From Candidatus Methylomirabilota bacterium (GTDB lineage Bacteria; Verrucomicrobiota; Verrucomicrobiia; Limisphaerales; UBA11358), in contig DASQOZ010000030.1 of assembly GCA_035644195.1 (NCBI GenBank), positions 3,767 to 67,766 on the forward strand: a stretch of 64,000 bases of DNA, given 5' to 3'. Both the position numbers and the translations under genes were made by a program. Under the pieces are notes generated by a model. It saw nothing but the letters and a program-made list of their open reading frames with translations, made no database searches and was not told where the DNA came from. The number at the start of each line of letters is the position of its first letter. Positions within the stretch are counted from its first letter, which is position 1. Positions 1-64,000 of the stretch are shown here, piece by piece.

Positions 1-378
1 CGCCTGCCGCAATGCGATTTCCAGTTGCGGCGGATCCCACGGCTTGGTGATGTATTTGTAAATCGCGCCGCTGTTGACCGCGGCAATCGCCGCGTCCATG
101 TCCGAATAAGCCGTCACGAGAATCCGCAAAATGCGCGGGCGCAATTGCCGCGCTTTTTCCAAAAGCCACACGCCTTTTTCGCCGGGCATCCGCTGGTCGG
201 TCATCAACAGGCCGATTTCTTCGCCGCGCTGCTCGAGTATTTTGAAGCCGTCCCGCGCATTCGCCGCTGTAAATATGCGGAAATCGTCGCCAAAGGCGCG
301 CTCGAAATACTTCAGCGATTGCTCTTCGTCATCCACGTAGAGGATGGCGAATTTTTTGTAGTCGTGGAGATCTTTCAT
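1..378 (-). CDS. Response regulator receiver protein, PhcR/PhcQ-like (partial, runs off window start)
   Basis: Manual translation from ATG at 378: MKDLHDYKKFAILYVDDEEQSLKYF...LLMTDQRMPG...LVTAYSD...YITKPWD, with all receiver motifs. No stop before position 1, so absent from the ORF track. Confidence 0.9.
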   Translation of the reverse strand, partial: MKDLHDYKKFAILYVDDEEQSLKYFERAFGDDFRIFTAANARDGFKILEQRGEEIGLLMTDQRMPGEKGVWLLEKARQLRPRILRILVTAYSDMDAAIAAVNSGAIYKYITKPWDPPQLEIALRQA

Positions 379-383
379 GTCCT

Positions 384-1745
384 TCAGTTCACAGCCTGGT
401 TGATTTTGACCGGAAATTCGAGCGCAAATTCGCAGAATTTTCCCGGTTCCGTCTTCACCGAAATTTTTCCGCCGTATTCCTGCACGATGCTGTAGCAAAT
501 GCTCAGCCCAAGCCCCATGCCTTCGCCCACGTCTTTTGTGGTGAAGAACGGGTCGAAAATTTTGTCCAAATGTTTGGCTTCAATGCCATGGCCGTTGTCG
601 CGGACGGATAAAATGCTTTGGCCATTTTCAATCCGGCCTTCAATCCAGATGGCGGGTTTTTCACCGGGTGCGAAGGATTTGGTCTTCAACGAATCGAGCG
701 AGTTTTGAAAAAGGTTCACCATCACATGGATCAATTTATTTTTATTGGCCAGGATTGTCTGATCCTCCGCATATTTTTGTTCGACTTGCATTGTGTCGCG
801 CCATTCGTTGTTCAAAAATCGCAATGCCGGTGCGACGACTTCAGCCGGCGTCACAGCGTCAAGCTGCTCGGTGTTGGGATGCGTGAACATCCGCAAATCG
901 GAGACAATGGTTTGGACGCGCTTAAGGCCTTTCTCGACATCGGTGAGGACTTCGGTGTAATCCGCCTGCTCTTCCGGCGCGAGATGCTTGCTTTTTTTGC
1001 GCAACGTGAAAAGGCCGGTCATGGCGAAATTCAGCGGATTGTTGATTTCGTGTATGATGCCCGCGCTCATGCGGCCCAGCGACGCCAGTTTTTCGGATTG
1101 CACCAATTGCATTTCATTTTCCTTGAGTTGCTTGAGGCTCGCTTCGAGCGCCTTGCCGCTTTTGTCCAATTCGCAGCGGGAAACGAATTCCCGCATTCGC
1201 ACGCGGCTGTGAAAATAAGTGCCCGCGATGATGGCGATGCTGGAGGACACGAGAAAAAATAAACTGCCTTTGAACAGTCGCCCGTCAAAAGTTGCCTGCG
1301 AAAACAGGCATGCCGCCAGATAAAGGAATAGAACCAGCGCGACCGAAATGACACTTTGCCAGAACGTCCAATCCAGCACGACGGCCAGCACCATCAACAC
1401 CAAAATCAGCCCCGCGTAATAAGGCGACGCCGTTCCTTCGGTCGCATAAACCATCCATGCGATTGTTGCTGAAGGGAGGAAGAGCAAAACGACGCCCTGA
1501 AAATGATAGTGTTTTTTTCCGAAATCTGTTCCCAAAACAAAATAAAGTCCTGCCATCAAAGCTGAACAAACCAATCGCAAAAGGAAAAATGAAAATGCCT
1601 GCTGCGGATAAACGAAATGATCCAAACCGCCAAAGAGCGGCACCATCACAATTCCCAAAAAACATCCCAATCGCGTTTTGCGGATGGTTATTTCGCGGTC
1701 ATACTCCTGCCAGGCGCCCAGAAATTCTTTTGGAATGAATTGCAT
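384..1745 (-). CDS. Membrane sensor histidine kinase, PhcS-like
   Basis: About 5-6 N-terminal hydrophobic segments, H-box SEKLASLGRMSAGIIHEINNP, N box, DNGHG, FDPFFTTK, GMGLGL. Confidence 0.93.
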   Translation of the reverse strand: MQFIPKEFLGAWQEYDREITIRKTRLGCFLGIVMVPLFGGLDHFVYPQQAFSFFLLRLVCSALMAGLYFVLGTDFGKKHYHFQGVVLLFLPSATIAWMVYATEGTASPYYAGLILVLMVLAVVLDWTFWQSVISVALVLFLYLAACLFSQATFDGRLFKGSLFFLVSSSIAIIAGTYFHSRVRMREFVSRCELDKSGKALEASLKQLKENEMQLVQSEKLASLGRMSAGIIHEINNPLNFAMTGLFTLRKKSKHLAPEEQADYTEVLTDVEKGLKRVQTIVSDLRMFTHPNTEQLDAVTPAEVVAPALRFLNNEWRDTMQVEQKYAEDQTILANKNKLIHVMVNLFQNSLDSLKTKSFAPGEKPAIWIEGRIENGQSILSVRDNGHGIEAKHLDKIFDPFFTTKDVGEGMGLGLSICYSIVQEYGGKISVKTEPGKFCEFALEFPVKINQAVN

Positions 1746-1746
1746 A

Positions 1747-3279
1747 TCAGTCCGGTTTGCGGATGTGCAGGAACAGGTTCACGGAGGTTGGTTCTGCGAT
1801 GACACGGGTTGTTTCCCGGCAGCATTCGGGGACGAGCGACAAGATTTCCCGGCTGTCGCGATAAATCAAATGCCAGTCCAAAATGAATTCGATGAAATTG
1901 CGGAACGGTTTCGTGTCGTTCATGTTCGCGATCAACATCAGGCCGCCGGGCGACAGCGAATCATACCAAAGGCCGATCAGCGCGCGGCAAGTGTCCGGCG
2001 CGAGATAATCAAAAAGTCCCGCGCAATAAATCAGGTCGAATTTTTCCGCGCCCGCGCCGTTTTGCCGCGTGCGTTTCAAAAGTTCATACACTGAAATCTG
2101 CCGCGTGCGTATCGGCGTGTGCCGGGAAAATTTGTGCCTGGCTTCGGCCAATTTTCGCCCGGCATGGAGCAAGGTTTCTTCATTGAAATCTATCAAAGTA
2201 AAATCCGCCTGGTTGCTCAAATGGGTTTTAGTTAAAAAATCCTGAACTTCCCTTGCCGGACCGCAGCCGATGTTCAAGATGCGCGCGGATTTTCTTGTGC
2301 GGGCGACGCGCGCCGTTTCGTTGAGGATATTTTCGTGAAGGTGGGCGATGCGGTTGCGGACGGATTTTGCCGGCCACTGGCTGACCAGCAAAAGATGGAT
2401 CAATTTGTCGTAAAGCGAATTTCCCTCCGGCTGGTTCCGATGGATCATGTTCATCATCTCGTAATCGCCCGCATAACCGCCAGGTTTGTGATAAGTGCGA
2501 TGGCCGAAGGGAGAGCTTAAAAATAATTTCTGCCAGTGCCGCCGGACAAAATCCTGGTGCGCCATGCGTGATTCCGGCGACAGCGCGCAAATGATTTCTT
2601 CAAACCGCTCGTGCCGGCCATTGAAGGACTCGATGACTCGCGGCGCGACGGTGTTCAAAATGGCTTGCTCCTGTTCTTGCTTGTCGCCGTGTGTTTTCAG
2701 GCCGAATTCCAATCCCTCAAGCCAATGCCGCACGCCGGTGAGATAAGACTGGACGTCGGCGATCAACACTTTGAATTCCGCCGAAATGCGGTAATTGTTT
2801 TGCCAGCTCTGGAAAAAAGAATTGTAAGCCTCCTGAAGATTGGAAGGAGATTCCGTGGGCGGCAGAAAAAATGCCGTGTCCGAACCGAGATTGTCCAGCT
2901 TGGCCTCGCAAAGGAGCGACGCGCCGGTGTGGATGACATTGCTCACCACGGCGCGCCCGAAATAGATGATGCGGCCGGCGGTGGTGATCTTGAAATTGTT
3001 CAGCACTTCCGAAGTCCGCAGAGTGGTTGCAAGGTGGCTGGCCTCAAAAGTCGCCGCATGGCTTGCCAGTCGCACGAGGCTGGCGCGCAACTCCGCGCCG
3101 CCCGGCGTCTGGAAAGCAACTTCATTTTCAGCAACGGTTTGTGCCGGCGCAACGGCGCGCGATTTGGCCGCCTTTCTTTCAGGCTGGCGGATCGAACTGC
3201 GGCTGTTTTTGATGACAAGGCTCATCCCAAGCCAGAATGAAACATTTTTCACGCCAAAACCAGCCGATTGTTTTTTCAT
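1747..3279 (-). CDS. phcB: SAM-dependent methyltransferase, PhcB-like (fatty-acid methyl ester signal synthase family)
   Basis: KPGGYAGDYEMM segment, SAM motif ILNIGCGPARE, FDLIYCAGLFDYL, C-terminal LDWHLIYR; directly upstream of kinase and regulator as in Ralstonia phcBSR. Confidence 0.7.
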   Translation of the reverse strand: MKKQSAGFGVKNVSFWLGMSLVIKNSRSSIRQPERKAAKSRAVAPAQTVAENEVAFQTPGGAELRASLVRLASHAATFEASHLATTLRTSEVLNNFKITTAGRIIYFGRAVVSNVIHTGASLLCEAKLDNLGSDTAFFLPPTESPSNLQEAYNSFFQSWQNNYRISAEFKVLIADVQSYLTGVRHWLEGLEFGLKTHGDKQEQEQAILNTVAPRVIESFNGRHERFEEIICALSPESRMAHQDFVRRHWQKLFLSSPFGHRTYHKPGGYAGDYEMMNMIHRNQPEGNSLYDKLIHLLLVSQWPAKSVRNRIAHLHENILNETARVARTRKSARILNIGCGPAREVQDFLTKTHLSNQADFTLIDFNEETLLHAGRKLAEARHKFSRHTPIRTRQISVYELLKRTRQNGAGAEKFDLIYCAGLFDYLAPDTCRALIGLWYDSLSPGGLMLIANMNDTKPFRNFIEFILDWHLIYRDSREILSLVPECCRETTRVIAEPTSVNLFLHIRKPD

Positions 3280-3349
3280 TGCTCATCCTCATTCTCAAGA
3301 TGCGAAAATCGAGGGCTAGGATGACGATGAGGACGAGAAGGAAACAGTA

Positions 3350-4204
3350 TTATGCCAACGCATCGAACTTCTGCAAGATGGCCGAGAGCGTGGCGTTGAA
3401 TGTCGCAGGTTGCTCGAGCATGAGAAAATGTCCCACGCCCTCCATCATCACATAATCCGATTGCGGCGCGAGTGAGCGGACATAGTTTTCGTAACCAGCA
3501 TTCCACCACGGGCTTCGGGCGTTGATGGCGGCGACGGGCGCGTTGACCTTCTGCAAAATCCAATCAGGCTGGTCTGCGCCGAACATTCCCAGCATCGCGC
3601 CGAACATGACGTGTTGCGGCGTGGCGAGCATTTCGGACATCACGCGGTCGCGCAACGTTTCGGAGCCGGGAACGGGAAAAAAAGTGCTGATGAATCCTTT
3701 GGCGTGATCGAGATATTGCGGCGAGCCGAATGGCGCAACCAACGCTCTGGCTTGTTCGGCCGTGCCGGGAGGGCGGCACAGCAAGCCGTCCACGGAAACC
3801 AGAGCGGCAATTTTTTCCGGCGCGCGATGGTGAACGCGGCAGATGACCGCTCCGCCCATGCTGTGGCCGATGAAGGTGGCCTTGTCCACATTTTCGGCGT
3901 TCAACACGGCGAGCACTGCATCGGCGAAAAAATCCATCGTGTAGGCCGTTTGCGGTTTGTCGCTCTGGCCGTGGCCGGGAAGGTCAATGAAAATAAGCCG
4001 CGCCTTGTCTGCCAGCGCCGAAACCTGTTCGCGCCAGAAACCGAGATTGCCTGCCCAGCAGTGGACAAAGACGATTGTGCGATTCCCTTTGCCTGCGGTG
4101 ACGTAATGGATGCGGTTCGCACCAAGCGAAACAAAATGAGATTCTCCGTCAGCCATGCCTGCGGAGCAGCCGTTTGCGCCCATGTTGGAATTCCCATTTC
4201 TCAT
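3350..4204 (-). CDS. Alpha/beta fold hydrolase
   Basis: VFVHCWAG, DLPGHGQS, nucleophile GHSMG, C-terminal GHFLMLEQP; start uncertain (ORF open to 4249). Confidence 0.9.
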   Translation of the reverse strand: MRNGNSNMGANGCSAGMADGESHFVSLGANRIHYVTAGKGNRTIVFVHCWAGNLGFWREQVSALADKARLIFIDLPGHGQSDKPQTAYTMDFFADAVLAVLNAENVDKATFIGHSMGGAVICRVHHRAPEKIAALVSVDGLLCRPPGTAEQARALVAPFGSPQYLDHAKGFISTFFPVPGSETLRDRVMSEMLATPQHVMFGAMLGMFGADQPDWILQKVNAPVAAINARSPWWNAGYENYVRSLAPQSDYVMMEGVGHFLMLEQPATFNATLSAILQKFDALA

Positions 4205-4286
4205 TGCTATTAACCGCACGATACTACGCAGACGGGTCAGCGTCCGCAAACAGTTAGTTGCAGGAATTTAGAAATGTAACAATGGA

Positions 4287-5687
4287 TTAAAAATGAATTC
4301 CCACTGTCAGCATCAAGGCGTTGCTATGAAAACCATATTTGCCGTCGGCAGATTGTCCGGCGGAAAGGCCGGGAGTTGACGATGGCTTGCTGCCGGTGAC
4401 CGTATGCGTTGGACCATAGCCGAATTGATAGGTGATATCAAAATCAAAAGTTTTTCCATCGCGTCCGGCTCCGGCGCTGAAGAACTGGCGGTCCATGTCC
4501 GCCGCCAGTGGAGTGTAAAATTGATTTGGCACCGAGTTCTCGTTGAAAACGTAGCCGCCGCTGACGTGCCAGCCACTGTCAAAATATCGCGTCACGCCGA
4601 ATTCATACATCCAACTCGCCTGCCAATCGAGTGTCAAAGGGGGATTTTGTGGCCCTCCTAGCGGAGCAGTTCCAGATTGAAAGATAGTTGTTTTTCCAAA
4701 GCTACTCCAATCTGTATAGTTGGCATCGAATTCCAGATTCCATTTTGACGTGGGCCGATATGAAACGCCAAAAACAGCGGTCAATGGAAAGGTGAAGTTG
4801 GCATGTGCGGGCAATGACGTATCCGATATGCCTGCTGAAAATTGTTCGAATTCTGTGTGACCATTCAAAGTGACAGTTGCCGAACTGCGGAAGTTCGCGC
4901 CGATTGAAATTTGATCAATCGGTTGCCAAAGCACGCCCACATTACCGCCCACGCTCCAGCCGTCGCCTTTAAAATCGAAAAAATTGGTGTTGGGCGGTAG
5001 ATAAAATGGACGAAGACCTTGCTTTATATTCATGTTTACATAATTCACCATCGCGCCGCCGCCGATTGACAATGAATCCAATATCTTCACAGCAGCCACC
5101 GGATTGATGGTGATGTATTTCAACGAACCGCTCGTGGCGACTGTGCGAAAGCCCGTGTCCTGCGGCCATCTCATGCTTCCGCCGAACGGCGCATAAACAC
5201 CTAGGCCAAAGCTCAATGGCAAATTTGTCGGCGCATAAGCGTAAAAAAACTGGGGAACTGCGGCAAAATGATCCGAGCTGTGATAAGTCTTGCCGCTATT
5301 TGGAACACCACTCGGAGGACGGAAACTGGAGTCGAGGTCAATCGCATAAATGCCCGCGCGAAAATTATTATCCACGAGTTGAGCGATGCCCGCCGGATTA
5401 TAGTAAATAGCTGCGGCATTATCGGCAGTGGCTACGAACGCCTCTCCACGCGCAGTCGCAAAAGCATCCTGATCTGGAAGAGCGAAGCCGTTTGCAAAAA
5501 CATTTCCGGCCCAAATTCCCGAAACCAGAACCGTCGGCAAAAATTTCGATATGAAACCTTTGCAAAATATTTGCAGTGGCGGTCTGCGACCGCCGTCTGC
5601 TTTTGAAAACGCAAAAATTCGGCGGTCGCAGACCGCCGCTGCAATTTCAAATGAACCTTTTACGGTCTTTATGTTCCATTTGTTCAT
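4287..5687 (-). CDS. fadL: OmpP1/FadL/TodX family outer-membrane long-chain fatty acid transporter
   Basis: NGFAL...ARGEAFVATADNAAAIYYNPAG, GLGVYAPFG, terminal Phe; signal n-region lengthened by an in-frame element. Confidence 0.88.
   Translation of the reverse strand: MNKWNIKTVKGSFEIAAAVCDRRIFAFSKADGGRRPPLQIFCKGFISKFLPTVLVSGIWAGNVFANGFALPDQDAFATARGEAFVATADNAAAIYYNPAGIAQLVDNNFRAGIYAIDLDSSFRPPSGVPNSGKTYHSSDHFAAVPQFFYAYAPTNLPLSFGLGVYAPFGGSMRWPQDTGFRTVATSGSLKYITINPVAAVKILDSLSIGGGAMVNYVNMNIKQGLRPFYLPPNTNFFDFKGDGWSVGGNVGVLWQPIDQISIGANFRSSATVTLNGHTEFEQFSAGISDTSLPAHANFTFPLTAVFGVSYRPTSKWNLEFDANYTDWSSFGKTTIFQSGTAPLGGPQNPPLTLDWQASWMYEFGVTRYFDSGWHVSGGYVFNENSVPNQFYTPLAADMDRQFFSAGAGRDGKTFDFDITYQFGYGPTHTVTGSKPSSTPGLSAGQSADGKYGFHSNALMLTVGIHF
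5553..5669. mobile_element. 117-bp MITE-like element with internal REP doublet, in frame in the fadL signal region
   Basis: Ends GAAACCTTTGCAAAA...GGTCTT, flanked by TAT direct repeats (5550-5552, 5670-5672); internal GGCGGTCTGCGACCGCC/GGCGGTCGCAGACCGCC palindromes; related copy at 26124-26244. Confidence 0.7.
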
Positions 5688-5872
5688 AACGGGTTCCGGC
5701 AATCTGAACGGACGCTGACTGTGCGGCAGCTTACCTGTCGAACAGCCTCCTGCCAGCAAATTTCTTGCGCCGACCAATGCAGATGACCGATTCAGACAAA
5801 AAATGGGCGGCATTTGGCAAAAAACTCATTTTGCTCTCTTTACTTTTTTCCGACATAAGATAAGCTCTCGAC

Positions 5873-7123
5873 GTGAAAAATTTTATTCAGAAGTTATCTC
5901 GATTGACAGTTGTTGTTTTGTTGTTCGGCTCGGTTCTTCCAACGCGGGCCGCTTTCACGTCGCTATATGTTTTTGGTGATGGCATTTCCACTACGACCAA
6001 CAATCCGTCTGCTGGACAATATTACTACGGTCTGCGTCGCTCCAATGGCCGGGTTTGGGCTGAAGTGTTGGCGCAACGATTAGGTCTGGGTGCCAATTCC
6101 ATCACTAATGCCAATTGGTCCAACTCAAGCAACAATTGGTCTTATTATGGTCAATACAGTCCCAATCTGGTAACAAACCTCAATAGTTTTCATACACCAT
6201 CGGATGCAGCCAACGCATTGTTTATCGTATGGGTCAACAATGCCGACTTTGTCGGTGACATGGGAAATATTTACCCTTCTTTAAACATAGTCACGTGGAC
6301 CAATGCTATTAATCAATCTTTGAACAACCACTGGCGAGTCATTACAAATCTATATTACGCCAAAGGCGCTCGCACTTTGATCATGCCGAAGGCCGTGGAT
6401 ATCACCGAGACTCCGCAATACGATTATTACCCTGCGGCCAGTAAAAGCTTCATCCGCCAAAGGGTCATTGATTTCAATGTTGCTTTCACCACTCTCATAA
6501 ATCAGGCAAGAACATCACTGCCCGGTATTACGATTTACGAACCGGACTTTTTCGCGTTACTTGACGATGTATTGGTGCACGCTTCCAATTATGGATTGAC
6601 CAATGTCCTCTCCAGCGGACAAAGCATTGATGTGCTGGAAGATTCACTGGCAAACAAGTCTTTGAATGGACCGGGTGCGAACTACATTTTTTGGGATGCG
6701 GTAGACCCGAGTGCAAAACTTCATGAGGTGATGGCTGATGTCGCGCAGCAAATCATTTCGCCGGTGCAAATCGCCCAAATCACAGCGCTGGCCGGCAGCA
6801 ACCGGCTTAATCTGGCAAATGTGCCGGTCGGCCTGAATGGTTCCGTGGAAGGCTCTACAAATCTGGCACTGGCAAATTGGACAGCTATAACCGTGACCAA
6901 CGGCGGGACAGCCAACATCGTTACTATCACCAGCGCCAATACAGCACAATTTGTTTTTGTCCCAACTCCTCCCAGCTGGGGTGTTGACACCAACAACATT
7001 GTCGTCAGCGCCAACAGTGGCAGCACTGGCGGCGGAATTGCGCCGGGGCCGGGCGGAACTGTTGTTGTCACCGCACTGCAATTTTATCGGCTGCGCTTTC
7101 CTTACGCCTGGGTTTGGCCGTGA
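5873..7123 (+). CDS. Secreted SGNH/GDSL-fold protein, probably catalytically inactive, with C-terminal FYR-ending domain
   Basis: Signal peptide; FGDGIS in place of GDSL; RSNGRVW; WDAVDPS in place of DxxHP; ends QFYRLRFP. Confidence 0.8.
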   Translation: MKNFIQKLSRLTVVVLLFGSVLPTRAAFTSLYVFGDGISTTTNNPSAGQYYYGLRRSNGRVWAEVLAQRLGLGANSITNANWSNSSNNWSYYGQYSPNLVTNLNSFHTPSDAANALFIVWVNNADFVGDMGNIYPSLNIVTWTNAINQSLNNHWRVITNLYYAKGARTLIMPKAVDITETPQYDYYPAASKSFIRQRVIDFNVAFTTLINQARTSLPGITIYEPDFFALLDDVLVHASNYGLTNVLSSGQSIDVLEDSLANKSLNGPGANYIFWDAVDPSAKLHEVMADVAQQIISPVQIAQITALAGSNRLNLANVPVGLNGSVEGSTNLALANWTAITVTNGGTANIVTITSANTAQFVFVPTPPSWGVDTNNIVVSANSGSTGGGIAPGPGGTVVVTALQFYRLRFPYAWVWP

Positions 7124-7133
7124 TCGGCAAAAA

Positions 7134-8207
7134 TTACGCGGTTGAAACTGCGGCGGGCATTGCCTTCGCCAAAGTTTCATAACCCAAGCGCAGCATCCGT
7201 TCCGTCGTTTCCCAACCGATGCACGAATCGGTGATGGAAATGCCATAGCGCAATTCCTTCAAATTTTTCGGAATCGGCTGATTGCCTTCGGCGATGTTGC
7301 TTTCGACCATCAAGCCGATCAACGAGCGCGTGCCTTCCGCGCGTTGCTGGACGACACTGCGCCAGACATCCTCTTGTTGCGCGAACTTTTTTTCCGAATT
7401 CGCGTGGCTGCAATCCACCATCAGCACCGGCTGGAGTTTTTCGGAAATCAATTTTTCCTCCGCCGCGCGGATGCTTTCCGCGTCGTAATTCGTTTTCGTG
7501 CGCCCGCCTCGCAACACGACGTGAGCGTGCGGATTGCCCGTTGTGCGCACGATGCTCGTGACGCCGTCTTCGTTGATGCCGAGAAAACTGTGCGAATGCC
7601 GTGTCGCGCCCATCGCGTCAATCGCGATTTGCAAACTGCCGTCCGTGGAATTTTTCAAACCAACGGGCATCGAAAGGCCGCTCGCCATTTCGCGATGCGT
7701 CTGCGATTCCGTCGTGCGCGCGCCGATCGCCGCCCACGTGATCAAATCCGCGATGTATTGCGGCACAATCGGGTCGAGAAATTCCGTCGCCGCCGGCAAA
7801 CCCATGCCGGTGATTTCCAAAAGCAATCGGCGCGCAATTTTTAATCCGGTTTCGATGTCCTGCGAACCGTCCAGATGCGGATCGTTGATCAAACCTTTCC
7901 AGCCGATGGTCGTTCTCGGTTTTTCAAAATAGACGCGCATGACGATTTCCATGCGGTCGGCAAATTCTTTTCGCAGCGCGTTCAGCCGCGCCGCATATTC
8001 GAGCGCTTCTTTTTCGTTGTGAATGGAACAAGGGCCGATGACCACGAGCAGGCGCGGGTCTTCCTGCCGCAAAATGTGGATGATCCGCTCGCGGCTGCGC
8101 GCGACGGTGGCATTGGCGGCCTCGCTCGTCGGCGATTGCGCCTTCAATTCGCGCGGCGAGAGCAGCCGGACGATTTCTTTGACGTGTAAATCCTGCGTCC
8201 GAAACAT
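7134..8207 (-). CDS. 3-deoxy-7-phosphoheptulonate (DAHP) synthase, class I
   Basis: IGPCSIH, MRVYFEKPRTTIGWKGLINDP, IGARTTESQTHRE, DCSHANS; TATAAT 7 nt before ATG 8207. Confidence 0.96.
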   Translation of the reverse strand: MFRTQDLHVKEIVRLLSPRELKAQSPTSEAANATVARSRERIIHILRQEDPRLLVVIGPCSIHNEKEALEYAARLNALRKEFADRMEIVMRVYFEKPRTTIGWKGLINDPHLDGSQDIETGLKIARRLLLEITGMGLPAATEFLDPIVPQYIADLITWAAIGARTTESQTHREMASGLSMPVGLKNSTDGSLQIAIDAMGATRHSHSFLGINEDGVTSIVRTTGNPHAHVVLRGGRTKTNYDAESIRAAEEKLISEKLQPVLMVDCSHANSEKKFAQQEDVWRSVVQQRAEGTRSLIGLMVESNIAEGNQPIPKNLKELRYGISITDSCIGWETTERMLRLGYETLAKAMPAAVSTA

Positions 8208-8302
8208 GAAGGCCATTATAGTGTAATTTCGTTTCGCGAAAAGCGGAAACGCAACGCATTGGACACCCTTGGAATTTTCCGGTAGTTTGCGCAAAAGGAA
8301 TT

Positions 8303-9772
8303 ATGACCGACGACAAATTGAACACCGGCCAGAAGGCGCTCCAGATCAACGTGGACGCAAAAAAATACGGCACGTTCGCCGAGATCGGCGCGGGTCAGGA
8401 AGTCGCGGGCTGGTTTTTTCACGTCGGCAAGGCGTCCGGCACCGTGGCCAAGACCATTTCCGCCTACGACATGGCCGTGAGCGACGCGATTTACGGCACG
8501 GCGGAGCGTTATGTCAGCCGCAAGCGTCTTCAGGCGATGCTGGATTACGAATTCAAGCTGTTGATCGAGCGGCTCGACAAGGCGCGCGGCGACAAATGCA
8601 CATTCTTCGTTTTCGCCGACACCGTCACCACGCGGCGCGACGAAGGCCACGGATGGCTCGGCATGAAATTCCAGACGCAGCCGCACGAAGCGCCGTCGCA
8701 AATCATCATCCATGTGCGGATGATCGAGAAACAGAGCCTCCGCCAGCAGGAGGCTCTTGGCATCATCGGTGTCAATCTGATCCACGCCGGATTTTATCAT
8801 TTCAACGAGCCGGAAAAAATCATCACGTCGCTCATGGACGACCTCACGCGCGAGCGCATCGAGGTGGACATGATCAAATTTTCCGGTCCGCGTTTTGCGC
8901 ATGTGGACAATCGCCTGATGAGCCTGCAACTCGTGCAGCAACAACTTTCCGACGCCGCCATGTTCACCGCCGATGGAGAAGTTGTCATCCCCGGCGAAGT
9001 GCTTTACCAAAAATCCGTGCTTGTCGAGCGCGGCAGTTTCCGGCCCATCACCAAAACCACGCTCGACATTTTGGAGCGCGCGCGCGAACAATTTTTGCGC
9101 GAACCGCAGATGAAAGGCGAAGAGCCGGTCATCCTCATGGAAATGACGTTGCACAGCGTGCTCGAAGATTCCACGATGGCGCACAGGGATTTTCTCGACC
9201 GCGTGGATTTGTTGAGCACGCTCGGCAAGACCGTTTTGATTTCCAACTTTGGCCGTTACTATCGCCTCGTTGAATATCTTTCGCATTACACGCAAAAAAT
9301 GCAGGGCATCGCCCTGGGCATCCCGAGTTTGCGCGGCATTTTCGATGAAAAATTTTATGCCGACCTGCCCGGCGGATTGCTCGAATCACTTGGCCGCCTT
9401 TTCAAAGGCACGACCAAGCTTTACGTTTATCCATTCCGCGATCCTGCGCCCGGAAAATTTTCCGACACGCCGCGCGGCGAAAGCGGCATTTGGATGCGCG
9501 AGGCGGCCAACGGGCAGATTGTCACCGCAGAAAACCTTCAAGTCGCGCCGCACCTGCGCCATCTTTACGCGCACTTGCTCCAAAACGGCTACATCACCGG
9601 CATCGAGAATTACAATCCCGACTATCTTTCGCTCTTTCCGCCCTTCGTGCTGTCAAAGCTTCAATCCGGCGATGCCTCATGGGAAAACGACGTGCCGGCT
9701 GCGATTGTCGAAAGTATCAAGCGCGGGAAAATGTTTGGCTGGCAGGAAAAACCGGTCGCGGTGACCGCATAA
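8303..9772 (+). CDS. Conserved protein with degenerate nucleotidyltransferase-like C-terminal half (function unclear)
   Basis: YGTFAEIGAGQEV N-terminus; RGSFRPIT resembles the GxF-x-P lead-in of HIGH-family adenylyltransferases. Confidence 0.65.
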   Translation: MTDDKLNTGQKALQINVDAKKYGTFAEIGAGQEVAGWFFHVGKASGTVAKTISAYDMAVSDAIYGTAERYVSRKRLQAMLDYEFKLLIERLDKARGDKCTFFVFADTVTTRRDEGHGWLGMKFQTQPHEAPSQIIIHVRMIEKQSLRQQEALGIIGVNLIHAGFYHFNEPEKIITSLMDDLTRERIEVDMIKFSGPRFAHVDNRLMSLQLVQQQLSDAAMFTADGEVVIPGEVLYQKSVLVERGSFRPITKTTLDILERAREQFLREPQMKGEEPVILMEMTLHSVLEDSTMAHRDFLDRVDLLSTLGKTVLISNFGRYYRLVEYLSHYTQKMQGIALGIPSLRGIFDEKFYADLPGGLLESLGRLFKGTTKLYVYPFRDPAPGKFSDTPRGESGIWMREAANGQIVTAENLQVAPHLRHLYAHLLQNGYITGIENYNPDYLSLFPPFVLSKLQSGDASWENDVPAAIVESIKRGKMFGWQEKPVAVTA

Positions 9773-9805
9773 CCAACAACCCGTCTTCCGGCTAAATTAT
9801 TTTCT

Positions 9806-10387
9806 ATGCGCATCACCGGCGGCAAAGCGGCGCGACGAATCCTGAAAGTTCCAAAAGGACTCGATGTTCGCCCGACGCCCGATCTCGTCAAGCAGGCGAT
9901 TTTTAATTCGCTTGGCGAGCGAGTCATCGGCGCAAAAGTTTTGGAATTGTTCGCCGGCAGCGGCGCGTTGAGCTTGGAATGTTTGAGTCGCGGCGCGGTT
10001 TCCGTGATGTGCGTCGAGAAATCGCATCGGCACGCGGAATTTATCCGCAGCAACGCGGAAGCAGCGGGCTACGGCGAAATTCTGGAAGTGCGAACGCAGG
10101 ATGTTTTTCCAGTGATGAACCAACTGGCGGAAAGCGGACGGCAATTCGATTTGATCCTCGCCGATCCGCCTTACGGTGAGAAAAATGTGAATCGCCGCTC
10201 GACTTCATTCGCGCAGCAGTTGCTCGACGATAAAAATCTGCCGAAGCTCCTCGCGCCGAATGGAAGATTCATTCTTGGTCACACCAAACGCGATACGTTG
10301 GAAATCGTCGCGCCGTGGACAGAAGTAAAAATGCTCAAGCACGGCGACACCGTGATGCGGTTTTTATTGTCAAATTCCTCGACATGA
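9806..10387 (+). CDS. rsmD: 16S rRNA m2G966 methyltransferase RsmD
   Basis: MRITGG, RPTPD, LELFAGSGAL, DPPY. Confidence 0.92.
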   Translation: MRITGGKAARRILKVPKGLDVRPTPDLVKQAIFNSLGERVIGAKVLELFAGSGALSLECLSRGAVSVMCVEKSHRHAEFIRSNAEAAGYGEILEVRTQDVFPVMNQLAESGRQFDLILADPPYGEKNVNRRSTSFAQQLLDDKNLPKLLAPNGRFILGHTKRDTLEIVAPWTEVKMLKHGDTVMRFLLSNSST

Positions 10388-10452
10388 AAATCTTTACAAA
10401 ATCTGGAAGGAATGGCTTGCGTGAATAAAATAATTATATTGAATTAACAAAG

Positions 10453-10889
10453 ATGTTGGGCGGCGTAACAACTTCAAATCGCATTCATAATCAAACGAAG
10501 GAGTTTCCAACTTCATCGGATGTGTTCCGGCATTTGTTGAAAAAACTTATTGATGCTGGTGGCGATCGATGGATTCATTTTGACGGCCCTGAAAAAGAAG
10601 CATGGGTTGAAGTTGCAAATGATTTGAATGATTATCTCGAATTAAATTTTAGTTTTCCTTTCAAAGAAAACCTCCAAGAACTCTTTGCAAAAAACAAATT
10701 GTTGTGCCAGCAGACTGGAAGTTAATTCAATGTAAACCAAAAAGGCTTGGTGGATTTTTCGCCGGTTATGCTTGTTATTCCGTTCACAAAAACAACTCGG
10801 ATTATTTATTGCCATCGTTCATTGACGATTTGTTCGTCAAATTATTTGCGTGTGCTAAAGATTATTCGGTGAGTGGATACTTGACTTGA
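10453..10889 (+). pseudogene. AT-rich hypothetical gene split by a 1-nt frameshift
   Basis: ORFs 10453-10725 and 10704-10889 join into about 145 aa if one A is added in the A-runs at 10689-10698. Confidence 0.5.
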
Positions 10890-10918
10890 TTTAGACGTGC
10901 TCATTTGCTTCACGTCGT

Positions 10919-12124
10919 TTAATCGCTTTGCGCATCTTCAACCGCTTCGCGAATCGTCTCGCGAAATTTCTCCATGCCCTGATCAAACGCGGCGGAAATC
11001 GGCAGCACTTTCACTTTTTTAATTTTCGTTTTGAATTGTTTCAGATTTTTCTCGGCGACGGCTTCGTCCATTTTGTTGGCGACGACGAGGCGTGATTTTT
11101 CGAGCAATGCGGGATCGTAAAGTTCCAATTCTTTAAGCAATTGTTTGTAATCGTCCCACGGCGTGCGGCCGTCTGTGCCGGCCATGTCGAGCAGCAGCAC
11201 GAGAATTTTGCAGCGCTGGATGTGGCGCAAAAATTCGTGGCCGAGTCCGACGTTGTTGTGCGCGCCTTCAATCAAACCCGGCACGTCGCAGACCGTGAGC
11301 CGCTTCCAATCGGCATATTCGACGATGCCGATCTGCGGGTGCAACGTTGTGAAGGGATACGGCGCGACTTTCGGACGCGCTTTGGAAATGGCCGTGAGCA
11401 AGGTGGATTTGCCCGCGTTTGGATAACCGACAAGCCCGACCTCGGCCATGATGCGCAGTTCCAAAAGAAATTCGCCTTCCGTGCCGGGTTCTCCCGGTTG
11501 CGCGAATCGCGGCGTCTGATGGCGCGAGGTGGCGAAATTGCGGTTGCCCAATCCGCCGCGACCGCCTTTGCACAAAATAAATTGTTGTCCGTGTGTCGTG
11601 AGGTCGGCGACGAGTTCGCCTTTGCCTTCGTTGTCTTCGGCATCGGCCGTTCCTTCGGCTTCCTTGCTCAAATCAATTTCCAAAACAGGCCCGCCGCTTG
11701 AACTGCGGATGAGCGGACGTTTGCCAGTGCTGCTTGAAAAAATAGGATTTTTTTCTTCGGTTTCAACTTCTTCCTCATCGTCATCGTCAGGACTCTTCAT
11801 TTTCTTTTCGATGGGCGGCGTGGTGTCTTTAATTCGCCATACGAGCGTGCCGCAGGGGACTTTGATGATGAGATCGTCTCCCGCGTGACCGTCCATGCCT
11901 TTGCCCATACCGGCTTCGCCGCCCTTGGCGATGAGGCGCGGCTGATAATACTGCCCGATAAGATTGTTGAGGTCGTGGTTGGCTTGCAAGATTACGCTGC
12001 CGCCGCGACCGCCGTTGCCGCCGCTCGGCCCGCCCTTGGTGATGTAAGCCTCGCGATGGAACGCGACGCAGCCTTTGCCGCCGTGTCCCGCCTGCGCGTA
12101 AATTTTTATTTCGTCAATGAACAT
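10919..12124 (-). CDS. obgE: GTPase ObgE/CgtA with acidic insertion
   Basis: MFIDE, glycine-rich Obg fold, GYPNAGKST, YPFTT, DVPG, NKMD. Confidence 0.96.
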   Translation of the reverse strand: MFIDEIKIYAQAGHGGKGCVAFHREAYITKGGPSGGNGGRGGSVILQANHDLNNLIGQYYQPRLIAKGGEAGMGKGMDGHAGDDLIIKVPCGTLVWRIKDTTPPIEKKMKSPDDDDEEEVETEEKNPIFSSSTGKRPLIRSSSGGPVLEIDLSKEAEGTADAEDNEGKGELVADLTTHGQQFILCKGGRGGLGNRNFATSRHQTPRFAQPGEPGTEGEFLLELRIMAEVGLVGYPNAGKSTLLTAISKARPKVAPYPFTTLHPQIGIVEYADWKRLTVCDVPGLIEGAHNNVGLGHEFLRHIQRCKILVLLLDMAGTDGRTPWDDYKQLLKELELYDPALLEKSRLVVANKMDEAVAEKNLKQFKTKIKKVKVLPISAAFDQGMEKFRETIREAVEDAQSD

Positions 12125-12128
12125 GAAG

Positions 12129-12614
12129 TCATTCTCCGGCAAGTTGCAGAACTTGAAGGCGCAAATCCGATGAAACCCAAAAATTCGCTTCGCGCTCCAA
12201 ACGTTCCAATAAAATTTTGACGCTGGAAATTAATTTGTCATTTTTTGCGTCGGTTAATATGCCCAAAATTCCGACCGTGCGAACGCCCAATCTGATTGCA
12301 ACTTTTCGGCCGATTTTTTCATCAATCAATAGCGCGTCCGCTCTTTGTTTCAAAAACAGAGCGATGGCCGCAGCTTCGCCTGCGTCCAGTTCCACTTCGA
12401 CGGCTTCGACCGGATACGACTTTGGCGCAGATAAAATTTCAATCCAATCCGGCAAAACCAAACCGGAAAATCGTTTTTGAACTTTTGTCAGATGGACGAA
12501 TTCATCGGCCACTTCCGTTGGAATCAAAACGCGATGGAAAAGTTGTTGCAGCAAATGTTCGTGCTGAATGCGGCACAAGTTCAGAATGACCGAGGTGTCA
12601 GCGACGACAATCAT
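12129..12614 (-). CDS. DUF3368 PIN-like toxin
   Basis: VVADTS, LDAGEAAAI, LLIDE..GR, GILGIL. Confidence 0.85.
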   Translation of the reverse strand: MIVVADTSVILNLCRIQHEHLLQQLFHRVLIPTEVADEFVHLTKVQKRFSGLVLPDWIEILSAPKSYPVEAVEVELDAGEAAAIALFLKQRADALLIDEKIGRKVAIRLGVRTVGILGILTDAKNDKLISSVKILLERLEREANFWVSSDLRLQVLQLAGE

Positions 12615-12850
12615 CGCTTTTTAAGTTCGCGAAGCTCCCGAATCGTGCGCATGTCCTGTTCCAAATCGTCAACGTCGTAATGTTGCGGAATCTGTCGTTC
12701 CTTTAACAAGCCTTGAAATTCAAAAAAACCGATGTCCGCAATATGCACTGCCTGGATAATTGTGACTTTGCATGCGGCATAAAGCGACAGCGCGAGTTCC
12801 TGTTTCAACTCGCTCTCGCTAAATTTTGTTTCCGGCAATGTGAGCGTCAT
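12611..12850 (-). CDS. UPF0175 family antitoxin
   Basis: ELALSLY, EFQGLLKERQIP, YDVDDLEQD; 4-nt overlap with the toxin. Confidence 0.85.
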   Translation of the reverse strand: MTLTLPETKFSESELKQELALSLYAACKVTIIQAVHIADIGFFEFQGLLKERQIPQHYDVDDLEQDMRTIRELRELKKR

Positions 12851-12856
12851 ATCTGG

Positions 12857-12885
12857 ACTTTAATCAATTTTACGCTTGCGGTCAA
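12857..12885 (-). promoter_or_regulatory. Sigma70-like promoter of the UPF0175/DUF3368/obgE unit (leaderless)
   Basis: TTGACC-17nt-TAAAGT ending 6 nt before ATG 12850. Confidence 0.6.
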
Positions 12886-12901
12886 ACGCGGTCTGGAAAA
12901 C

Positions 12902-12929
12902 AAAAAAAGCGAGGCGTGAACCTCGCTTT
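12902..12929 (-). terminator. Intrinsic terminator after rplU-rpmA
   Basis: AAAGCGAGG/CCTCGCTTT stem with a T7 tract on the minus strand. Confidence 0.75.
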
Positions 12930-12950
12930 GAAAATTTCACAGCCGAAAAT

Positions 12951-13211
12951 TTAATTCTTCGCGGCGGCTTCGGCCACGACGTTTACGCGGCGGCTTTGCT
13001 TGTCGAACAGAACCTTGCCGTCCGTGAGGGCGAACAACGTCCAGTCACGTCCAACGCCGACGTTTTTGCCCGCGACAAATTTGCTGCCGCGCTGGCGGAT
13101 GATGATGCTGCCGGCGGTGACAAACGTGCCGCCAAATTCTTTTACGCCCAGCCGTTTGCTGACGCTGTCGCGCCCGTTGCGGACGCTGCCTTGACCTTTT
13201 TTATGTGCCAT
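12951..13211 (-). CDS. rpmA: 50S ribosomal protein L27
   Basis: [16 protein letters not shown]...RQRG. Confidence 0.98.
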
Positions 13212-13215
13212 AAAA

Positions 13216-13527
13216 TTAAGCGTTGATTGCGGTGATTTTCACGACCGTCAATTCCTGCCGATGACCGATGGTCTTGTGATAACCTTTGCGGCGTTTCATC
13301 TTGAACGTGAGTTTCTTCTCGCCGCGCTTATGCTCGACAACATCCGCCACGACGGTCGCGCCAGAAACGGTCGGTGAACCGACGGCGAGCTTGCCGCCAT
13401 TGTTGACGAGCAGCACGCGGTCAAACGTGACCGGCTTGCCCGCCTCGACTTCAAGGCGTTCGATTTCGAGCTTGTCGCCCGCGACGACGCGATATTGTTT
13501 GCTGCCTGTTTCTAAAACTGCATACAT
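13216..13527 (-). CDS. rplU: 50S ribosomal protein L21
   Basis: [12 protein letters not shown]...GHRQELT. Confidence 0.98.
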
Positions 13528-13575
13528 AAATTTTCCCGCAAAGGGTCGGTAATTAAATCAGATTTTCGGAAACTG

Positions 13576-14247
13576 TCAACGCCTGTTTTTTGGCAAATTG
13601 GCTTGTTCCCGTCGGCGCAACTGTCGCTCCCGTTTCTTAATTTCACCGGCCAGCAATTCTTCCGCCGACCAGCCGCGCGATTGCGCGAGCGACGCCAGTT
13701 CAAAAAGTTCTTTTGCCAAGTTGGTTTTTGAAAATTTTCGCTTTGAGCTTTTTTCTGCCGCAATCAAATCAGCTTTTTTTGCTTTCTTCAAAAGTTTTTC
13801 CGCGCGCAGCAGCGCAGGCAGACGTTTCGGAATTCCGTCCAGCGCCGAATGTCGCGCATGTTTTGTTCCATGCTTTTCCGCTTTCTTGATTTTTTCCCAA
13901 TTCGCCCAGACTTCGTCCACATTTTTGACTTTGGTTTTCCCAAAAACGTGCGGATGACGGCGGATCAATTTATCCACGAGATGCCGCGTGACCTTTTCAA
14001 AATCAAACGCGCCGCGCTCGCTTGCGAGTTGGCAGTGAAAAACAACTTGCAACAACAAATCGCCCAACTCCTCGGCCATTTCGTGGTCGTCGCGCGACTC
14101 GATGGCGTCAATCAATTCATAAACCTCCTCGATTGCGTGACGTCGCAAACTCATGTGCGTCTGCTCGCGATCCCACGGACAGCCTTTCGGCGAACGCAGC
14201 TTCGCCATGACTTTGAGCAAATCATTTATTGCCGGTTGTTTTTTCAT
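13576..14247 (-). CDS. mazG: MazG nucleoside triphosphate pyrophosphohydrolase
   Basis: LRSPKGCPWDREQT, EELGDLL, RRHPHVF. Confidence 0.93.
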   Translation of the reverse strand: MKKQPAINDLLKVMAKLRSPKGCPWDREQTHMSLRRHAIEEVYELIDAIESRDDHEMAEELGDLLLQVVFHCQLASERGAFDFEKVTRHLVDKLIRRHPHVFGKTKVKNVDEVWANWEKIKKAEKHGTKHARHSALDGIPKRLPALLRAEKLLKKAKKADLIAAEKSSKRKFSKTNLAKELFELASLAQSRGWSAEELLAGEIKKRERQLRRREQANLPKNRR

Positions 14248-14255
14248 TTTGAATT

Positions 14256-14329
14256 AACCACCAAGACACCAAGTTCACCAAGAATTTTCGTTTGAGAATT
14301 TTACTTGGTGTCTTTGTGCCTTGGTGGTT
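14256..14329. repeat. Intergenic palindromic repeat (AACCACCAAG...CTTGGTGGTT family)
   Basis: Inverted arms built of 9-mer units; second copy at 29446-29609; similar design at 16221-16283. Confidence 0.7.
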
Positions 14330-15405
14330 CAAAGAATTACCAAATCGTCGCGATGCACCAGTTCCACGCGCGCGAGTTTTTTGGCGCGGATTTCTTCGGC
14401 GGAAAATTTCGCGATGCCGCGCGCGAATTCCGTTCCGTTCAAATCGCAAATACGAACGACTTCTTCCGCGCTGAAATCTCCTTCGCAACGTGCGACGCCG
14501 GGCTGCAACAGGCTTTTACCGGATTCGCGCAATGCTTTTTTCGCGCCGTCGTCCACAAACAACGCGCCTTTGGGATGATGGAAAAACGCAATCCATCGTT
14601 TACGTCCCTGCAATTTGTTCGGCTGCGCGACGAACAGCGTGCCTTCGTCTTCCCCCGCCAGAACTTTCGCGAGCACATTTTTCTTTTTGCCCGACGCGAT
14701 CACGAGCGGAATTCCCGAACGCACGACAATTTTTGCCGCTTCAATTTTCGATCTCATTCCGCCGACAGCCGTTTCGCTGGTCGTGCCGCCCGCGAGCTTT
14801 TCAATCGTCGCATCAATCTGCTCGATGACAGAAATGGTTTTCGGATTCGACTTGCTGAAATTTTCGATGACGCCGTCCACCGTTGTCAAAATTACCAATA
14901 AATCTGCGGGTAAAAGCGACGCGACGAGCGCGGACAATTTATCGTTGTCGCCGAATTTGATTTCCGTGAACGAGACAGCGTCGTTTTCGTTGATGATGGG
15001 CACGACGCCGCGACCGAGCAACGTGACGAGCGTGTTGCGCGCGTTGAGATGGCGCTCGTGATGTTCCAAATCCTCGTGCGTGAGCAAAACTTGCGCGACG
15101 TGCAAATCGTGTTTTAAGAAAAGCTCCGCGTAAATCGCCATGAGCCGTGTTTGCCCGATGGCGGCGCACGCTTGAAGTTCCGCGAGTTCAGTCGGGCGTC
15201 TTTCATAACCGAGCGCGCCCATGCCTGCACCGACCGCGCCGCTCGTGACGAGTACAATTTCTTTTCCACTTTTTCGCAACACGGCGATTTGTGCGACGAG
15301 CTGTTCCAACTGCGCCGGATCAATTTGTTTCCGGCTGTCAGTCAGGACGCCTGTGCCGAGTTTGACGACGAGGCGCAAAATGGATTTGAGCGGGTCACGA
15401 TGCAC
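14329..15405 (-). CDS. proB: Glutamate 5-kinase
   Basis: VVKLGT, VTSGAV, NENDAV, FGDND, PUA domain. Confidence 0.96.
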   Translation of the reverse strand: MHRDPLKSILRLVVKLGTGVLTDSRKQIDPAQLEQLVAQIAVLRKSGKEIVLVTSGAVGAGMGALGYERRPTELAELQACAAIGQTRLMAIYAELFLKHDLHVAQVLLTHEDLEHHERHLNARNTLVTLLGRGVVPIINENDAVSFTEIKFGDNDKLSALVASLLPADLLVILTTVDGVIENFSKSNPKTISVIEQIDATIEKLAGGTTSETAVGGMRSKIEAAKIVVRSGIPLVIASGKKKNVLAKVLAGEDEGTLFVAQPNKLQGRKRWIAFFHHPKGALFVDDGAKKALRESGKSLLQPGVARCEGDFSAEEVVRICDLNGTEFARGIAKFSAEEIRAKKLARVELVHRDDLVIL

Positions 15406-15442
15406 GCGCTAAAGGTAGAAAAAATTTTGCGCGCGGAAAATG

Positions 15443-16174
15443 TTAAAATGCGATGCCGAAAAGATTCAAAACGTCCTGCAACGCCGGAGAATTTCCGGCT
15501 TTGAAATTTTTCGAGCCGATCATCGAATCGAAAAAATGATTGCTGCGCAAATCCACAAGCACGGCCAGCCCCGCCAAATCATTTGGCGATTTCACGTTTT
15601 GCATCACCAGGTTGTCAATGCCGATGATCTGCTCGCGATTGTTGCGTGAGTCGGTCAGGTCAATGAACTTCACTTTGCCGATGGAAACATTCAGCGTGTC
15701 AATCCCTTTGAAATTGTAGCCGGTTTGTGTTTTGAAATTAAGGACATTTGCGCTGCCCGATTTTTTTGCCGGCAATTTTGTTCCGAACGCAAAAATATTC
15801 GTCTGGCCGGCCTGATTTTTCACAATGTCCAGTTCGGCGAGGTTGAAACGCATCAGCGTGATGTGGATTTCCTTTTTCAAAAATGCGGCGCGGTCGTATT
15901 CGATGTGAATTTCCGGAATGTCCAAAAATGGCGCGCCGCCAAAAGCCGGAGCATTGTAAATTTTTGCGTTCTGGATTTCCACCGTCGGTGCCATGATGGC
16001 GAGTTTGAAACTGCGAATCTCGGCGTCCATTCCCGTCTGCGCGCGGATTTGATGCTGAATCGTATTGCGCAAGATCAAATTGTAAGTCAGTAGAAAAACC
16101 ACAGCCGCGCCGATGGCCAATCCCGCCGCCACGAGAAACAGCCGAAACGTCCATTTGAAAAACCATTTGATCAT
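15443..16174 (-). CDS. AsmA-like membrane-anchored protein
   Basis: N-terminal TM followed by an AsmA-type beta-rich region (IYNAPAFG). Confidence 0.6.
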   Translation of the reverse strand: MIKWFFKWTFRLFLVAAGLAIGAAVVFLLTYNLILRNTIQHQIRAQTGMDAEIRSFKLAIMAPTVEIQNAKIYNAPAFGGAPFLDIPEIHIEYDRAAFLKKEIHITLMRFNLAELDIVKNQAGQTNIFAFGTKLPAKKSGSANVLNFKTQTGYNFKGIDTLNVSIGKVKFIDLTDSRNNREQIIGIDNLVMQNVKSPNDLAGLAVLVDLRSNHFFDSMIGSKNFKAGNSPALQDVLNLFGIAF

Positions 16175-16337
16175 TTGCGTGATGATTCACGATTTGCGCG
16201 CAAAATTCCAGCTTCAAACCTCACGCAAAGGCGCAAAGCCCGCAAAGACAATTTTAATTTAGCGTCTCTGCGTTTTTGTGTGACTAATTTTCGTTCCCGC
16301 CTTTACGTTTCGCCGCAAATGAAGTATCTATCCGTGT

Positions 16338-16967
16338 ATGCAAAATTATTACGTTCCGATCATTGTGGAGCAGACAGGTCGCGGCGAACGGAGTTGGGAT
16401 ATTTATTCGCGGCTGCTCGTTGACCGGATCATTTTCGTCGGCACGGCGGTAGACGACAACGTCGCGAACATCCTCATCGCGCAGCTTTTGTTCCTGCAAA
16501 TGTCCGACCCGAAGAAGGACATCCATCTGTATATCAATTCGCCCGGCGGCAGCGTCACGGCAGGCCTGGCGATTTACGACACGATGCAATATCTCACCTG
16601 CGACGTGAACACTTACTGCGTCGGGCAGGCGGCGAGCATGGGCGCGGTGCTGCTGGCGGCGGGCACGAAGGGCAAGCGTTACGCGCTGCCGAACGCGAAC
16701 ATCATGATCCATCAAGTGCTCGGCGGCGCGGAAGGCCAGGCCAGCGACGTGGAAATCCGCGTCAAATATATGCTCAAGCTCAAACAACGCCTGAACAGCA
16801 TCCTCGCCAAGCACACCGGCAAGCCGGAGGCGCAGGTGGAACGCGATTGCGACCGCGACAATTTCATGTCCGCCGACGAAGCGAAGGCTTACGGCATCGT
16901 GGACCAAGTCGTGCAATCGCGGAAAGAAATTCCCGGCGGAATGGAAAAAACGCCAGTGATTGTGTAA
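16338..16967 (+). CDS. clpP: ATP-dependent Clp protease proteolytic subunit
   Basis: [25 protein letters not shown]. Confidence 0.98.
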
Positions 16968-16976
16968 ATTGAATTT

Positions 16977-17300
16977 ATGACGGAAACTCAAGCACATGAA
17001 TTTGTTGCTCGTTGGAATCGCATAATTTTTCCTCGGCGGGTGCGAACGGAAGCTGAAACTATTCGAGAGGTCAGACGGCGTTTGTTTATCGTAATGTTTT
17101 TTACATTTCTTTTGGTGTTTATATCTCTCTGGATTTCTATTCGGATTCCGCAAATAGGCAGCAAAATGTCATTAGCAGGAATTTTTAATTTTTTGTTATT
17201 CAGTTTTTCTATTTGGCAGATATTACGTTTGCGACAAGCACGTCGCGTTCTTGACCAATCGCAAACCGTAAATCGCGAATCGCAAATCATAAATGGCTAG
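16977..17300 (+). CDS. AT-rich hypothetical membrane protein (2 TM)
   Basis: 107-aa ORF with two hydrophobic segments; C-terminus encoded by a heptamer array at 17257-17291. Confidence 0.55.
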   Translation: MTETQAHEFVARWNRIIFPRRVRTEAETIREVRRRLFIVMFFTFLLVFISLWISIRIPQIGSKMSLAGIFNFLLFSFSIWQILRLRQARRVLDQSQTVNRESQIING

Positions 17301-17340
17301 ACCGACCAACATCACGATGTGCAGTTTCTGCGGCACTTGA
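17293..17340 (+). pseudogene. Duplicated 5' fragment of clpX ([15 protein letters not shown])
   Basis: 40 of 43 nt identical to clpX 17959-18001; the three differences are synonymous. Confidence 0.9.
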
Positions 17341-17365
17341 CTTGTCCATACTACAGCAATACAAT
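17337..17365 (+). promoter_or_regulatory. Sigma70-like promoter of brnTA (leaderless)
   Basis: TTGACT-17nt-TACAAT ending 6 nt before ATG 17372. Confidence 0.7.
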
Positions 17366-17371
17366 TAAGCA

Positions 17372-17662
17372 ATGGATTTGCTGGCGCACGTCGAAGGATT
17401 TGAGTGGGATGGCGGCAACAGTCATAAACCCGCCAAACATGGCGTCGCGGTGAAAGAAGCTGAAGAACCATTTTTTGATGCGTTTGCGCGAGTTCAAGAT
17501 GATGCGCTTCATTCGCAGGCGGAACAGCGCTGGTGGCTTTGGGGCAAAACGGCGCATGGCCGATTTTTGAAAATTGCCTTCACCGTTCGCAACCGAAAAA
17601 TCCGCGTGATTTCAGCGCGGGACATGAACAAAAAAGAAAAAATATTTTATGAATCGAAATGA
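17372..17662 (+). CDS. brnT: BrnT family toxin
   Basis: FEWD..N..KHGV...EAEE.F, HS..E.R, IRVISAR. Confidence 0.9.
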   Translation: MDLLAHVEGFEWDGGNSHKPAKHGVAVKEAEEPFFDAFARVQDDALHSQAEQRWWLWGKTAHGRFLKIAFTVRNRKIRVISARDMNKKEKIFYESK

Positions 17663-17897
17663 AAGAACCGTTCGCAAAATGACGGCGGCGGATGAAGCCG
17701 GCAGCGACATCACCAAATCGCGTCCAGCAGTTTTTCCCCGTCTTAAACCGACGCGTCGTTCGGTGACCGTTCGCGTGCCGACGATTGTGCTCGATAAAAT
17801 CATGGCGGTCGCAAATCGCCGCGGCTCACGTTATCAAAGCATGATTAACGAATGGCTCGCAGAGCGTGCTGACAATGAATTTCATCGCGCAGCGTAA
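17649..17897 (+). CDS. brnA: BrnA/CopG-like antitoxin
   Basis: LKPT..VTVRVP...YQSMI..WL; overlaps the toxin. Confidence 0.8.
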   Translation: MNRNERTVRKMTAADEAGSDITKSRPAVFPRLKPTRRSVTVRVPTIVLDKIMAVANRRGSRYQSMINEWLAERADNEFHRAA

Positions 17898-17958
17898 GAA
17901 AATTCCCGCAGTGGAAAAAATTTCGCCGTTAGTGTAATCTTTCTTAACCGGCAATTGA

Positions 17959-19257
17959 ATGGCCAGACCAACGAACATCACGATGTGCAGTTTCTGCGGC
18001 AAGACGCACGCGGAGGTGCGCAAGCTCATCGCCGGTCCGGGCGTTTACATCTGCGACAATTGCATCATCCTTTGCAAAAACGTCCTCGACCGCGAACTGC
18101 AACTTCAAAACCAGAAGAAGCAGCCGAAATTTTCCATCCCGCGTCCGGCGGAAATCAAACGGCAACTGGATTTGTATTGCGTCGGACAGGACCATGCGAA
18201 AAAAACTCTGGCCGTCGCCGTCCACAACCATTTCAAACGCATCCAGCCGGAAATTCCGGCGGCGGAAGGTGCGGAGGTTTCAAAAATTCCCGCGCAACCG
18301 CATCCGCACGCGGAGGTGGAAATCGAGAAGAGCAATATTTTGATGATCGGCCCGACCGGTTCGGGCAAAACATTGCTCGCGCGCACGCTCGCAAAAATTC
18401 TGGACGTGCCGTTTGCGATTGCCGACGCGACATCGTTGACCGAGGCCGGTTACGTCGGCGAGGACGTTGAGAACATCGTTTTGCGTTTGCTGCAAAACGC
18501 CGATTACGACGTGAAGCGCGCGCAGCGCGGCATAGTCTACATTGACGAGATTGACAAAATCGCGCGCAAAGCCGAGGGGCCGTCCATCACGCGCGACGTG
18601 AGCGGCGAAGGCGTGCAGCAGGGATTGCTGAAAATTCTCGAAGGCACGATCTGCAACGTGCCGCCGCAGGGCGGACGCAAACATCCGCAGCAGGAATACA
18701 TCCGCGTGGATACGTCGAGCATTTTGTTCATTTGCGGCGGCGCATTTGTCGGGTTGGAAAAAGCGATTCAACGGCGGATGGGCCGGAACGTGATCGGCTT
18801 TGGCGCGACGGGCGAAGGGCATCAGGCGGCGCACGCGGCGCGCGACCAGATGTTGCAGCACGTCGAGCCGGAAGATTTGCTGAACTTCGGGTTCATCCCC
18901 GAATTCATCGGGCGCTTGCCCGTCATCACGACGCTCGCGGAATTGAGCGAGCCGCAACTGGTTTCCATTTTGGCGGAAACGAAAAATGCGCTGACGAAAC
19001 AATTCGCCAAGCTCATGGCGATGGAAGGCGTGGAATTGGAATTCACGCCCGACGCGCTGCACGAACTTGCGACGCAGGCATTGCGCAAAGGCACGGGCGC
19101 GCGCGCGTTGCGCGGGCTGATCGAAAAGCTGATGTTGGATTTGATGTTCGATGCGCCGGAAGGCGGCAACATCGTGCATGTGAAAATCACGGCAGCCGTA
19201 GTGCGCGGCGAAAGCAAACCGATCGTCCGCCGCAAGCAGGACGCGGAAGCGGCGTAG
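17959..19257 (+). CDS. clpX: ATP-dependent Clp protease ATP-binding subunit ClpX
   Basis: CSFCGK zinc finger, [20 protein letters not shown]. Confidence 0.98.
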
Positions 19258-19285
19258 AATCAGGCTGCAAAAACTGACCGAGGAC

Positions 19286-19570
19286 ATGGTTATGAATAAA
19301 ATTCTCTTGATTGTCGAAAGACCCGATGACCAATCTGATACATCTAAAACAATCTGGCGGGAGTTTTTGCGCTCCACAGAGGCAATCGAAAAGCAGTCCA
19401 CAGACATCCGGGTCCTTTCTTCAAATATGTGGCTCCTTCCAACGCAACCAAACTTGAGTTTCGCGCAGGCACTATGTTCAGAAGCGAGGAACCGAAACTT
19501 AAGATATGAACTCCTTGCTTGCGGTGTGATGCAAAAAGACATTTATCAGGCAATTGACCCTTTGGCTTAG
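19286..19570 (+). CDS. Hypothetical protein
   Basis: 94-aa ORF with GAGGA RBS. Confidence 0.45.
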   Translation: MVMNKILLIVERPDDQSDTSKTIWREFLRSTEAIEKQSTDIRVLSSNMWLLPTQPNLSFAQALCSEARNRNLRYELLACGVMQKDIYQAIDPLA

Positions 19571-19598
19571 CTTTGGGGTGAACTTCTTGCCATTCGAA

Positions 19599-19730
19599 TT
19601 AAATGAAGCCAAACACACTTCGGATTCTCAATAGCTGTGGAGTCGCAATTGCAGCTTGTGGTGTTGGAATACCGCCTTCGGCCAGACCGAGTTTGGCTTC
19701 GTCAATCGCGGCTTGAAGAAATGGATCCAT
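19599..19730 (-). pseudogene. 5' remnant of a cytosine/nucleoside deaminase
   Basis: MDPFLQAAIDEAKLGLAEGGIP matches the family N-terminus, followed by unrelated sequence and a stop after 43 aa. Confidence 0.7.
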
Positions 19731-19780
19731 GCCGCGTTTTAACGTTTCTATTAGAAATCCGCAAATGCGAACTGAAGCAA

Positions 19781-21865
19781 TCAGCGCAAAAATTCTTTCA
19801 ATTCGGATTCAACGCTCGTGGGCGGCTGACAGGAATTGCCGCTGCAAATATAAACCGTCGCTTCGGTTTTCGCCGGCAATGTCCGCGCAAATTCTTCCAC
19901 CGCGCCTGAATTTCCTGAAACAATTTTGTTCGGCTGATAAACCGAATGCGCCGCGCGAAGCAATTCTCGAAATTTTTTAGAATCTGAATTTCCGGCAACG
20001 ACCACGCGCTTTGGCTCCTGCAATGAAAAATCCAGCGCGTGCAACATAAACGGCATCGCCTGCGGAAAATGTTCCAGCCGATGCGCGAAGAATTTCAGTG
20101 TTTTCTCGGCAGCTTCGGCAAAACTTTTTCTGCCGGTGATCGCACCCAGTTTCAGCAATGACAAAGTGGCGACGGAATTTCCGCTCGGCTCCGCGCCGTC
20201 GTAATCGTCTTTGACGCGCAGGATCAAATCGTTCGATTCATTCGTGCTTTGCCAGAAGCCGCCTTTCTCCGAATCAAAAAATCTCGCGAGCATCGCATCG
20301 GCCAGTTCAATGGCAAAATCCAAATGTCCCGGCTCAAGCGTTGCTTCATAAAACTCGATGACTCCGGAAAGCAAGAATGCGTAAGCTTCAAGTAATTGCA
20401 CGTTGTCGCGCTCGCCGTCGCGCCAGCGATGAAAGAGCGTTTTTGATTTTTCGTCCCACAATTTCCCCTGGATGAATCGCAAATTTTTCTCCGCCGCCGC
20501 GCGATATTTTTTGTCGTTCAAAATTGCAGAAGCGCGTGTAAATGCGCCGAGCATCAGGCCATTCCACGATGCGAGAATTTTGTCATCCAGATGCGGGCGA
20601 ATGCGTTTTGCGCGCACGCCGAGCATTTTTTGTTTGGCGGATGAGGGCAGAGCGTAATCGTCAGAATTGGACGCGCCCCTCACCCCATCGGATGGGGAGA
20701 GGGTGTCCGAAGGACGGGTGAGGGGATTCACAATGCTCAAAACATTTTGTCCGGCCAATGGCTGCGGATGGCTGTGGTCAACGAAGTTTCCTTCCGCCGT
20801 GATGCCAAAGTGTTTCGCAGCGACGTTGAATTCATCCACGGTCAGCAATTTGGAAAGTTCGTCCTTCGTCCAACAATAAAATTTTCCTTCATGGCCTTCG
20901 CTGTCGGCGTCTTCGGCGGAAAAAAATCCGCCATCGGTATGCGTCATGTCGCGCAAAACGTAGTCGAGAATATCGCGCACAGTATCGGCGTGGTGCGCGT
21001 CGCCGCTGACGAGAAACGCGTCGAGGTAAAGCTGCGCGAGTTGCGCGTTGTCATAGAGCATTTTTTCGAAATGCGGCACGAGCCATCCGGCGTCCACGGA
21101 ATAACGCGCAAATCCGCCGCCGAGTTGATCGTGAATACCGCCGTCGGCCATGCGTTCGCAGGTGTGCAAGACCATTTTTGTCGCTTCGTCGTCCTGAAAT
21201 CGTTTCGCGCAGCGCAGCAGCAGCGATGGCATGGACGGCTGTGGAAATTTCGGCGCGCCGCCAAATCCGCCGTGCTGCGGGTCATACATTTTTTTGAAAA
21301 AATCCGCCGCATTTTTCAAAATGCCCGCGTTCAAAAGAGAATTTGATTCAACGGAATTTGTCATCGCATTTTCGAGTCGCGCATGAATTTCCTTGGCGGA
21401 AGCGGCGATTTCGTCTTTTTGCTCCTGCCAGAGCATTGAGATTTGCTGTAGTAATTGCAAAAAACTTGGACGACCGTAGCGCGCGTCCGGCGGAAAATAG
21501 GTGCCGCCGAAAAACGGTTTCAGATCCGGCGTGAGAAAAACGTTCATCGGCCAGCCGCCGCCGGTCGTGGATTGCACGAACGTCATGTAAATTTTATCAA
21601 CGTCCGGGCGTTCCTCGCGGTCAACCTTGATGCTGACGAAATGTTCGTTCAGAAATTGGCCGACGCGCTCGTCCTCAAAACTTTCGCGTTCCATCACATG
21701 GCACCAATGGCAGGTCGAATAGCCGACGCTCAAAAAAACCGGCTTGTTTTCTGCGCGCGCCTTTTCAAACGCCTCGGCGTTCCATGCGAACCAGTCCACG
21801 GGATTGTGCGCGTGCTGCAAAAGGTAGGGCGATTTTTCGCGCGCGAGGCGGTTTGTAAATTTCAC
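19781..21865 (-). CDS. Thioredoxin-domain protein YyaL/SSP411 family
   Basis: [37 protein letters not shown]. Confidence 0.95.
20676..20725. repeat. CCCCTCACCC...GGAGAGGG palindromic element inside the yyaL-like CDS
   Basis: Encodes [17 protein letters not shown]; intergenic relatives at 28165-28280, 29520-29562 and 37573-37671. Confidence 0.75.
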
Positions 21866-21942
21866 CCCGCAAAGATACGCGCAAACATTGCGGGCGCAAA
21901 GGAAACGCTGACTTTTGCGACGGCGCGCGATAAACTGCCGCG

Positions 21943-22674
21943 ATGTCGAAAAAATCGTGGCAACCCGAACTGGTGCTCCTCTTTTGCGGAACGCAATTCA
22001 TTTGCTTCAGCCTGGGAATTCTGGTCGCCAATCTGCTGCACAAATTCAGCGTCAACGGTTTCAAACACGAGGAAGATTTTGGAAATGTTTTGCTGGCGAC
22101 TTTGAGCTTTCAAGGCGCGACGTGGGTTTTGATCCCGATTTTTCTTCGGCTGCATCAAATGCGCTGGCGCGACGCCTTTGGCCTGCAAAATGGAAATTTG
22201 TTTCGAGCGCTCGGCTGGGCGATTGCGACGCTCGCTGTCGTTTTGCCGGTCGCGTTGCTGCTCCAAAATTTGTCGGCAACGACGCTGGAAAAAATCGGAT
22301 GGCCGCCCGCACCGCAAGCTGCGGTGAAATTGCTCGCGGACGCCCCGCTGTGGCCGACGGGAATTTATCTCGGATTTTTCGCCATTGTGCTTGCGCCGGT
22401 CGCCGAGGAATTTATTTTTCGCGGCGTGCTTTTTCCGTTCGTCAAACAACTGGGCTTTCCGAAAACCGCGTGGATTGGCGTCAGTTTGTTGTTTGCGCTG
22501 GTCCACGGTGCGGCGGCGATTTTCGTTCCGCTCTTTGTGCTCGCCCTCGCGTTGACGTGGCTTTATGAAAAGACGGACAATCTGCTCGCGCCCATCGTTG
22601 TGCACAGCTTGTTCAACGCCGCAAATCTGATTCTGTTTTATTTTGCGCAAAATTTTTCAGTGCCGTCAAAATGA
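21943..22674 (+). CDS. CPBP/CAAX intramembrane metalloprotease
   Basis: EEFIFRG, FALVH, HSLFN. Confidence 0.92.
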
Positions 22675-23603
22675 ACGAATTCGAACTCATCGCAAAACTG
22701 GCCAAATCGTTGCCGACAAATCAAAACGTTCTCGTCGGCGCGGGCGACGATTGCGCTGTTTTGGATTTGGGCGTGGCGGACAAATTGATTTTGTTCAAGA
22801 CGGACGCCATCGTCGAAGGCGTTCATTTCACGAAAGAAATCCCGCCGGAAAAAATCGGGCGCAAGGCGCTCGCGCGCTGTTTGAGCGACATCGCGGCGAT
22901 GGCCGGAACGCCGAATGCCGCGCTCGTCACCATCGGCTTGCCGAAAAGTTTTGACGCGGATTTCATCGGCAAAATTTATGACGGCATGGGCGCTGTCGCG
23001 AAAAATTTTGGCGTCGCCATCGTCGGCGGCGAGACGACGACAAATCCAGAACGCATTTTCATTTCCATCGCGCTGCTCGGAACCGTCGCACGCGGAAAAC
23101 AGATTTTGCGTTCCGGCGCGAAAATTGGCGACGCAATTTTTGTGACGGGCGAACTCGGCGGTTCGCTTGCGGAAAAGCATTTGGATTTCGAGCCGCGACT
23201 GGCCGAGGCGTGCTGGCTTGCGGAACATTTTTCCATCCACGCGATGATTGATTTGAGCGACGGGCTGGCCGGCGATTTGCGCCACATTTTGAATGCCAGC
23301 GCCGTCGGCGCGGAGCTTTTGAAATCGGCGATCCCCATTTCGCGGGAGGCAAAACTGGACGCAAAAAAAAGTTCTTCGGCAAAACCGGCGGTGGTCGCTG
23401 CGCTGACCGACGGCGAAGATTTTGAATTGCTGTTCACGGTTGCGGGCAAAGACGCGGTGAAATTGCTTGATGCATGGAAAAAGAAATTTCCAAAACTGAA
23501 ATTGAGCTGCATCGGGAAAATTGTCGCCGATGAAGGCATTTTGATCCGCGACAAAACCGGCTCGCACAAATTTAACGCCAATGGCTACGTTCATTTCGCA
23601 TAG
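22671..23603 (+). CDS. thiL: Thiamine-monophosphate kinase
   Basis: MNEFELI, GDDCA, SDIAAM, DLSDGL, GEDFELL. Confidence 0.95.
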   Translation: MNEFELIAKLAKSLPTNQNVLVGAGDDCAVLDLGVADKLILFKTDAIVEGVHFTKEIPPEKIGRKALARCLSDIAAMAGTPNAALVTIGLPKSFDADFIGKIYDGMGAVAKNFGVAIVGGETTTNPERIFISIALLGTVARGKQILRSGAKIGDAIFVTGELGGSLAEKHLDFEPRLAEACWLAEHFSIHAMIDLSDGLAGDLRHILNASAVGAELLKSAIPISREAKLDAKKSSSAKPAVVAALTDGEDFELLFTVAGKDAVKLLDAWKKKFPKLKLSCIGKIVADEGILIRDKTGSHKFNANGYVHFA

Positions 23604-24021
23604 TCCGGCAGAAACAGAATCGCTCGGCGCGCAATTTGGCCGCACCGCGCAAAGCGGGCTGGTCATCGCGCTTTCGGGCGAACTCGGCGCGGGCAAGACG
23701 CAATTTGTCAAAGGCCTGGCGCGCGGCCTCGGGATTTCCGTGCGCGTGCATTCGCCGACGTTCACGCTCATCAACGAATACGGCGGCGGACGGTTGAAAT
23801 TGTTTCATCTGGATTTGTATCGGCTCGAAACGCCTGCACAGATTTTATCGGCGGGCGTCGGGGAATTTTTGCAGCCGGACGGCGTGAGCGTGATTGAATG
23901 GGCGGAAAGGCTGAAGCCAGAAGCCGGAAGCCAGAAATCGGAAGGAAAATGGATTATGATAAAAATAGAAATCGCGAGCGAAGCGGAACGGAAAATTATT
24001 TATGACGATTCTGGCGCTTGA
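23581..24021 (+). CDS. tsaE: t6A biosynthesis ATPase TsaE
   Basis: GELGAGKT, SPTFTL, HLDLYRL, IEWAE. Confidence 0.95.
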   Translation: MATFISHSPAETESLGAQFGRTAQSGLVIALSGELGAGKTQFVKGLARGLGISVRVHSPTFTLINEYGGGRLKLFHLDLYRLETPAQILSAGVGEFLQPDGVSVIEWAERLKPEAGSQKSEGKWIMIKIEIASEAERKIIYDDSGA

Positions 24022-24676
24022 ATTTTCGTCGGGGCAACGCAGCGTGGCCGTCGCGAACGGGAATTCCGTTTTAAGCGAAGCCGTTGAAACCGGCGGGCGC
24101 AACACCGCCGCGTTCGGCATGATTGAGCGCGTTCTGGCAGAGGCGAAAATCGAGCGCGAGCAAATTGATGCGATTGCCGTCGGACTTGGTCCCGGCTCTT
24201 ACACTGGAATCCGTTCGGCGATTGCCATCGCGCAAGGGTGGCAATTGGCGCGCAAAATAAAACTGCTTGGCGTCAGCAGCGCGGAGGCAATTGCGGCGCA
24301 GGCGCAGTCAGAAAAAATCTTTGGCGATGTGAACGTGGTGGTTGACGCCCAGCGCGGCGAAATTTATCTGGCGCGATATGAAATTTCGGAAGAGGCGGTG
24401 AAGGAAATCGGGCCGTTGCGGATTGCCAATCCTTTGGACTGCGGCGACATGTCGCCGCTTTCAAAGCGCGGACATGTCCGCGCACTCCAAAACATTTTTA
24501 TCGGGCCGGAGGCGACCAAATGGTTTCCGGCTGGGAAAGTTATTTTTCCGCGCGCTGCGGCCGTGGCGCGACTGGCGGCTGGACGAAGCGATTTTATCTC
24601 CAGCGAAAAACTGGAGCCGATTTATTTGAGGGAAACGAGCTTTGTGAAGGCGGTGAGGCCGAAAACGGCAATTTGA
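24002..24676 (+). CDS. tsaB: t6A biosynthesis protein TsaB
   Basis: GPGSYTGIR, DAQRGEIY, LEPIYLR. Confidence 0.95.
   Translation: MTILALEFSSGQRSVAVANGNSVLSEAVETGGRNTAAFGMIERVLAEAKIEREQIDAIAVGLGPGSYTGIRSAIAIAQGWQLARKIKLLGVSSAEAIAAQAQSEKIFGDVNVVVDAQRGEIYLARYEISEEAVKEIGPLRIANPLDCGDMSPLSKRGHVRALQNIFIGPEATKWFPAGKVIFPRAAAVARLAAGRSDFISSEKLEPIYLRETSFVKAVRPKTAI
24433..24491. repeat. TTTGGA(C/G)TGCG...TCCAAA multi-hairpin element, in frame in tsaB
   Basis: Two hairpins; copies at 25482-25567 and 29027-29086. Confidence 0.85.
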
Positions 24677-24724
24677 AGCGACTGCCAAATTTCAGGACAC
24701 ATTGGTTGCTGACGAGCAGTTTAG

Positions 24725-24768
24725 AAATGGTGGCCGTGCGCAAGCACCGGCTCGCAGGGACGCTCGCC
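24725..24768. repeat. Left copy of a 44-bp inverted repeat flanking the minor-pilin cassette
   Basis: 43 of 44 nt identical to the reverse complement of 27932-27975. Confidence 0.85.
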
Positions 24769-24890
24769 CCGCCATTTCTCATTCAAGCCGCCCAAGCCAC
24801 CCGTTCAATGTTCCAACTTGCAAGACTGGCATGGTGTGTGCTAGAATCTTCCAAGTGGGTCAAAGAATCATTCGGAATTTTAATTAACTT

Positions 24891-25466
24891 ATGCGGACGT
24901 TTTGCAACCAGTCCACGGCGCGCTCTCGACGCGACGCGAAAGCTGGATTTACGCTGGTTGAAGTGATGATCGCCGCTTTGATTGGCGTGGTCATTTTTAC
25001 GGGCCTTTTTGGCGGCCTTTCCCTGGGATTTTATTTCGTCAAGCAACAGCGGGACGATTTGCGCGCCACCGAAATCATGGAGCAACAAATCGAAGGCATC
25101 CGCCTCTGTGCATGGGGCGGCGGTTCGGGCACTAATATCATCGCAAGCCAGTTGTTCAACAGCAGCATCGTTCCCACAAGTTTTACAGCTTACGAAGTAA
25201 GCGGGAGCGGTTACAATTCCAACACCGTTTATACCGGCACCATCACGATAAAGACGAATGGGGTCGGCACGAACGCGCTGGCGATATACAATTCAAGCGG
25301 CACGAATTTTACGGCTGCCACACCGCCATACATCAGCCAGCTTGCGCTTGTCACCGTTACGGTGAGTTGGAATGATTATCATAACAAGAACACCAACACT
25401 TACACGCGCTCGATGTCCACGCTCGTCGCGCAGAACGGCATGCAAACTTACATTTACAGCCATTGA
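24891..25466 (+). CDS. Type IV prepilin-like protein (PilV-like)
   Basis: G/FTLVEVMIA cleavage-methylation motif; LVTVTVSW. Confidence 0.85.
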   Translation: MRTFCNQSTARSRRDAKAGFTLVEVMIAALIGVVIFTGLFGGLSLGFYFVKQQRDDLRATEIMEQQIEGIRLCAWGGGSGTNIIASQLFNSSIVPTSFTAYEVSGSGYNSNTVYTGTITIKTNGVGTNALAIYNSSGTNFTAATPPYISQLALVTVTVSWNDYHNKNTNTYTRSMSTLVAQNGMQTYIYSH

Positions 25467-26116
25467 AATTTATGAGACTGATTTGGAGTGCGCGGATATG
25501 TCCGCGCTTTAGAACGCCGCGACATGTCGCGGCGAGGCAAAGCGGTGTCATGTCACCGCAGTCCAAATCGCGCGGCATGACGCTGGTTGAGGTCATGGTG
25601 GCGATGGCGGCAGGCATCCTGATTTTGGCCTCGTTTCTGGCCATCACCGTGAATGTTGCAAAAAGTTTCAAGGCAGTGACGAATTATCGCTACATCAGCA
25701 AGATGGACCGCTACACGCTGGACATAATGGGACGTGACATTCGCATGGCCACGCATGTGACATCTTCTCTTTCCCTGACCAATAGGGTGGACATGACAAA
25801 TTCTTTTGGCGACAGCTATTTTTACCTCTGGGACGGTAGCAACAACATGACCCGCAGCTACACTTATTCCACCAACACTTCAGTCGCTGGAACGCTTGCT
25901 GGAACGACGACGACGACGACTCTGCTGACCAATTGCAATTCATTTTCGCTTTCCTTCCTTGCGCGCGATCTGAACAACAACCTGGCATTTACGAACGCTG
26001 TTTCTGCTTCAAACGTCAAACTGATCCAAGTCTCGTGGAGTTGCGCGCGATCCATCTGGGGCGGCAGCACAAACAGCGAAGGCGAGCGCACGGCGCAATT
26101 CACGCTGCGCAACTGA
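25463..26116 (+). CDS. Type IV prepilin-like protein (PilW-like), leader lengthened by a palindromic element
   Basis: G/MTLVEVMVA, RDIRMA, terminal LRN; start at 25463 or 25472. Confidence 0.85.
   Translation: MKFMRLIWSARICPRFRTPRHVAARQSGVMSPQSKSRGMTLVEVMVAMAAGILILASFLAITVNVAKSFKAVTNYRYISKMDRYTLDIMGRDIRMATHVTSSLSLTNRVDMTNSFGDSYFYLWDGSNNMTRSYTYSTNTSVAGTLAGTTTTTTLLTNCNSFSLSFLARDLNNNLAFTNAVSASNVKLIQVSWSCARSIWGGSTNSEGERTAQFTLRN
25482..25567. repeat. Three-hairpin TTTGGAGTGCG...GTCCAAA element in the prepilin leader
   Basis: Same family as the tsaB insert. Confidence 0.85.
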
Positions 26117-26123
26117 TTGAAAT

Positions 26124-26244
26124 GAGACATCGGCAAAACCCGTTTTTATTTGTGGCGGCGGTCTGTGACCGCCGTGGTTTTGCTGAAATTTCAGTATCCG
26201 TCGGCGCTCGCAGAGCGCCGCTGCAGTTGTTTTGCAGAGGTTTC
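26124..26244. mobile_element. MITE-like element with REP doublet, between pilW-like and pilX-like genes
   Basis: GAGACATCGGCAAAA...TTTTGCAGAGGTTTC ends; internal GGCGGTCTGTGACCGCC; related to 5553-5669. Confidence 0.65.
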
Positions 26245-26249
26245 AAAAT

Positions 26250-27884
26250 ATGAAAATTCAGATTGAATCATTCAAAAAAGACCACGCCAGCGCGTTGCTG
26301 TCCATGGCCATCATCGCCCTCGTTGTCCTCTCCTCTCTCGCGGGCTATTTGTATCTTGTCAGCAACGAAAACGTCATGGTCAACCGCTCTGACACATGGA
26401 ACAAATCCTTTCAGATGGCCGAAGCCGGCGTCGAGGAAGCCATGTCCATGATCAATGCCAGCAATAGTATCTTTGGCGCCATTCCCAAATGGACAAATGC
26501 GGTGTCAGGCGGATGGGCGATTACCACCAACTCAACCAGCTTGACGTGGAAGTTCGACGACCAAACGCAGACATGGAAGGGAATCGGCACGAACAAAGTA
26601 GCCACGAATGCGGTGATGTATCAATTGACGCGATACCTGGATACGACCGGGAATAATTATTATACCGTTTATGTCTACAATTTGCTCAACCAAACGAACA
26701 CCGGCCCGCAAATTTTGTCCATTGGCTCTTCCGTGTCCTACAATCCCGCCGCGAAAACAAATATCACGGCTTCCCGCAAAATTTATATGCAGACCACGCT
26801 TAATTCTTTGAATGGAAATCTTTCTGCCCGAACGACCATAGTTTTGAATGGCAACAATATCACCGCTGACAGCTTCGATTCGGCTGATTCAAATCACAGC
26901 ACTTGGCAATCTGTTTGGCAATATGGCGGCACCAACTACGGCTTTTATCCAACCAATCCCAGTGCTAAAACCTATGTAACCGCTCCAGACTATTCGACTG
27001 AAAATTATTTTCGAAAAGACAACGCGTATATATGTTCCGACGGCACCATTTCCGCTGGTAATGCTAATATCTGCGGTTATGTGGATACTGGGCCGGGTCA
27101 GGCACAACCCAACCTAGGTCCGCAAGGTGTTGCCGGTGGCAATAATGATTGGATAGGCAATCCAGTTACGCAAACATGCGACCCTGCTAGCCCCTATAAT
27201 CATGGTATTCAACAAAATCCACTCCATTGGCTAAGCGATATGAATTTTGCTTTTATCGACGTGTCATTGCCGCAAACGAATAGCTCTACCGGCGTATGGA
27301 TAGATGTTCCCAAAAAAACAGGAGCCAATGCTTGGACTTATACAAATTATGCTGGTGGAACTGTTACTTATAATTATTGGATAACCAACGGCGCATGGGG
27401 CGGTAAAACTAATTATCAATTAACCACTAAATTGACTACTGATATTCTGGTAAGAGGGACCAATCTCATTCTTTATCTTGCCGCTACACCGGACTCATTG
27501 GATTTCCACGGCTCCAGCACCACAATATTCATTGACACGAATTCGGATGTGACCATTTACACCGCTGGCAATATGAATATGTCGGGAAATAATAACGGCA
27601 TTAATAACATAACGAAATATGCGAGGTCACTTCGCATTTATGGCCTTCCTTCTTGCACTGCAATTACAATGGGAGGGCAGTCGACTACTACTGCTTATAT
27701 CTATGCGCCGGAAGCGACATTGGACTTCCACGGCGCGGGCGGCAGTTATTATGGTGCGGTCGGGGCATTCTATTGCAATATAGTCACAATGACTGGCAAT
27801 TATAATTTTCATTACGACGAAGCGCTTAATCTTATCAACCCTCCCACAGGTTATCTTCCCAAAACATGGCAGGAAGTTCAGTAG
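26250..27884 (+). CDS. PilX-like pilus assembly protein with large variable C-terminal domain
   Basis: A/SALL N-terminal TM, AEAGVEEA, C-terminal IYAP...FHYDEAL...WQE. Confidence 0.8.
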   Translation: MKIQIESFKKDHASALLSMAIIALVVLSSLAGYLYLVSNENVMVNRSDTWNKSFQMAEAGVEEAMSMINASNSIFGAIPKWTNAVSGGWAITTNSTSLTWKFDDQTQTWKGIGTNKVATNAVMYQLTRYLDTTGNNYYTVYVYNLLNQTNTGPQILSIGSSVSYNPAAKTNITASRKIYMQTTLNSLNGNLSARTTIVLNGNNITADSFDSADSNHSTWQSVWQYGGTNYGFYPTNPSAKTYVTAPDYSTENYFRKDNAYICSDGTISAGNANICGYVDTGPGQAQPNLGPQGVAGGNNDWIGNPVTQTCDPASPYNHGIQQNPLHWLSDMNFAFIDVSLPQTNSSTGVWIDVPKKTGANAWTYTNYAGGTVTYNYWITNGAWGGKTNYQLTTKLTTDILVRGTNLILYLAATPDSLDFHGSSTTIFIDTNSDVTIYTAGNMNMSGNNNGINNITKYARSLRIYGLPSCTAITMGGQSTTTAYIYAPEATLDFHGAGGSYYGAVGAFYCNIVTMTGNYNFHYDEALNLINPPTGYLPKTWQEVQ

Positions 27885-27920
27885 CCGCGTCTGAATTTTG
27901 GGAGCGGGTCGGTTTGAACA

Positions 27921-28280
27921 ATGGCTGGTGCGGCGAGCGTCCCCGCGAGCCGGTGCTTGCGCACGGCCACCATTTTCCGGCTTGCAAGGACTCTCGCTTC
28001 ACCAATTAACTTACTCACAATTTTTTGGGAGGGACGGCGTGTCGCCGTCCCTGAAAAAATTGTAGGAGACGACGTAAGGAGTCTGATTTCAAATTCAGAA
28101 TTCGGAGTTAAAACAATGAGTCTTGTTACCTCGACTCCTGCAATTGAAACTATGCAAAGGATTTCTCCCTCTCCTCGCTAAACGAGGAGAGGGCCGGGGT
28201 GAGGAGCTTTGATTTATTGTTACAATTTTATTACAAACCCCTCACCCTGACCCTCTCCCCCGCTTGGACGGGGAGAGGGA
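27921..28280. repeat. Stack of four different palindromic repeat families
   Basis: 27927-28004 doublet; 28027-28051 hairpin; 28061-28142 GTAG-type doublet; 28165-28280 CCCTCTCC doublet. Confidence 0.8.
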
Positions 28281-28330
28281 ATTATTCAAATTCATTTGAG
28301 CCTCGTCGCTTCCGCTCCTACACTACGCGC

Positions 28331-29440
28331 GTGAAAGCCGCCATCCTCCACGGCAAACTCAATATCCGAATCGAAGACATCGCGCCGCCGCCGCTCAAGC
28401 CGGGCGAAGTCCGCATCCGCATCGAAGCCGCGCTCACCTGCGGCACAGACTTGAAAGTTTTCAAACGCGGCTATCACGCCAAAATGATCGTCCCGCCCGC
28501 CGTCTTCGGCCATGAACTGGCCGGAACGATTTCGGAAATCAGAAGCCAGAAGCCAGAAGTCAGAAGTCAGAATTGGGAAAACGGCGAGCGCGTGGTCGTG
28601 GCCAATTCCGCGCCGTGCGGCGATTGTTTCTTCTGCAAAAACAACCGGGAAAATCTTTGCGACGACCTGCAATTTCTCAACGGCGCGTATGCGGAAGAAA
28701 TTGTCGTCCCCGCGCGCTTTGTCCAAAAAAATCTTTTGCGCCTGAAACCGGAAACGCCTTTTCGCGACGCGGCCTTGACCGAGCCGCTCGCCTGTGTCGT
28801 CCAAGGTGTCGAGGACTCGAAGTTGCGCGCGGGACAAAACGTTTTGATTCTCGGCGCGGGACCGATCGGCCTGATGTTCGTCGCGCTGGCGAAAAATCTT
28901 GGTTGTCACGTCGCCGTTGCCGGTCGCGGCGAAAAGCGATTGCAAATGGCGCAACGATTGGGCGCAATAGAAATCATTAACGTTGGCGATGGAGAAAATC
29001 TTGTCGAAAAAATTCGCACGGCAGTTTTTGGAGTGCGCGGACACGTCCGCGCTTTGAAAAGCGGCGATATGTCGCCGCAGTCCAAATCCGCGCTCGGTTT
29101 TGACGTAGTGATTGAAGCGGTCGGCAAGCCGGAAGCATGGGAAGCTGCCGTGCAATTGGTCCGCAAAGGCGGCACGGTGAATTTTTTTGGCGGCTGTCCT
29201 TCGGGCGCGAGCGTCTCGCTGGACACGCAATTGATCCATTATTCCAATCTCACGCTGCTGGCGAGTTTTCATCACACGCCGCGCGCGATCCGTCGGGCGT
29301 TGGAATTCATCGAGGCGGGCGTGGTTCGCGCCGCAGATTTTGTGGACGGCGAATGTCCGCTGACGCGGCTGCCGGAATTGTTCAAGTCAATGGCCGAGGG
29401 AAATCGCGCAATTAAAACGCTGATCAAAGTCCACGAATAA
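28331..29440 (+). CDS. Zinc-binding (MDR) alcohol/sugar dehydrogenase
   Basis: CGTD, GHE, CGDCFFC..C, GAGPIG; GTG start at 28331. Confidence 0.93.
   Translation: MKAAILHGKLNIRIEDIAPPPLKPGEVRIRIEAALTCGTDLKVFKRGYHAKMIVPPAVFGHELAGTISEIRSQKPEVRSQNWENGERVVVANSAPCGDCFFCKNNRENLCDDLQFLNGAYAEEIVVPARFVQKNLLRLKPETPFRDAALTEPLACVVQGVEDSKLRAGQNVLILGAGPIGLMFVALAKNLGCHVAVAGRGEKRLQMAQRLGAIEIINVGDGENLVEKIRTAVFGVRGHVRALKSGDMSPQSKSALGFDVVIEAVGKPEAWEAAVQLVRKGGTVNFFGGCPSGASVSLDTQLIHYSNLTLLASFHHTPRAIRRALEFIEAGVVRAADFVDGECPLTRLPELFKSMAEGNRAIKTLIKVHE
29027..29086. repeat. 60-bp palindromic element in frame in the dehydrogenase
   Basis: Encodes FGVRGHVRALKSGDMSPQSK; same family as the tsaB insert. Confidence 0.85.
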
Positions 29441-29445
29441 TTCTG

Positions 29446-29609
29446 ATTAACCACCAAGGCACAAAGGCACCAGGAAATTTTCCAAAATTACATCTCTGAA
29501 TTTTTAGAAATCAGCGCCACCTCACCCCGACCCTCTCCCCCACTTTGTGGCGGAGAGGGAGAAGCAAATTAAGTAAAAACCCTTTTCCCTTTGTGTCTTG
29601 GTGGTTAAT
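29446..29609. repeat. Nested repeats: AACCACCAAG arms enclosing a CCTCACCC/GGAGAGGG element
   Basis: ATTAACCACCAAG...CTTGGTGGTTAAT with internal element at 29520-29562. Confidence 0.75.
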
Positions 29610-29611
29610 TT

Positions 29612-31165
29612 TTATGGCTTCAAAAAACTCTCCACATCCGTGTGCAATTTCTTCAAATCCGGCAGATTGACATACATCATGTGGCCGGAATCGAACTCTG
29701 CATAGGTGATGTTGGTGCGATAGGCCGGATCGAGTTGGACGTGGTCAAGCGCGTAACGAACGGTGTCAATCGGGCAGACGAGATCGCAGCGCCCGCCGAG
29801 GACGAGCACGCGCATGTAAGGATTTTGATTCATCATCGTGGCGAGACGTTCGCCGGAATTGGCATAATTGTTGCGCACGCCGTAATTCCACGGTTGCACG
29901 CCGGCAAGGACTTCATAAGGCAGATCATCCTCGAATTTCAATTCGCTGCGGATGTAACTGTTGATGCCGGCGGAAAACGGCCCGCGTGTCGCCGCCATGG
30001 ACGGATCGAAACCGGGAGAAGGCGAAGCCGCATCTGCGTCGCGCCCAGTGATGCGCGAGTCATAAGCGCCAAGGATCAATCCTTCGTCATGCAGCAATTG
30101 TTTTCTGAAAACATCCGCATCCAGTCGCAAATGGTTGTCTTCGATGATTTGCGGTTTCAGGCCGGTGAGGCGCGACAGTTCGGCGGCGATTTTTTTGCGT
30201 TCATCGGCGGAAAGCGAATCGCCTTTTTGCAAGGCCACCGCATATCCGCCTTTGGCAAATTCGCGGGATTCGGCGAGCGCCTTTGGCAGATCATCCTGCA
30301 AATCCGGCGGCAATTTTTTGTGGAATTGCGCCGCCGCCGTGTAAGCGGGCAAATAAAGCGGATACGGCACGTCGTTGCCGGCATTGTTAAAAATGGTCGA
30401 GAAATCCAGAACGCCCGAGACCAAAATCAATCCGTTCAGATACATTCCGTAACGCGAACTCAAATGCTCGGCCAAACCCGCCGCGCGAAAAACGCCGTAG
30501 CTTTCGCCGCAAAGATATTTTGGCGAGAGCCAGCGTTCGTGCCGCGTCGTCCAGAGCCGGATGAAATCGCCTACGGAATCCAAATCCGCCGAGTCGCCAA
30601 AAAATGAATCCGGCTTTTCATCCGTCGCCGGACGGCTGAATCCGGTGGCGATGGGATCAATGAAAACCAGATCGCTCGCGTCCAAAACAGAGTATTCATT
30701 GTCCGTCAGGCCGAACGGCGGCGGCGGCAACGTGCCATTTTCGTTCATCTTCACGCGGCGCGGGCCGAGCGCGCCCAAATGCAGCCAGACCGACGACGAG
30801 CCGGGACCGCCGTTGAAGCAGAATGTGACCGGACGGCCAGAGGATGGATTTCTGTTCTCCGTCTTCTGATTTCTGTCTTCTGCCTTTGTATATGCGACGT
30901 AAAAAATCGCTGCGCGCACCGTGCCGGTGGAAGTGAGCACCGGCAGCATCCCGGTTTCCGCGATGTAAGTGACGCGCTGGCCGGAGATGGTGACGCTGTT
31001 CGTCGTGAAGACTGGTTTATGCGTGGCGTCGGGAATTGTGGCGGCGGAATTTTTTTCCGGCGGCGCGGACGCGTTCGTCTTGGAGTTGGAATCCGAATTG
31101 CCTTTATCCGCAGCGTGAAGGCTGGCGGCCAGAACCAGAGGTAAAATGAATAAATTTTTTTTCAT
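29612..31165 (-). CDS. Secreted S10 family serine carboxypeptidase
   Basis: Signal peptide, FNGGPGSSS, GESYG, GHMMY. Confidence 0.93.
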   Translation of the reverse strand: MKKNLFILPLVLAASLHAADKGNSDSNSKTNASAPPEKNSAATIPDATHKPVFTTNSVTISGQRVTYIAETGMLPVLTSTGTVRAAIFYVAYTKAEDRNQKTENRNPSSGRPVTFCFNGGPGSSSVWLHLGALGPRRVKMNENGTLPPPPFGLTDNEYSVLDASDLVFIDPIATGFSRPATDEKPDSFFGDSADLDSVGDFIRLWTTRHERWLSPKYLCGESYGVFRAAGLAEHLSSRYGMYLNGLILVSGVLDFSTIFNNAGNDVPYPLYLPAYTAAAQFHKKLPPDLQDDLPKALAESREFAKGGYAVALQKGDSLSADERKKIAAELSRLTGLKPQIIEDNHLRLDADVFRKQLLHDEGLILGAYDSRITGRDADAASPSPGFDPSMAATRGPFSAGINSYIRSELKFEDDLPYEVLAGVQPWNYGVRNNYANSGERLATMMNQNPYMRVLVLGGRCDLVCPIDTVRYALDHVQLDPAYRTNITYAEFDSGHMMYVNLPDLKKLHTDVESFLKP

Positions 31166-31341
31166 CGCGGTTTCGATTTTCGCAGTCGGAACAAATTTCG
31201 ACAATGATTTTCCGCCATCCTGCAAGCAGCGGAAAAAATGAGGGCTATGTGAATAAGTTTCGCGGAAAAGCTGCTTGTCAACTTTGAAAAACTGTGAGAA
31301 GAAGGTTGCCGGTTTTGGGCGGTCGTCGGGAAGGGAAACTC

Positions 31342-32037
31342 ATGAAGTTTGAAAAAAACAAAAGCGGCTCGCGGGCATTTACCTTGATTGAACTGCTGGT
31401 CGTCATCGCCATCATCGCGATTTTGGCGGCGATGCTGCTGCCCGCGTTGAGCAAGGCCAAGGCGACGGCGCAGGCGACCCAATGTCTGAACAATCTCAAA
31501 CAGTGGGGATTGGCAGGCCAGCTTTATGCGGGTGAGAATGGTGATTTTCTGACGACAGATGGCATCGGAAGTCCTACTGAAACCGAGTTGAACAATCCTA
31601 AAACTCATGGCTGGTATATCGAACTGCCGGCAATGATAAATGTTCAACACTATGTGGATATGCCCTGGCGCATGGATCCTGCCATTGCGCCGGATCAATC
31701 AATTTGGATTTGTCCTTCCAATACGCGTCGCGCAAACGTGTCGGCGTTAAGCCATAATCTTTTTCATTATTGCCTGAACGAGGTTATGAATGGCACCGGG
31801 ACAAACGACCATCAGATTAAAATGTCTTCGCTGCCGAATCCTTCGGCAACTGTATATTTGTTTGATAACGGACAAAAACCGGCAGGTGGCGACGGCGGTT
31901 CTGTGACCAATATTCATAATAATGGAGCCAATTTTGTTTTCGTTGATGGTCATGTAAAACGGTTCAGAAAATCTGAATACTGGAACGGCTCCACCGTAGG
32001 AATCACGAACAATCCTGAACTGGTTTGGATTCCCTAA
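31342..32037 (+). CDS. Prepilin-type N-terminal cleavage / H-X9-DG (DUF1559-like) protein
   Basis: [44 protein letters not shown]. Confidence 0.92.
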
Positions 32038-33140
32038 ACCGTCGCCGCAATCGCATCGCCCATTTCGCGCGTGCCGATTTTTCGCGCGCCGGTTTCGTTT
32101 GGACTGAAAATGTCGCCGGTGCGATTTCCGTTTTCAATCGCTTTGGCAACGGCGTTTTCAACAGCAGTCGCCGCGTCGTTCAAATTGAAACTGTGGCGCA
32201 GCATCATTGCCGCCGACAAAATCTGCGCGATGGGATTTGCCAGATTTTTTCCGGAGATGTCCGGTGCGGTTCCGCCCGCCGGTTCATAAAATCCAAAAAT
32301 CTTTTCGCCGCTGCTCGCGCCCAAACTCGCGCTCGGCAACATTCCGAGCGAACCGCCGAGCGCCGCCGCCTCGTCGCTCAAAATATCGCCGAACATATTT
32401 TCGCAAAGCATCACGTCGAACTGTGTCGGCTTCAAAACCAGTTGCATCGCGCCGTTGTCCACGAACATATGTTCCAGCGTCACGTCGGGATAATTTTTGC
32501 CAACGCGCGTCACGACTTCGCGCCAGAGAATTCCATTTTCCAGCACGTTTGCCTTGTCAATGCTGGTCAGTTTTTTACGGCGCAACTGCGCGGCCTTGAA
32601 CGCGACGTGCGCGATGCGTTCGATTTCCGGCGTCGTATAAACCATCGTGTCAATCGCGCGCAAATTTCCGCCGCCGATGTCCTCCGTTTTTTTCGGCTGG
32701 CCGAAATACATTCCGCCCGTCAGTTCGCGCACGACCAAAATATCAATGCCATCGCCTTGGCGTTCTTTTGCGAGCGGGCAGGCGTGCGCGAGCGCTTTGG
32801 GCAATTTCACCGGGCGCAGATTGGCGAACAAACCAAATTCTTTTCGCAGCCGCAACAGCGCGGCGCGTTCGGGACGTTCTTCTTTTGGAATTGTCGGGTC
32901 GCGGTCCGGCAGGCCGACGGAGCCAAATAAAATGGAATCTGATTTTTTGCAGAGCGCGAGCGTCGCGTCCGGCAGGGCTTTTCCCGCCGCGTCAATTCCC
33001 GCCCAGCCGACGGGCGCTTCGGTGATTTCCAGTTTGAAATCGAATTTGGTTTCCGTCGCGCGCAAAACCTTGACGGCTTCGCGCATGACTTCGTTGCCGA
33101 TTCCGTCGCCGGCGAGGGCTGCGATTTTGAATGTTTTCAT
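32034..33140 (-). CDS. leuB: 3-isopropylmalate dehydrogenase
   Basis: [35 protein letters not shown]. Confidence 0.96.
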
Positions 33141-33233
33141 CAATTTGAAAGTGTGATTCTAAATTGTTCATGCGTGGTGACAACGCAATTTTCTTCACTC
33201 GACACTCGACGTTCGGCATTCGACACTTTTCCC

Positions 33234-33740
33234 ATGGTTTTGCCTTACAAAGTCGCCACACTGCTGTATTGCTTCAATGAACGCGACGAAATCCTTTTGC
33301 TCGAACGCACGCAGGAGCCGAATCGCGGTTTTTGGAGTCCATGCGGCGGTAAATTGAAAACGGACATCGGCGAATCGCCTTATGTCTGCGCCTGTCGCGA
33401 AGCGAAGGAGGAAATTTGTGCGGAGCTTTCGCCAGCAGATTTGCATCTGGCCGGCCTTGTCAGCGAGCACGGTTATCAAGGCCAGGCGCACTGGCTGATG
33501 TTTTTGTTCGAGGTGAAAAAGAAATTAACCGCGCTTCCGTCGCCGTGCAACGAGGGACGGTTTGAATTTTTCCGGCGCGAAGAAATTGAGTCGCTAAAAA
33601 TCGCGCAAACGGATCGGGAACGGATTTGGCCGTGGTTCTGGAAATTTCGCGGCGGATTTTTTGCGGCGCACTGCCATTGCCATCCCGACGGAAGAAATGA
33701 TTGGACGCTCGAAGAATCAAGGATGAATTATGAAAGATGA
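33234..33740 (+). CDS. NUDIX hydrolase
   Basis: GGK...GESP...ACREAKEE nudix box. Confidence 0.88.
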   Translation: MVLPYKVATLLYCFNERDEILLLERTQEPNRGFWSPCGGKLKTDIGESPYVCACREAKEEICAELSPADLHLAGLVSEHGYQGQAHWLMFLFEVKKKLTALPSPCNEGRFEFFRREEIESLKIAQTDRERIWPWFWKFRGGFFAAHCHCHPDGRNDWTLEESRMNYER

Positions 33741-33810
33741 AGGATGAAAGTTTCCGCGAGGTTGCCGCGCCGATTTTGTTTCATAATTCATCATTCATAC
33801 TTCATCCTTT
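33719..33810. repeat. Inverted heptamer arrays (ATGAAnn / nnTTCAT)
   Basis: Tandem 7-mers forming a hairpin between the NUDIX gene and tadA. Confidence 0.7.
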
Positions 33811-33815
33811 TTTGC

Positions 33816-34310
33816 ATGATTGATTTGCACAGCGACGATTATTTTATGGGCGAGGCGTTGCGCCAGGCAACGCGCGCGTATGAAATGGGCGAGGTGCCGG
33901 TTGGCGCCGTCATCGTGCGCGAAGGGAAAATCATCGCGCGCGCATTCAACCAGGTGGAACAACTTAAAGACGCGACGGCGCACGCTGAAATGCTCGCGCT
34001 CACGCAGGCGGAAGCAGCCGTCGGCGACTGGCGGCTGACGGACTGCACGCTTTACGTCACAAAGGAGCCATGCCCGATGTGCGCGGGCGCGATTGTGCAT
34101 ACGCGGTTGGCGCGGGTCGTCTTTGGCGCGGGCGACCCGAAAGCGGGCGCTGCCGGAAGCGCGGTCAATTTATTGCAATTTCCGACGCTGAATCATCGCT
34201 GCGAAATCACCGGCGGCGTGCGTGAAGCCGAATGCCGCGCGCTGTTGCAGAGTTTTTTCGCGGAACAACGGGAGAAGCCGGGAAAGAAAAATGGCGAAAG
34301 CGTTGCATGA
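33816..34310 (+). CDS. tadA: tRNA adenosine(34) deaminase
   Basis: GEVPVGA, TAHAE, EPCPMCAG, DPKAGA. Confidence 0.93.
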   Translation: MIDLHSDDYFMGEALRQATRAYEMGEVPVGAVIVREGKIIARAFNQVEQLKDATAHAEMLALTQAEAAVGDWRLTDCTLYVTKEPCPMCAGAIVHTRLARVVFGAGDPKAGAAGSAVNLLQFPTLNHRCEITGGVREAECRALLQSFFAEQREKPGKKNGESVA

Positions 34311-34344
34311 TCTGCGAGGTGTTTTTATATTGTCGTCGCATTAA

Positions 34345-36329
34345 ATGAAAACTTCATACATTATCTCCGGCGTATTCTTGTTTTTGGTTACAGCCATTTC
34401 TGTTCACGCGTTTCCGCCCCTTACCGTCGGCAGTCTGCCAACTCAATATACGGTTCTCCATTCTTTTAATTATGACGGCCTAAATCACTTGGATGGTAAA
34501 GGACCGAATTCCGCGCCGGCGGCCAATGGCTTTGGCCAGTTATTCGGCAGGACTCCCAACGGCGGCAACAAGTTAGACGACAGGGGTATCTTATACCGCA
34601 TCAATCTGGACGGCTCGGACTACCGGATACTTCATAGATTTGATTGGTTTGATAGTCCTGGAAATCATCCTGCGCCAACTCCATTGGTTTTGGGCAATAC
34701 ATTATATGGGACAATTGAGCAGCATAGTGTTCCAAGCGACCAATACCCATACGGTGATGATTTGGGAGCGGTGTATTCGAGCAGCGCGTCCGGTTCTGAT
34801 ACCGACTCATCCCCTAATTTAAGCTACCTTCATTTTTTCCAATTTAATTATGCCACAAACGCCACCGATGGAGTTGAACCTGCCAGTGAATTGGTGGCCA
34901 TCGGCGATGTATTCTATGGCACAACAGCCAGTTATGGTTCACCTAGCCCTTACGTCGGCACGGTTTTTAGCATCCATGCTGATGGTTCCGGCTACAATAT
35001 TCTGCATTATTTCGGCAGCGTGACGAATGATGGGACTGGCATTGTCAGTGGCTTGACGGTTGGAAACGATGGAACAAACGTTGCCTTGTATGGGAATTCT
35101 TCTTGTGGCGGCACGGGCGGCGTTTTTGGCGGCGGCGTGATTTTCAAAATCAATCCCGATGGCAGCGGTTATTCCATATTGCATAATTTTGATCAACCTG
35201 TTAACGGTGGTTACCCATATGGTCATTTGGTCTATGCGGATGGAGTTCTTTATGGCTCATATTTGACTGGAGACACCTCACGGGGATTCATTTTTAGAAT
35301 GAATGCCGATGGTTCTGGTTACACCAATATCACCAGCTATGGGTATGGAAATTTTGTGGTCTTGGGCGACACGCTTTATGGCTTGGGCGGGTTGAGCGGG
35401 CAGGAAGTCTGGTCTCTCAAAACCGACGGCATGGACTATGCCACGCTGCATGATTTTAACGCCGATCCCCTTGATGGAAAAAATCCCATCGGCTTCCCGT
35501 ATCTCCTGACCAACAATACCATGATTGTCCGGTATTGTTGTCCGCCAACCGATACAAACTATATGTGCCAGTGCGTGGAACTGGTGACCTTGACCAATGC
35601 AGTCATTTATGGCGTGACCTCCGGCGGCGGAGCTTATACCAACTTTGGCACGGTCTTTGCCCTGCCGTTGTCGGTTTCCGCCGGGACCAACTCCATCAAT
35701 TCCATCAGCGTGACCAGTCCCGCCTATGGCGCCCTCTTTTATACGCGGCCACAAACATCATGTTCACGGTGGACACCACCAATCTGGGCAGCATCGCCCA
35801 GTTGGACTATTACGCCGGCTCCACGCATTTGGGCACGGTCACCAACTACCCTTACTCGTTTGCGTCGGGCAATATGCCGCCGGGCACCAATGTCATCACC
35901 ATCCTCCTGATGGACACCAACGGCGAAGTGACAGCAGGCGCGCTGTGGAACGTGGTTTATGACACCACAGTCCCCGCGCCCGTCATCAATAGCATCGGTC
36001 TCAACACCAACAACGGAGTGACCCTTTTCTGTTCCGGCGGCGCGGGACTCACTTATTTCATGCAGGCGGCGACGAATCTTTCAGCGTCGCCGATTCCGTG
36101 GTTGACGATTTCCACCAATGTCGCCGACGCGAACGGACTCTGGCAGTTCATGGATTCGCTGACCAACGGCGTTTATAGTTTCTGGCAAACCAATCTGGTT
36201 TATGCGATTTCATCAACGACCAATACAGACGTGGGAACAATCGTTTATTATTCGACGAATGTGATTGGCACAAATGTGGCGTTGATCACCGGCGACACGC
36301 GCTTCTATCGCGCTTCTTCTGCGCCGTAA
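34345..36329 (+). pseudogene. Secreted Gloeo/Verruco-type repeat protein with Ig-like and FYR C-terminal domains, frameshifted near 35740
   Basis: Repeated YxxLHxF...G..P units; ORF 35535-36329 continues the protein in another frame from about 35742. Confidence 0.75.
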
Positions 36330-36367
36330 TAAAAAGACGGCGAAAGTCCGGCGGCGGAATAAAGGCT

Positions 36368-36441
36368 GGTAGGGCGTCACTCCGTGCGCGCCGTCTCCAT
36401 TCCAATCCATGTCCGGCGGGCAGAGGACTGCCCGCCCTGCC
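36368..36441. repeat. GTAG-type REP doublet (GGTAGGGCG...CGCCCTGCC)
   Basis: Inverted arms between convergent genes. Confidence 0.6.
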
Positions 36442-36451
36442 CTCTGGAAAT

Positions 36452-36483
36452 AAAAAACGAGGCCACCTTGCGATGGCCTCGTT
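36452..36483 (-). terminator. Intrinsic terminator of the prepilin gene
   Basis: AACGAGGCCA/TGGCCTCGTT stem plus T-tract on the minus strand. Confidence 0.75.
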
Positions 36484-36502
36484 GAGATGTTTCTGAAAAA
36501 AC

Positions 36503-37297
36503 TTACATGGGGAAGTTGAAGTATTGGGTAGCCACGCTGTTAGTGCTGTTGGACAATGCCGCGTGCAGACCGCTGATGGTGACGGATTGCACGCTGCCAT
36601 CCGCGAGCAGGATATTGCCAGTTTTCAGGTGCATTTCATTTTGCGTCCAAGACCAATAAGCTGCACCGTTCCAAGCTGCGGGAACGAGTAATTGCGCGCT
36701 GGTAGCGGAGGCACCAGCGGCTGTTGCGCCCAACATATAAGTCGCGGGGCCATTGGCGGTCGAGCCCACGTTTCCGATGTTCTCGTCACCGGACAGGATG
36801 ACCTGCGGATCGGCCTCGGTTGCGTTGGCATTTATAAAATAGCTGGCGTTGCCCGCAACTGTCTGCGCAGCAGTAGGCGGATTTGCATTACCACCTGAAA
36901 AGCTAATATTGAAGTTAGTGGGAGTTGTGCTGTGATATGAGTCCGCCGGGCAGTAAGCAATCTTTGGGGTGGACAATTCGTTGGACATGACCATGAAAAC
37001 CATGTTGGGGTTCAAGCCGGGTGGTGTGGCAGGAGCCGTGGCACTGTTCTGGACATACTCTTTAGCACCGCCGCTGGCAGAGGCGACCGCCATCGGATAC
37101 TTGTCATTGTTGTCACCTTCCCAGATGCGGAAGGCTAGGCCGACTTGTTTGAGATTGTTGACGCAATTGATTTTTAGGGCTTTGCGCTTGGCGGCAGCGA
37201 GTGCCGGAAGCAACATGGCCGCCAAAATGGCGATGATCGCGATCACGACGAGTAGCTCAATCAGCGTGAAGGCGTTTTTCTGTTTCATACTTTTCAT
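36503..37297 (-). CDS. Prepilin-type N-terminal cleavage / H-X9-DG protein
   Basis: [31 protein letters not shown]. Confidence 0.92.
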
Positions 37298-37572
37298 AAG
37301 TTCACTGTTTTGTTGTTTTTTTGTTCGGGTGACAGGCCGCTGATTTTCCTAAAACCACGCTTACTGTCAACACCAATGTTGAAATTTCTTTAGCAGCATG
37401 GATGCCAACCGCCATTTTTGTAAATTCTTCAATAAAAATGGAGCTTCCAAACGGGCCAAAACTGGTGCGGATGAAAATTTCACGCATTTGCGCGTGGGTT
37501 TCACGCCATGCAGCTATTTTTAGTTGGGAATCATCCGGTTGACAAAGAACAATGGCGGATGTCCGAAAGCTT

Positions 37573-37671
37573 CTCCTCTCCGCCAACGAAGTTGGGGGAG
37601 AGGGCCGGGGTGAGGTGGCGCTTATTTCAAAACAAATTCTATGCCCCTCTTCCCGTTTAGCGGGGAGAGGG
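37573..37671. repeat. CCTCTCC/GGAGAGGG palindromic element
   Basis: Same family as 28165-28280. Confidence 0.7.
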
Positions 37672-37770
37672 AATTGTCACGCTTGCTCCTGAAAAATTTT
37701 CATCTGCATAATTCCACTTTTGAATTTCTTAAAACTTGAAACTTGAAACCTAAAACTTGAAACTGTCCGA

Positions 37771-39831
37771 ATGGCCGAGCCAAAAGAAAATCCGCTCATG
37801 GAAAAAATCGTGTCGCTGTGCAAGCGGCGCGGCTTCATTTTTCAATCGTCCGAGATTTACGGCGGTCTCAATGGTTTTTGGGATTACGGCCCGCTCGGCG
37901 CGGAACTCAAGCGCAACGTCAAGGAACTCTGGTGGCACGCCATGACCCGCCAGCGCGACGACGTCGCCGGCCTCGAAGCGACCATCATCATGTCACCGCA
38001 AATCTGGAAAGCCAGCGGCCATGTGGACACGTTTGCAGATACGATGCGCGCTTGTCCGCTCACAAAAAAACTTGTCCGAGCCGATCAAGTCGAACCTCAA
38101 AGTGGAATTGCTTTTACGTTTGAGGGAAGCGTGAGTAAATACAATTTTGATTTGGGAATGACTTTGTGTTCTGCGTTATTAAAACAAGAATCCGAAGACG
38201 TTCGTAAATCAACTCTCTTGCAAATTGCGACTCAAATTGTGAGCGCAAAGAAACCGTTGAGCGATGAAGAATCAAAATCTGCTTTAGAAAAAATAAAATC
38301 GGAAATAGACGCGATAAAAGGAAATCAAACTGCCTTAATACAACAATCAGCCGTCTTGGAACTTGTTAGTCTTTTGCAAGACGGCAGTTCAAAAGAACCT
38401 TTTACGATTCTTGTGCAAAACGGAAAGCCACCGGAAAGCGCAAGAAAAGCGGCTGGAGAATTTTACATTTCGCACGGTATTGTTGAGCCAGTTTTACTTG
38501 GTGAGACAAATCAAAAAGTTGAAAACTCAATTGATTTTCATCCCGAAAGCCGAGTGAAACTTGATTCAGCTCGCCCTTTCAACTTGATGTTAAAGACTCA
38601 CACCGGTCCAATCGAGTCAGACGAGAATATTGCTTATCTCCGCCCCGAAACGGCGCAGGCGATTTTCGCGCAGTTCAAAAATGTTTTGGAAACGTCGCGG
38701 CAGAAAGTCCCGTTCGGAATTGCCCAAGTTGGAAAAGCCTTTCGCAACGAAATCACGCCGCGCAATTTCACCTTCCGCTCGCGCGAGTTCGAGCAGATGG
38801 AACTGGAATTTTTCATCAAGCCGGATGAAGTCATCGAAGCAATTAAGTTTTCAGTTTCAAGTGTTCAGCCCGAATCTGCGGAACTGAAAACTGAAAACTT
38901 GAAACTTGAAACTTCCGCCAACTGGGGTTGGCGGGAATGGCACAAGTATTGGGTCGAGGAACGTGTGCGCTTTTACGAAGGCATCGGGCTGTCGCGCGAG
39001 ACGCTGGGTTTTCATCATCAAACGCCAGCGGAACTCGCGCATTACGCGCGGGCTTGCACGGATATTTTGTTCAAATTTCCGTTCAGCAAAAAGGACGAGC
39101 ACGGCAACGTGGCCGGCGACGAACTCGAAGGCATCGCCGCGCGCAGCGATTTTGATTTGTCGCAACACCAAAGATTTTCCGGCAAGCCGATGGGCGTGTT
39201 TGACGACGAGTTGCGCGCCGCGTGGACGAAGTTGCCGAAGGAAAAGCAGGACGATCTGTGGAAGCGTTATTACGACAACCGCAAAAATTACCTGACGAAA
39301 TGCGCCAGGCCGGACGAAACGCCGGAGCAAATCTCCAAGCAGGCGACGGACGACGCGAACGGTCTCGCAAAAGGCCAATACATTCCGCACGTCATCGAGC
39401 CGAGCGCGGGCGTTGACCGTTTGATTCTCGCGCTCATCGCCAATGCGTATTCCGAAGTCACCGAAACCGACGACAAAGGAAAATCCGAAACGCGCGTGAC
39501 GATGAAATTTCATCCGCGCGTCGCGCCGATCAAAGTTGCTGTGCTGCCATTACTGAAAAACAAACCGGAGCTTGTGAAAAAAGCGGAATCCGTGCGCGCG
39601 TTGCTGCGCCCATGGATGAATGTGTTTTACGACGAGGCTGGTTCGATTGGCCGACGTTACGCGCGCCAGGACGAAGCCGGCACGCCGTTCTGCGTGACGA
39701 TTGATTTCGACACGCTCGGCGAAAAACCGGAATTGTTGGACACTGTGACGATTCGCCATCGCGACGATGGCAAGCAGGAACGTTTGAAAATTTCCGAACT
39801 TCTGCCATTTTTGCTTTCTAAAATACGCTGA
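37771..39831 (+). CDS. glyQS: Glycine--tRNA ligase (alpha2 type) with insertions
   Basis: KRRGF, DYGPLG, YLRPETAQ, FRNEITP, AHYA, IEPSAGVDR, anticodon-binding domain. Confidence 0.96.
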   Translation: MAEPKENPLMEKIVSLCKRRGFIFQSSEIYGGLNGFWDYGPLGAELKRNVKELWWHAMTRQRDDVAGLEATIIMSPQIWKASGHVDTFADTMRACPLTKKLVRADQVEPQSGIAFTFEGSVSKYNFDLGMTLCSALLKQESEDVRKSTLLQIATQIVSAKKPLSDEESKSALEKIKSEIDAIKGNQTALIQQSAVLELVSLLQDGSSKEPFTILVQNGKPPESARKAAGEFYISHGIVEPVLLGETNQKVENSIDFHPESRVKLDSARPFNLMLKTHTGPIESDENIAYLRPETAQAIFAQFKNVLETSRQKVPFGIAQVGKAFRNEITPRNFTFRSREFEQMELEFFIKPDEVIEAIKFSVSSVQPESAELKTENLKLETSANWGWREWHKYWVEERVRFYEGIGLSRETLGFHHQTPAELAHYARACTDILFKFPFSKKDEHGNVAGDELEGIAARSDFDLSQHQRFSGKPMGVFDDELRAAWTKLPKEKQDDLWKRYYDNRKNYLTKCARPDETPEQISKQATDDANGLAKGQYIPHVIEPSAGVDRLILALIANAYSEVTETDDKGKSETRVTMKFHPRVAPIKVAVLPLLKNKPELVKKAESVRALLRPWMNVFYDEAGSIGRRYARQDEAGTPFCVTIDFDTLGEKPELLDTVTIRHRDDGKQERLKISELLPFLLSKIR

Positions 39832-40322
39832 TGTCAGATACCAAAAAAATTTCCGCTCCGAAAAAGCCGGCACCGACGCTGTATTTCATCATCGTGGCCA
39901 AATTGGTCAAAGGAGTTTTGGCATTGGCGCTGGCGTTCGGCATTTTGAAACTGGCCGACAAAAATTTGCCGGACTTGTTTAATCATTTTCTGGAATGGGT
40001 GCATCTTGATCCTGAAAATCGTTTTCTTTCTGAAACCAGCGACAAGCTCGACCAACTCACCGCCGCCAACGTGCGCATCGTCGCGCTCGGCACTTTCATA
40101 TACAGCGTGTTTTCGCTCGTCGAAGGCATTGGGCTGATTTATCGCGTATCGTGGGCCGGCTGGCTGGCCATCGGCGAATCGGCATTTTTCATTCCCATCG
40201 AAATTCACGAACTGGTGCGGCATCCGCATTGGTATGTGGTTGGCGTGCTGGCGTTCAATGTGCTGATTGTTTGGTATTTGTTTGCAAATCGCCACCGGCT
40301 GTTCCGGCATCATCACGGTTGA
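39831..40322 (+). CDS. DUF2127-like membrane protein
   Basis: KLVKG, YS.FSLVEGIGL, FIPIEI.EL. Confidence 0.8.
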   Translation: MSDTKKISAPKKPAPTLYFIIVAKLVKGVLALALAFGILKLADKNLPDLFNHFLEWVHLDPENRFLSETSDKLDQLTAANVRIVALGTFIYSVFSLVEGIGLIYRVSWAGWLAIGESAFFIPIEIHELVRHPHWYVVGVLAFNVLIVWYLFANRHRLFRHHHG

Positions 40323-40457
40323 AAATGTCAAAAAATCAATTATTTGCTTGCACCGGGTCAAAAGAAGGTTTAATAAACAGCATCATTTGAATTGGCCTTG
40401 CCAATCATTTGCCGATGGAAAAAATTTTAGACTTATGCCACAACCAACGAGGGTAGC

Positions 40458-41156
40458 TTGAGCCGCCCTTTTTCTCCACGCACTTCTTCGTCCGATTCCT
40501 TTGTCCGGGTCAACGGCAAAATCCGCGCCCGCGAAGTCCGGGTCATTGGAGTGGACGGCAGCCAGCTCGGCGTCATCCCGCTCAACGAAGCGCTGAATCT
40601 CGCACGGCAACACGCCGTTGACCTGGTCGAAATCGCCGCCACCGCCGTGCCGCCCGTCTGCCGGCTCGTCAATCTCGGAAAATTCCGTTACGAAAAAGCC
40701 AAGAAGGAAAAAGAATCCAAAAAGCATCAGCACGCTTCGATTGTCAAAGAAGTTCAATTAAGCCCGCGCATTGATCCGCACGACCTCGGCATCAAGCTGA
40801 CGCACGCCATTGATTTTCTTTGCGAAGACATGAAAGTCAAAGTCGCGCTGAAATTTCGCGGACGCGAAATGGCGCACACGGAAGTCGGCTTTGACGTCAT
40901 CAAAAAATTTCTTGCCGAGATTGCGCCTTTTGGCCAGCCGGATTTCCAACCCAAACTCATCGGTCGCGGCATCAACGTCATGATCAGCCCGCTGCCGCGC
41001 AATAAACGCGCGAAAAATCCGAACAAAGCTGTTGAAAATCACGCGGCCAATCATCACGAAACAAATTCCGCGCCGTCCAAGACAAAAGTGCCTGTTGCAG
41101 CCGAACCGCAATCCAACGGACTCAACGACGCCTTCTCAAAACTCGAAGTGAAGTAG
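40458..41156 (+). CDS. infC: Translation initiation factor IF-3
   Basis: VNGKIRAREVRVI, DLVEIA..A.PPVCR, FRGRE; non-AUG (TTG) start. Confidence 0.96.
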   Translation: MSRPFSPRTSSSDSFVRVNGKIRAREVRVIGVDGSQLGVIPLNEALNLARQHAVDLVEIAATAVPPVCRLVNLGKFRYEKAKKEKESKKHQHASIVKEVQLSPRIDPHDLGIKLTHAIDFLCEDMKVKVALKFRGREMAHTEVGFDVIKKFLAEIAPFGQPDFQPKLIGRGINVMISPLPRNKRAKNPNKAVENHAANHHETNSAPSKTKVPVAAEPQSNGLNDAFSKLEVK

Positions 41157-41157
41157 T

Positions 41158-41218
41158 TGTAGGAGACGACGTAAGGAGTCTCTATTTTTGATTTGAGTCT
41201 CGTTACCTCGACTCCTAC
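41158..41218. repeat. GTAG-type REP doublet supplying the stop codon of the adjacent gene
   Basis: TGTAGGAGACGACGTAAGGAGTCT...GACTCCTAC, near-identical to 28061-28142. Confidence 0.8.
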
Positions 41219-42693
41219 GCAGATATTTTCCATCCGCTCACCAATTCGGGAAATGGACAATTTTCGCAAATCGCATTTGAATGTTCGCAAAAATCGCGAA
41301 CGATTTGCATCAAACCCTGCTGCGCGGCTGCGGTCTTGAAATTTTTTGCATTTAAAACTCCCAACAAACGTTGCCGCGCCAGTTTCAAAACCGAATTGTC
41401 TTCCGCCGCTGGCCACGAAAAATATCTTCGCTCAATTTCATTTTGAATTTTTTCATTGCCGCCTTCCTTCGCGCGAATCCAAAGCCAGGGCAAAATCACA
41501 TTCACGGCCAAATCAGTGACGCGCGCATCGCCGAGCAACGGCTGCGGCTTTTTCAGTCGCGCGGATTTGAACGTCCAATGCCACGACCAGAATTCGTCGC
41601 GTTCAACTTGAAGAATTTCTTTCAATGATTTGTAGCAGCCGACGTGAGTCGGCTCAAAATTTGAAATTAGAGCGGACTTACGTCCGCTGCTACGATGAGT
41701 TGGAAAATCCATCGCGCTCCATTTTTCAATTTTTGAAATGAAATTTTTGTCCGCAAGCCAATGCGACGCCAGCGCCATTCGCCGTTGTGGATGATTTGCC
41801 GGACGCAAACCGTGAAATTTCCAAACTGCACGCGGCAAAATGCAATTTTCAAATTCGTCGCGCTCGCGCCACCAGAAATCCCAGGCATGGCGCAGATAAG
41901 TGTCCGAACTTTTTTGAGCGCGCGTCAATTGATCCGGCAGCAATCCGCTGATGCCAAGCAGTCGCGCCTGAAATTCAAAGGCGAATTTTGAGCCGGGCGA
42001 CCAGCGTGATTTCGTTTCGGCGAGGTTTTGCATCGGCCAGACGTTGTGTTTGTAGCCGAGCGCGCGAAACAAATTTTCCCAAAACGTTTGCTCCCAGCCG
42101 ACATTTTTGGCGCGGGCGCGAAAATACGACGCTTTGTTTTCAAATCGAACGCTCGCGGCTTGCTGCAACAGTTCCGTTAATTTTGTTTCGTCCAATTCAC
42201 GCAACGGCGCGCAGCATTTACCGCGAAGATTTTCCGGCAGCGATTCGTTTTCAAGCGACAAACTTAATTCCGCGAGCGGCGCGTCGAGAGCATTCTTCAA
42301 GGACAAAGCTGTGGGCGCATTTTCAACCGGTTTGGCTTCTTCCCAAATGACGTGGAGCAGGACGTTTTTGAAGCTTGGATTTTTATCATGACTGTGCGCG
42401 CGCCAGCCATTTGCGTGCAAATCAATTTCGACGTCGCCGGAACGCGGAGCATCGTCGCCGATTTGCAAAACGGCGTTGCGAAAATCAGGCCCGCCTTCCA
42501 CGCTTAGAAATCCCGGATGAAAAATGCGAACCGTTTTTCCATCGGCGGTTTTTAATTCATTGCGACACAACCGTTGGTGCTGCCAGATGGATTGAAGCAG
42601 CCGTTCGTTTGGAAAATGTTCATCGCGCAGAAAATTTTGTTCGCGCGCTTTTTCGCGCCATCGGCTGTAAAAATTTTCTGAAAACGGATTCAC
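41215..42693 (-). CDS. DUF2851 family protein
   Basis: E.LLQ.IW, GPDF, GDVEI, HV.W, RPANHP..R; start uncertain (up to 42756). Confidence 0.8.
   Translation of the reverse strand: MNPFSENFYSRWREKAREQNFLRDEHFPNERLLQSIWQHQRLCRNELKTADGKTVRIFHPGFLSVEGGPDFRNAVLQIGDDAPRSGDVEIDLHANGWRAHSHDKNPSFKNVLLHVIWEEAKPVENAPTALSLKNALDAPLAELSLSLENESLPENLRGKCCAPLRELDETKLTELLQQAASVRFENKASYFRARAKNVGWEQTFWENLFRALGYKHNVWPMQNLAETKSRWSPGSKFAFEFQARLLGISGLLPDQLTRAQKSSDTYLRHAWDFWWRERDEFENCILPRAVWKFHGLRPANHPQRRMALASHWLADKNFISKIEKWSAMDFPTHRSSGRKSALISNFEPTHVGCYKSLKEILQVERDEFWSWHWTFKSARLKKPQPLLGDARVTDLAVNVILPWLWIRAKEGGNEKIQNEIERRYFSWPAAEDNSVLKLARQRLLGVLNAKNFKTAAAQQGLMQIVRDFCEHSNAICENCPFPELVSGWKISA
41631..41694. repeat. GTAG-type REP doublet in frame in the DUF2851 gene
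   Basis: TGTAGCAGCCGACGTGAGTCGGCTC...GCTGCTAC, encoding RSSGRKSALISNFEPTHVGCY. Confidence 0.8.
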
Positions 42694-42873
42694 TTGAAAT
42701 TGCTTTTGCTCGGATAGTCGGGCAAAGTCAAGTTCTGCGTGAAATTTTGAGCGCATTGTATGGCGGATTTGCCTGTTTATAAAAACACATCGTTGTTGCG
42801 CGGCGTAAATGCTGCTCGCCGCGACACGGATTTTTCGGCTAAACTGCCGGAAGTCCCGGCGGTCGAAAATGCC

Positions 42874-43821
42874 ATGATTGATGTGTCCAATTTGACGAAA
42901 CGTTACGCAGGCCGGGCGGCTGTGCGCAATATTTCGTTCAGCGTCGCGCGGGGTGAAATCGTCGGCCTGCTCGGCCCCAATGGTGCGGGCAAAAGCACGA
43001 CGATGCGGATTTTATCGGGCTTCATGCCGGCGACGAGCGGCTCGGTGCGCGTGGCGGGTTATGACGTTTTTCATCAATCGGACGACGTGCGCCGGCGCAT
43101 CGGCTATATGCCGGAAAATAATCCGCTCTATTTGGAAATGCGCGTGCGTGAATATTTGAAATTTCGCGCGCGGCTCAAAGGACTTGGCTGGCGAAAATCT
43201 CGCGAGCGCGTGGACACGGTGATGGAGCAATGCGGTCTGGCGGACGTCGGCCGACGCATCATCGGACAACTTTCAAAAGGCTATCGCCAGCGCGTCGGTC
43301 TGGCGGACGCACTTGTGCATGAACCCGAATTGATCATTTTGGACGAACCGACCATCGGACTCGACCCGCATCAAATCCGTTCGGTGCGGCAATTGATCAA
43401 AAGTCTCGGCGGCAGGCATACGGTTTTGATTTCGACGCACATTTTGCCGGAAGCGGAAATGATGTGCAGCCGGATGCTGATTATGTATGACGGAAAAATT
43501 CTCGCCGCCGACACGCCGGAAAATTTGCAGCGGCTCACGTCGGGCAACGGCCAAATCGTGGCGGAAATTGCCGCGCCGGTGATGTCGCTGCGGAATTGTT
43601 TTTCGCAAATGGAAGAGATTGCGCACTTCGACATTTCCGCCGGCGACCAGGAATTTCATCGTTGCACGTTGACGCCGCAAAATGAAATGGATTTGCGATC
43701 GGCGATTTTTGCTCTGGCGCGCGAACGCGGCTGGACAATCCGGGAACTGACGCGCAACCGCCATTCGCTCGAAGACATTTACGTGCAGATCACGCAGCCG
43801 CACGAGGAGGACGAAAACTGA
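42874..43821 (+). CDS. ABC transporter ATP-binding protein (GldA-like)
   Basis: GPNGAGKST, LSKGYRQR, LDEPT. Confidence 0.93.
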   Translation: MIDVSNLTKRYAGRAAVRNISFSVARGEIVGLLGPNGAGKSTTMRILSGFMPATSGSVRVAGYDVFHQSDDVRRRIGYMPENNPLYLEMRVREYLKFRARLKGLGWRKSRERVDTVMEQCGLADVGRRIIGQLSKGYRQRVGLADALVHEPELIILDEPTIGLDPHQIRSVRQLIKSLGGRHTVLISTHILPEAEMMCSRMLIMYDGKILAADTPENLQRLTSGNGQIVAEIAAPVMSLRNCFSQMEEIAHFDISAGDQEFHRCTLTPQNEMDLRSAIFALARERGWTIRELTRNRHSLEDIYVQITQPHEEDEN

Positions 43822-44570
43822 TGAGAATTTTCCTGACGCTCTTCCGGCGCGAATTGTCCGCGTTTTTCTTTTCGGTCGCTGGCTATGTCATCATCGCGGC
43901 GGTGACGTTTCTTATCGGCTTGAGTTTCGTCAGTTTAATCGCGTTGCTCGGCGGCGAGCCGTCGCCAAAGCCGGTGACGGAATTATTTTACCAAACGTTT
44001 TATTTCTGGCTGATTGTTTTGCTGGCGACGCCGGTGATCACCATGCGGCTGTTTGCTCTGGAAAAATCGTCCGGCACGTTCGAGACGTTGATGACGACGC
44101 CGGTGGGCGATTTGCAGGTCGTGGCGGCAAAATTTTCAGCCGCGCTGTTTTTTTACATGGTCATGTGGCTGCCGATGCTGGTGTGCCTGTTCATTCTCCG
44201 GCATTTTACGAGTCAGCGCGCATTGGACGCAGGCATGGTCGGCGGAATGTTTGCGGGAATTTTTCTCGTCGGATGTCTGTTTCTGGCGCTGGGTTGTTTC
44301 GCCTCGGCGTTGACGCGCAGCCAAATGACAGCGGCTATGATCGCGCTGGTTTTGGGCGTAAGCCTGTTTTCGCTCGGTTTTTTGGCAAAGGCAATTCCCG
44401 TCGCGGCGCAATGGCAGTCGCAGGTGATTTCCTATTTCAACCTGTTCGAGCAAATGGACAATTTTGCGCGCGGCGTTGTTGAATTGCGCGCGGTGATTTT
44501 TTACTTGAGCGCGGCGTTTCTGTTTTTGTTCCTGACGTTGCGCGTCGTGGAAAGCAGGCGCTGGAAATAA
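43821..44570 (+). CDS. ABC-2 permease (GldF-like)
   Basis: 6 TM, TMRLFALEK..GT.ETL.T.P. Confidence 0.9.
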   Translation: MRIFLTLFRRELSAFFFSVAGYVIIAAVTFLIGLSFVSLIALLGGEPSPKPVTELFYQTFYFWLIVLLATPVITMRLFALEKSSGTFETLMTTPVGDLQVVAAKFSAALFFYMVMWLPMLVCLFILRHFTSQRALDAGMVGGMFAGIFLVGCLFLALGCFASALTRSQMTAAMIALVLGVSLFSLGFLAKAIPVAAQWQSQVISYFNLFEQMDNFARGVVELRAVIFYLSAAFLFLFLTLRVVESRRWK

Positions 44571-44571
44571 A

Positions 44572-46050
44572 ATGGCAACTCATCCCAAACCTCAATCCAG
44601 TTTCTCACCGGGCCGCAAATGGAAAATCGGCTTCGACTTGTTCGCGCGAACCGTTTTGGTTCTCGCGGTGGTCGTCATGGCCAATTACATCAGCGCGCAA
44701 TTTCCTCATCGCTTTTATTTCAGTTCGCAAACACGCGTCAAGTTGTCGTCGCGCACGGTCAGCGTGCTGCAAGCGTTGACCAATCGCGTGACGGTGACGT
44801 TGTATTACGACCGCAAAGACGATTTTTATCCCGACATCGTTGCGTTGCTGAACGAGTATCGCGCGGTGAATCCGAAAATTTCTTTTACCACGGTGGATTA
44901 CGTTCGCGATGCCGGTGAAGCGGAAAAATTGAAGGAACATTACGGTCTTGCTTCGTCCACGGACAAAAATCTGGTGATTTTTGATTCCAATGACCATGTC
45001 AAAATGGCCAGCGGCGACGCGCTCATCAAATATGCGGCGACGGGAATGTCGAAGGATAAAAAATTGGAAATCGGCCCGGTGGCGTTCAACGCCGAACAAA
45101 TGTTCACTTCCATTTTGCTTGCCCTTCAAGACGCCAAACCGTTCACGGCGTATTTTTTACAAGGACATTATGAACCATCCCTAACGGATTCCGGACAGTC
45201 GGGCTATTTGAAGTTCGCCTCTATTCTTCAGGGAAATTATATTGATGTTCAGCCGATAAGTTTGCTCGGTGACAGCAAAGTTCCGCCAGATTGTGACCTG
45301 CTTATCATCGCTGGCCCGCGTGGAAAATTTTCCCCTCTCGAACTTCAAAAAATCAGCGACTACATTTCACAAGGCGGGCGATTATTTGTATTGCTGGATT
45401 CTTCTTCGGTTGAGCATCCCACTGGCTTGGAAGATATTTTGTTGCATTGGGGCGTGAGCGTTGCCGCCGATTATGTGCGCGATATTAAAAATACGACGTC
45501 TTCTTCCGGTGCGGATGTTGTTGTTCAGCAGTTTAGCCAGCATCCAATTGTCAATCCACTGATGCGATCTGAATTGCAAATGCTTTATCCGCGCCCGGTC
45601 AGCGCCGTAAATTCGAAAAATCCATCGCCCGATGCGCCAGAGGTCACAGAACTCACATTTTCCGGAGATGCTTCGACGCTCGTGGGTGATTCCACAGCGG
45701 CACCGCGAAGTTATCCGCTTATGGTTGCTGTCGAACAAAAGAATGTTGTTGGCGTTGCTAATTCCCGTGGCACGATGCGCATGGTCGTGGCTGGCGATTC
45801 GATTTTTTTGAATAATCAAGTCATTGAGGGCGGCACCGGCGGAGCGAACCGCGATTTTTTGGGTAACGCAGTCAATTGGTTGCTGGACCGGCCAACATTG
45901 CTTCAAGGCATTGGACCGCAGCCCGTCACTGAATTTCGGTTAACGCTCACTGCAACACAGCAGCGGGAAGTAAATTGGCTATTGTTGGCCGCGCTGCCCG
46001 GCGCGGTTTTGCTGTTTGGCGGATTGGTCTGGCTCGTGCGAAGAAAATAA
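44572..46050 (+). CDS. GldG-like ABC auxiliary component
   Basis: YFLQGHYE, LLIIAGP, VVAGDS, N..F..NAVNWL, C-terminal TM. Confidence 0.88.
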   Translation: MATHPKPQSSFSPGRKWKIGFDLFARTVLVLAVVVMANYISAQFPHRFYFSSQTRVKLSSRTVSVLQALTNRVTVTLYYDRKDDFYPDIVALLNEYRAVNPKISFTTVDYVRDAGEAEKLKEHYGLASSTDKNLVIFDSNDHVKMASGDALIKYAATGMSKDKKLEIGPVAFNAEQMFTSILLALQDAKPFTAYFLQGHYEPSLTDSGQSGYLKFASILQGNYIDVQPISLLGDSKVPPDCDLLIIAGPRGKFSPLELQKISDYISQGGRLFVLLDSSSVEHPTGLEDILLHWGVSVAADYVRDIKNTTSSSGADVVVQQFSQHPIVNPLMRSELQMLYPRPVSAVNSKNPSPDAPEVTELTFSGDASTLVGDSTAAPRSYPLMVAVEQKNVVGVANSRGTMRMVVAGDSIFLNNQVIEGGTGGANRDFLGNAVNWLLDRPTLLQGIGPQPVTEFRLTLTATQQREVNWLLLAALPGAVLLFGGLVWLVRRK

Positions 46051-47861
46051 TGAATTCAAAAACAACAGGCATCTGGTTTGTGGTCGCTGCGGCGCTTGGC
46101 ATTTTTATTTTTGCCTTTGAGCATTACTTTCATTTTGCCGCGTCGGCGCAAGCCGGCATTTTGCCGCGTCTGCAACCTGATGCCGTGACGGGCGTTCAAG
46201 TGATTCCATCCGGCGCGCCGGAAATTTGCGTCGCGCGCACGAACGGGAATTGGTTTTTAAGCAAACCGCTTTTTTATCCGGGGCAATCCGCCGCCATCGA
46301 AGCATTGCTTGATGCGCTGCAAAAACTTGTTCCAGCGCCAAGAATCAGCGCCGCCGAAATGCGCGAAAATAAAAATGCTGACGCTGAATTCGGCTTTCTC
46401 AATCCGCAAATCCGTTTGAACATCGAAGCAGGCGAACAGCGCTGGCAATTAGACGTTGGCAACAAAACCGCGCCGGGCAACCAGGTCTATCTGCGCGTCG
46501 TCGGCGTGGACGGCGCTTTCGTGGCCGACGCCGGCTGGCTCAATCTCGTTCCGCGTTCGGCCAACGACTGGCGCGACACATCGCTCGTGGACGCGCGCCA
46601 AAATAATTTCGATTACATCATGCTGACCAATGGTGTGAAAGGGCTGGCCATTGAATTGCGACGCGACGCGACGAATCATCTTTGGCGGATGCTTCAACCG
46701 TTGCAGGCGCGCGCTGACACCGAACATATCAACGACGCGCTGCAACAATTGCAAATGGCGAGGGTGACGCAATTTGTGACCGACGATTCCAAAGCTGATT
46801 TAGTCACATATGGTTTGAATCCCGCCGAATTGGATTTGTGGCTTGGCAACATGACAAATCGGATCGTGGGATTGAAAGTTGGCCAAAGCGTGGCAAACGA
46901 CGCGACGCAGGTTTATGCCAAGCGCGAAGGCTGGAACGCCATTTTCAAAACAGCCAAAGAGCCGCTCGCGACGTGGTCGGAAACCGTCAATAAATTTCGC
47001 GATTCACGATTGCTGGAATTGACCGCACCTGTTGCCGAAATCCAGATGCGACGCGGTGGCAGCAATAATTTCATTTTGCGGCGGCAAGGTTCCAACGACT
47101 GGTCGATCGTTGGTGAAAAATTTCCAGCCGATGCCGAAAGCGTCCAAACATTCATCAAAGAACTGGCTGATCTGCGCGTCGCAGAATTTGTAAAAGACGT
47201 CGTCACGCCGGCGAATTGGCCGGATTATGGACTAGATGCGCCGCAGGAAGAAATCACATTGCGTTCAATCGCGGGTGATACCAATGCGCCGCTGGTCCAA
47301 TTGAATTTTGGCACGAACCAGAACAATGACGTTTTTGTGCGGCGCAGCGACGAGGATTTTATTTACGCCGTTACTTGGCAGGACTTTCATCATTTGCCGG
47401 AAAGCGCGTGGCAATTGCGCGACCGCCATATTTGGAATTTCAATCCCGACGACATCGTGCAAATTACGATTCGTCAAAACGGCAAGACACGCCAACTTAT
47501 TCATGGCGGCGGGGATAAATGGTCGCTTGCGTCCGGCTCGCAAGGCATTGTCGTTGGCGGCAGCATTGAGCAAGCGGTTCAGCGATTGAGCCAATTGACC
47601 TCCGTGGGTTGGCTCGGATGCAATCTGCCGGATTCGGAAAATTTGGGATTCAAGCCGGACAATTTGCAAATCACAACTGAACTTAAAGATGGCAAAAAAT
47701 TAACCGTGGATTTTGGCGCGCCCACGGTTAATTTCGGCATTAATGACAGCGGCGTGCTTGCCGCCGTCACGCTTGAGGGCGACCGTTGGACGTTTGAATT
47801 TCCGCCGGTGGCTTATCAGTTCGTCTTGAGTTATCTCACCATTCCGGCGAATGTGCCATGA
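46050..47861 (+). CDS. DUF4340 domain protein
   Basis: Repeated W....P...AD / YGL..P units; follows the gldG-like gene. Confidence 0.8.
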   Translation: MNSKTTGIWFVVAAALGIFIFAFEHYFHFAASAQAGILPRLQPDAVTGVQVIPSGAPEICVARTNGNWFLSKPLFYPGQSAAIEALLDALQKLVPAPRISAAEMRENKNADAEFGFLNPQIRLNIEAGEQRWQLDVGNKTAPGNQVYLRVVGVDGAFVADAGWLNLVPRSANDWRDTSLVDARQNNFDYIMLTNGVKGLAIELRRDATNHLWRMLQPLQARADTEHINDALQQLQMARVTQFVTDDSKADLVTYGLNPAELDLWLGNMTNRIVGLKVGQSVANDATQVYAKREGWNAIFKTAKEPLATWSETVNKFRDSRLLELTAPVAEIQMRRGGSNNFILRRQGSNDWSIVGEKFPADAESVQTFIKELADLRVAEFVKDVVTPANWPDYGLDAPQEEITLRSIAGDTNAPLVQLNFGTNQNNDVFVRRSDEDFIYAVTWQDFHHLPESAWQLRDRHIWNFNPDDIVQITIRQNGKTRQLIHGGGDKWSLASGSQGIVVGGSIEQAVQRLSQLTSVGWLGCNLPDSENLGFKPDNLQITTELKDGKKLTVDFGAPTVNFGINDSGVLAAVTLEGDRWTFEFPPVAYQFVLSYLTIPANVP

Positions 47862-49926
47862 TATGGGTTTCTGGCGAAAATGTCGTTTTTGCGCCCGCTG
47901 GCTGCGCCGGACGGTGCTTGTCATCGTTGTGGCGCTGATCGGCGTTTTTATCTGGTGCAATCAAATCGGCCTGCCGAATTTTTTGAAACAGCCGTTGGTC
48001 GAAAAACTTCGCGACCGCGGAATCGAGTTGGAATTTTCCCGGCTGCGCTTGCACCTGGTTCGCGGATTGGTCGCGGAAAATGTCCTCGTCAGCGACCTGA
48101 AAATTTCCGGCAGTCCGTCGCTCTCATTTGCGGAAGTTCAATTGCAACCCGATTTTTACGCGTTGCTCCGCGCGCAATTGCAGATTGACGGGCTTGTTTT
48201 GCGCCGTGGCAAATTAAATTTGCCGCTTTCGCCTGAAAACACATTGTCGCTCGAAAACATCCAAAGCGAATTGCATTTTAGCACGAAAGACACGGTGTCG
48301 CTCGATAATTTCAAGGCCGATTTTCAAGGCGCGAAAATCGCGCTGTCGGGCGACATTGCCCACGCGCCGGAAATCCGAAGCTGGGAAATTTTTCACGGCC
48401 AAAAAGTCAGCGGGCATGGCGAATGGCGGGAGCGGCTGTTGGAATTTTCCGCCGCGCTTGCCAAAGCCAGTTCCACCAACGCGCCGCAATTGACGCTCGC
48501 GGTCAGCGGCGATGCCCGCGACCCGCGCTCTTTTATCGTCAAGCTCGCCATCCTGTGGGGCAAAACCCATTTGCAATTGGACGGCGGCAAAAATGATATG
48601 GCTCAAAATTATTCATGGCGCGCGCGCGGTGCCATCGAGCCGGAAATTCTCCGCCCGTTTTTGACCGCCACCAACGCCGTCCGCGCGTTGAACCATTTCA
48701 CATTCGGCGCGCCGGTGGTTTTGGACGCGAATATCTCCGGAGATTTAATTGAGCCTGACAGTCTCAACGCCAATGGCCGGATAGCGTTGACCAACTTGGC
48801 CGTTCGCGGTGAAGCCGCGGACAACGCCGTGAGCGATTTTTCTTACACCAACCGCGTTTTGGAATTGTTCAAGCCGCATCTGGCGCGCGGTTCAGAAACG
48901 ATGGACGCCGATCAAGTCACTTTGGATTTCAATGCCAAACTGATCCGGTTCAAAAATGGTTTCAGCACCGCTGATCCGCAATCCGTGGCGCGCGCCATCG
49001 GGCCGAAGACTGCAAAATTGATGGAGCCGTATCATTTTTTGCGACCGCCGGGCGCGCGGGTGGAAGGTTGCGTGCCGTTGCATGACATCAACGGCGTTCG
49101 CGATGTGGATGATGCGGACATCAGTTTTGAAATCGTCGAGGGAAAACCATTTTCGTGTCTCAAGCTCAACGCGCAGAACGTCACCGGCACGATCCATTGG
49201 CTCGGCGAGACGTTGATTTTGACGAACATCGCGGCGCAATGTTACGGCGGCAGCGGACACGGCTCGGCATTTTTTGATTTCAGCATTCCCGGCGAAGGCG
49301 GAGAGTTTCAATTCAACGCCGCCGTCTCGAACATCAATCTTCACGCGCTCGCCATGGATTTGAGTTCGTCCAAGAATCATCTCGAAGGCCGTTTGTCGGG
49401 AGAAATAACGATGACCCACGACACGACGCATGACTGGCAAATGATGAACGGCTTTGGCCACGCGAAACTGCGCGACGGATTGCTTTGGGACATTCCGGTC
49501 ATCGGCATTCTTTCGCCAATCTTGAACATGGTCGCGCCCGGCATGGGCAACAGCCAGGCCACCGACGCCGGCGGAAAATTCACCATTGCCAACGGCGTGA
49601 TTCATTCCGATTCGCTTGAAATTGACACCACCGGAGCGCGCCTGCAATACGACGGCACTGTGGATTTGAAACAAAACGTTCACGCGCACGTCACGGCGCA
49701 ATTGTTGCGCAACACACCGGTGATTGGGCAAATCATCAGCACGATTTTTTGGCCGGTCGGAAAATTGTTTGAATACAAAGTCACCGGCACGCTGAAAAAT
49801 CCAAAGACCGAGCCGGTCTATGTGCCGAGATTTTTACTGATGCCGCTGCATCCGATCCGCAGCATCGAAGAATTGCTTCCGGCCAATGAATTTTTCTCGA
49901 ACACGAACAGCGCGGCGTCGAATTGA
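47851..49926 (+). CDS. AsmA-like C-terminal domain protein
   Basis: N-terminal TM, beta-rich body, YKVTGTL..P. Confidence 0.75.
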   Translation: MCHDMGFWRKCRFCARWLRRTVLVIVVALIGVFIWCNQIGLPNFLKQPLVEKLRDRGIELEFSRLRLHLVRGLVAENVLVSDLKISGSPSLSFAEVQLQPDFYALLRAQLQIDGLVLRRGKLNLPLSPENTLSLENIQSELHFSTKDTVSLDNFKADFQGAKIALSGDIAHAPEIRSWEIFHGQKVSGHGEWRERLLEFSAALAKASSTNAPQLTLAVSGDARDPRSFIVKLAILWGKTHLQLDGGKNDMAQNYSWRARGAIEPEILRPFLTATNAVRALNHFTFGAPVVLDANISGDLIEPDSLNANGRIALTNLAVRGEAADNAVSDFSYTNRVLELFKPHLARGSETMDADQVTLDFNAKLIRFKNGFSTADPQSVARAIGPKTAKLMEPYHFLRPPGARVEGCVPLHDINGVRDVDDADISFEIVEGKPFSCLKLNAQNVTGTIHWLGETLILTNIAAQCYGGSGHGSAFFDFSIPGEGGEFQFNAAVSNINLHALAMDLSSSKNHLEGRLSGEITMTHDTTHDWQMMNGFGHAKLRDGLLWDIPVIGILSPILNMVAPGMGNSQATDAGGKFTIANGVIHSDSLEIDTTGARLQYDGTVDLKQNVHAHVTAQLLRNTPVIGQIISTIFWPVGKLFEYKVTGTLKNPKTEPVYVPRFLLMPLHPIRSIEELLPANEFFSNTNSAASN

Positions 49927-49956
49927 AAAACAAGCATTCATTCAACATGAAAGCAA

Positions 49957-50067
49957 CCGGAAATTCCGAAACTCGTCGCCGACGAAAAAATCGGCCACTC
50001 CCTCGTCGTCGTCGCGTTGTATTATTTTGATTTGTGGCAAAGGGAAATTAAGAAAATTAGTGGGTAG
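49957..50067 (+). pseudogene. Possible 3' remnant of a NUDIX hydrolase
   Basis: Start-less frame PEIPKLVADEKIGHSLVVVALYYFDLW resembles an ADP-ribose pyrophosphatase C-terminus. Confidence 0.4.
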
Positions 50068-50114
50068 TTGAATTAAATTCTGGACAAACAAAGTCACAAC
50101 AACAAATGTAAATT

Positions 50115-50576
50115 ATGTCGCTGAATTCTATTGAGGATTACGAACGCCTTGGCGAACACCTTTCTAAAATTGATGCGCCTCTGGCGAGCTTTGCCGCAAC
50201 TCATGGCTACACAGTTTATCCCAAATTATCTGGTGGTCGCTATCCCAACAGGCGCATTACGCAGGAAGGTTCGGTGTTTCGTAGCATTCACATTTCAATG
50301 GAGCTTGCACCGAATGGCGAGCGTTTCGACGAGTTCTTTCCAGAAATTCCATATAATTGTTTGGCTGGCGCATGGATTGATGACCATAAAAAACGAGAAC
50401 GTTGGAGCGGGCCATCTATTTGTATCAAAAGAATTCCATTCTCAGTGTTAGTGCAGACTTTGAATTTACACCTTGATCACTGTCACAACTATTTATCCCA
50501 CGTTACAGAAAATTATATCCGAGCGTGCAATTGTATTAGCCCACACGGTTCTGTTCACCTGACTTTAGCACCGTAG
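50115..50576 (+). CDS. AT-rich hypothetical protein
   Basis: 153-aa ORF; stop codon lies inside the adjacent repeat. Confidence 0.55.
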   Translation: MSLNSIEDYERLGEHLSKIDAPLASFAATHGYTVYPKLSGGRYPNRRITQEGSVFRSIHISMELAPNGERFDEFFPEIPYNCLAGAWIDDHKKRERWSGPSICIKRIPFSVLVQTLNLHLDHCHNYLSHVTENYIRACNCISPHGSVHLTLAP

Positions 50577-50710
50577 GTGCGACATCTTTGTAGTTTCCGT
50601 TTCCAATCACGAACAAGCTCCGTAGGAGCGGCATATTCTGATGTCGCTCCTGACGGAGCTAAAAATTATTTGTGGAAATTTTCTACAAATATGTCGCGCC
50701 TACGGCGCTA
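50566..50710. repeat. 145-bp nested palindromic element (CCGTAGG arms)
   Basis: TAGCACCGTAGGTGCGACAT...ATGTCGCGCCTACGGCGCTA with inner AGCTCCGTAGGAGCG arms. Confidence 0.8.
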
Positions 50711-50728
50711 ATTGCGACACCGACAAAT

Positions 50729-53077
50729 TCACCCCAAATTCACCGGATCAATGTCCACGGCCAGCGTGACGTCTTCGGGCAGCACCAGCGATTGGATGAT
50801 GCGCGCCAGTTCTCGGCTCAACGCGCTCATCGCCCGCGTCCGCAGCATGATCTGGTGGCGATAAAAAGTTTCCGCGCGTGCAAGTGGCGCGGCAGCGGGG
50901 CCGGCGATGATTAAATCGGAAAACAAATTTTGGCTGCGCTTTGCTTGGGGAGCGCGTGCGTCCCGCACGCGCTGTTTGGCGTCCTCGCCAAACAGTTCCG
51001 TTGCGGTTGACGAGACGTCAACCGCTGCGCCCGGGACGGGCGCGCTCCCTAAATTTTTCTCCAGTTCACGTTTCAAATGGTCGGCGGAGAATTTTACTTT
51101 TTCCTCGTTGCGGCCTTTCAGTGTGAGCAGCGCGACGCGGCTGACGGGCGGATATTTCAGTTGTTCGCGGAATTCGATTTCCTGTTCGTAAAAACCGTTG
51201 AAGTCGTGACGTCGCGCGTATTGGATCGCCGGATGAAACGGCGCGAACGCCTGCACAAACACCTCGCCCTCCACGTCGCCGCGCCCGGCGCGCCCGGCGA
51301 CTTGCGTGAGCAACTGGAAGGTGCGCTCGCCCGCGCGTAAATCCGGCTGATGCAGCGCAAGGTCGGCGTAAATGATGCCGACGAGCGTGACATTCGGAAA
51401 GTGCAGTCCTTTCGCGATCATCTGCGTGCCGACGAGGATGTCGGTCCTGCCCGCGCGAAAATCGCCGAGCACTTTGCGGTAATCGTCCTTGCGCTTCATC
51501 GTGTCGGCGTCCATGCGTTTGATGCGCGCCTTCGGAAAAAGTTTGGCGAGCGTCTCTTCGACCTTTTGCGTGCCGGTGCCGGAAAAACGGATCGCGGGAT
51601 TTCTACATTTCTCGTTTGGGCAAACCAACGGAACTTTTTCGACGTGGCCGCAGATGTGGCAGGCGAGCTTTTGTTCCTGCCGGTGAAACGTGAGCGCGAG
51701 GCTGCAATTCGGGCAATTGCAAACATAACCGCACTTCGGGCATTGCAACGAAGTCGAGTAACCGCGCCGGTTCAAAAATAAAATTGTCTGCTCACCTTTG
51801 TCCAGCCGTTGGTTAATCGCTTCCTTCAGTTGCGGGGAAAAAAGCGGCGTGCCCTTTTCTTTTGTCGCGGCCTGCCTCATGTCCACGACGCGGACGCGCG
51901 GCATTTTTTGATTGTCCACGCGCTCCGGCAATTCGAGCAGCGTGAATTTGCCGCGTTTGCAATTGTAAAAACTTTCGAGCGACGGCGTGGCAGAGCCGAG
52001 CACCACGACGGCATTTTCCATCTGGCCGCGCATGATGGCCACGTCGCGCGCGTGATAGCGCGGCGCTTCCTCCTGCTTGTAACTCGTCTCGTGCTCCTCG
52101 TCCACGATGATGAGACCGAGCGGCTCGACCGGCGCAAAAATCGCCGAACGCGCGCCGATGAGGATGCGCGCCCGGCCCTGCCGGATTTTGTGCCACTCGT
52201 CGTGACGCTCGCCCGCGCTCAAATGCGAATGCAAAACCGCGACGAGCGTCTGCAATTTTCCCGAACTGAATCGCGCCTTGAACCGTTCGACTGTCTGCGG
52301 CGTCAAAGAAATTTCCGGCACGAGGACAATTGCACCTTTGCCTTGTTCCAGCGCATGCGCGAGCGCTTGCAAATAAATTTCAGTTTTCCCCGAACCTGTC
52401 ACGCCATGAAGCAGAAAAGTGTGCGAAGAATTTTCAGCGTCCATCGCTTTTGTGATTTCACCCAATGCTTTCGCTTGCGCGGAATTCAACACGATATTTT
52501 GCGTCGGCAAAATCGTTTCGCGCGCATAAGGATCGCGCTCGGAGATTTCAGAAGTGACTTCGATGAGTCCGCGATCTTCCAATTTGCGAACGGTTGCGGC
52601 GGTCGTTTCGGCAAGCTCAAGCAATTCCGCCAGCAAAATTTCGCGCCGCTCTTCGATGATGTTCCAAACTTCCTGCTGCCGTTTCGCCAGTTTCGGAAAT
52701 TCACCGCTCAACGGCAGCGCGCGGACGAACAATTGTTTTTTCCAGCCTTCTTTTTCTTTGCGGATCGCTTCGGGCAAGACACTTTTCAGCGCTGTCTCGG
52801 GCGCGCAGCAATAATATTCACCAATCCAGCGCGCGAGCTTCAAAACTTTCGGAGTCACCAAGCTTTGCGCGCCGATGATTTTGAGAATCGGTTTTAATTT
52901 TGCAAGAGATGATTCTTCAGCCAGCGCCGTGACGGTGCCGAAAATTTTCCGCGCGCCAGATGAACCAAAAGGCACTTGCACGCGCGTTCCGACTTCGATT
53001 TGTCCGGCAAGCTCCGGCGGAATTGAATAATCAAATTCCTTGCGCAATGCGATTTCGAGGCTGACGCGGGCAATCAT
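50729..53077 (-). CDS. priA: Primosomal protein N'
   Basis: GVTGSGKTE, DEEH, Cys clusters, QVAGRAGR. Confidence 0.97.
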   Translation of the reverse strand: MIARVSLEIALRKEFDYSIPPELAGQIEVGTRVQVPFGSSGARKIFGTVTALAEESSLAKLKPILKIIGAQSLVTPKVLKLARWIGEYYCCAPETALKSVLPEAIRKEKEGWKKQLFVRALPLSGEFPKLAKRQQEVWNIIEERREILLAELLELAETTAATVRKLEDRGLIEVTSEISERDPYARETILPTQNIVLNSAQAKALGEITKAMDAENSSHTFLLHGVTGSGKTEIYLQALAHALEQGKGAIVLVPEISLTPQTVERFKARFSSGKLQTLVAVLHSHLSAGERHDEWHKIRQGRARILIGARSAIFAPVEPLGLIIVDEEHETSYKQEEAPRYHARDVAIMRGQMENAVVVLGSATPSLESFYNCKRGKFTLLELPERVDNQKMPRVRVVDMRQAATKEKGTPLFSPQLKEAINQRLDKGEQTILFLNRRGYSTSLQCPKCGYVCNCPNCSLALTFHRQEQKLACHICGHVEKVPLVCPNEKCRNPAIRFSGTGTQKVEETLAKLFPKARIKRMDADTMKRKDDYRKVLGDFRAGRTDILVGTQMIAKGLHFPNVTLVGIIYADLALHQPDLRAGERTFQLLTQVAGRAGRGDVEGEVFVQAFAPFHPAIQYARRHDFNGFYEQEIEFREQLKYPPVSRVALLTLKGRNEEKVKFSADHLKRELEKNLGSAPVPGAAVDVSSTATELFGEDAKQRVRDARAPQAKRSQNLFSDLIIAGPAAAPLARAETFYRHQIMLRTRAMSALSRELARIIQSLVLPEDVTLAVDIDPVNLG
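50945..51052. repeat. 108-bp four-hairpin element in frame in priA
   Basis: GGGAGCGCG...CGCGCTCCC ends; encodes LGSAPVPGAAVDVSSTATELFGEDAKQRVRDARAPQ. Confidence 0.8.
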
Positions 53078-53078
53078 T

Positions 53079-53828
53079 TTAATCCTGCGAAATCGCGAGC
53101 AATTCCGCTTCCAGTTCTTTCCGCAATTCTTCGCGTTTTGCATCGCTGATTTCGCGCGGCACATTGATGACGCGGCCCGTGAAAACATCGCAGCGCGAAA
53201 ATGGCAGCGGGATTTGAAATTTGTCCCAGCTCTTCAATTGAATTTTCCATCGCAATTGATAGGACGCTGGCACAATCGGTAAACCGCTCACTTGCGCCAG
53301 CGCCATCGCGCCGTCCTGCACCACATAACGCGGTCCGCGCGGTCCGTCGGGCGTGATGGCCAAATCATATCCGCGTTCCGCCCACGTCGTCAGTTCGAGC
53401 AACGCCTGCGGCCCGCGTCGCGACGACGAACCGCGCACAGGTTGCACGCCGAAACGTTCGAGAATTGCCGCTAGAAATGCGCCGTCTTTGCTCGCACTCA
53501 CGAGCGCCGCGAGTCCGGTAGCCTGATGATGCCGAAGCCCGAAGTTGAAATATAATTTCATCGAGAGCGCCAGCCGATTGTGCCATGTGCAATAAATGAC
53601 TTGCCGCACGTCCTTGCGTGTCATGAATCTGTGCGGATCATGAAAGCGATAGCGCAATGTGGCCGAAACCAGGCTGAACACCGCCCAAAGAATCCACGCG
53701 CCGAGCCGTTGATGCCATTTCGGCGGATGCGGCACGACCACGCCGCTTCTTCGTCTGAATTCGGTGTTGCCGATGGGGTTTTCTGGCTTGGGCGTCACAA
53801 CAGGCATCATGCTCCTTTTTTCAAACAC
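53079..53828 (-). CDS. DUF374 lysophospholipid acyltransferase family protein
   Basis: WHNR, S.SKDG, RGSSSRRG, TPDGPRGP, SWD.F..P.PF. Confidence 0.88.
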   Translation of the reverse strand: MFEKRSMMPVVTPKPENPIGNTEFRRRSGVVVPHPPKWHQRLGAWILWAVFSLVSATLRYRFHDPHRFMTRKDVRQVIYCTWHNRLALSMKLYFNFGLRHHQATGLAALVSASKDGAFLAAILERFGVQPVRGSSSRRGPQALLELTTWAERGYDLAITPDGPRGPRYVVQDGAMALAQVSGLPIVPASYQLRWKIQLKSWDKFQIPLPFSRCDVFTGRVINVPREISDAKREELRKELEAELLAISQD

Positions 53829-54412
53829 GCGCGCACCAAATCTTCGACCGTCGCCTTTGCGCCGAGAGAATTTTGCGCGGCGCGAACAGTGTCGTGCGCA
53901 TCAATCTGTTTGAAGCCGAGCGCCATGAGCGCGAGCACGGCGTCGTTGATTTTCTGGTCGTCGGGTGAAAGCGAATGTTTTGCGCTCGCGGCCTCCCATG
54001 CGCCCGCCGCGCCGATCTTGTCGCGCAATTCAACAACGATGCGTTCGGCAGTTTTTTTACCGACGCCGGAAATTTGTGAAAGCGATTTAACGTCGCTGCT
54101 GGCGACTGCGCCGCGAAAGGCCGTCGCGTTCATGCCGCTCAAAATATTCAGAGCGGTTTTCGGGCCGATGCCGCTGACGCTGTTGATGAGCAGCCGGAAC
54201 AAATCGCGTTCCGCCGCGCTCGCAAAGCCGTAAAGAATATGCGCATCTTCACGCACGATAAGTTGCGTGAGCAATTTCACTTCATTTCCCGGTTGCGGCA
54301 ATTTGTCGAACGACGACAGCGGAATCAGGACTTCGTAGCCGACGCCGTTCACGTCCACGACGACTTGTGTGGGAAGCGCTTCGACGAGTTTGCCGTGGAG
54401 AAATGTAATCAT
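53807..54412 (-). CDS. ruvA: Holliday junction branch migration protein RuvA
   Basis: MITFLHG, GVGYEV, VSGIGPKTA, GVGKKTAERI. Confidence 0.96.
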   Translation of the reverse strand: MITFLHGKLVEALPTQVVVDVNGVGYEVLIPLSSFDKLPQPGNEVKLLTQLIVREDAHILYGFASAAERDLFRLLINSVSGIGPKTALNILSGMNATAFRGAVASSDVKSLSQISGVGKKTAERIVVELRDKIGAAGAWEAASAKHSLSPDDQKINDAVLALMALGFKQIDAHDTVRAAQNSLGAKATVEDLVRACLKKGA

Positions 54413-54714
54413 TGCCCGTGCTTGATGCTTATGATTTTCGCGTCTTGTTTGGAAATCTTGATTTCGGCAACTCCGCCTAAATGTCCCTTTGGTAAAGTTC
54501 CTTCCACATGCCAAATTCCTTCGTTCAATGTGGCTTTATACGGTTTTTCATTTTTAATTTTCCCCTCTCCATAAATCGGCGACCACACAGCGACAGCAAT
54601 TGCGACGGCGGTCTTTTCATCCGGCACAAATCCATCTTTCGGCTTGAAATCTTCACCAAGCAAAACTCCAGATGAGAGAACTGAAGCCAAAATTAAAAGA
54701 ACTCGAATTTTCAT
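54409..54714 (-). CDS. YbbC/YhhH (NTF2-fold immunity) family protein
   Basis: Signal peptide, VPDEKTA.AIA.A...PIYG, W.V.G, GG...I.I.K. Confidence 0.8.
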   Translation of the reverse strand: MKIRVLLILASVLSSGVLLGEDFKPKDGFVPDEKTAVAIAVAVWSPIYGEGKIKNEKPYKATLNEGIWHVEGTLPKGHLGGVAEIKISKQDAKIISIKHGQ

Positions 54715-54718
54715 AATT

Positions 54719-55321
54719 TCAAATCTTCTTGGGAACACTCAAACTGTAATGTCCATTTTGTTGAACATGAGCCAAAGCGAGCGCGAGCGCGTCGGCGGCA
54801 TCGGGCGCGGGCGGCTTGGGCAAATTCAAAAGCCGCTGAACCATTTTTGCGACGGCAGATTTTTGCGCCGCGCCGTAGCCGACAATCGCCTGTTTCACTT
54901 TGCGCGTCGCGATTTCAAAAATTTCAATTCCATTTTCAGCGACGACCGCCATCGCCGCGCCACGCGCTTCGCCCATGATCAAAGCCGTTTGCAAATTTTG
55001 CGCGTAAAACAATCCTTCAACGACGCAAACAGTCGGATGATATTTTTTAATTTCTTCGCGCAATGTTTGTGAAATTTTCGCAAGACAACGCGAGCGTTCC
55101 CAGTTTTTTGGGCAGGAAATGGTCCCTTGCGCCAACGTTTTTGGATGCGGATTTGAGATTTGAATGATTCCGAAGCCGGTTCCGCGCAGCGATGGATCAA
55201 TGCCAAGGATGATTTGAGCGACGGCTGACGCGCGATGGGTGACAAGTGGAAATACGGCGCGCGGCGATTTGCCGCCGATGCGTTCTTTCATCTGTTCAAA
55301 CTGGCGCAGCGAGATTCCCAC
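54719..55321 (-). CDS. ruvC: Crossover junction endodeoxyribonuclease RuvC
   Basis: ILGIDP, GEARG, VKQAIVGYG.A.K, DAADALA. Confidence 0.95.
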   Translation of the reverse strand: MGISLRQFEQMKERIGGKSPRAVFPLVTHRASAVAQIILGIDPSLRGTGFGIIQISNPHPKTLAQGTISCPKNWERSRCLAKISQTLREEIKKYHPTVCVVEGLFYAQNLQTALIMGEARGAAMAVVAENGIEIFEIATRKVKQAIVGYGAAQKSAVAKMVQRLLNLPKPPAPDAADALALALAHVQQNGHYSLSVPKKI

Positions 55322-55371
55322 GTGGAAATTTTGCCAGCGGCGATGAAATTACGAAAGAAAAATGCGGCGCG

Positions 55372-57039
55372 TCATTGGCCGTTTTTGTCTTTGTCGCGAT
55401 TTCTATCCTGACGGTCGGACGGTGTTGACTGCTGTGACGGCTGCGATTGTTGCGGTTGCGGTTCGCGTGGTTGGACCGACGACGGCGGATTATGCGGCTG
55501 CGGAGTTGGTTGCGCATTGTAATTGCGTTGTGAAGGCTGAACGCGATTTTCATTTGCAGGTGGAGAAAATTGCCTTTCGGGCTGCTGCATTCGCGGAGAC
55601 GTCGTCCGTTGTTCTTCATTCGGGTTGTTTGGCAAACGATTTTGCGGCACGGTCCGGTTTTCCATTTGCGACTGATTTTCCATTCGCGGTTGTGGCGTTT
55701 CGGGCAATCGCGGGGACGTGCTTCCGAAATTGTTCGGCTGATTACGACGAAGAGAATTCCCATTGTCGTTTGCCGCCGGTTGCGAAATTCCGGCTGGTTG
55801 TGAAACATTTCTATTTTGCGTCGTCGTTTGATTTCGTCGCGGCGAATTGCTTTGATTTGGCGGGGGAATTTGCATCGGCGCGCCAGTCGTGGGCGAAGGG
55901 ATTGTATGCGGCCGATTGTCGTTTGCAGTTGGCGACGCATTGTGATCGAAATGCGGACGGTTGACGACCAAAGCGCCGCTTCGATCCATTTGTTCACCGC
56001 GCCCGACGGGAGTCGTCGTTTCCCGAATTCTTGCCGGATGGATCGGCGTGTGCGTGACGGCGGCGATGTGTTCCGGCGGGATGCCGTGGTTGATGACAGT
56101 TGTGTTGTTGCCGCCGAAGTTATTGATGACTGTTGTCTGGTTGAAAATCTGCGTCACTTGCGTTGATGCGACGCGATGACGCCACGGATGCGGGTCATAG
56201 AAATTTCTCGTTGATACAAATACGAATGTATTCGCGCTGAAGCCGAAATCGAAGCCGACGCTGACCACCGCGCCGTTGAAAAACAATCCAACACCTTCGC
56301 GATATTCGCAACGCGGCGGCAACGGCGCCCAACCGCAATAATCATCCGAGTAGCGCCAGCAAACCCAGGACGGCGCCCAGACCGTGTCGGGATACCAGCA
56401 CCAGCCGAAACGCTCATTGCGAAACCAGCGGCCATAATGGAACGGCGCCCAGCCCCATGAATAATCTGAATACCAATACCAGCCGTCGTCGGTATAAACC
56501 CAATGTCCATGGTCGGAATACGGTTGCCAGCTTGAATCATAAACCACGACTGATGGACGCCAGCAACGACCATAACCTTCGATCACAACCCACGAGCCAT
56601 ACGGCGCGAGCGAATCATAAAAATAATTTTCAGTGACCACCGTTGTCGCTGGCGGCGGCGCGGGCGCAGCTTGCGGCGGCGGAGGGGAAACAGCCAAACC
56701 CAGTTGCTGGTCGCGTTGCTGCATTGCCATCACGATTGAATCCGGCAAGCCGATGTCTTTCAGGTAAATGATCTGGTTCGCCGTGAGGCTGAATCTGTAT
56801 TGCGAATTGTTGATGTAATTCTTAATGACATCTTCGCTCACCTCGGCCTGCGACAGACGGATAATTTCCGCGAGCGAACTGTTCGCCTCGATGTCCGGCG
56901 GCAATACGTCAGCCGGTTGTGCGGAATCCGTTTGAGACGGTTGTTGTGCATTGGCAGACTGCCGCGAAATTCCACCTGCCAAAATTAAGCCCATAATCAT
57001 CGTTCCTGTCGCCAAGCCGCCAAAAAATTTAGTTTTCAT
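55372..57039 (-). CDS. DUF6600-like Trp/Tyr-rich exported protein with Pro/Gln-rich tail
   Basis: Signal peptide; LAPYGSW, WGWAPFHYGRW, WAP.WV, GWAPLPP. Confidence 0.8.
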   Translation of the reverse strand: MKTKFFGGLATGTMIMGLILAGGISRQSANAQQPSQTDSAQPADVLPPDIEANSSLAEIIRLSQAEVSEDVIKNYINNSQYRFSLTANQIIYLKDIGLPDSIVMAMQQRDQQLGLAVSPPPPQAAPAPPPATTVVTENYFYDSLAPYGSWVVIEGYGRCWRPSVVVYDSSWQPYSDHGHWVYTDDGWYWYSDYSWGWAPFHYGRWFRNERFGWCWYPDTVWAPSWVCWRYSDDYCGWAPLPPRCEYREGVGLFFNGAVVSVGFDFGFSANTFVFVSTRNFYDPHPWRHRVASTQVTQIFNQTTVINNFGGNNTTVINHGIPPEHIAAVTHTPIHPARIRETTTPVGRGEQMDRSGALVVNRPHFDHNASPTANDNRPHTIPSPTTGAPMQIPPPNQSNSPRRNQTTTQNRNVSQPAGISQPAANDNGNSLRRNQPNNFGSTSPRLPETPQPRMENQSQMENRTVPQNRLPNNPNEEQRTTSPRMQQPERQFSPPANENRVQPSQRNYNAQPTPQPHNPPSSVQPREPQPQQSQPSQQSTPSDRQDRNRDKDKNGQ

Positions 57040-57173
57040 AATCAGTCGCTTTCTAATTTAACATCACTTTGACCCTTTTGTTCCGAAAAAGTTCATGCCA
57101 GTTAGATGACCCAAACCCACGAAAAGTTGCGTAAATTTTGGCTATTGCTAATCTGATGTGGCAATTGTGGGTT

Positions 57174-57213
57174 GCCCCCGTAGCTCAAATGGATAGAGCA
57201 GCGGTTTCCTAAA
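57174..57213 (+). pseudogene. 5' half of tRNA-Arg(CCT), truncated after the anticodon loop (probable att junction)
   Basis: GCCCCCG TA GCTC AAATGGATA GAGC A GCGGT TT CCT AA, with no T-arm or acceptor 3' strand after it. Confidence 0.85.
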
Positions 57214-57405
57214 TTTAGTCAACCGCTTTTTTGAAGTTTTTTCTGTCATTAACTTTGATATATTTGCATTGATTTCATTAACAATTTTTCGCTTTTGCGA
57301 CTTGGCAATTTCAACGCACCTTTTATTCTGATTTACCATTTTTTACCCTAAAAAACCAAAACGGTATCAAATGTGGTATCAGATTTAACGACTGAATTTT
57401 GGCGG

Positions 57406-57481
57406 TGGTGCTCCCGCCCCGAATTGAACGGGGATCAGCCATTTAGGAAACGGCAGCTCTATCCAATTGAGCTACGGGAGC
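57406..57481 (-). tRNA. tRNA-Arg(CCT), intact, CCA encoded
   Basis: GCTCCCG TA GCTC AATTGGATA GAGC T GCCGT TT CCT AA ATGGC TGAT CCCCG TTCAATT CGGGG CGGGAGC A CCA (76 nt). Confidence 0.93.
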
Positions 57482-57829
57482 GCAGTTTTGAACAACATAC
57501 TCATTCCAAATTTTTTGCCAAGACGCATCGTAGCAACGGCAATCTCTGAAATGCCGCGAACGCTGCGCTCGTCGCGAAACCACGAATCTTGCTCCTTCGT
57601 GGATTTGTTTGCTACGCTACCCACATCCATGCATTCGTTCAAAGGCTGGTTCGGCAAATGAAGCAGTTCACATCAGTCGGCACGGACGCACATTCAAATA
57701 TGTTGAAACAGAACAGCTAGCGCCACCTATAACGATTCGACACCTCTGGCTAAAGCGGGATTAAGCGTCCAAAAAATAAGATGTTTATCGTTTTGGAACG
57801 GCGTAGAATCCCAACGCATGGGCGAGATA

Positions 57830-58508
57830 AACCGGCGAGGAACGTGCTGACTTGCGCTTGGCAGAATGGTTCAGTGGCAGGCCGCTTGCACCAGGTGAAG
57901 ATGATGTGCTGGAAGATGTGGTAAAATCTGGCGGCACTCCCAACATTCAATTCGTCGGATGGCAGACACCCGACGAATTTCAAAAGCGATTACTGGAAGT
58001 GTTGACAAAGGAATTGAATCTGAAAGCAGCCAACGATGCTGAAGGCTTTGACCTGAAGCTCGGCGCAAAACTTTCAAATGAGTATCTTTATTTCAATCTG
58101 GGTGCAGCCACACAAGCGGAGGCATGGCAAATTTTAAGTCCCATCAGGGCGTCGCCCCAAGGGGTAGCGCAAGTGAATCGTTTGATTCATAAAACTTTCA
58201 AGAAAGGCACGATTGAGTTCGCGCGCTGGCCCGGCTGGAAACGGAAGATTCCAGAACCGATGGGCTTGGAGGAAATCGTCTATGGCGACAAACTCATCTG
58301 TTTGAAAAATCACGAACGAAATGCTTGGGATACAAATGCAGGGGAAAACATCGAAGGGTATCTTGCCAACGGCGAAATTGGCATTGCTGTTGGTCAATTC
58401 AAAACCGCGAAGATGACCAAAGCGCCGTGGGCGCTAAAAGTCGAATTCGCATCACCCATAAATCATAATTCCAACGGATACTGTTTTGTCTGGCGGTTGA
58501 CTTTTTAA
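57830..58508 (+). pseudogene. Internal fragment of a RecD-like helicase
   Basis: QILSP, G...VN, GDK.I..KN, ANGEIG; lacks Walker A and the C-terminal motifs. Confidence 0.65.
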
Positions 58509-58558
58509 TTTTTTGAACGATTGGTTTTTCGTTAGCCACAACCAAAAGGAATAACTTT

Positions 58559-58669
58559 ATGGCACATGACGATGAAGACCGTGGCGGTAGTTCGCCAGAT
58601 CGTTCTCCGAACGATGACCGGAGCGACGCAATGAACCCAAATAGCGATGCCTACGAAGACGCAGATTGA
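58559..58669 (+). CDS. 36-aa acidic small ORF (possibly truncated)
   Basis: AAGGA RBS; MAHDDEDRGGSSPDRSPNDDRSDAMNPNSDAYEDAD. Confidence 0.4.
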   Translation: MAHDDEDRGGSSPDRSPNDDRSDAMNPNSDAYEDAD

Positions 58670-58670
58670 A

Positions 58671-58916
58671 ATGTTCGATCTGATTGTTCTCGATGTGGAT
58701 ATGCCGGGAATGAACGGCTTTGAAGTCTGCCGTCAATTAAAAGACAATCCGTTTTTTCAAACGCCAATTGTATTTGTTTCCGGCAGGTCTCTTGACCAAG
58801 ACGTTCAGCGCGGGCTTGAACTCGGTGCGGTGGATTATATTTCTAAACCATTCGGCATCGAATTCGCGCCACGGTTACTATCTCACATTAAAGAATCAGA
58901 AAATGCAATGGCATGA
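58671..58916 (+). pseudogene. N-terminally truncated response regulator receiver
   Basis: DLIVLDVDMPGMNG, GAVDYISKPF; lacks the first strand and acidic pair. Confidence 0.7.
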
Positions 58917-58934
58917 AACTCACATCGGCCACAA

Positions 58935-59264
58935 TCATTTTTCGGCGCGAGTCGGGAAAATCGCAAGGCGTTGGCCGGACTGAAATTGCGAACCGATTTT
59001 GTTCATCGGCAAATTCTTCGGGAACAAATCTTCAAGACGCATGCCAAGAACACGAGCTAGATAAAGCATTTCACAATCCGGCACTCTGCGTCGTTGCAAT
59101 TCCAAACTGGCAAGCGAATCCCGACTTATATTCCAACCGCGCAATTGAAGTTTTGCCGCCAAGACCTCTTGTGACCAACCCTTTTTTTCGCGCCATTTCT
59201 TCACCTGTGTGCCCACCAAGTTTTTTGCGGTTGTCGTCACTACCAACGACGGTAGCTGGAACAT
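58935..59264 (-). CDS. XRE family HTH transcriptional regulator
   Basis: NLVG..V...R...GWSQE.LAAKLQ...SR..LA.LE...R.V.D. Confidence 0.85.
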   Translation of the reverse strand: MFQLPSLVVTTTAKNLVGTQVKKWREKKGWSQEVLAAKLQLRGWNISRDSLASLELQRRRVPDCEMLYLARVLGMRLEDLFPKNLPMNKIGSQFQSGQRLAIFPTRAEK

Positions 59265-59387
59265 GGCTAAAAATTGTGTTCACAAGCACACAGTTGGTTC
59301 AGCGGCTTTTCACTTTTACGCTTGCGCTTAACGATGCGAAATGTTTAGCGTCGTTGAGATTTTTCAGAAGGTAAATGGCATGACATT

Positions 59388-60872
59388 ATGAAAATCACGA
59401 CGACAAGAAATGTTTCCCCACCTAAATTCACAGTCACTTTCGCGCGCGTAATAGTTGTTGCGAGTATTTTATTTGCAATTGCGGTCAACGCAATTGCCCA
59501 ATTACCACCGGGCGCGAAAACCAATGCAACACCATATATGCCGTTGGATTCATGGACATTTTACGACAATACCAATTGGACAAACGATAAGGGTTACGCG
59601 CCTGTTTCATTCACAAACTTGGATTTTTCAAATCTTGGGGATGGTCGTTCGCTCGTCGTGGACAGCGACGATCCGGCGTGGTTGCAATACAACGTCGTTG
59701 AAACAAATGGCACGAATAATCTGACTGTTGATACTGGCAGTGTGACATTTTGGTTTGCGCCGGATTGGGACAGCGTCAGCGCGGGCGGAACTGGTCCGGG
59801 GGTTGCAGGTCGTTTGCTCGAAGTCGGCGGTTACACGTCTGATTCAAGTTTCGGCTGGTGGAGTCTTTATTTCGACGAAAATGGCGACAATATTTATTTT
59901 TCAGCGCAGACCAACGATCTTTCAAGCACGGCAACGACTTACCTTTCAGCGCCGATAACGTGGACAACGTTTTACTGGCATTTCATTACGTTAACGTATT
60001 GCCCGACAAATACCGCGTTATATTTGGATGGCTCGCTCGTGACGAACGGCTTGCCGCTTACCGTTTATCCGGGCACGGACGTTTTGAGCAACAGCTTTTT
60101 TATTGGCAGTGACAGCAACGGCGTCGCCCAAGCACACGGAATGTTCAACAGCATCTACACCTATGGCGTCCCGCTGGACGCAAACACCGTTCAAAGCATT
60201 TACAATTACGGTTCCATGATTTACTGGATGAATCCCGTCAATTCAAAATATATGAGTCGTTTTGCATCTGCGAATTCGACTCCTTCCAGTTCAACGAATT
60301 ATTATCAGGCAATTTCAGGAATTGGAAGTTTGCAACTTGTTGGCGCAGCTTCAAGTTGTGTGACGAGCACGAATGTTTGGCTGACAAATCTTGTTTCGAC
60401 CATTGCAGCGAACGGAACAGTCAGCGTGATGTTCACAATTGAGGGCGGCTCGGATGGTGTTCCGTATGACGTTTTTGCAAATTCGATTTTGGCATTTGGA
60501 ACAAACGGTTTTCCATGGACTTGGATGGGACAGGGCTATCACTGCAACACTTATATTCTGACAAACTTGCCAAGCGGCTGTTTTCTAATTTTAGGGACGC
60601 CACAAGACAGCGACGGCGATGGCTTGACGGATGCCTTCGAATTGTTGGATTCAAAAACCGATCCGAACAATGCTTACTCGAATCTTGACGGGTTGCTGGA
60701 CAGTTGGGAAGTGCTGCTTGGACTGAACCCAAAACAAAGCAATTTTAACAATCCTGCCGTGAGGTCGAATTATTCTTACGATTCAGCAGATTGGCTTGAA
60801 GGATTGTCAGGAGTGCGAAGCGGCGCAATTAGTTTGGACGCCGAAGGCAACGTCACCCAAGTTTCACAATAA
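59388..60872 (+). CDS. Secreted LamG/ConA-like protein with DSDGDG repeat and terminal YD-like unit
   Basis: Signal peptide; GSVTFWF, WHFITLTY, LYLDG; DSDGDGLTD; C-terminal YSYDSADWL...LDAEGNV. Confidence 0.8.
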   Translation: MKITTTRNVSPPKFTVTFARVIVVASILFAIAVNAIAQLPPGAKTNATPYMPLDSWTFYDNTNWTNDKGYAPVSFTNLDFSNLGDGRSLVVDSDDPAWLQYNVVETNGTNNLTVDTGSVTFWFAPDWDSVSAGGTGPGVAGRLLEVGGYTSDSSFGWWSLYFDENGDNIYFSAQTNDLSSTATTYLSAPITWTTFYWHFITLTYCPTNTALYLDGSLVTNGLPLTVYPGTDVLSNSFFIGSDSNGVAQAHGMFNSIYTYGVPLDANTVQSIYNYGSMIYWMNPVNSKYMSRFASANSTPSSSTNYYQAISGIGSLQLVGAASSCVTSTNVWLTNLVSTIAANGTVSVMFTIEGGSDGVPYDVFANSILAFGTNGFPWTWMGQGYHCNTYILTNLPSGCFLILGTPQDSDGDGLTDAFELLDSKTDPNNAYSNLDGLLDSWEVLLGLNPKQSNFNNPAVRSNYSYDSADWLEGLSGVRSGAISLDAEGNVTQVSQ

Positions 60873-60888
60873 TCACGAAGGATAAAAA

Positions 60889-63800
60889 ATGAAAACTCTG
60901 CGATTTTTAATTTTAGGGATGCTGGCAATGGTAAACATTTGTCAGGCGCAAGATGACGGTCCCACTACTACGAATGGAGGGTGGTGGTCAATTCAAGGCA
61001 TTATTGATTCTGGAATGACCAATAGCACACCCGATGACAGCGACACCAACACAGTTCAAGTCAGAATGAATTTCGTGGAGCAACTTGCGCCGACACCGCC
61101 ACAAATTGCCGAAGTCGTTACCCCTGATATTCAAGCATTGGCTGATGGTTTGCAGGATGACCCGCTGAAAATTTTCAGCTACGTTCATGACCATATTCGC
61201 TATGTTCCTTATTTCGGTTCAAAGAAGGGCGCGAATCTGACGTTATTGGAAAAAAGCGGTAACGATTTTGACCAATGCGCCTTACTTGTCGCATTGCTTC
61301 GAGCGGCAGGTTACAGCGACGCAAGTTATCAATTTGGTTGGATGCTGTTGCCGTATGATAATTCTGATGGAAGCGATCGCGATATTCATCATTGGTTTAA
61401 TCTGGATGCGACGAATAGCAATTGGTCGGCAACGACCGACCTTCTGGATAACATGCTTCAAACATTGCGTGGTTATCCAATTACCGCGCACAATTGGGGT
61501 AATAACGTTTACGGATTACAGCGTGTTTGGGTTACAGTCACAGTTGGGGGAACGAATTGCAGCCTTGATCCATCGTTCAAAGTGACAGAGCGAATTTCCG
61601 GCGTTGATTTACCTGCTGCAATGGGATTTAGCGTCAGCGGATTGACCAACGGTGTTGGCGGTCTTGTTGTCGGGAACGCAGCCACCAATTTTTATACAAC
61701 AAACATACTTGAAGCGCCTCTTCGTAGCAATTTGGCAAACTACACCGCAAACCTTCTTAACTACATTAAGAGTAATTATCCCAATGCGAGTGTCGAACAA
61801 ATTTTAAGCGGCGAATACATCGTTCCTTCGACAAATACATTGTTGAGCCAATGTTTTCCTTTTCAGCCAACGAATTGGAACGGCACGATGCCGGTTATCA
61901 GTTGGATTAACGAGCCGACCAACATGATGGCAACTTTCGCAATCAGCTACGGCTCTGCAAAATATCAATGGTTCATGCCGCAGTTGCAGGGTCAACGAAT
62001 TTCATTAACTGTCAGTTCTGGAGGTTCTGCGCAGCTTTGGCAGGAAGAATCAAACATAGCAACTGCAAGCACAGGAGGCGGCACGGGCTCTTTCGGGGTA
62101 ACTATGACAGCCTACTATCCGGGTTTTCAGAGCAGTTGGAACACAACTTCAAATACGTTCATCCCTGGCGGTCCTGGCCAACCGTGGGAATCAGCGACCA
62201 CAGGTTACCGAAGTGCTAACGCCAACTATACCATTTTATATGCGTTTGAACCGGACGATTGGGGATGGCTGCGCGAACGTCAGAACAAATTGGATGCTTA
62301 CTTGGCGCAAGGTTTGACCAATGGCACACGGCAAGTAACGACCGAAACATTGAATGTAATGGGACTCAATTGGCAGATACAGGTGGAACTGCTAAATCGA
62401 ATCGTGGCGCGGCGAGCTGGTGTCTCACCAATGTTTTATCATCGCATAGGACGCATGGGCCAAGAAACCGGACACGGTTATTACGTAGATGTATTTTGGG
62501 GAGTGCAAGCTTCCTCTTCCAGTTCAAATAAAAACGATGACCACGTTGTTCGATGGTTCGACCAATGGTGTTATGTCGGAAGCGCAATGGAACATGGACT
62601 GATTGAACAACAGCAATCAACCAATCTAGTCGCTGGCTCAACAGTGAAAATGTTGGAGTTAGCCAACACGAATCATCAGGCAATTTATTTTGCAGACAGC
62701 ACGAATTGGGCAACTGTCCAATTGAAATTATCGAATTACACAATAAGTGATTTGACCGCTCTCATCAACAGAGGCTTTCAGCTTTTTTTACCACAGAACG
62801 GAAGCTTTGCAATTTCTGGAGCGAGCAGCCCTTGGAACGGCTACGGATTCATTGCGCGAGTCCCGGGGGCTGGCGGCACACAAATGGCCATTGGCCCCGG
62901 CATTTATGGCGGTTATGCCGGAGATTTGGGCGCATCGATAGATACGGGTTGGGTTAATTATTCTTCATACTCCCAGCCACTTTATTTCAACTCATCGCCG
63001 GTATCCGTTCCAAACATTACTGCTGCCGATCCGGTGAATATGGCGGACGGCACATTTCAAGTGCAGGAGACCGATATATCTTTAGGGCAAACCGAGCCGC
63101 GCGGTTTAAGTTTTTCTCGGTATTACAGTAGCAGCCGTCGCAACAGCAACATCGCTGGCATTGCTCCGGGTTGGCTTCACAATTACTACATTAACGCTGC
63201 TACGATTAGTTCGCCGCAGGCCATGTTAGGTGGAACGACGCCAGCGCAGATGGCTTCATTGACAGTCGCGACTACTGTCATCAGTGGGTTTTATGTCCCT
63301 GAACCGCCCGACCCAAAAAATTGGGTAATTACAGCTTTAGTTGCAAAATGGGGCATTGACCAACTGACGGCCAAAGCAGTTTCAATCACTCTCGGCAACA
63401 GCGTGTATCAATTTATTCAGCAACCGGACGGCAGTTACACGCCACCCGCAAATTGCACCATGACATTGTCGAAAACGAACGGTGCTTATTCGTTGCAAGA
63501 AAGGCACGGTCGCACTTTCAAATTTAACGGTTCGGGTTGGGGAACAAACATTGTTGACCAATATGGCAACTCTTTGAACATCGGTTACAACACAAGTAAT
63601 TGGGTCTCTAGCGTAACCGACTGGAAAGGCCATTCGCTTACTTTCAATTACAGCGCAACGTCGCCGAAACATCTGACTTCTGTGGCCGAAAGCACAGGTC
63701 GAACAATTGGATTTGGTTACAGCAGCAGTAATGATTTGGTTTCCGTCACCGACCCTGAAAGCAAAACTAATAAATATGTTTATGACACGAATCACCAAAT

Positions 63801-64000
63801 CACAGCCGCCATCAATGCGGCTGGACAATTGGTAGCCAGCAATATCTTCAATAGTTTTGGTCGTGTCACGACTCAATACACGCAAGGCGACACAAACAAG
63901 ACGTGGAAAATTTTTTGGTCGGGCTGGCAAACCGTTGAACAAGACCCCGCAGGTAGCCAACAAATATATTTTTATGACGACAAAACGCGTCAGACAGGAT
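60889..64000 (+). CDS. RHS/YD-repeat protein with signal peptide, inactive transglutaminase-like domain and DUF6531 (partial)
   Basis: Manual translation, no stop seen before the window end: MKTLRFLILGMLAMVNICQA; GSKKGA..TL...GNDFDQ..LL.ALLRAAG; LDPSFK; DPVNMADG; VTDPESKT.KYVYD. Confidence 0.9.
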   Translation, partial: MKTLRFLILGMLAMVNICQAQDDGPTTTNGGWWSIQGIIDSGMTNSTPDDSDTNTVQVRMNFVEQLAPTPPQIAEVVTPDIQALADGLQDDPLKIFSYVHDHIRYVPYFGSKKGANLTLLEKSGNDFDQCALLVALLRAAGYSDASYQFGWMLLPYDNSDGSDRDIHHWFNLDATNSNWSATTDLLDNMLQTLRGYPITAHNWGNNVYGLQRVWVTVTVGGTNCSLDPSFKVTERISGVDLPAAMGFSVSGLTNGVGGLVVGNAATNFYTTNILEAPLRSNLANYTANLLNYIKSNYPNASVEQILSGEYIVPSTNTLLSQCFPFQPTNWNGTMPVISWINEPTNMMATFAISYGSAKYQWFMPQLQGQRISLTVSSGGSAQLWQEESNIATASTGGGTGSFGVTMTAYYPGFQSSWNTTSNTFIPGGPGQPWESATTGYRSANANYTILYAFEPDDWGWLRERQNKLDAYLAQGLTNGTRQVTTETLNVMGLNWQIQVELLNRIVARRAGVSPMFYHRIGRMGQETGHGYYVDVFWGVQASSSSSNKNDDHVVRWFDQWCYVGSAMEHGLIEQQQSTNLVAGSTVKMLELANTNHQAIYFADSTNWATVQLKLSNYTISDLTALINRGFQLFLPQNGSFAISGASSPWNGYGFIARVPGAGGTQMAIGPGIYGGYAGDLGASIDTGWVNYSSYSQPLYFNSSPVSVPNITAADPVNMADGTFQVQETDISLGQTEPRGLSFSRYYSSSRRNSNIAGIAPGWLHNYYINAATISSPQAMLGGTTPAQMASLTVATTVISGFYVPEPPDPKNWVITALVAKWGIDQLTAKAVSITLGNSVYQFIQQPDGSYTPPANCTMTLSKTNGAYSLQERHGRTFKFNGSGWGTNIVDQYGNSLNIGYNTSNWVSSVTDWKGHSLTFNYSATSPKHLTSVAESTGRTIGFGYSSSNDLVSVTDPESKTNKYVYDTNHQITAAINAAGQLVASNIFNSFGRVTTQYTQGDTNKTWKIFWSGWQTVEQDPAGSQQIYFYDDKTRQTG

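Follow-up and report, generated by a model that had tools for sequence, protein, structure and literature searches.

A predicted variant of Phc lipid signalling, with a jointly varying synthase and sensor domain, in an order of Verrucomicrobiota

This locus raises the question of whether a verrucomicrobium possesses a Phc-type system of lipid-based cell-to-cell signalling and, if so, whether its signal is that of Ralstonia. The genes occupy positions 1..7123 of the window, the 64,000-nt stretch of DNA that was analysed, in a genome (G000) that is 89% complete. The ribosomal-protein clusters of the host carry the names Verrucomicrobiae and Verrucomicrobiota, in keeping with a sequence-only reading that had called it a probable verrucomicrobium and had proposed a complete module that makes, imports, senses and destroys a lipid signal. 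To our knowledge, Phc signalling has been characterised in Ralstonia and Cupriavidus only. A survey confined to Proteobacteria describes, in its accessible part, the phc cluster as restricted to Betaproteobacteria (PMC10653808). Our search of mostly open-access literature found no work linking phcB or 3-OH-PAME to Verrucomicrobia and no quorum-sensing system of the Phc kind in the host's order.

The six ORFs of the earlier reading (fadL, an alpha/beta hydrolase, a methyltransferase, a membrane kinase, a receiver and a divergent SGNH protein) are all present and intact, and the methyltransferase, kinase and receiver genes are spaced by 1 nt (position 1746) and 5 nt (positions 379-383), as it had stated. 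In comparisons with Ralstonia sp. R-29 and Cupriavidus necator A5-1, the methyltransferase (1747..3279, minus strand; 510 aa) is the reciprocal best hit of PhcB at 27-31% identity and the membrane kinase (384..1745, minus strand; 453 aa) that of PhcS at 33-36% identity; the Ralstonia reference sequences are from other species than the biochemically studied strains, and identity to the characterised type is only ~30%. PhcB and PhcS are single or top matches in 4/4 betaproteobacterial genomes, and close homologues of the methyltransferase bear the automatic JGI label '3-hydroxypalmitic acid methyl ester biosynthesis protein'. The PhcS orthologue, whose gene adjoins phcB, has a membrane sensor domain with six predicted helices, followed by HisKA and HATPase domains with an intact H-box motif; its phospho-histidine candidate, His232, may be compared with PhcS H230, the residue corresponding in role in the accessible part of PMC11960443. 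Among 151 genomes drawn from the host's Verrucomicrobiota order, probably Limisphaerales (Pedosphaerales), 93 encode a full-length PhcB, with phcS after phcB in 89 of the 93 and the relay gene following in 86; here and in all counts below, genomes and loci are related by descent and are not independent. Reciprocal best hits, gene order and the co-divergence described below bear out the make and sense genes of the earlier reading and point to the locus as a variant of Phc signalling.

The variant differs beyond phcS. The third gene had been called a receiver; a receiver domain is indeed encoded at 1..378 (minus strand), where it accounts for the N-terminal 126 aa of a 420-aa REC-HisKA-HATPase relay whose gene ends 884 nt left of the window (G000:C30:2882). 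This one gene is the best match of both PhcR and PhcQ, and separate phcR and phcQ genes after phcS are absent. The relay groups with PhcQ at 97/94, and its identification as PhcR is not upheld; a grouping with PhcR is not rejected either (p-AU 0.47), and PhcQ is not proven. The N and G2 boxes of its HATPase domain look degenerate, and a 680-aa REC-GAF-PAS-HisKA-HATPase kinase is encoded downstream. No PhcA is evident in G000, in a comparison made without the PhcA sequence itself; two of its four LysR genes were compared and gave only generic matches of 27-33% in the Ralstonia and Cupriavidus genomes. The genome contains rpoN and four activator motifs.

Across the genus, median identities are 42% for PhcB, 40% for the PhcS sensor, 60% for the PhcS kinase, 70% for the relay, 72% for the next kinase and 81% for AroF. 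Given the relay, the partial rank correlation of PhcB with the sensor is 0.69 (16 genus loci; 0/500 permutations) and that with the kinase core 0.20 (31/500 permutations); at the order level, the value for PhcB and sensor is 0.39 (77 loci; 0/500 permutations). Synthase and sensor domain thus vary jointly, whereas kinase core and relay track the genome; the break lies at about PhcS residue 200. At one locus (L044), sensor identity of 34-50% rises to 76-96% from about this residue. Eleven Ralstonia loci, used as a positive control, showed the same split (PhcB 75%, sensor 48%, kinase 92%, PhcQ 93%), and Ralstonia PhcB and PhcS are reported, in the accessible part of PMC7694676, to group by signal type. 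By block recombination alone, phcB and the 5' end of phcS would be expected to co-vary, since neighbouring DNA is inherited as a unit; it is the position of the break that carries information. We infer that the PhcB alleles would represent signal types, the sensor reading the product of its synthase. Because the predicted synthase and the membrane part of the sensor change together across related genomes, it is likely that these mostly uncultured bacteria use many private lipid 'dialects' in signalling. As a rule, membrane domains diverge more quickly than kinase cores, which tells against this reading.

The PhcB orthologue comprises a PilZ-like N-terminal barrel, a helical middle and a class I SAM methyltransferase domain with intact SAM-binding motifs; an alternative start is possible at Met19. 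The barrel is suggested by structure search alone: Pfam assigned PilZ to 0/92 PhcB sequences, and c-di-GMP motifs are not evident in it. Foldseek returned generic class I methyltransferases only (best, 3ocj/NodS), and sequence search found no solved PhcB relative. Fifty-two positions are conserved over 92 PhcB sequences, and the divergent allele class found here departs from near-universal ones (for example AHRNR to SVRNR; H295, M276, A451 and M453), substitutions that could reflect another substrate or lower activity. Since PhcB diverges at conserved positions, the third gene is not simply PhcR and no PhcA is evident, Ralstonia's 3-hydroxy methyl ester is not to be assumed here.

Upstream of phcB, fadL (4287..5687, minus strand) encodes a FadL/TodX-family outer-membrane barrel that scores above the Pfam Toluene_X cut-off, carries an N-terminal NPA hatch motif and belongs to the clade that pairs with the SGNH protein. 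A porin gene lies within 6 kb upstream of phcB in 66/93 loci of the order draw (71%; FadL in 56, OprB in 10, both in 0); 27/93 have none within this distance, and FadL without phcB is seen in 22 genomes. Given that 107 genomes of ~2-9 Mb each contain 140 FadL genes, 56/93 within 6 kb is far beyond chance. The PhcB tree shows at least 19 switches of porin class, the phcB-linked FadLs fall into at least two deep clades, and 1/80 betaproteobacterial phc loci has a neighbouring FadL. The neighbourhood proposed earlier survives in part: synthase, sensor and, within the import claim, the porin are conserved features, whereas linkage at the order level is weak for the hydrolase (3/93) and the SGNH gene (6/93), and destruction is not supported as a general part.

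A sigma-54-type box, defined as a pattern after inspection of the data, precedes 34/66 fadL genes; shuffles gave 2.7, the reverse strand 2 and other ORFs 44/1117. There was no such enrichment upstream of phcB, the SGNH, SDR, acyltransferase and aroF genes or the downstream kinase, and scans for sigma-70 promoters and terminators remained at chance level. At the corresponding position here (5726..5740, minus strand), the -24 GG is changed to GA. In addition, a palindromic repeat (5571..5644, no strand; hairpin -36.9 kcal/mol) with 20 BLASTN hits on 16 contigs of G000 is inserted in frame within the signal-peptide region of fadL. With its box mutated and the repeat inserted in fadL, the accessory arm looks eroded and may be poorly expressed in this genome.

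On the porin side of phcB is the hydrolase gene (3350..4204, minus strand; start at 4204 or 4183). In relatives, this slot is filled by SDRs, acyltransferases, a desaturase, DUF2156 or a PKS, the polyketide synthase being outside the order, and by these gene contents it appears to hold interchangeable lipid-modifying enzymes. The hydrolase itself accompanies two PhcB allele classes only 37-42% alike, which disfavours an allele-specific tailoring role.

Divergent from fadL, the SGNH/GDSL protein (5873..7123, plus strand) is of a secreted type, with a C-terminal beta domain ending in FYRL...WxWP. The description 'dead lipase' is right for its residues, as the GDSL Ser is Gly and the DxxH His is Asp, and wrong if taken to mean a decaying gene. 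Among 22 homologues, the block I Ser occurs in 3, the block V DxxH His in 1 and both in 0; dN/dS is ~0.12-0.24 (6 pairwise comparisons), and with this conservation among homologues a decaying pseudogene is rejected. By sequence, the protein is a conserved pseudo-enzyme and the partner of one FadL clade.

We consider it probable that the locus serves Phc-type cell-to-cell signalling in which PhcB would methylate a lipid-like acid, the membrane domain of PhcS would sense the product, and synthase and sensor domain would form an exchangeable specificity cassette, from which it follows that the signal would differ from Ralstonia's. His232 of PhcS would hand phosphoryl groups to the PhcQ/R-like receiver, from which they would reach the downstream hybrid kinase. 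The output of the pathway would not be PhcA and may be a sigma-54 activator, given the sigma-54-type box upstream of about half of the linked fadL genes. The porin would give the hydrophobic signal passage through the outer membrane, probably in the inward direction, to PhcS. Hydrolase and SGNH pseudo-enzyme would be optional accessories of one FadL clade, the former likely a broad cytoplasmic ester hydrolase for turnover or precursor supply and the latter likely an exported lipid-binding protein.

Two other readings divide these genes differently. That the hydrolase is a dedicated quenching esterase in a complete module built on 3-OH-PAME or 3-OH-MAME, the signals of Ralstonia, as first proposed, agrees with its intact serine-hydrolase motifs (GHSMG nucleophile elbow and C-terminal His), its dN/dS of 0.21-0.33, its immediate flanking by fadL and phcB, in either orientation, in 7 genus loci, and its two PhcB classes, as a broad turnover enzyme might have. 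Its top PDB match is the esterase 5EGN (E 3.5e-21), tied to the AHL-degrading Est816 in the accessible part of PMC5133562; this similarity, however, is at the family level only. The hydrolase adjoins phcB in just 7/23 genus loci, its 3/93 order genomes all belong to one genus, it is unlinked to phcB in G090, G049 and G080, and other genes fill its slot in relatives. By inspection, an export or lipoprotein signal looks eroded and none is clear here, whereas the homologues in G011, G049 and G080 have one. The destroy claim is thus unsupported, and with the PhcB allele divergent as well we think this model unlikely. Rather unlikely, too, is the view that the phcB-phcS-relay trio signals alone and that fadL, hydrolase and SGNH form a lipid-scavenging or surface module of their own, adjacent only through descent. 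G090 carries hydrolase-fadL-SGNH-aroF and phcB-S-relay on different contigs, 9/15 adjacent SGNH-fadL pairs in the order draw lie away from phcB, five loci hold an SGNH-clade FadL plus a second FadL closer to phcB, and here the box is mutated and fadL contains a repeat. Against such independence, the FadL clade that partners SGNH falls within the phcB-adjacent FadLs (in a tree whose sampling favours such loci), porins that are unrelated substitute for one another at this site, FadL lies near phcB in 3/6 loci outside the order, and 4287..5687 is the only FadL found in G000.

The functions of single proteins may also be construed otherwise. Were the methyltransferase to modify a substrate inside the cell or in the membrane (a lipid or, in the manner of CheR, a protein) and the kinase to read an unrelated cue, this would not be quorum sensing; weak CheR Pfam matches in 48/92 PhcB members, regulation via protein contact as suggested by the PilZ-like domain, a methyltransferase domain of this type inside a plasmid type I PKS and the want of an evident PhcA fit that account. 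Orthology over the full length, synteny with an operon of proven signalling function, the co-divergence of synthase and sensor and the small-molecule enzymes and porins nearby make it quite improbable. We find it very unlikely that the FadL-family barrel is a PorV/BamG-like export or assembly factor for SGNH and other FYRL-tailed proteins. Its NCBIfam matches to PorV/PorQ and BamG, which would favour such a role, are sub-threshold, and its strict head-to-head partner is a secreted protein with a C-terminal motif that is found again in further long ORFs of G000; yet the closest solved structures are FadL, CymD, TbuX and TodX, a carbohydrate-type porin takes its place in 10 genomes, and most phcB-linked FadLs have no SGNH partner.

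The Phc-type signalling that we favour admits a wider, tentative extension, which we regard as possible. Throughout the order, a fixed locus might exchange as modules PhcB, the sensor domain of PhcS, a dedicated porin (either FadL or OprB) and a tailoring enzyme (reductase, desaturase, acyltransferase, tRNA-dependent transferase or hydrolase; polyketide synthase outside the order), and in this way give rise to a set of methyl-ester signals not yet described. Sigma-54 would then drive porin expression as feedback, and an exported dead SGNH protein would capture the lipid for FadL. Phc-type genes occur in about six of ten genomes of this large, mostly uncultured order. The allele diversity is a ready panel of single-gene synthases that could show how PhcB chooses its acyl chain and could yield new signals, and it bears on whether soil Verrucomicrobia cross-talk with or disturb the Phc signalling of plant-associated bacteria. 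The conserved pair of dead SGNH protein and FadL constitutes an unexplained outer-membrane module.

Several components resemble known proteins. The barrel shares the Toluene_X profile, NPA hatch motif and PDB matches of the FadL, TodX, TbuX and CymD channels but is coupled to the predicted synthase and sensor of a signal instead of to a catabolic operon. The SGNH protein has the fold and flanking motifs of the GDSL lipases PlaA of Legionella, Vibrio thermolabile haemolysin, ChoE and EstA; it differs in its extra C-terminal beta domain and in homologues that never combine Ser and His. As a serine hydrolase the alpha/beta enzyme resembles, at the family level, quorum-quenching esterases such as Est816 and the Ideonella 3-OH-PAME hydrolase, the latter likened by description and not by sequence; that enzyme was purified from supernatant, according to the accessible part of PMC10349395, unlike one without a clear export signal.

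As in Ralstonia, PhcB and PhcS orthologues stand in the same order, followed by a receiver of the PhcR/PhcQ family, and synthase and sensor diverge jointly. The locus differs in its single relay in place of PhcR and PhcQ, its downstream hybrid kinase and lack of an evident PhcA, its porin and variable enzyme slot upstream, and its within-genus allele identity of 42% versus 69-89%; relatives of the host, moreover, often have a double-kinase PhcS of ~900 aa. In the agr groups of staphylococci, too, a fixed locus encodes a synthase and a receptor that are both polymorphic, and in comQXP and agr the break falls between sensor and kinase parts. For comQXP of Bacillus, the accessible part of PMC4408185 describes the same arrangement of polymorphic synthase and receptor. 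Those systems use peptide signals and distinguish strains of Gram-positive bacteria, whereas the present comparison is between species of one genus and concerns a predicted lipid together with a porin and tailoring enzymes, and the system would be a lipid-based counterpart of the peptide pherotypes.

All six ORFs of the sequence-only reading are present in the orientations it gave, with the gaps of 1 and 5 nt that it had noted. On the reverse strand lie a relay receiver (1-378), a PhcS-like kinase (384-1745), a PhcB-like methyltransferase (1747-3279), an alpha/beta hydrolase (3350-4204) and fadL (4287-5687); an SGNH gene (5873-7123) lies on the forward strand. Their Pfam matches are Response_reg, HisKA with HATPase_c, Methyltransf_12/25, Abhydrolase_1, Toluene_X (FadL) and Lipase_GDSL, respectively. 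The window covers positions 3767-67766 of its contig (C30); to its left the relay runs on, giving a REC-HisKA-HATPase protein of 420 aa in all, and the next gene there encodes a REC-GAF-PAS-HisKA-HATPase kinase of 680 aa. The proposed verrucomicrobial host was borne out by the window ribosomal proteins L27 and L21, which share clusters with proteins bearing Verrucomicrobiae or Verrucomicrobiota labels; the order is probably Limisphaerales (Pedosphaerales). Farther along, 8303-9772 (forward) encodes a 489-aa protein with no Pfam match, 58-63% conserved and divergent from aroF in many loci of the genus, and 12129-12850 (reverse) holds overlapping small ORFs of 79 and 161 aa, presumably resembling a PIN-type toxin-antitoxin pair.

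The Phc assignment was examined by reciprocal search. The window methyltransferase is the best match, among all ORFs of the source genome, of PhcB from Ralstonia sp. R-29 (31%) and Cupriavidus necator A5-1 (27%), and the window kinase is that of PhcS (35% and 33%). Reverse searches of four genomes returned phcB as the sole match and phcS as the top match in all four. The third gene, read earlier as the receiver, is a single gene that scores as best match to PhcQ (38-47% identity over 170-240 aa) and likewise to PhcR (27-30%, full length). A tree of its first 200 aa groups it with PhcQ (support 97/94); grouping with PhcR was not rejected (p-AU 0.47). Its HATPase N and G2 boxes appear degenerate, judged against what we take to be the box consensus. 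Because the two compared of four LysR genes in the genome gave only generic similarity in Ralstonia and Cupriavidus genomes, the output of the pathway probably differs from Ralstonia's PhcA. Published accounts describe Ralstonia PhcQ as the main relay, binding PhcA (PMC8578825; PMC13320629). The betaproteobacterial comparison set comprised the best 80 of 593 confirmed loci from a scan of named genomes, with no R. solanacearum-complex strain among them. Its gene labels were assigned from gene order and size, and its four genes agree with the published PhcB, PhcR and PhcQ sizes (PMC8578825). Most relatives carry a PhcS of ~900 aa (membrane domain-HisKA-HATPase-REC-HisKA-HATPase; L037:6581-9298 and, by eye, about 55/90 loci), and the short window form reappears across many branches.

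PhcB matches occur in 30 of 41 relatives (one marginal), in 19 of 24 other genomes of the genus, in 95 of 151 genomes drawn from the order and in 7 of 300 drawn across the phylum (six full length). Two order genomes (G105 and G149) were dropped, leaving 93 full-length or nearly full-length matches, and the locus was fetched from all 93; the upstream contig was <3 kb in nine. In these loci phcS follows phcB in 89 and the relay is present in 86, and a porin lies ≤6 kb upstream of phcB as FadL in 56, OprB in 10 and both in none, counts that describe non-independent, related genomes and are not tests. Of the accessory genes proposed to belong to the cassette, fadL remains linked, but a window-type hydrolase was linked in only 3/93. 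FadL is nearly single-copy (140 genes in 107/151 genomes, 22 of those 107 without phcB). The phcB-linked FadLs form two deep clades, ~25% alike, in both orientations, and porin class switches at least 19 times along the PhcB tree. Among the best 80 of 593 betaproteobacterial loci, one has FadL (Methylotenera, L098:14950-16317, directly after phcQ). A metallophosphoesterase and a short PAS kinase precede the porin in 14/93 order loci (L176, L183, L186-L189, L208, L214, L223, L227).

Synthase and sensor diverge together. Across 20 loci of the genus, PhcB identity is 34-82%, with a median of 42%. The corresponding medians are 40% for the sensor domain of PhcS versus 60% for its kinase core, 70% for the relay, 72% for the next kinase and 81% for AroF. 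Given the relay, the partial rank correlation with PhcB was 0.69 for the sensor domain (0/500 permutations; 16 loci) and 0.20 for the kinase core (31/500); linkage alone would also produce such co-variation, and the weight rests on the position of the break. Relative to the window, PhcS of one locus (L044) is 34-50% identical, rising to 76-96% from residue ~200. At the order level (77 loci) the correlations with PhcB were 0.39 and 0.19, respectively. The same split is present, milder, in Ralstonia loci, where PhcB and PhcS reportedly group by signal type (PMC7694676). This co-divergence is the best evidence, and suggests from sequence comparison, that the sensor domain reads the product of the synthase.

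The predicted PhcB model is confident (pLDDT 88, pTM 0.85), with a putative N-terminal barrel resembling PilZ models (TM 0.73), a helical central part and, last, a class I methyltransferase domain whose PDB matches are generic only. An alignment of 11 betaproteobacterial, 71 other and 10 own-class sequences, the last from the divergent allele class of the window, has 52 conserved positions. The own class substitutes V307 for His, S306, H295, M276, A451 and M453 at otherwise fixed positions and presumably makes a different product. Distant relatives of 590-800 aa bear long N-terminal extensions (P0186, P0263, P0290, P0298-P0300, P0305), and an Enterobacter ludwigii plasmid (L265:9733-12870, NZ_CP134637.1) encodes a type I PKS whose terminal domain is 30% identical to the methyltransferase half.

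An enzyme adjoins the porin in 43/93 order loci: an SDR in 18, a PapA-like acyltransferase in 9, an epimerase in 3, EthD in 3, a second hydrolase with DUF2156 in 10, always with OprB, and the window-type hydrolase in 3 plus one distant cross-match. A desaturase occurs once, within the genus. OprB, second hydrolase and DUF2156 (LPG_synthase_C) stand instead of FadL in L055, L176, L189, L199, L212, L224, L229, L275, L276, L283 and L284, with hydrolase and DUF2156 fused in L055. Outside the order, four of six loci have a type I polyketide synthase (KS-AT-DH-ER-KR-ACP, ~2,090 aa) directly upstream of phcB (L246:1549-7827, L247:8608-14610, L249:2031-8294, L250:2267-8539). FadL adjoins it in three, two separate receiver genes follow phcS, and no thioesterase domain was found in the four synthases; PhcB may cap a polyketide chain there. 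Because the PKS and the tRNA-dependent transferase are biosynthetic, the slot enzyme is suggested often to shape the signal; for the SDRs and hydrolases, inactivation of the signal is just as plausible.

The window hydrolase shows a GHSMG elbow as well as a C-terminal His, and among solved structures its best relative is esterase 5EGN, reportedly tied to quorum-quenching Est816. Close homologues occur in 6/151 order genomes (three phcB-linked) and the window type in 7/23 genus loci, beside two PhcB classes only 37-42% alike. By inspection, homologues in three relatives (G011, G049, G080) bear a lipoprotein or export signal, which is eroded in most phcB-linked copies and not evident in the window copy. 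The protein fits a broad cytoplasmic turnover or supply enzyme; a dedicated quenching role is less probable.

The "dead lipase" is catalytically depleted but not decayed: of 22 SGNH homologues, three have the block I Ser, one has the block V His and none has the two together, yet ORF, signal peptide and fold are retained under purifying selection. It stands head-to-head with one FadL clade in 15/28 matches in the order draw, and because 9 of those 15 lie away from phcB, this conserved pseudo-enzyme goes with FadL more closely than with phcB. We infer that it captures lipid. It is tandemly duplicated in one relative (G001, L033:12218-14672). About eleven long ORFs of the source genome (contigs C5, C13, C30, C59, C61, C75, C77, C83, C85) close with a comparable beta domain containing the motif [FY]YR[LVI], which might serve this lineage for export or sorting.

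A sigma-54-type -24/-12 box, based on what we take to be the consensus and with its pattern settled after inspecting the data, lies upstream of 34/66 fadL genes (2.7 in shuffles) and 3/7 oprB genes (0.3 in shuffles). The source genome has rpoN and four activator motifs. In the window, the GG of the box is GA, and a genomic hairpin repeat (5571-5644) occupies part of the signal region of fadL without breaking the reading frame. This GC-rich palindromic family gave 20 BLASTN matches on 16 contigs, with another copy near 26150-26240. In one relative (G090) the accessory genes remain with aroF and phcB-S-relay is located elsewhere. Because of this split, the altered box and the repeat, the accessory arm is separable from phcB-S-relay and may be weakly expressed in the window genome.

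No report of phcB in Verrucomicrobia was found in the literature searched, and the published phc survey covers Proteobacteria alone (PMC10653808). The window locus probably works like Phc signalling, but without separate PhcR and PhcQ, and it is extended by a porin, by a slot for varying enzymes and by allele exchange that runs deep. In its synthase-sensor co-divergence it resembles the comQXP pherotypes (PMC4408185).

Follow-up and report, generated by a model that had tools for sequence, protein, structure and literature searches.

Results

Seven genes of the window carry hairpin elements in frame

The window, by which we mean the whole 64,000-nt stretch of DNA analysed, comes from a soil bacterium whose own genome (G000) is 88.9% complete and whose homologues are labelled Verrucomicrobiota/Limisphaerales. 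A sequence-only reading had proposed that palindromic elements of about five families sit within at least seven protein-coding genes without disrupting their frames, and that three of these families also have intergenic copies here. An ORF check and family matches confirmed all seven elements, each within an uninterrupted ORF of the named gene family (Table 1); the families are five (B, C, D, E, and F), and B, C, and E indeed have intergenic copies in the window. The Zn dehydrogenase is encoded by the plus-strand ORF and not by the antisense one. Heptamer-type repeats in frame in the Zn dehydrogenase, glyS, and tsaE genes had been overlooked in the first reading.

Table 1. Repeat elements of the window and the genes that hold them.
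Feature	Position	Strand	Remark
fadL/OMPP1 gene	4287..5687	-	probable start ATG 5687, matching MNRRN-type start of orthologues
family E REP doublet in fadL signal-peptide n-region	5571..5645 (75-nt core)		5553-5669 is core plus flanks
yyaL-like thioredoxin-domain gene (DUF255)	19781..21865	-	
family B hairpin in yyaL-like gene	20676..20725		net +16 aa; arm type of DUF559 cassette
heptamer tandem in frame, 3' end of tsaE (23581-24021)	23907..23943	+	different heptamer-like peptide in the relative
tsaB	24002..24676	+	one full-length copy found
family D doublet in tsaB	24433..24491		~11 native residues replaced, net +9 aa
prepilin-like pilW-like gene (N-methyl motif)	25472..26116	+	probable start ATG 25472
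family D triplet in pilW-like prepilin leader	25482..25567		upstream of cleavage motif (between G and M)
intergenic family E copy	26148..26228		
intergenic family B copy	28163..28280		more near 29520 and 37593
Zn-dependent dehydrogenase	28328..29440	+	5' end approximate; ORF 28199-29440
heptamer tandem in frame, second hot spot of Zn dehydrogenase	28536..28573	+	net +5 aa
family D doublet in Zn dehydrogenase	29027..29086		net +21 aa
inverted heptamer pair in frame, glyS (37771-39831)	38843..38917		in the relative, site holds another heptamer-like peptide
family C copy at infC/DUF2851 junction	41157..41215		another at 28060
DUF2851 gene	41215..42756	-	
family C GTAG-tagged REP doublet in DUF2851	41630..41695		net +18 aa
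priA	50729..53080	-	single copy found; start from orthologue alignment
family F element, priA site 2	50945..51052		GGGAGCGC-ended double hairpin, net +40 aa
priA site 1, linker before Walker A strand	52418..52444	-	empty in this genome

Every one of the seven elements folds more stably than any segment of equal length in its own gene, for example in priA (-81.0 vs -47.7 kcal/mol for the best background) and in tsaB (-33.1 vs -27.8 kcal/mol). A GTAG or GTGG tag stands at the foot of the stem in family C and in consensus copies of family E; families D and F begin with GGAG or GGAC, and family B has no tag. Assembly error does not account for the inserts: across the yyaL element, a contig from a second study is identical (0 differences), and the pilW-like and DUF2851 elements are covered by contigs of a possible source run. 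No empty allele appeared in two DNA sequencing runs, both of small coverage. Usually essential genes are among those reached, as had been proposed; the elements are absent from empty orthologues, and G000, at its 88.9% completeness, gave one full-length match per gene and no intact paralogue.

Repeats are widespread and frame-preserving across the genome

In the genome-wide census that the first reading had called for, family HMMs located 591 repeat loci across G000. On the reversed genome, which served as control, each model gave 0–1 hits except two tandem models with 9 and 10; the depth of all-against-all blastn, tried as a census, was too permissive. Each family is multi-copy and mostly intergenic (by blastn, E has 26, C 19, D 17, B 15, and F 3 loci), and families C, D, E, and F are short imperfect palindromes that fold as doublets, with 6–70 loci each.

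A comparison with one relative, G023, covered 1.90 Mb of about 2.9 Mb and so made 874 genes testable. Within 74 of these lie 88 internal elements, a count in which we kept two calls resembling acidic or serine tracts (obgE at window 11772, and C81). The genes concerned include alaS, ileS, valS, fmt, glmS, murB, and mutS, and DNA-repair and tRNA-related genes are heavily represented. All 88 elements are in frame, and none of nine split genes contains an element; the open-frame counts of the families explain this in-frame share only loosely. Opposite 49 of the 88 elements G023 has a shorter site. It has an HMM-called element at 13 (expected 0.35) and a site of similar length with no HMM call at 26, many of which resemble other families by eye, the models trained on G000 being prone to overlook the diverged fillers of relatives.

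The same loops are empty or differently filled in relatives

Alignment with orthologues had been proposed to reveal clean indels. The inserted peptide is indeed absent at the site from 29/30 orthologues of tsaB, 21/30 of yyaL, 20/29 of DUF2851, 16/19 of the Zn dehydrogenase, and 18/19 of fadL, but the tsaB event was a replacement (20 repeat codons) rather than a clean insertion, and the pilW-like test was weak (7/40 genomes at 32–45% identity). Only 4/29 orthologues are empty at priA site 2, because most relatives carry another filler: this C-terminal loop is either empty or occupied by one of four families among the 29 genomes. The yyaL site is filled in 9/30 orthologues and the DUF2851 site in 9/29, each by several families, and in relatives priA site 1 is occupied by heptamer pairs or by a RAYT cassette of 200 aa. 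Such hot spots number two in the 783 aa of PriA, four to five in the 694 aa of YyaL, three in DUF2851, and two in the Zn dehydrogenase. At every site examined, empty alleles coexist in the genus. Within the genus, one and the same loop serves unrelated families, a pattern that goes beyond the published record. Filled and empty alleles of priA site 2 have A/T-rich flanks and, by eye, no clean target-site duplication, in relatives too diverged for exact junctions.

Near-identical fillers occur in divergent surroundings

The priA family F alleles of G023 and G032 differ at 2/102 nt, while 34/70 third positions nearby differ. By third-position identity the G023 flanks are nearer to G002, which holds family A (0.80–0.90 upstream and 0.80–1.00 downstream vs 0.52–0.78 and 0.57–0.60). 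Among four genomes whose priA flanks are close to one another, the fillers are F, A, a heptamer, and a second F allele; identity of the element is down to background level as soon as the flanks begin. A tree of the priA core does not stand for the species tree, since G000, G002, G012, and G023 share the 3' half of the core itself. In alaS, G031 and G062 are near-identical over a tract of about 440 codons that includes a family H allele. From such alignments, in which distant species have filled alleles in common, it is likely that, once a loop is filled, fillings pass between species by recombination. Shared alleles are more conserved than neighboring synonymous sites, and their high identity could in part stem from hairpin DNA evolving slowly and not from transfer.

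Cassettes with matching arms include RAYT genes embedded in host genes

Cassettes of G000 framed by repeat arms join a DUF559 gene with family B, a four-helix-bundle gene (PF05635) with heptamers (h), and a GxxExxY gene (PF13366) with nonamers (n). The non-REP arms of the DUF559 and four-helix-bundle cassettes also insert in frame in genes; the cassettes themselves were not found in frame (0/26 and 0/78 matches, respectively, in frames >250 aa). The first reading had suggested a search for RAYT or IS200-type transposases. A profile search detected no RAYT (NF047646) in the 88.9% complete G000 but did so in 33/40 relatives, and the arms of the two Y1 genes of G000 belong to the only hairpin family of which no in-frame copy was seen. 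Relatives have RAYT cassettes with F, H-like, or J arms. Arms were recognized (J or A) at 4/22 RAYT loci parsed, with J arms in L283; since models trained on G000 recognize few RAYT arms, we assigned no cognate enzymes to families C, D, and E. F-like arms starting GGGGAGC frame RAYT in alaS of G023, G063, G064, and G033, and the motif has been described as that of TIRtron arms, GGGGWSAS (PMC3733652, section 16). The family F copy in priA of the window, with arms resembling these, is an arm-only copy that classifies as a TIRtron arm.

Whole RAYT cassettes lie in frame in priA, alaS, and clpB-like genes of relatives, and 21/150 RAYT matches fall in frames >900 aa. Two PriA proteins scanned scored 81.8 and 77.9 bits against NF047646 (cut-off 80). 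The PriA RAYT domains retain HUH in 116/120 and the catalytic Tyr in 118/120, with dN far below dS; in-frame RAYT domains lack a start of their own and are under purifying selection. In-frame cassettes appear or vanish many times on the PriA tree. Distances between RAYT domains correlate with those of the PriA core (Spearman 0.68; 0.55 for two core parts against each other), and this tree comparison, in a sample biased to RAYT carriers, did not support horizontal spread of the domain.

The inserted peptides show no sign of acquired function

The encoded peptides are rich in Ser, Pro, Gly, and Arg and occur in both orientations and several phases. In a count over ten pairs of family F, changes at codon positions 1/2/3 numbered 50/93/63 in the peptide and 26/12/273 in the neighboring core, so that the peptide has no third-position excess and hence no codon-position signature. 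Given both orientations, several phases, no such excess, and replacement by unrelated families, nothing shows an acquired function of the peptides. The fadL insert lies in the n-region of a signal peptide and the pilW-like insert in a prepilin leader; neither should therefore reach the mature protein. The proposal that the elements are a source of new peptide sequence thus holds literally, but with no sign of acquired function and with two of the seven in cleaved leaders.

A model of TsaB keeps its fold (pTM 0.83) and renders the insert, residues 150–161, as a loop with pLDDT<50. Full-length PriA-RAYT was modeled poorly (mean pLDDT 49.6, pTM 0.33); in the local pattern of this low-confidence model, each of the two sites has a helix on one side and a strand on the other. 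Sequence matches in the PDB cover none of the insert regions. The inserts are likely translated as harmless, unselected loop, linker, or leader peptides.

Discussion

Several families in frame in unrelated housekeeping genes recall the Rickettsia palindromic elements (RPE), as the sequence-only reading held (PMC10969869, PMC3733652). RPE-1 is about 150 bp long with a conserved peptide, and RPE-4 and RPE-6 are CGTC-tagged with no known transposase (PMC10969869, PMC3733652); the elements studied here are 50–108 nt long, occur in several phases and both orientations with no conserved peptide, and one family has RAYT-bearing versions. The closest precedent is instead the REP/RAYT system, and within it the verrucomicrobium Opitutus terrae with its intragenic GTAG REPs and REP dimers (GTAG-17, -18, and -19; 70 entries; Di Nocera et al. 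2013, PMC3733652). This member of the same phylum has several in-frame REP families, as singles or dimers of 7–50 aa, in repair genes among others (PMC3733652); one of its peptide types, GTGVPPV, is found again here in family H. Multi-family in-frame REPs being already published for O. terrae, the headline of the first reading was known, and the window adds an example.

What the comparison adds to the published record is same-site reuse by unrelated families, shared filled alleles, non-REP arms in frame, and RAYT cassettes within genes. Recurrent use of a single site is reported in the sections of PMC3733652 available to us only for Xanthomonas recB, and those sections contain no cross-family replacement at one site, no lateral sharing of filled alleles, no in-frame non-REP arms such as those of DUF559 or heptamers, and no RAYT cassettes inside host genes. 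In REPtrons and TIRtrons, as here, hairpin arms frame RAYT (TnpA-REP) genes and arm-only copies are dispersed (PMC3733652, PMC6006769). Quentin et al. (2018, PMC6006769) describe in-frame REPs within subclass 2.4 tnpA-REP genes and set aside long fused proteins, which they treated as fusions or annotation errors; in the relatives studied here the nesting is reversed, with the whole cassette in frame inside priA, alaS, and clpB-like genes. Heptamer repeats were described with no mobiliser in the part of PMC4679880 available, and a study of PVC indels (PMC3000692) mentions neither repeats nor palindromes. In the literature searched, with subscription papers and bioRxiv supplements mostly outside it, we found no description of DUF559, four-helix-bundle, or GxxExxY repeat cassettes, or of RAYT inside priA or tRNA synthetases.

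The explanation that we favor, and consider probable if well short of certain, is that the seven hairpins are copies of small non-coding repeats, deposited in trans by same-arm enzymes in loops or leaders of working genes, translated as unselected linkers, and exchanged between species. The mobilisers would be small enzymes encoded between matching arms, likely RAYT for the REP-like families; by analogy with REP/RAYT biology, such an enzyme would cut and rejoin single-stranded DNA at the hairpin and drop the arm pair elsewhere. A catalytic role for the DUF559 and four-helix-bundle proteins is our guess from gene context. The insertions that persist are those that keep the frame, at a small number of permissive sites in each protein, and purifying selection would act as the filter. 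Depending on the species, a given site is empty, is filled by one family or another, or contains an intact RAYT cassette. The near-identical fillers may be carried by homologous recombination in the conserved coding DNA on either side.

Several of the same observations would fit targeted homing, a course we entertain only tentatively, in which the enzyme would cut the hairpin residing in a filled loop, and repair would then use an incoming element of about 100 nt as template or put it in place of the old one. Loops would then be docking sites where families displace each other, and RAYT cassettes would resemble inteins that never splice. The fillers replace one another rather than accumulate, as in the four priA genomes with close flanks; the abrupt loss of identity at the flanks, the repeated gain and loss of RAYT domains with preserved catalytic residues, and the restriction of embedded cassettes to RAYT point the same way. 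The correlation of RAYT and PriA core distances, however, fits an old insertion with repeated loss, ordinary exchange of long tracts exists in alaS, and REPINs have been described as vertically inherited (10.1101/2024.10.14.618302). It is possible, though doubtful, that a fixed set of permissive loops in conserved genes forms a common docking system across the genus, in which RAYT cassettes and arm-only hairpins of the unrelated RAYT, DUF559 nuclease, and four-helix-bundle types displace one another and travel between species as short patches. If so, the system would be a non-splicing analogue of intein homing that rewrites loop peptides of essential proteins.

That the host retains the inserts as regulators, through pausing or mRNA stability, or as adaptive peptides seems improbable to us. 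The conservation of shared alleles would agree with a benefit, as would the many DNA-repair and tRNA-related genes, a bias likewise noted for other species (PMC3733652), but empty alleles at every site tested, unrelated families at the same site, both orientations, and the lack of a third-position excess speak against it. We give even less credence to removal or skipping of the hairpins at the RNA level, in the manner of rRNA intervening sequences or ribosomal bypass, which would leave the proteins normal. The RNA folds are very stable, and the four-helix-bundle and GxxExxY genes, which have heptamer and nonamer arms around them, belong to families linked to intervening sequences (Pfam name 23S_rRNA_IVP). 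Yet such removal would not need the frame to be conserved as it is in all 88 elements, with none in the nine split genes. In-frame RAYT domains, which lack a start of their own, are under purifying selection, and, as the tsaB event deleted native codons, excision would not rebuild the ancestral TsaB.

In conclusion, the comparative pattern matters more than the headline: it suggests that genes too important to lose are where RAYT transposases, commonly regarded as immobile single genes, persist, and it conflicts with the view of REP doublets as only vertically passed. With about 8% of core genes bearing homoplastic indels, it warns that signature-indel and phylogenetic work may be misled. The fillings also mark out, as a natural map, which loops of aminoacyl-tRNA synthetases, PriA, and t6A enzymes tolerate insertions.

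Results

The seven hairpins that the sequence-only reading had placed inside named genes without a break of frame (fadL, yyaL-like, tsaB, pilW-like, Zn dehydrogenase, DUF2851 and priA) all lie in uninterrupted ORFs of the families named there (7/7), and each folds more stably than every same-length window from its own gene. They belong to five families, as had been counted: E (fadL), B (yyaL-like), D (tsaB, pilW-like, dehydrogenase), C (DUF2851) and F (priA). Intergenic copies in the window were likewise found for three of them, E, B and C. The source genome (G000; 2.37 Mb, 113 contigs, 88.9% complete; window at G000:C30:3767-67766) comes from a soil metagenome, and close homologues carry the database labels Verrucomicrobiota/Limisphaerales. 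A search there for intact paralogues returned a single full-length match per host gene. Three elements are spanned by contigs from an independent assembly; for the yyaL element, a spanning contig from a second study shows 0 differences.

Aligned with orthologues from 19-30 genus members per gene, the inserts are indels, with net gains of 16 aa in YyaL, 21 aa in the dehydrogenase, 18 aa in DUF2851 and 40 aa in PriA. In tsaB, 20 repeat codons replace about 11 native ones (net +9 aa). In an AlphaFold model of TsaB from the window the fold is preserved (pTM 0.83), residues 150-161 forming a loop of pLDDT<50 between two strands. The fadL element follows a start motif shared by orthologues and precedes a hydrophobic stretch, and therefore lies inside the signal peptide; the pilW-like element is upstream of the G|M prepilin site. 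A relative's PriA model, poor overall (pLDDT 49.6), suggests that PriA sites 1 and 2 may both fall between a helix and a strand.

Locations of PriA sites and of other features in the window and genome
Feature	Location	Observation
priA site 1	window 52418..52444	linker before Walker A strand
priA site 2	window 50945..51052	C-terminal loop with F element
clpX 5' end duplication	window 17292-17335, 17958-18001	44 nt
ORFs between the clpX duplicates	window 17372-17662, 17649-17897	two small ORFs, presumably a BrnT/BrnA-type toxin-antitoxin pair
clpX start region	window 17292-18001	apparent minimal island inserted where clpX begins
Family A inverted copies	window 24727-24774, 27926-27973	bracket a 3.1-kb pilin-like cluster between tsaB and dehydrogenase
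Inverted heptamer pair	window 33719-33809	overlaps NUDIX gene stop and first ATG of tadA-like gene
obgE	window 10919-12142	insertion of ~65 aa with acidic tract in Obg domain, also in G023; not repeat-derived
tRNA-like sequences	window 57174-57481	two, inverted, 226 nt between
valS	G000:C29:3312-6917	183-aa in-frame non-repeat insertion in ValRS vs G023
Gene on contig C37	G000:C37:4969-8997	in-frame non-repeat insertions of 94, 40 and 24 aa vs G023
alaS	G000:C100:1710-4925	AlaRS loop (relatives' loci L297-L326)

A census by family HMMs across the source genome returned 591 repeat loci (31.2 kb). When this genome was compared with its relative G023 (1.90 Mb used, 874 orthologous genes comparable), 88 elements fell within the aligned part of 74 of these genes. 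Of the 88 sites, 49 are shorter in G023, 10 hold the same family there, 3 a different family and 26 an uncalled peptide of similar length; HMM-called overlaps numbered 13 against 0.35 expected. Hosts named among the 45 scanned via G023 orthologues include alaS, ileS, valS, fmt, tsaD, mnmE, glmS, murB, folC, mutS, uvrC, mfd, aceE and purine genes, many of them usually essential. No element stood at the break of a split gene (0/9, detectable only for halves of at least 90 aa). The internal share varies by family (H 11/22, D 6/17, B 20/73, nonamers 1/160, Y1-gene arms 0/26), a difference that open-frame content explains only partly. Unlike the other families, nonamer-arm elements (160 loci genome-wide) occupy almost only gene junctions, mostly between co-directional genes.

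Insertions of at least 8 aa cluster at two sites in PriA, four to five in YyaL, three in DUF2851 and two in the dehydrogenase. Four of 29 genomes have no filler at PriA site 2; in the remainder, F, A, B, heptamer and unrecognisable fillers occur at scattered positions on the tree. G000, G002, G012 and G023 have close priA flanks and carry F', A, heptamer and F fillers, respectively, each resembling the same-site filler of a distant genome, extra flanking bases included. The G023 and G032 fillers differ at 2 of 102 nt, against 34 of 70 third positions nearby. A B allele is near-identical in G031 and G062, and long-tract exchange is seen in the same pair, with ~440 codons of alaS, H allele included, near-identical. 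That enzyme-driven homing, rather than passive exchange, moves such fillers between species seems to us less likely than not. Changes in the F peptide at codon positions 1/2/3 number 50/93/63, compared with 26/12/273 in the core; these counts show no protein-level constraint on the peptide.

Several small genes in the source genome are framed by inverted arms that belong to repeat families of this genome: a single intact DUF559 gene (family B arms), four four-helix-bundle genes (heptamer), seven GxxExxY genes (nonamer) and two Y1 genes (G-type). A RAYT (tyrosine transposase, NF047646) was sought in this 88.9% complete genome and not found; 33 of 40 relatives have one, and 21 of their 150 RAYT matches lie within frames >900 aa. 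DUF559 (26 genes) and four-helix-bundle (78), by contrast, always stand alone in relatives. At PriA site 1, where the window has no filler, 5 of 30 loci examined, plus G014, hold ~200 in-frame RAYT codons between hairpin arms. Among the best 120 of 1,142 long-protein matches to this region, all are PriA-type except one AlaRS; 116 of them retain HUH and 118 the Tyr, and dN is 0.03-0.12, dS 0.35 to saturation. The RAYT domain tree tracks the PriA core about as closely as a control does (0.68; control 0.55), and the cassette therefore appears to be an ancient insertion with repeated in-frame losses, not one of recent spread.

RAYT cassettes also occur in alaS of G023, G063, G064 and G033. Their arm starts and ends resemble the window priA element, from which we infer that F may represent a RAYT cassette of which only the arms are present. 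At one alaS site where relatives hold the cassette, G000 has a family H doublet. One AlaRS loop measures 22 aa in G036, carries a RAYT cassette in four genomes and an arm-only relic in G006, and elsewhere, G000 included, mostly contains unrelated fillers of 30-130 aa, species-specific nearly throughout and often of low GC (0.38-0.50 vs 0.55-0.60); it looks like a place where foreign DNA was captured in frame repeatedly. RAYT lies in frame, too, within locus L296 (G020), which we take from its motifs to be ClpB-like, and long frames of G061:C1 and G011:C4 include an AlaRS frame of 1,490 aa with two RAYT domains and one further RAYT host frame of 1,477 aa.

Discussion

Passages of PMC3733652 list 70 intragenic REP entries from three families in Opitutus terrae and describe TIRtrons; going by these, in-frame hairpins of several families, the headline of the sequence-only reading, are therefore already known and work like REP/RAYT. 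In the strict sense, C and E belong to that system, F partly (TIRtron arms) and B does not, and no cognate RAYT was found in G000 (88.9% complete). In-frame REPs within tnpA-REP genes appear in a passage of PMC6006769, where long fusions were discarded. Rickettsia palindromic elements, with which the sequence-only reading drew the comparison, are not the closest precedent: as portrayed in PMC10969869, they differ from the present elements in size and conserved peptide. In our literature search we came across no account of one family replacing another at a site, of filled loops being shared laterally, or of RAYT cassettes within priA or synthetase genes.

In conclusion, these hairpin families are multi-copy and persist in frame, their sites are reused, filled alleles are shared between genomes, and cassettes with matching arms exist. 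The elements would be deposited in trans by RAYT-type enzymes, and context only suggests that the DUF559 and four-helix-bundle families may be deposited likewise by their own cassette enzymes. The inserts are probably translated; selection would act as a filter on insertions, and recombination as the carrier of filled alleles.
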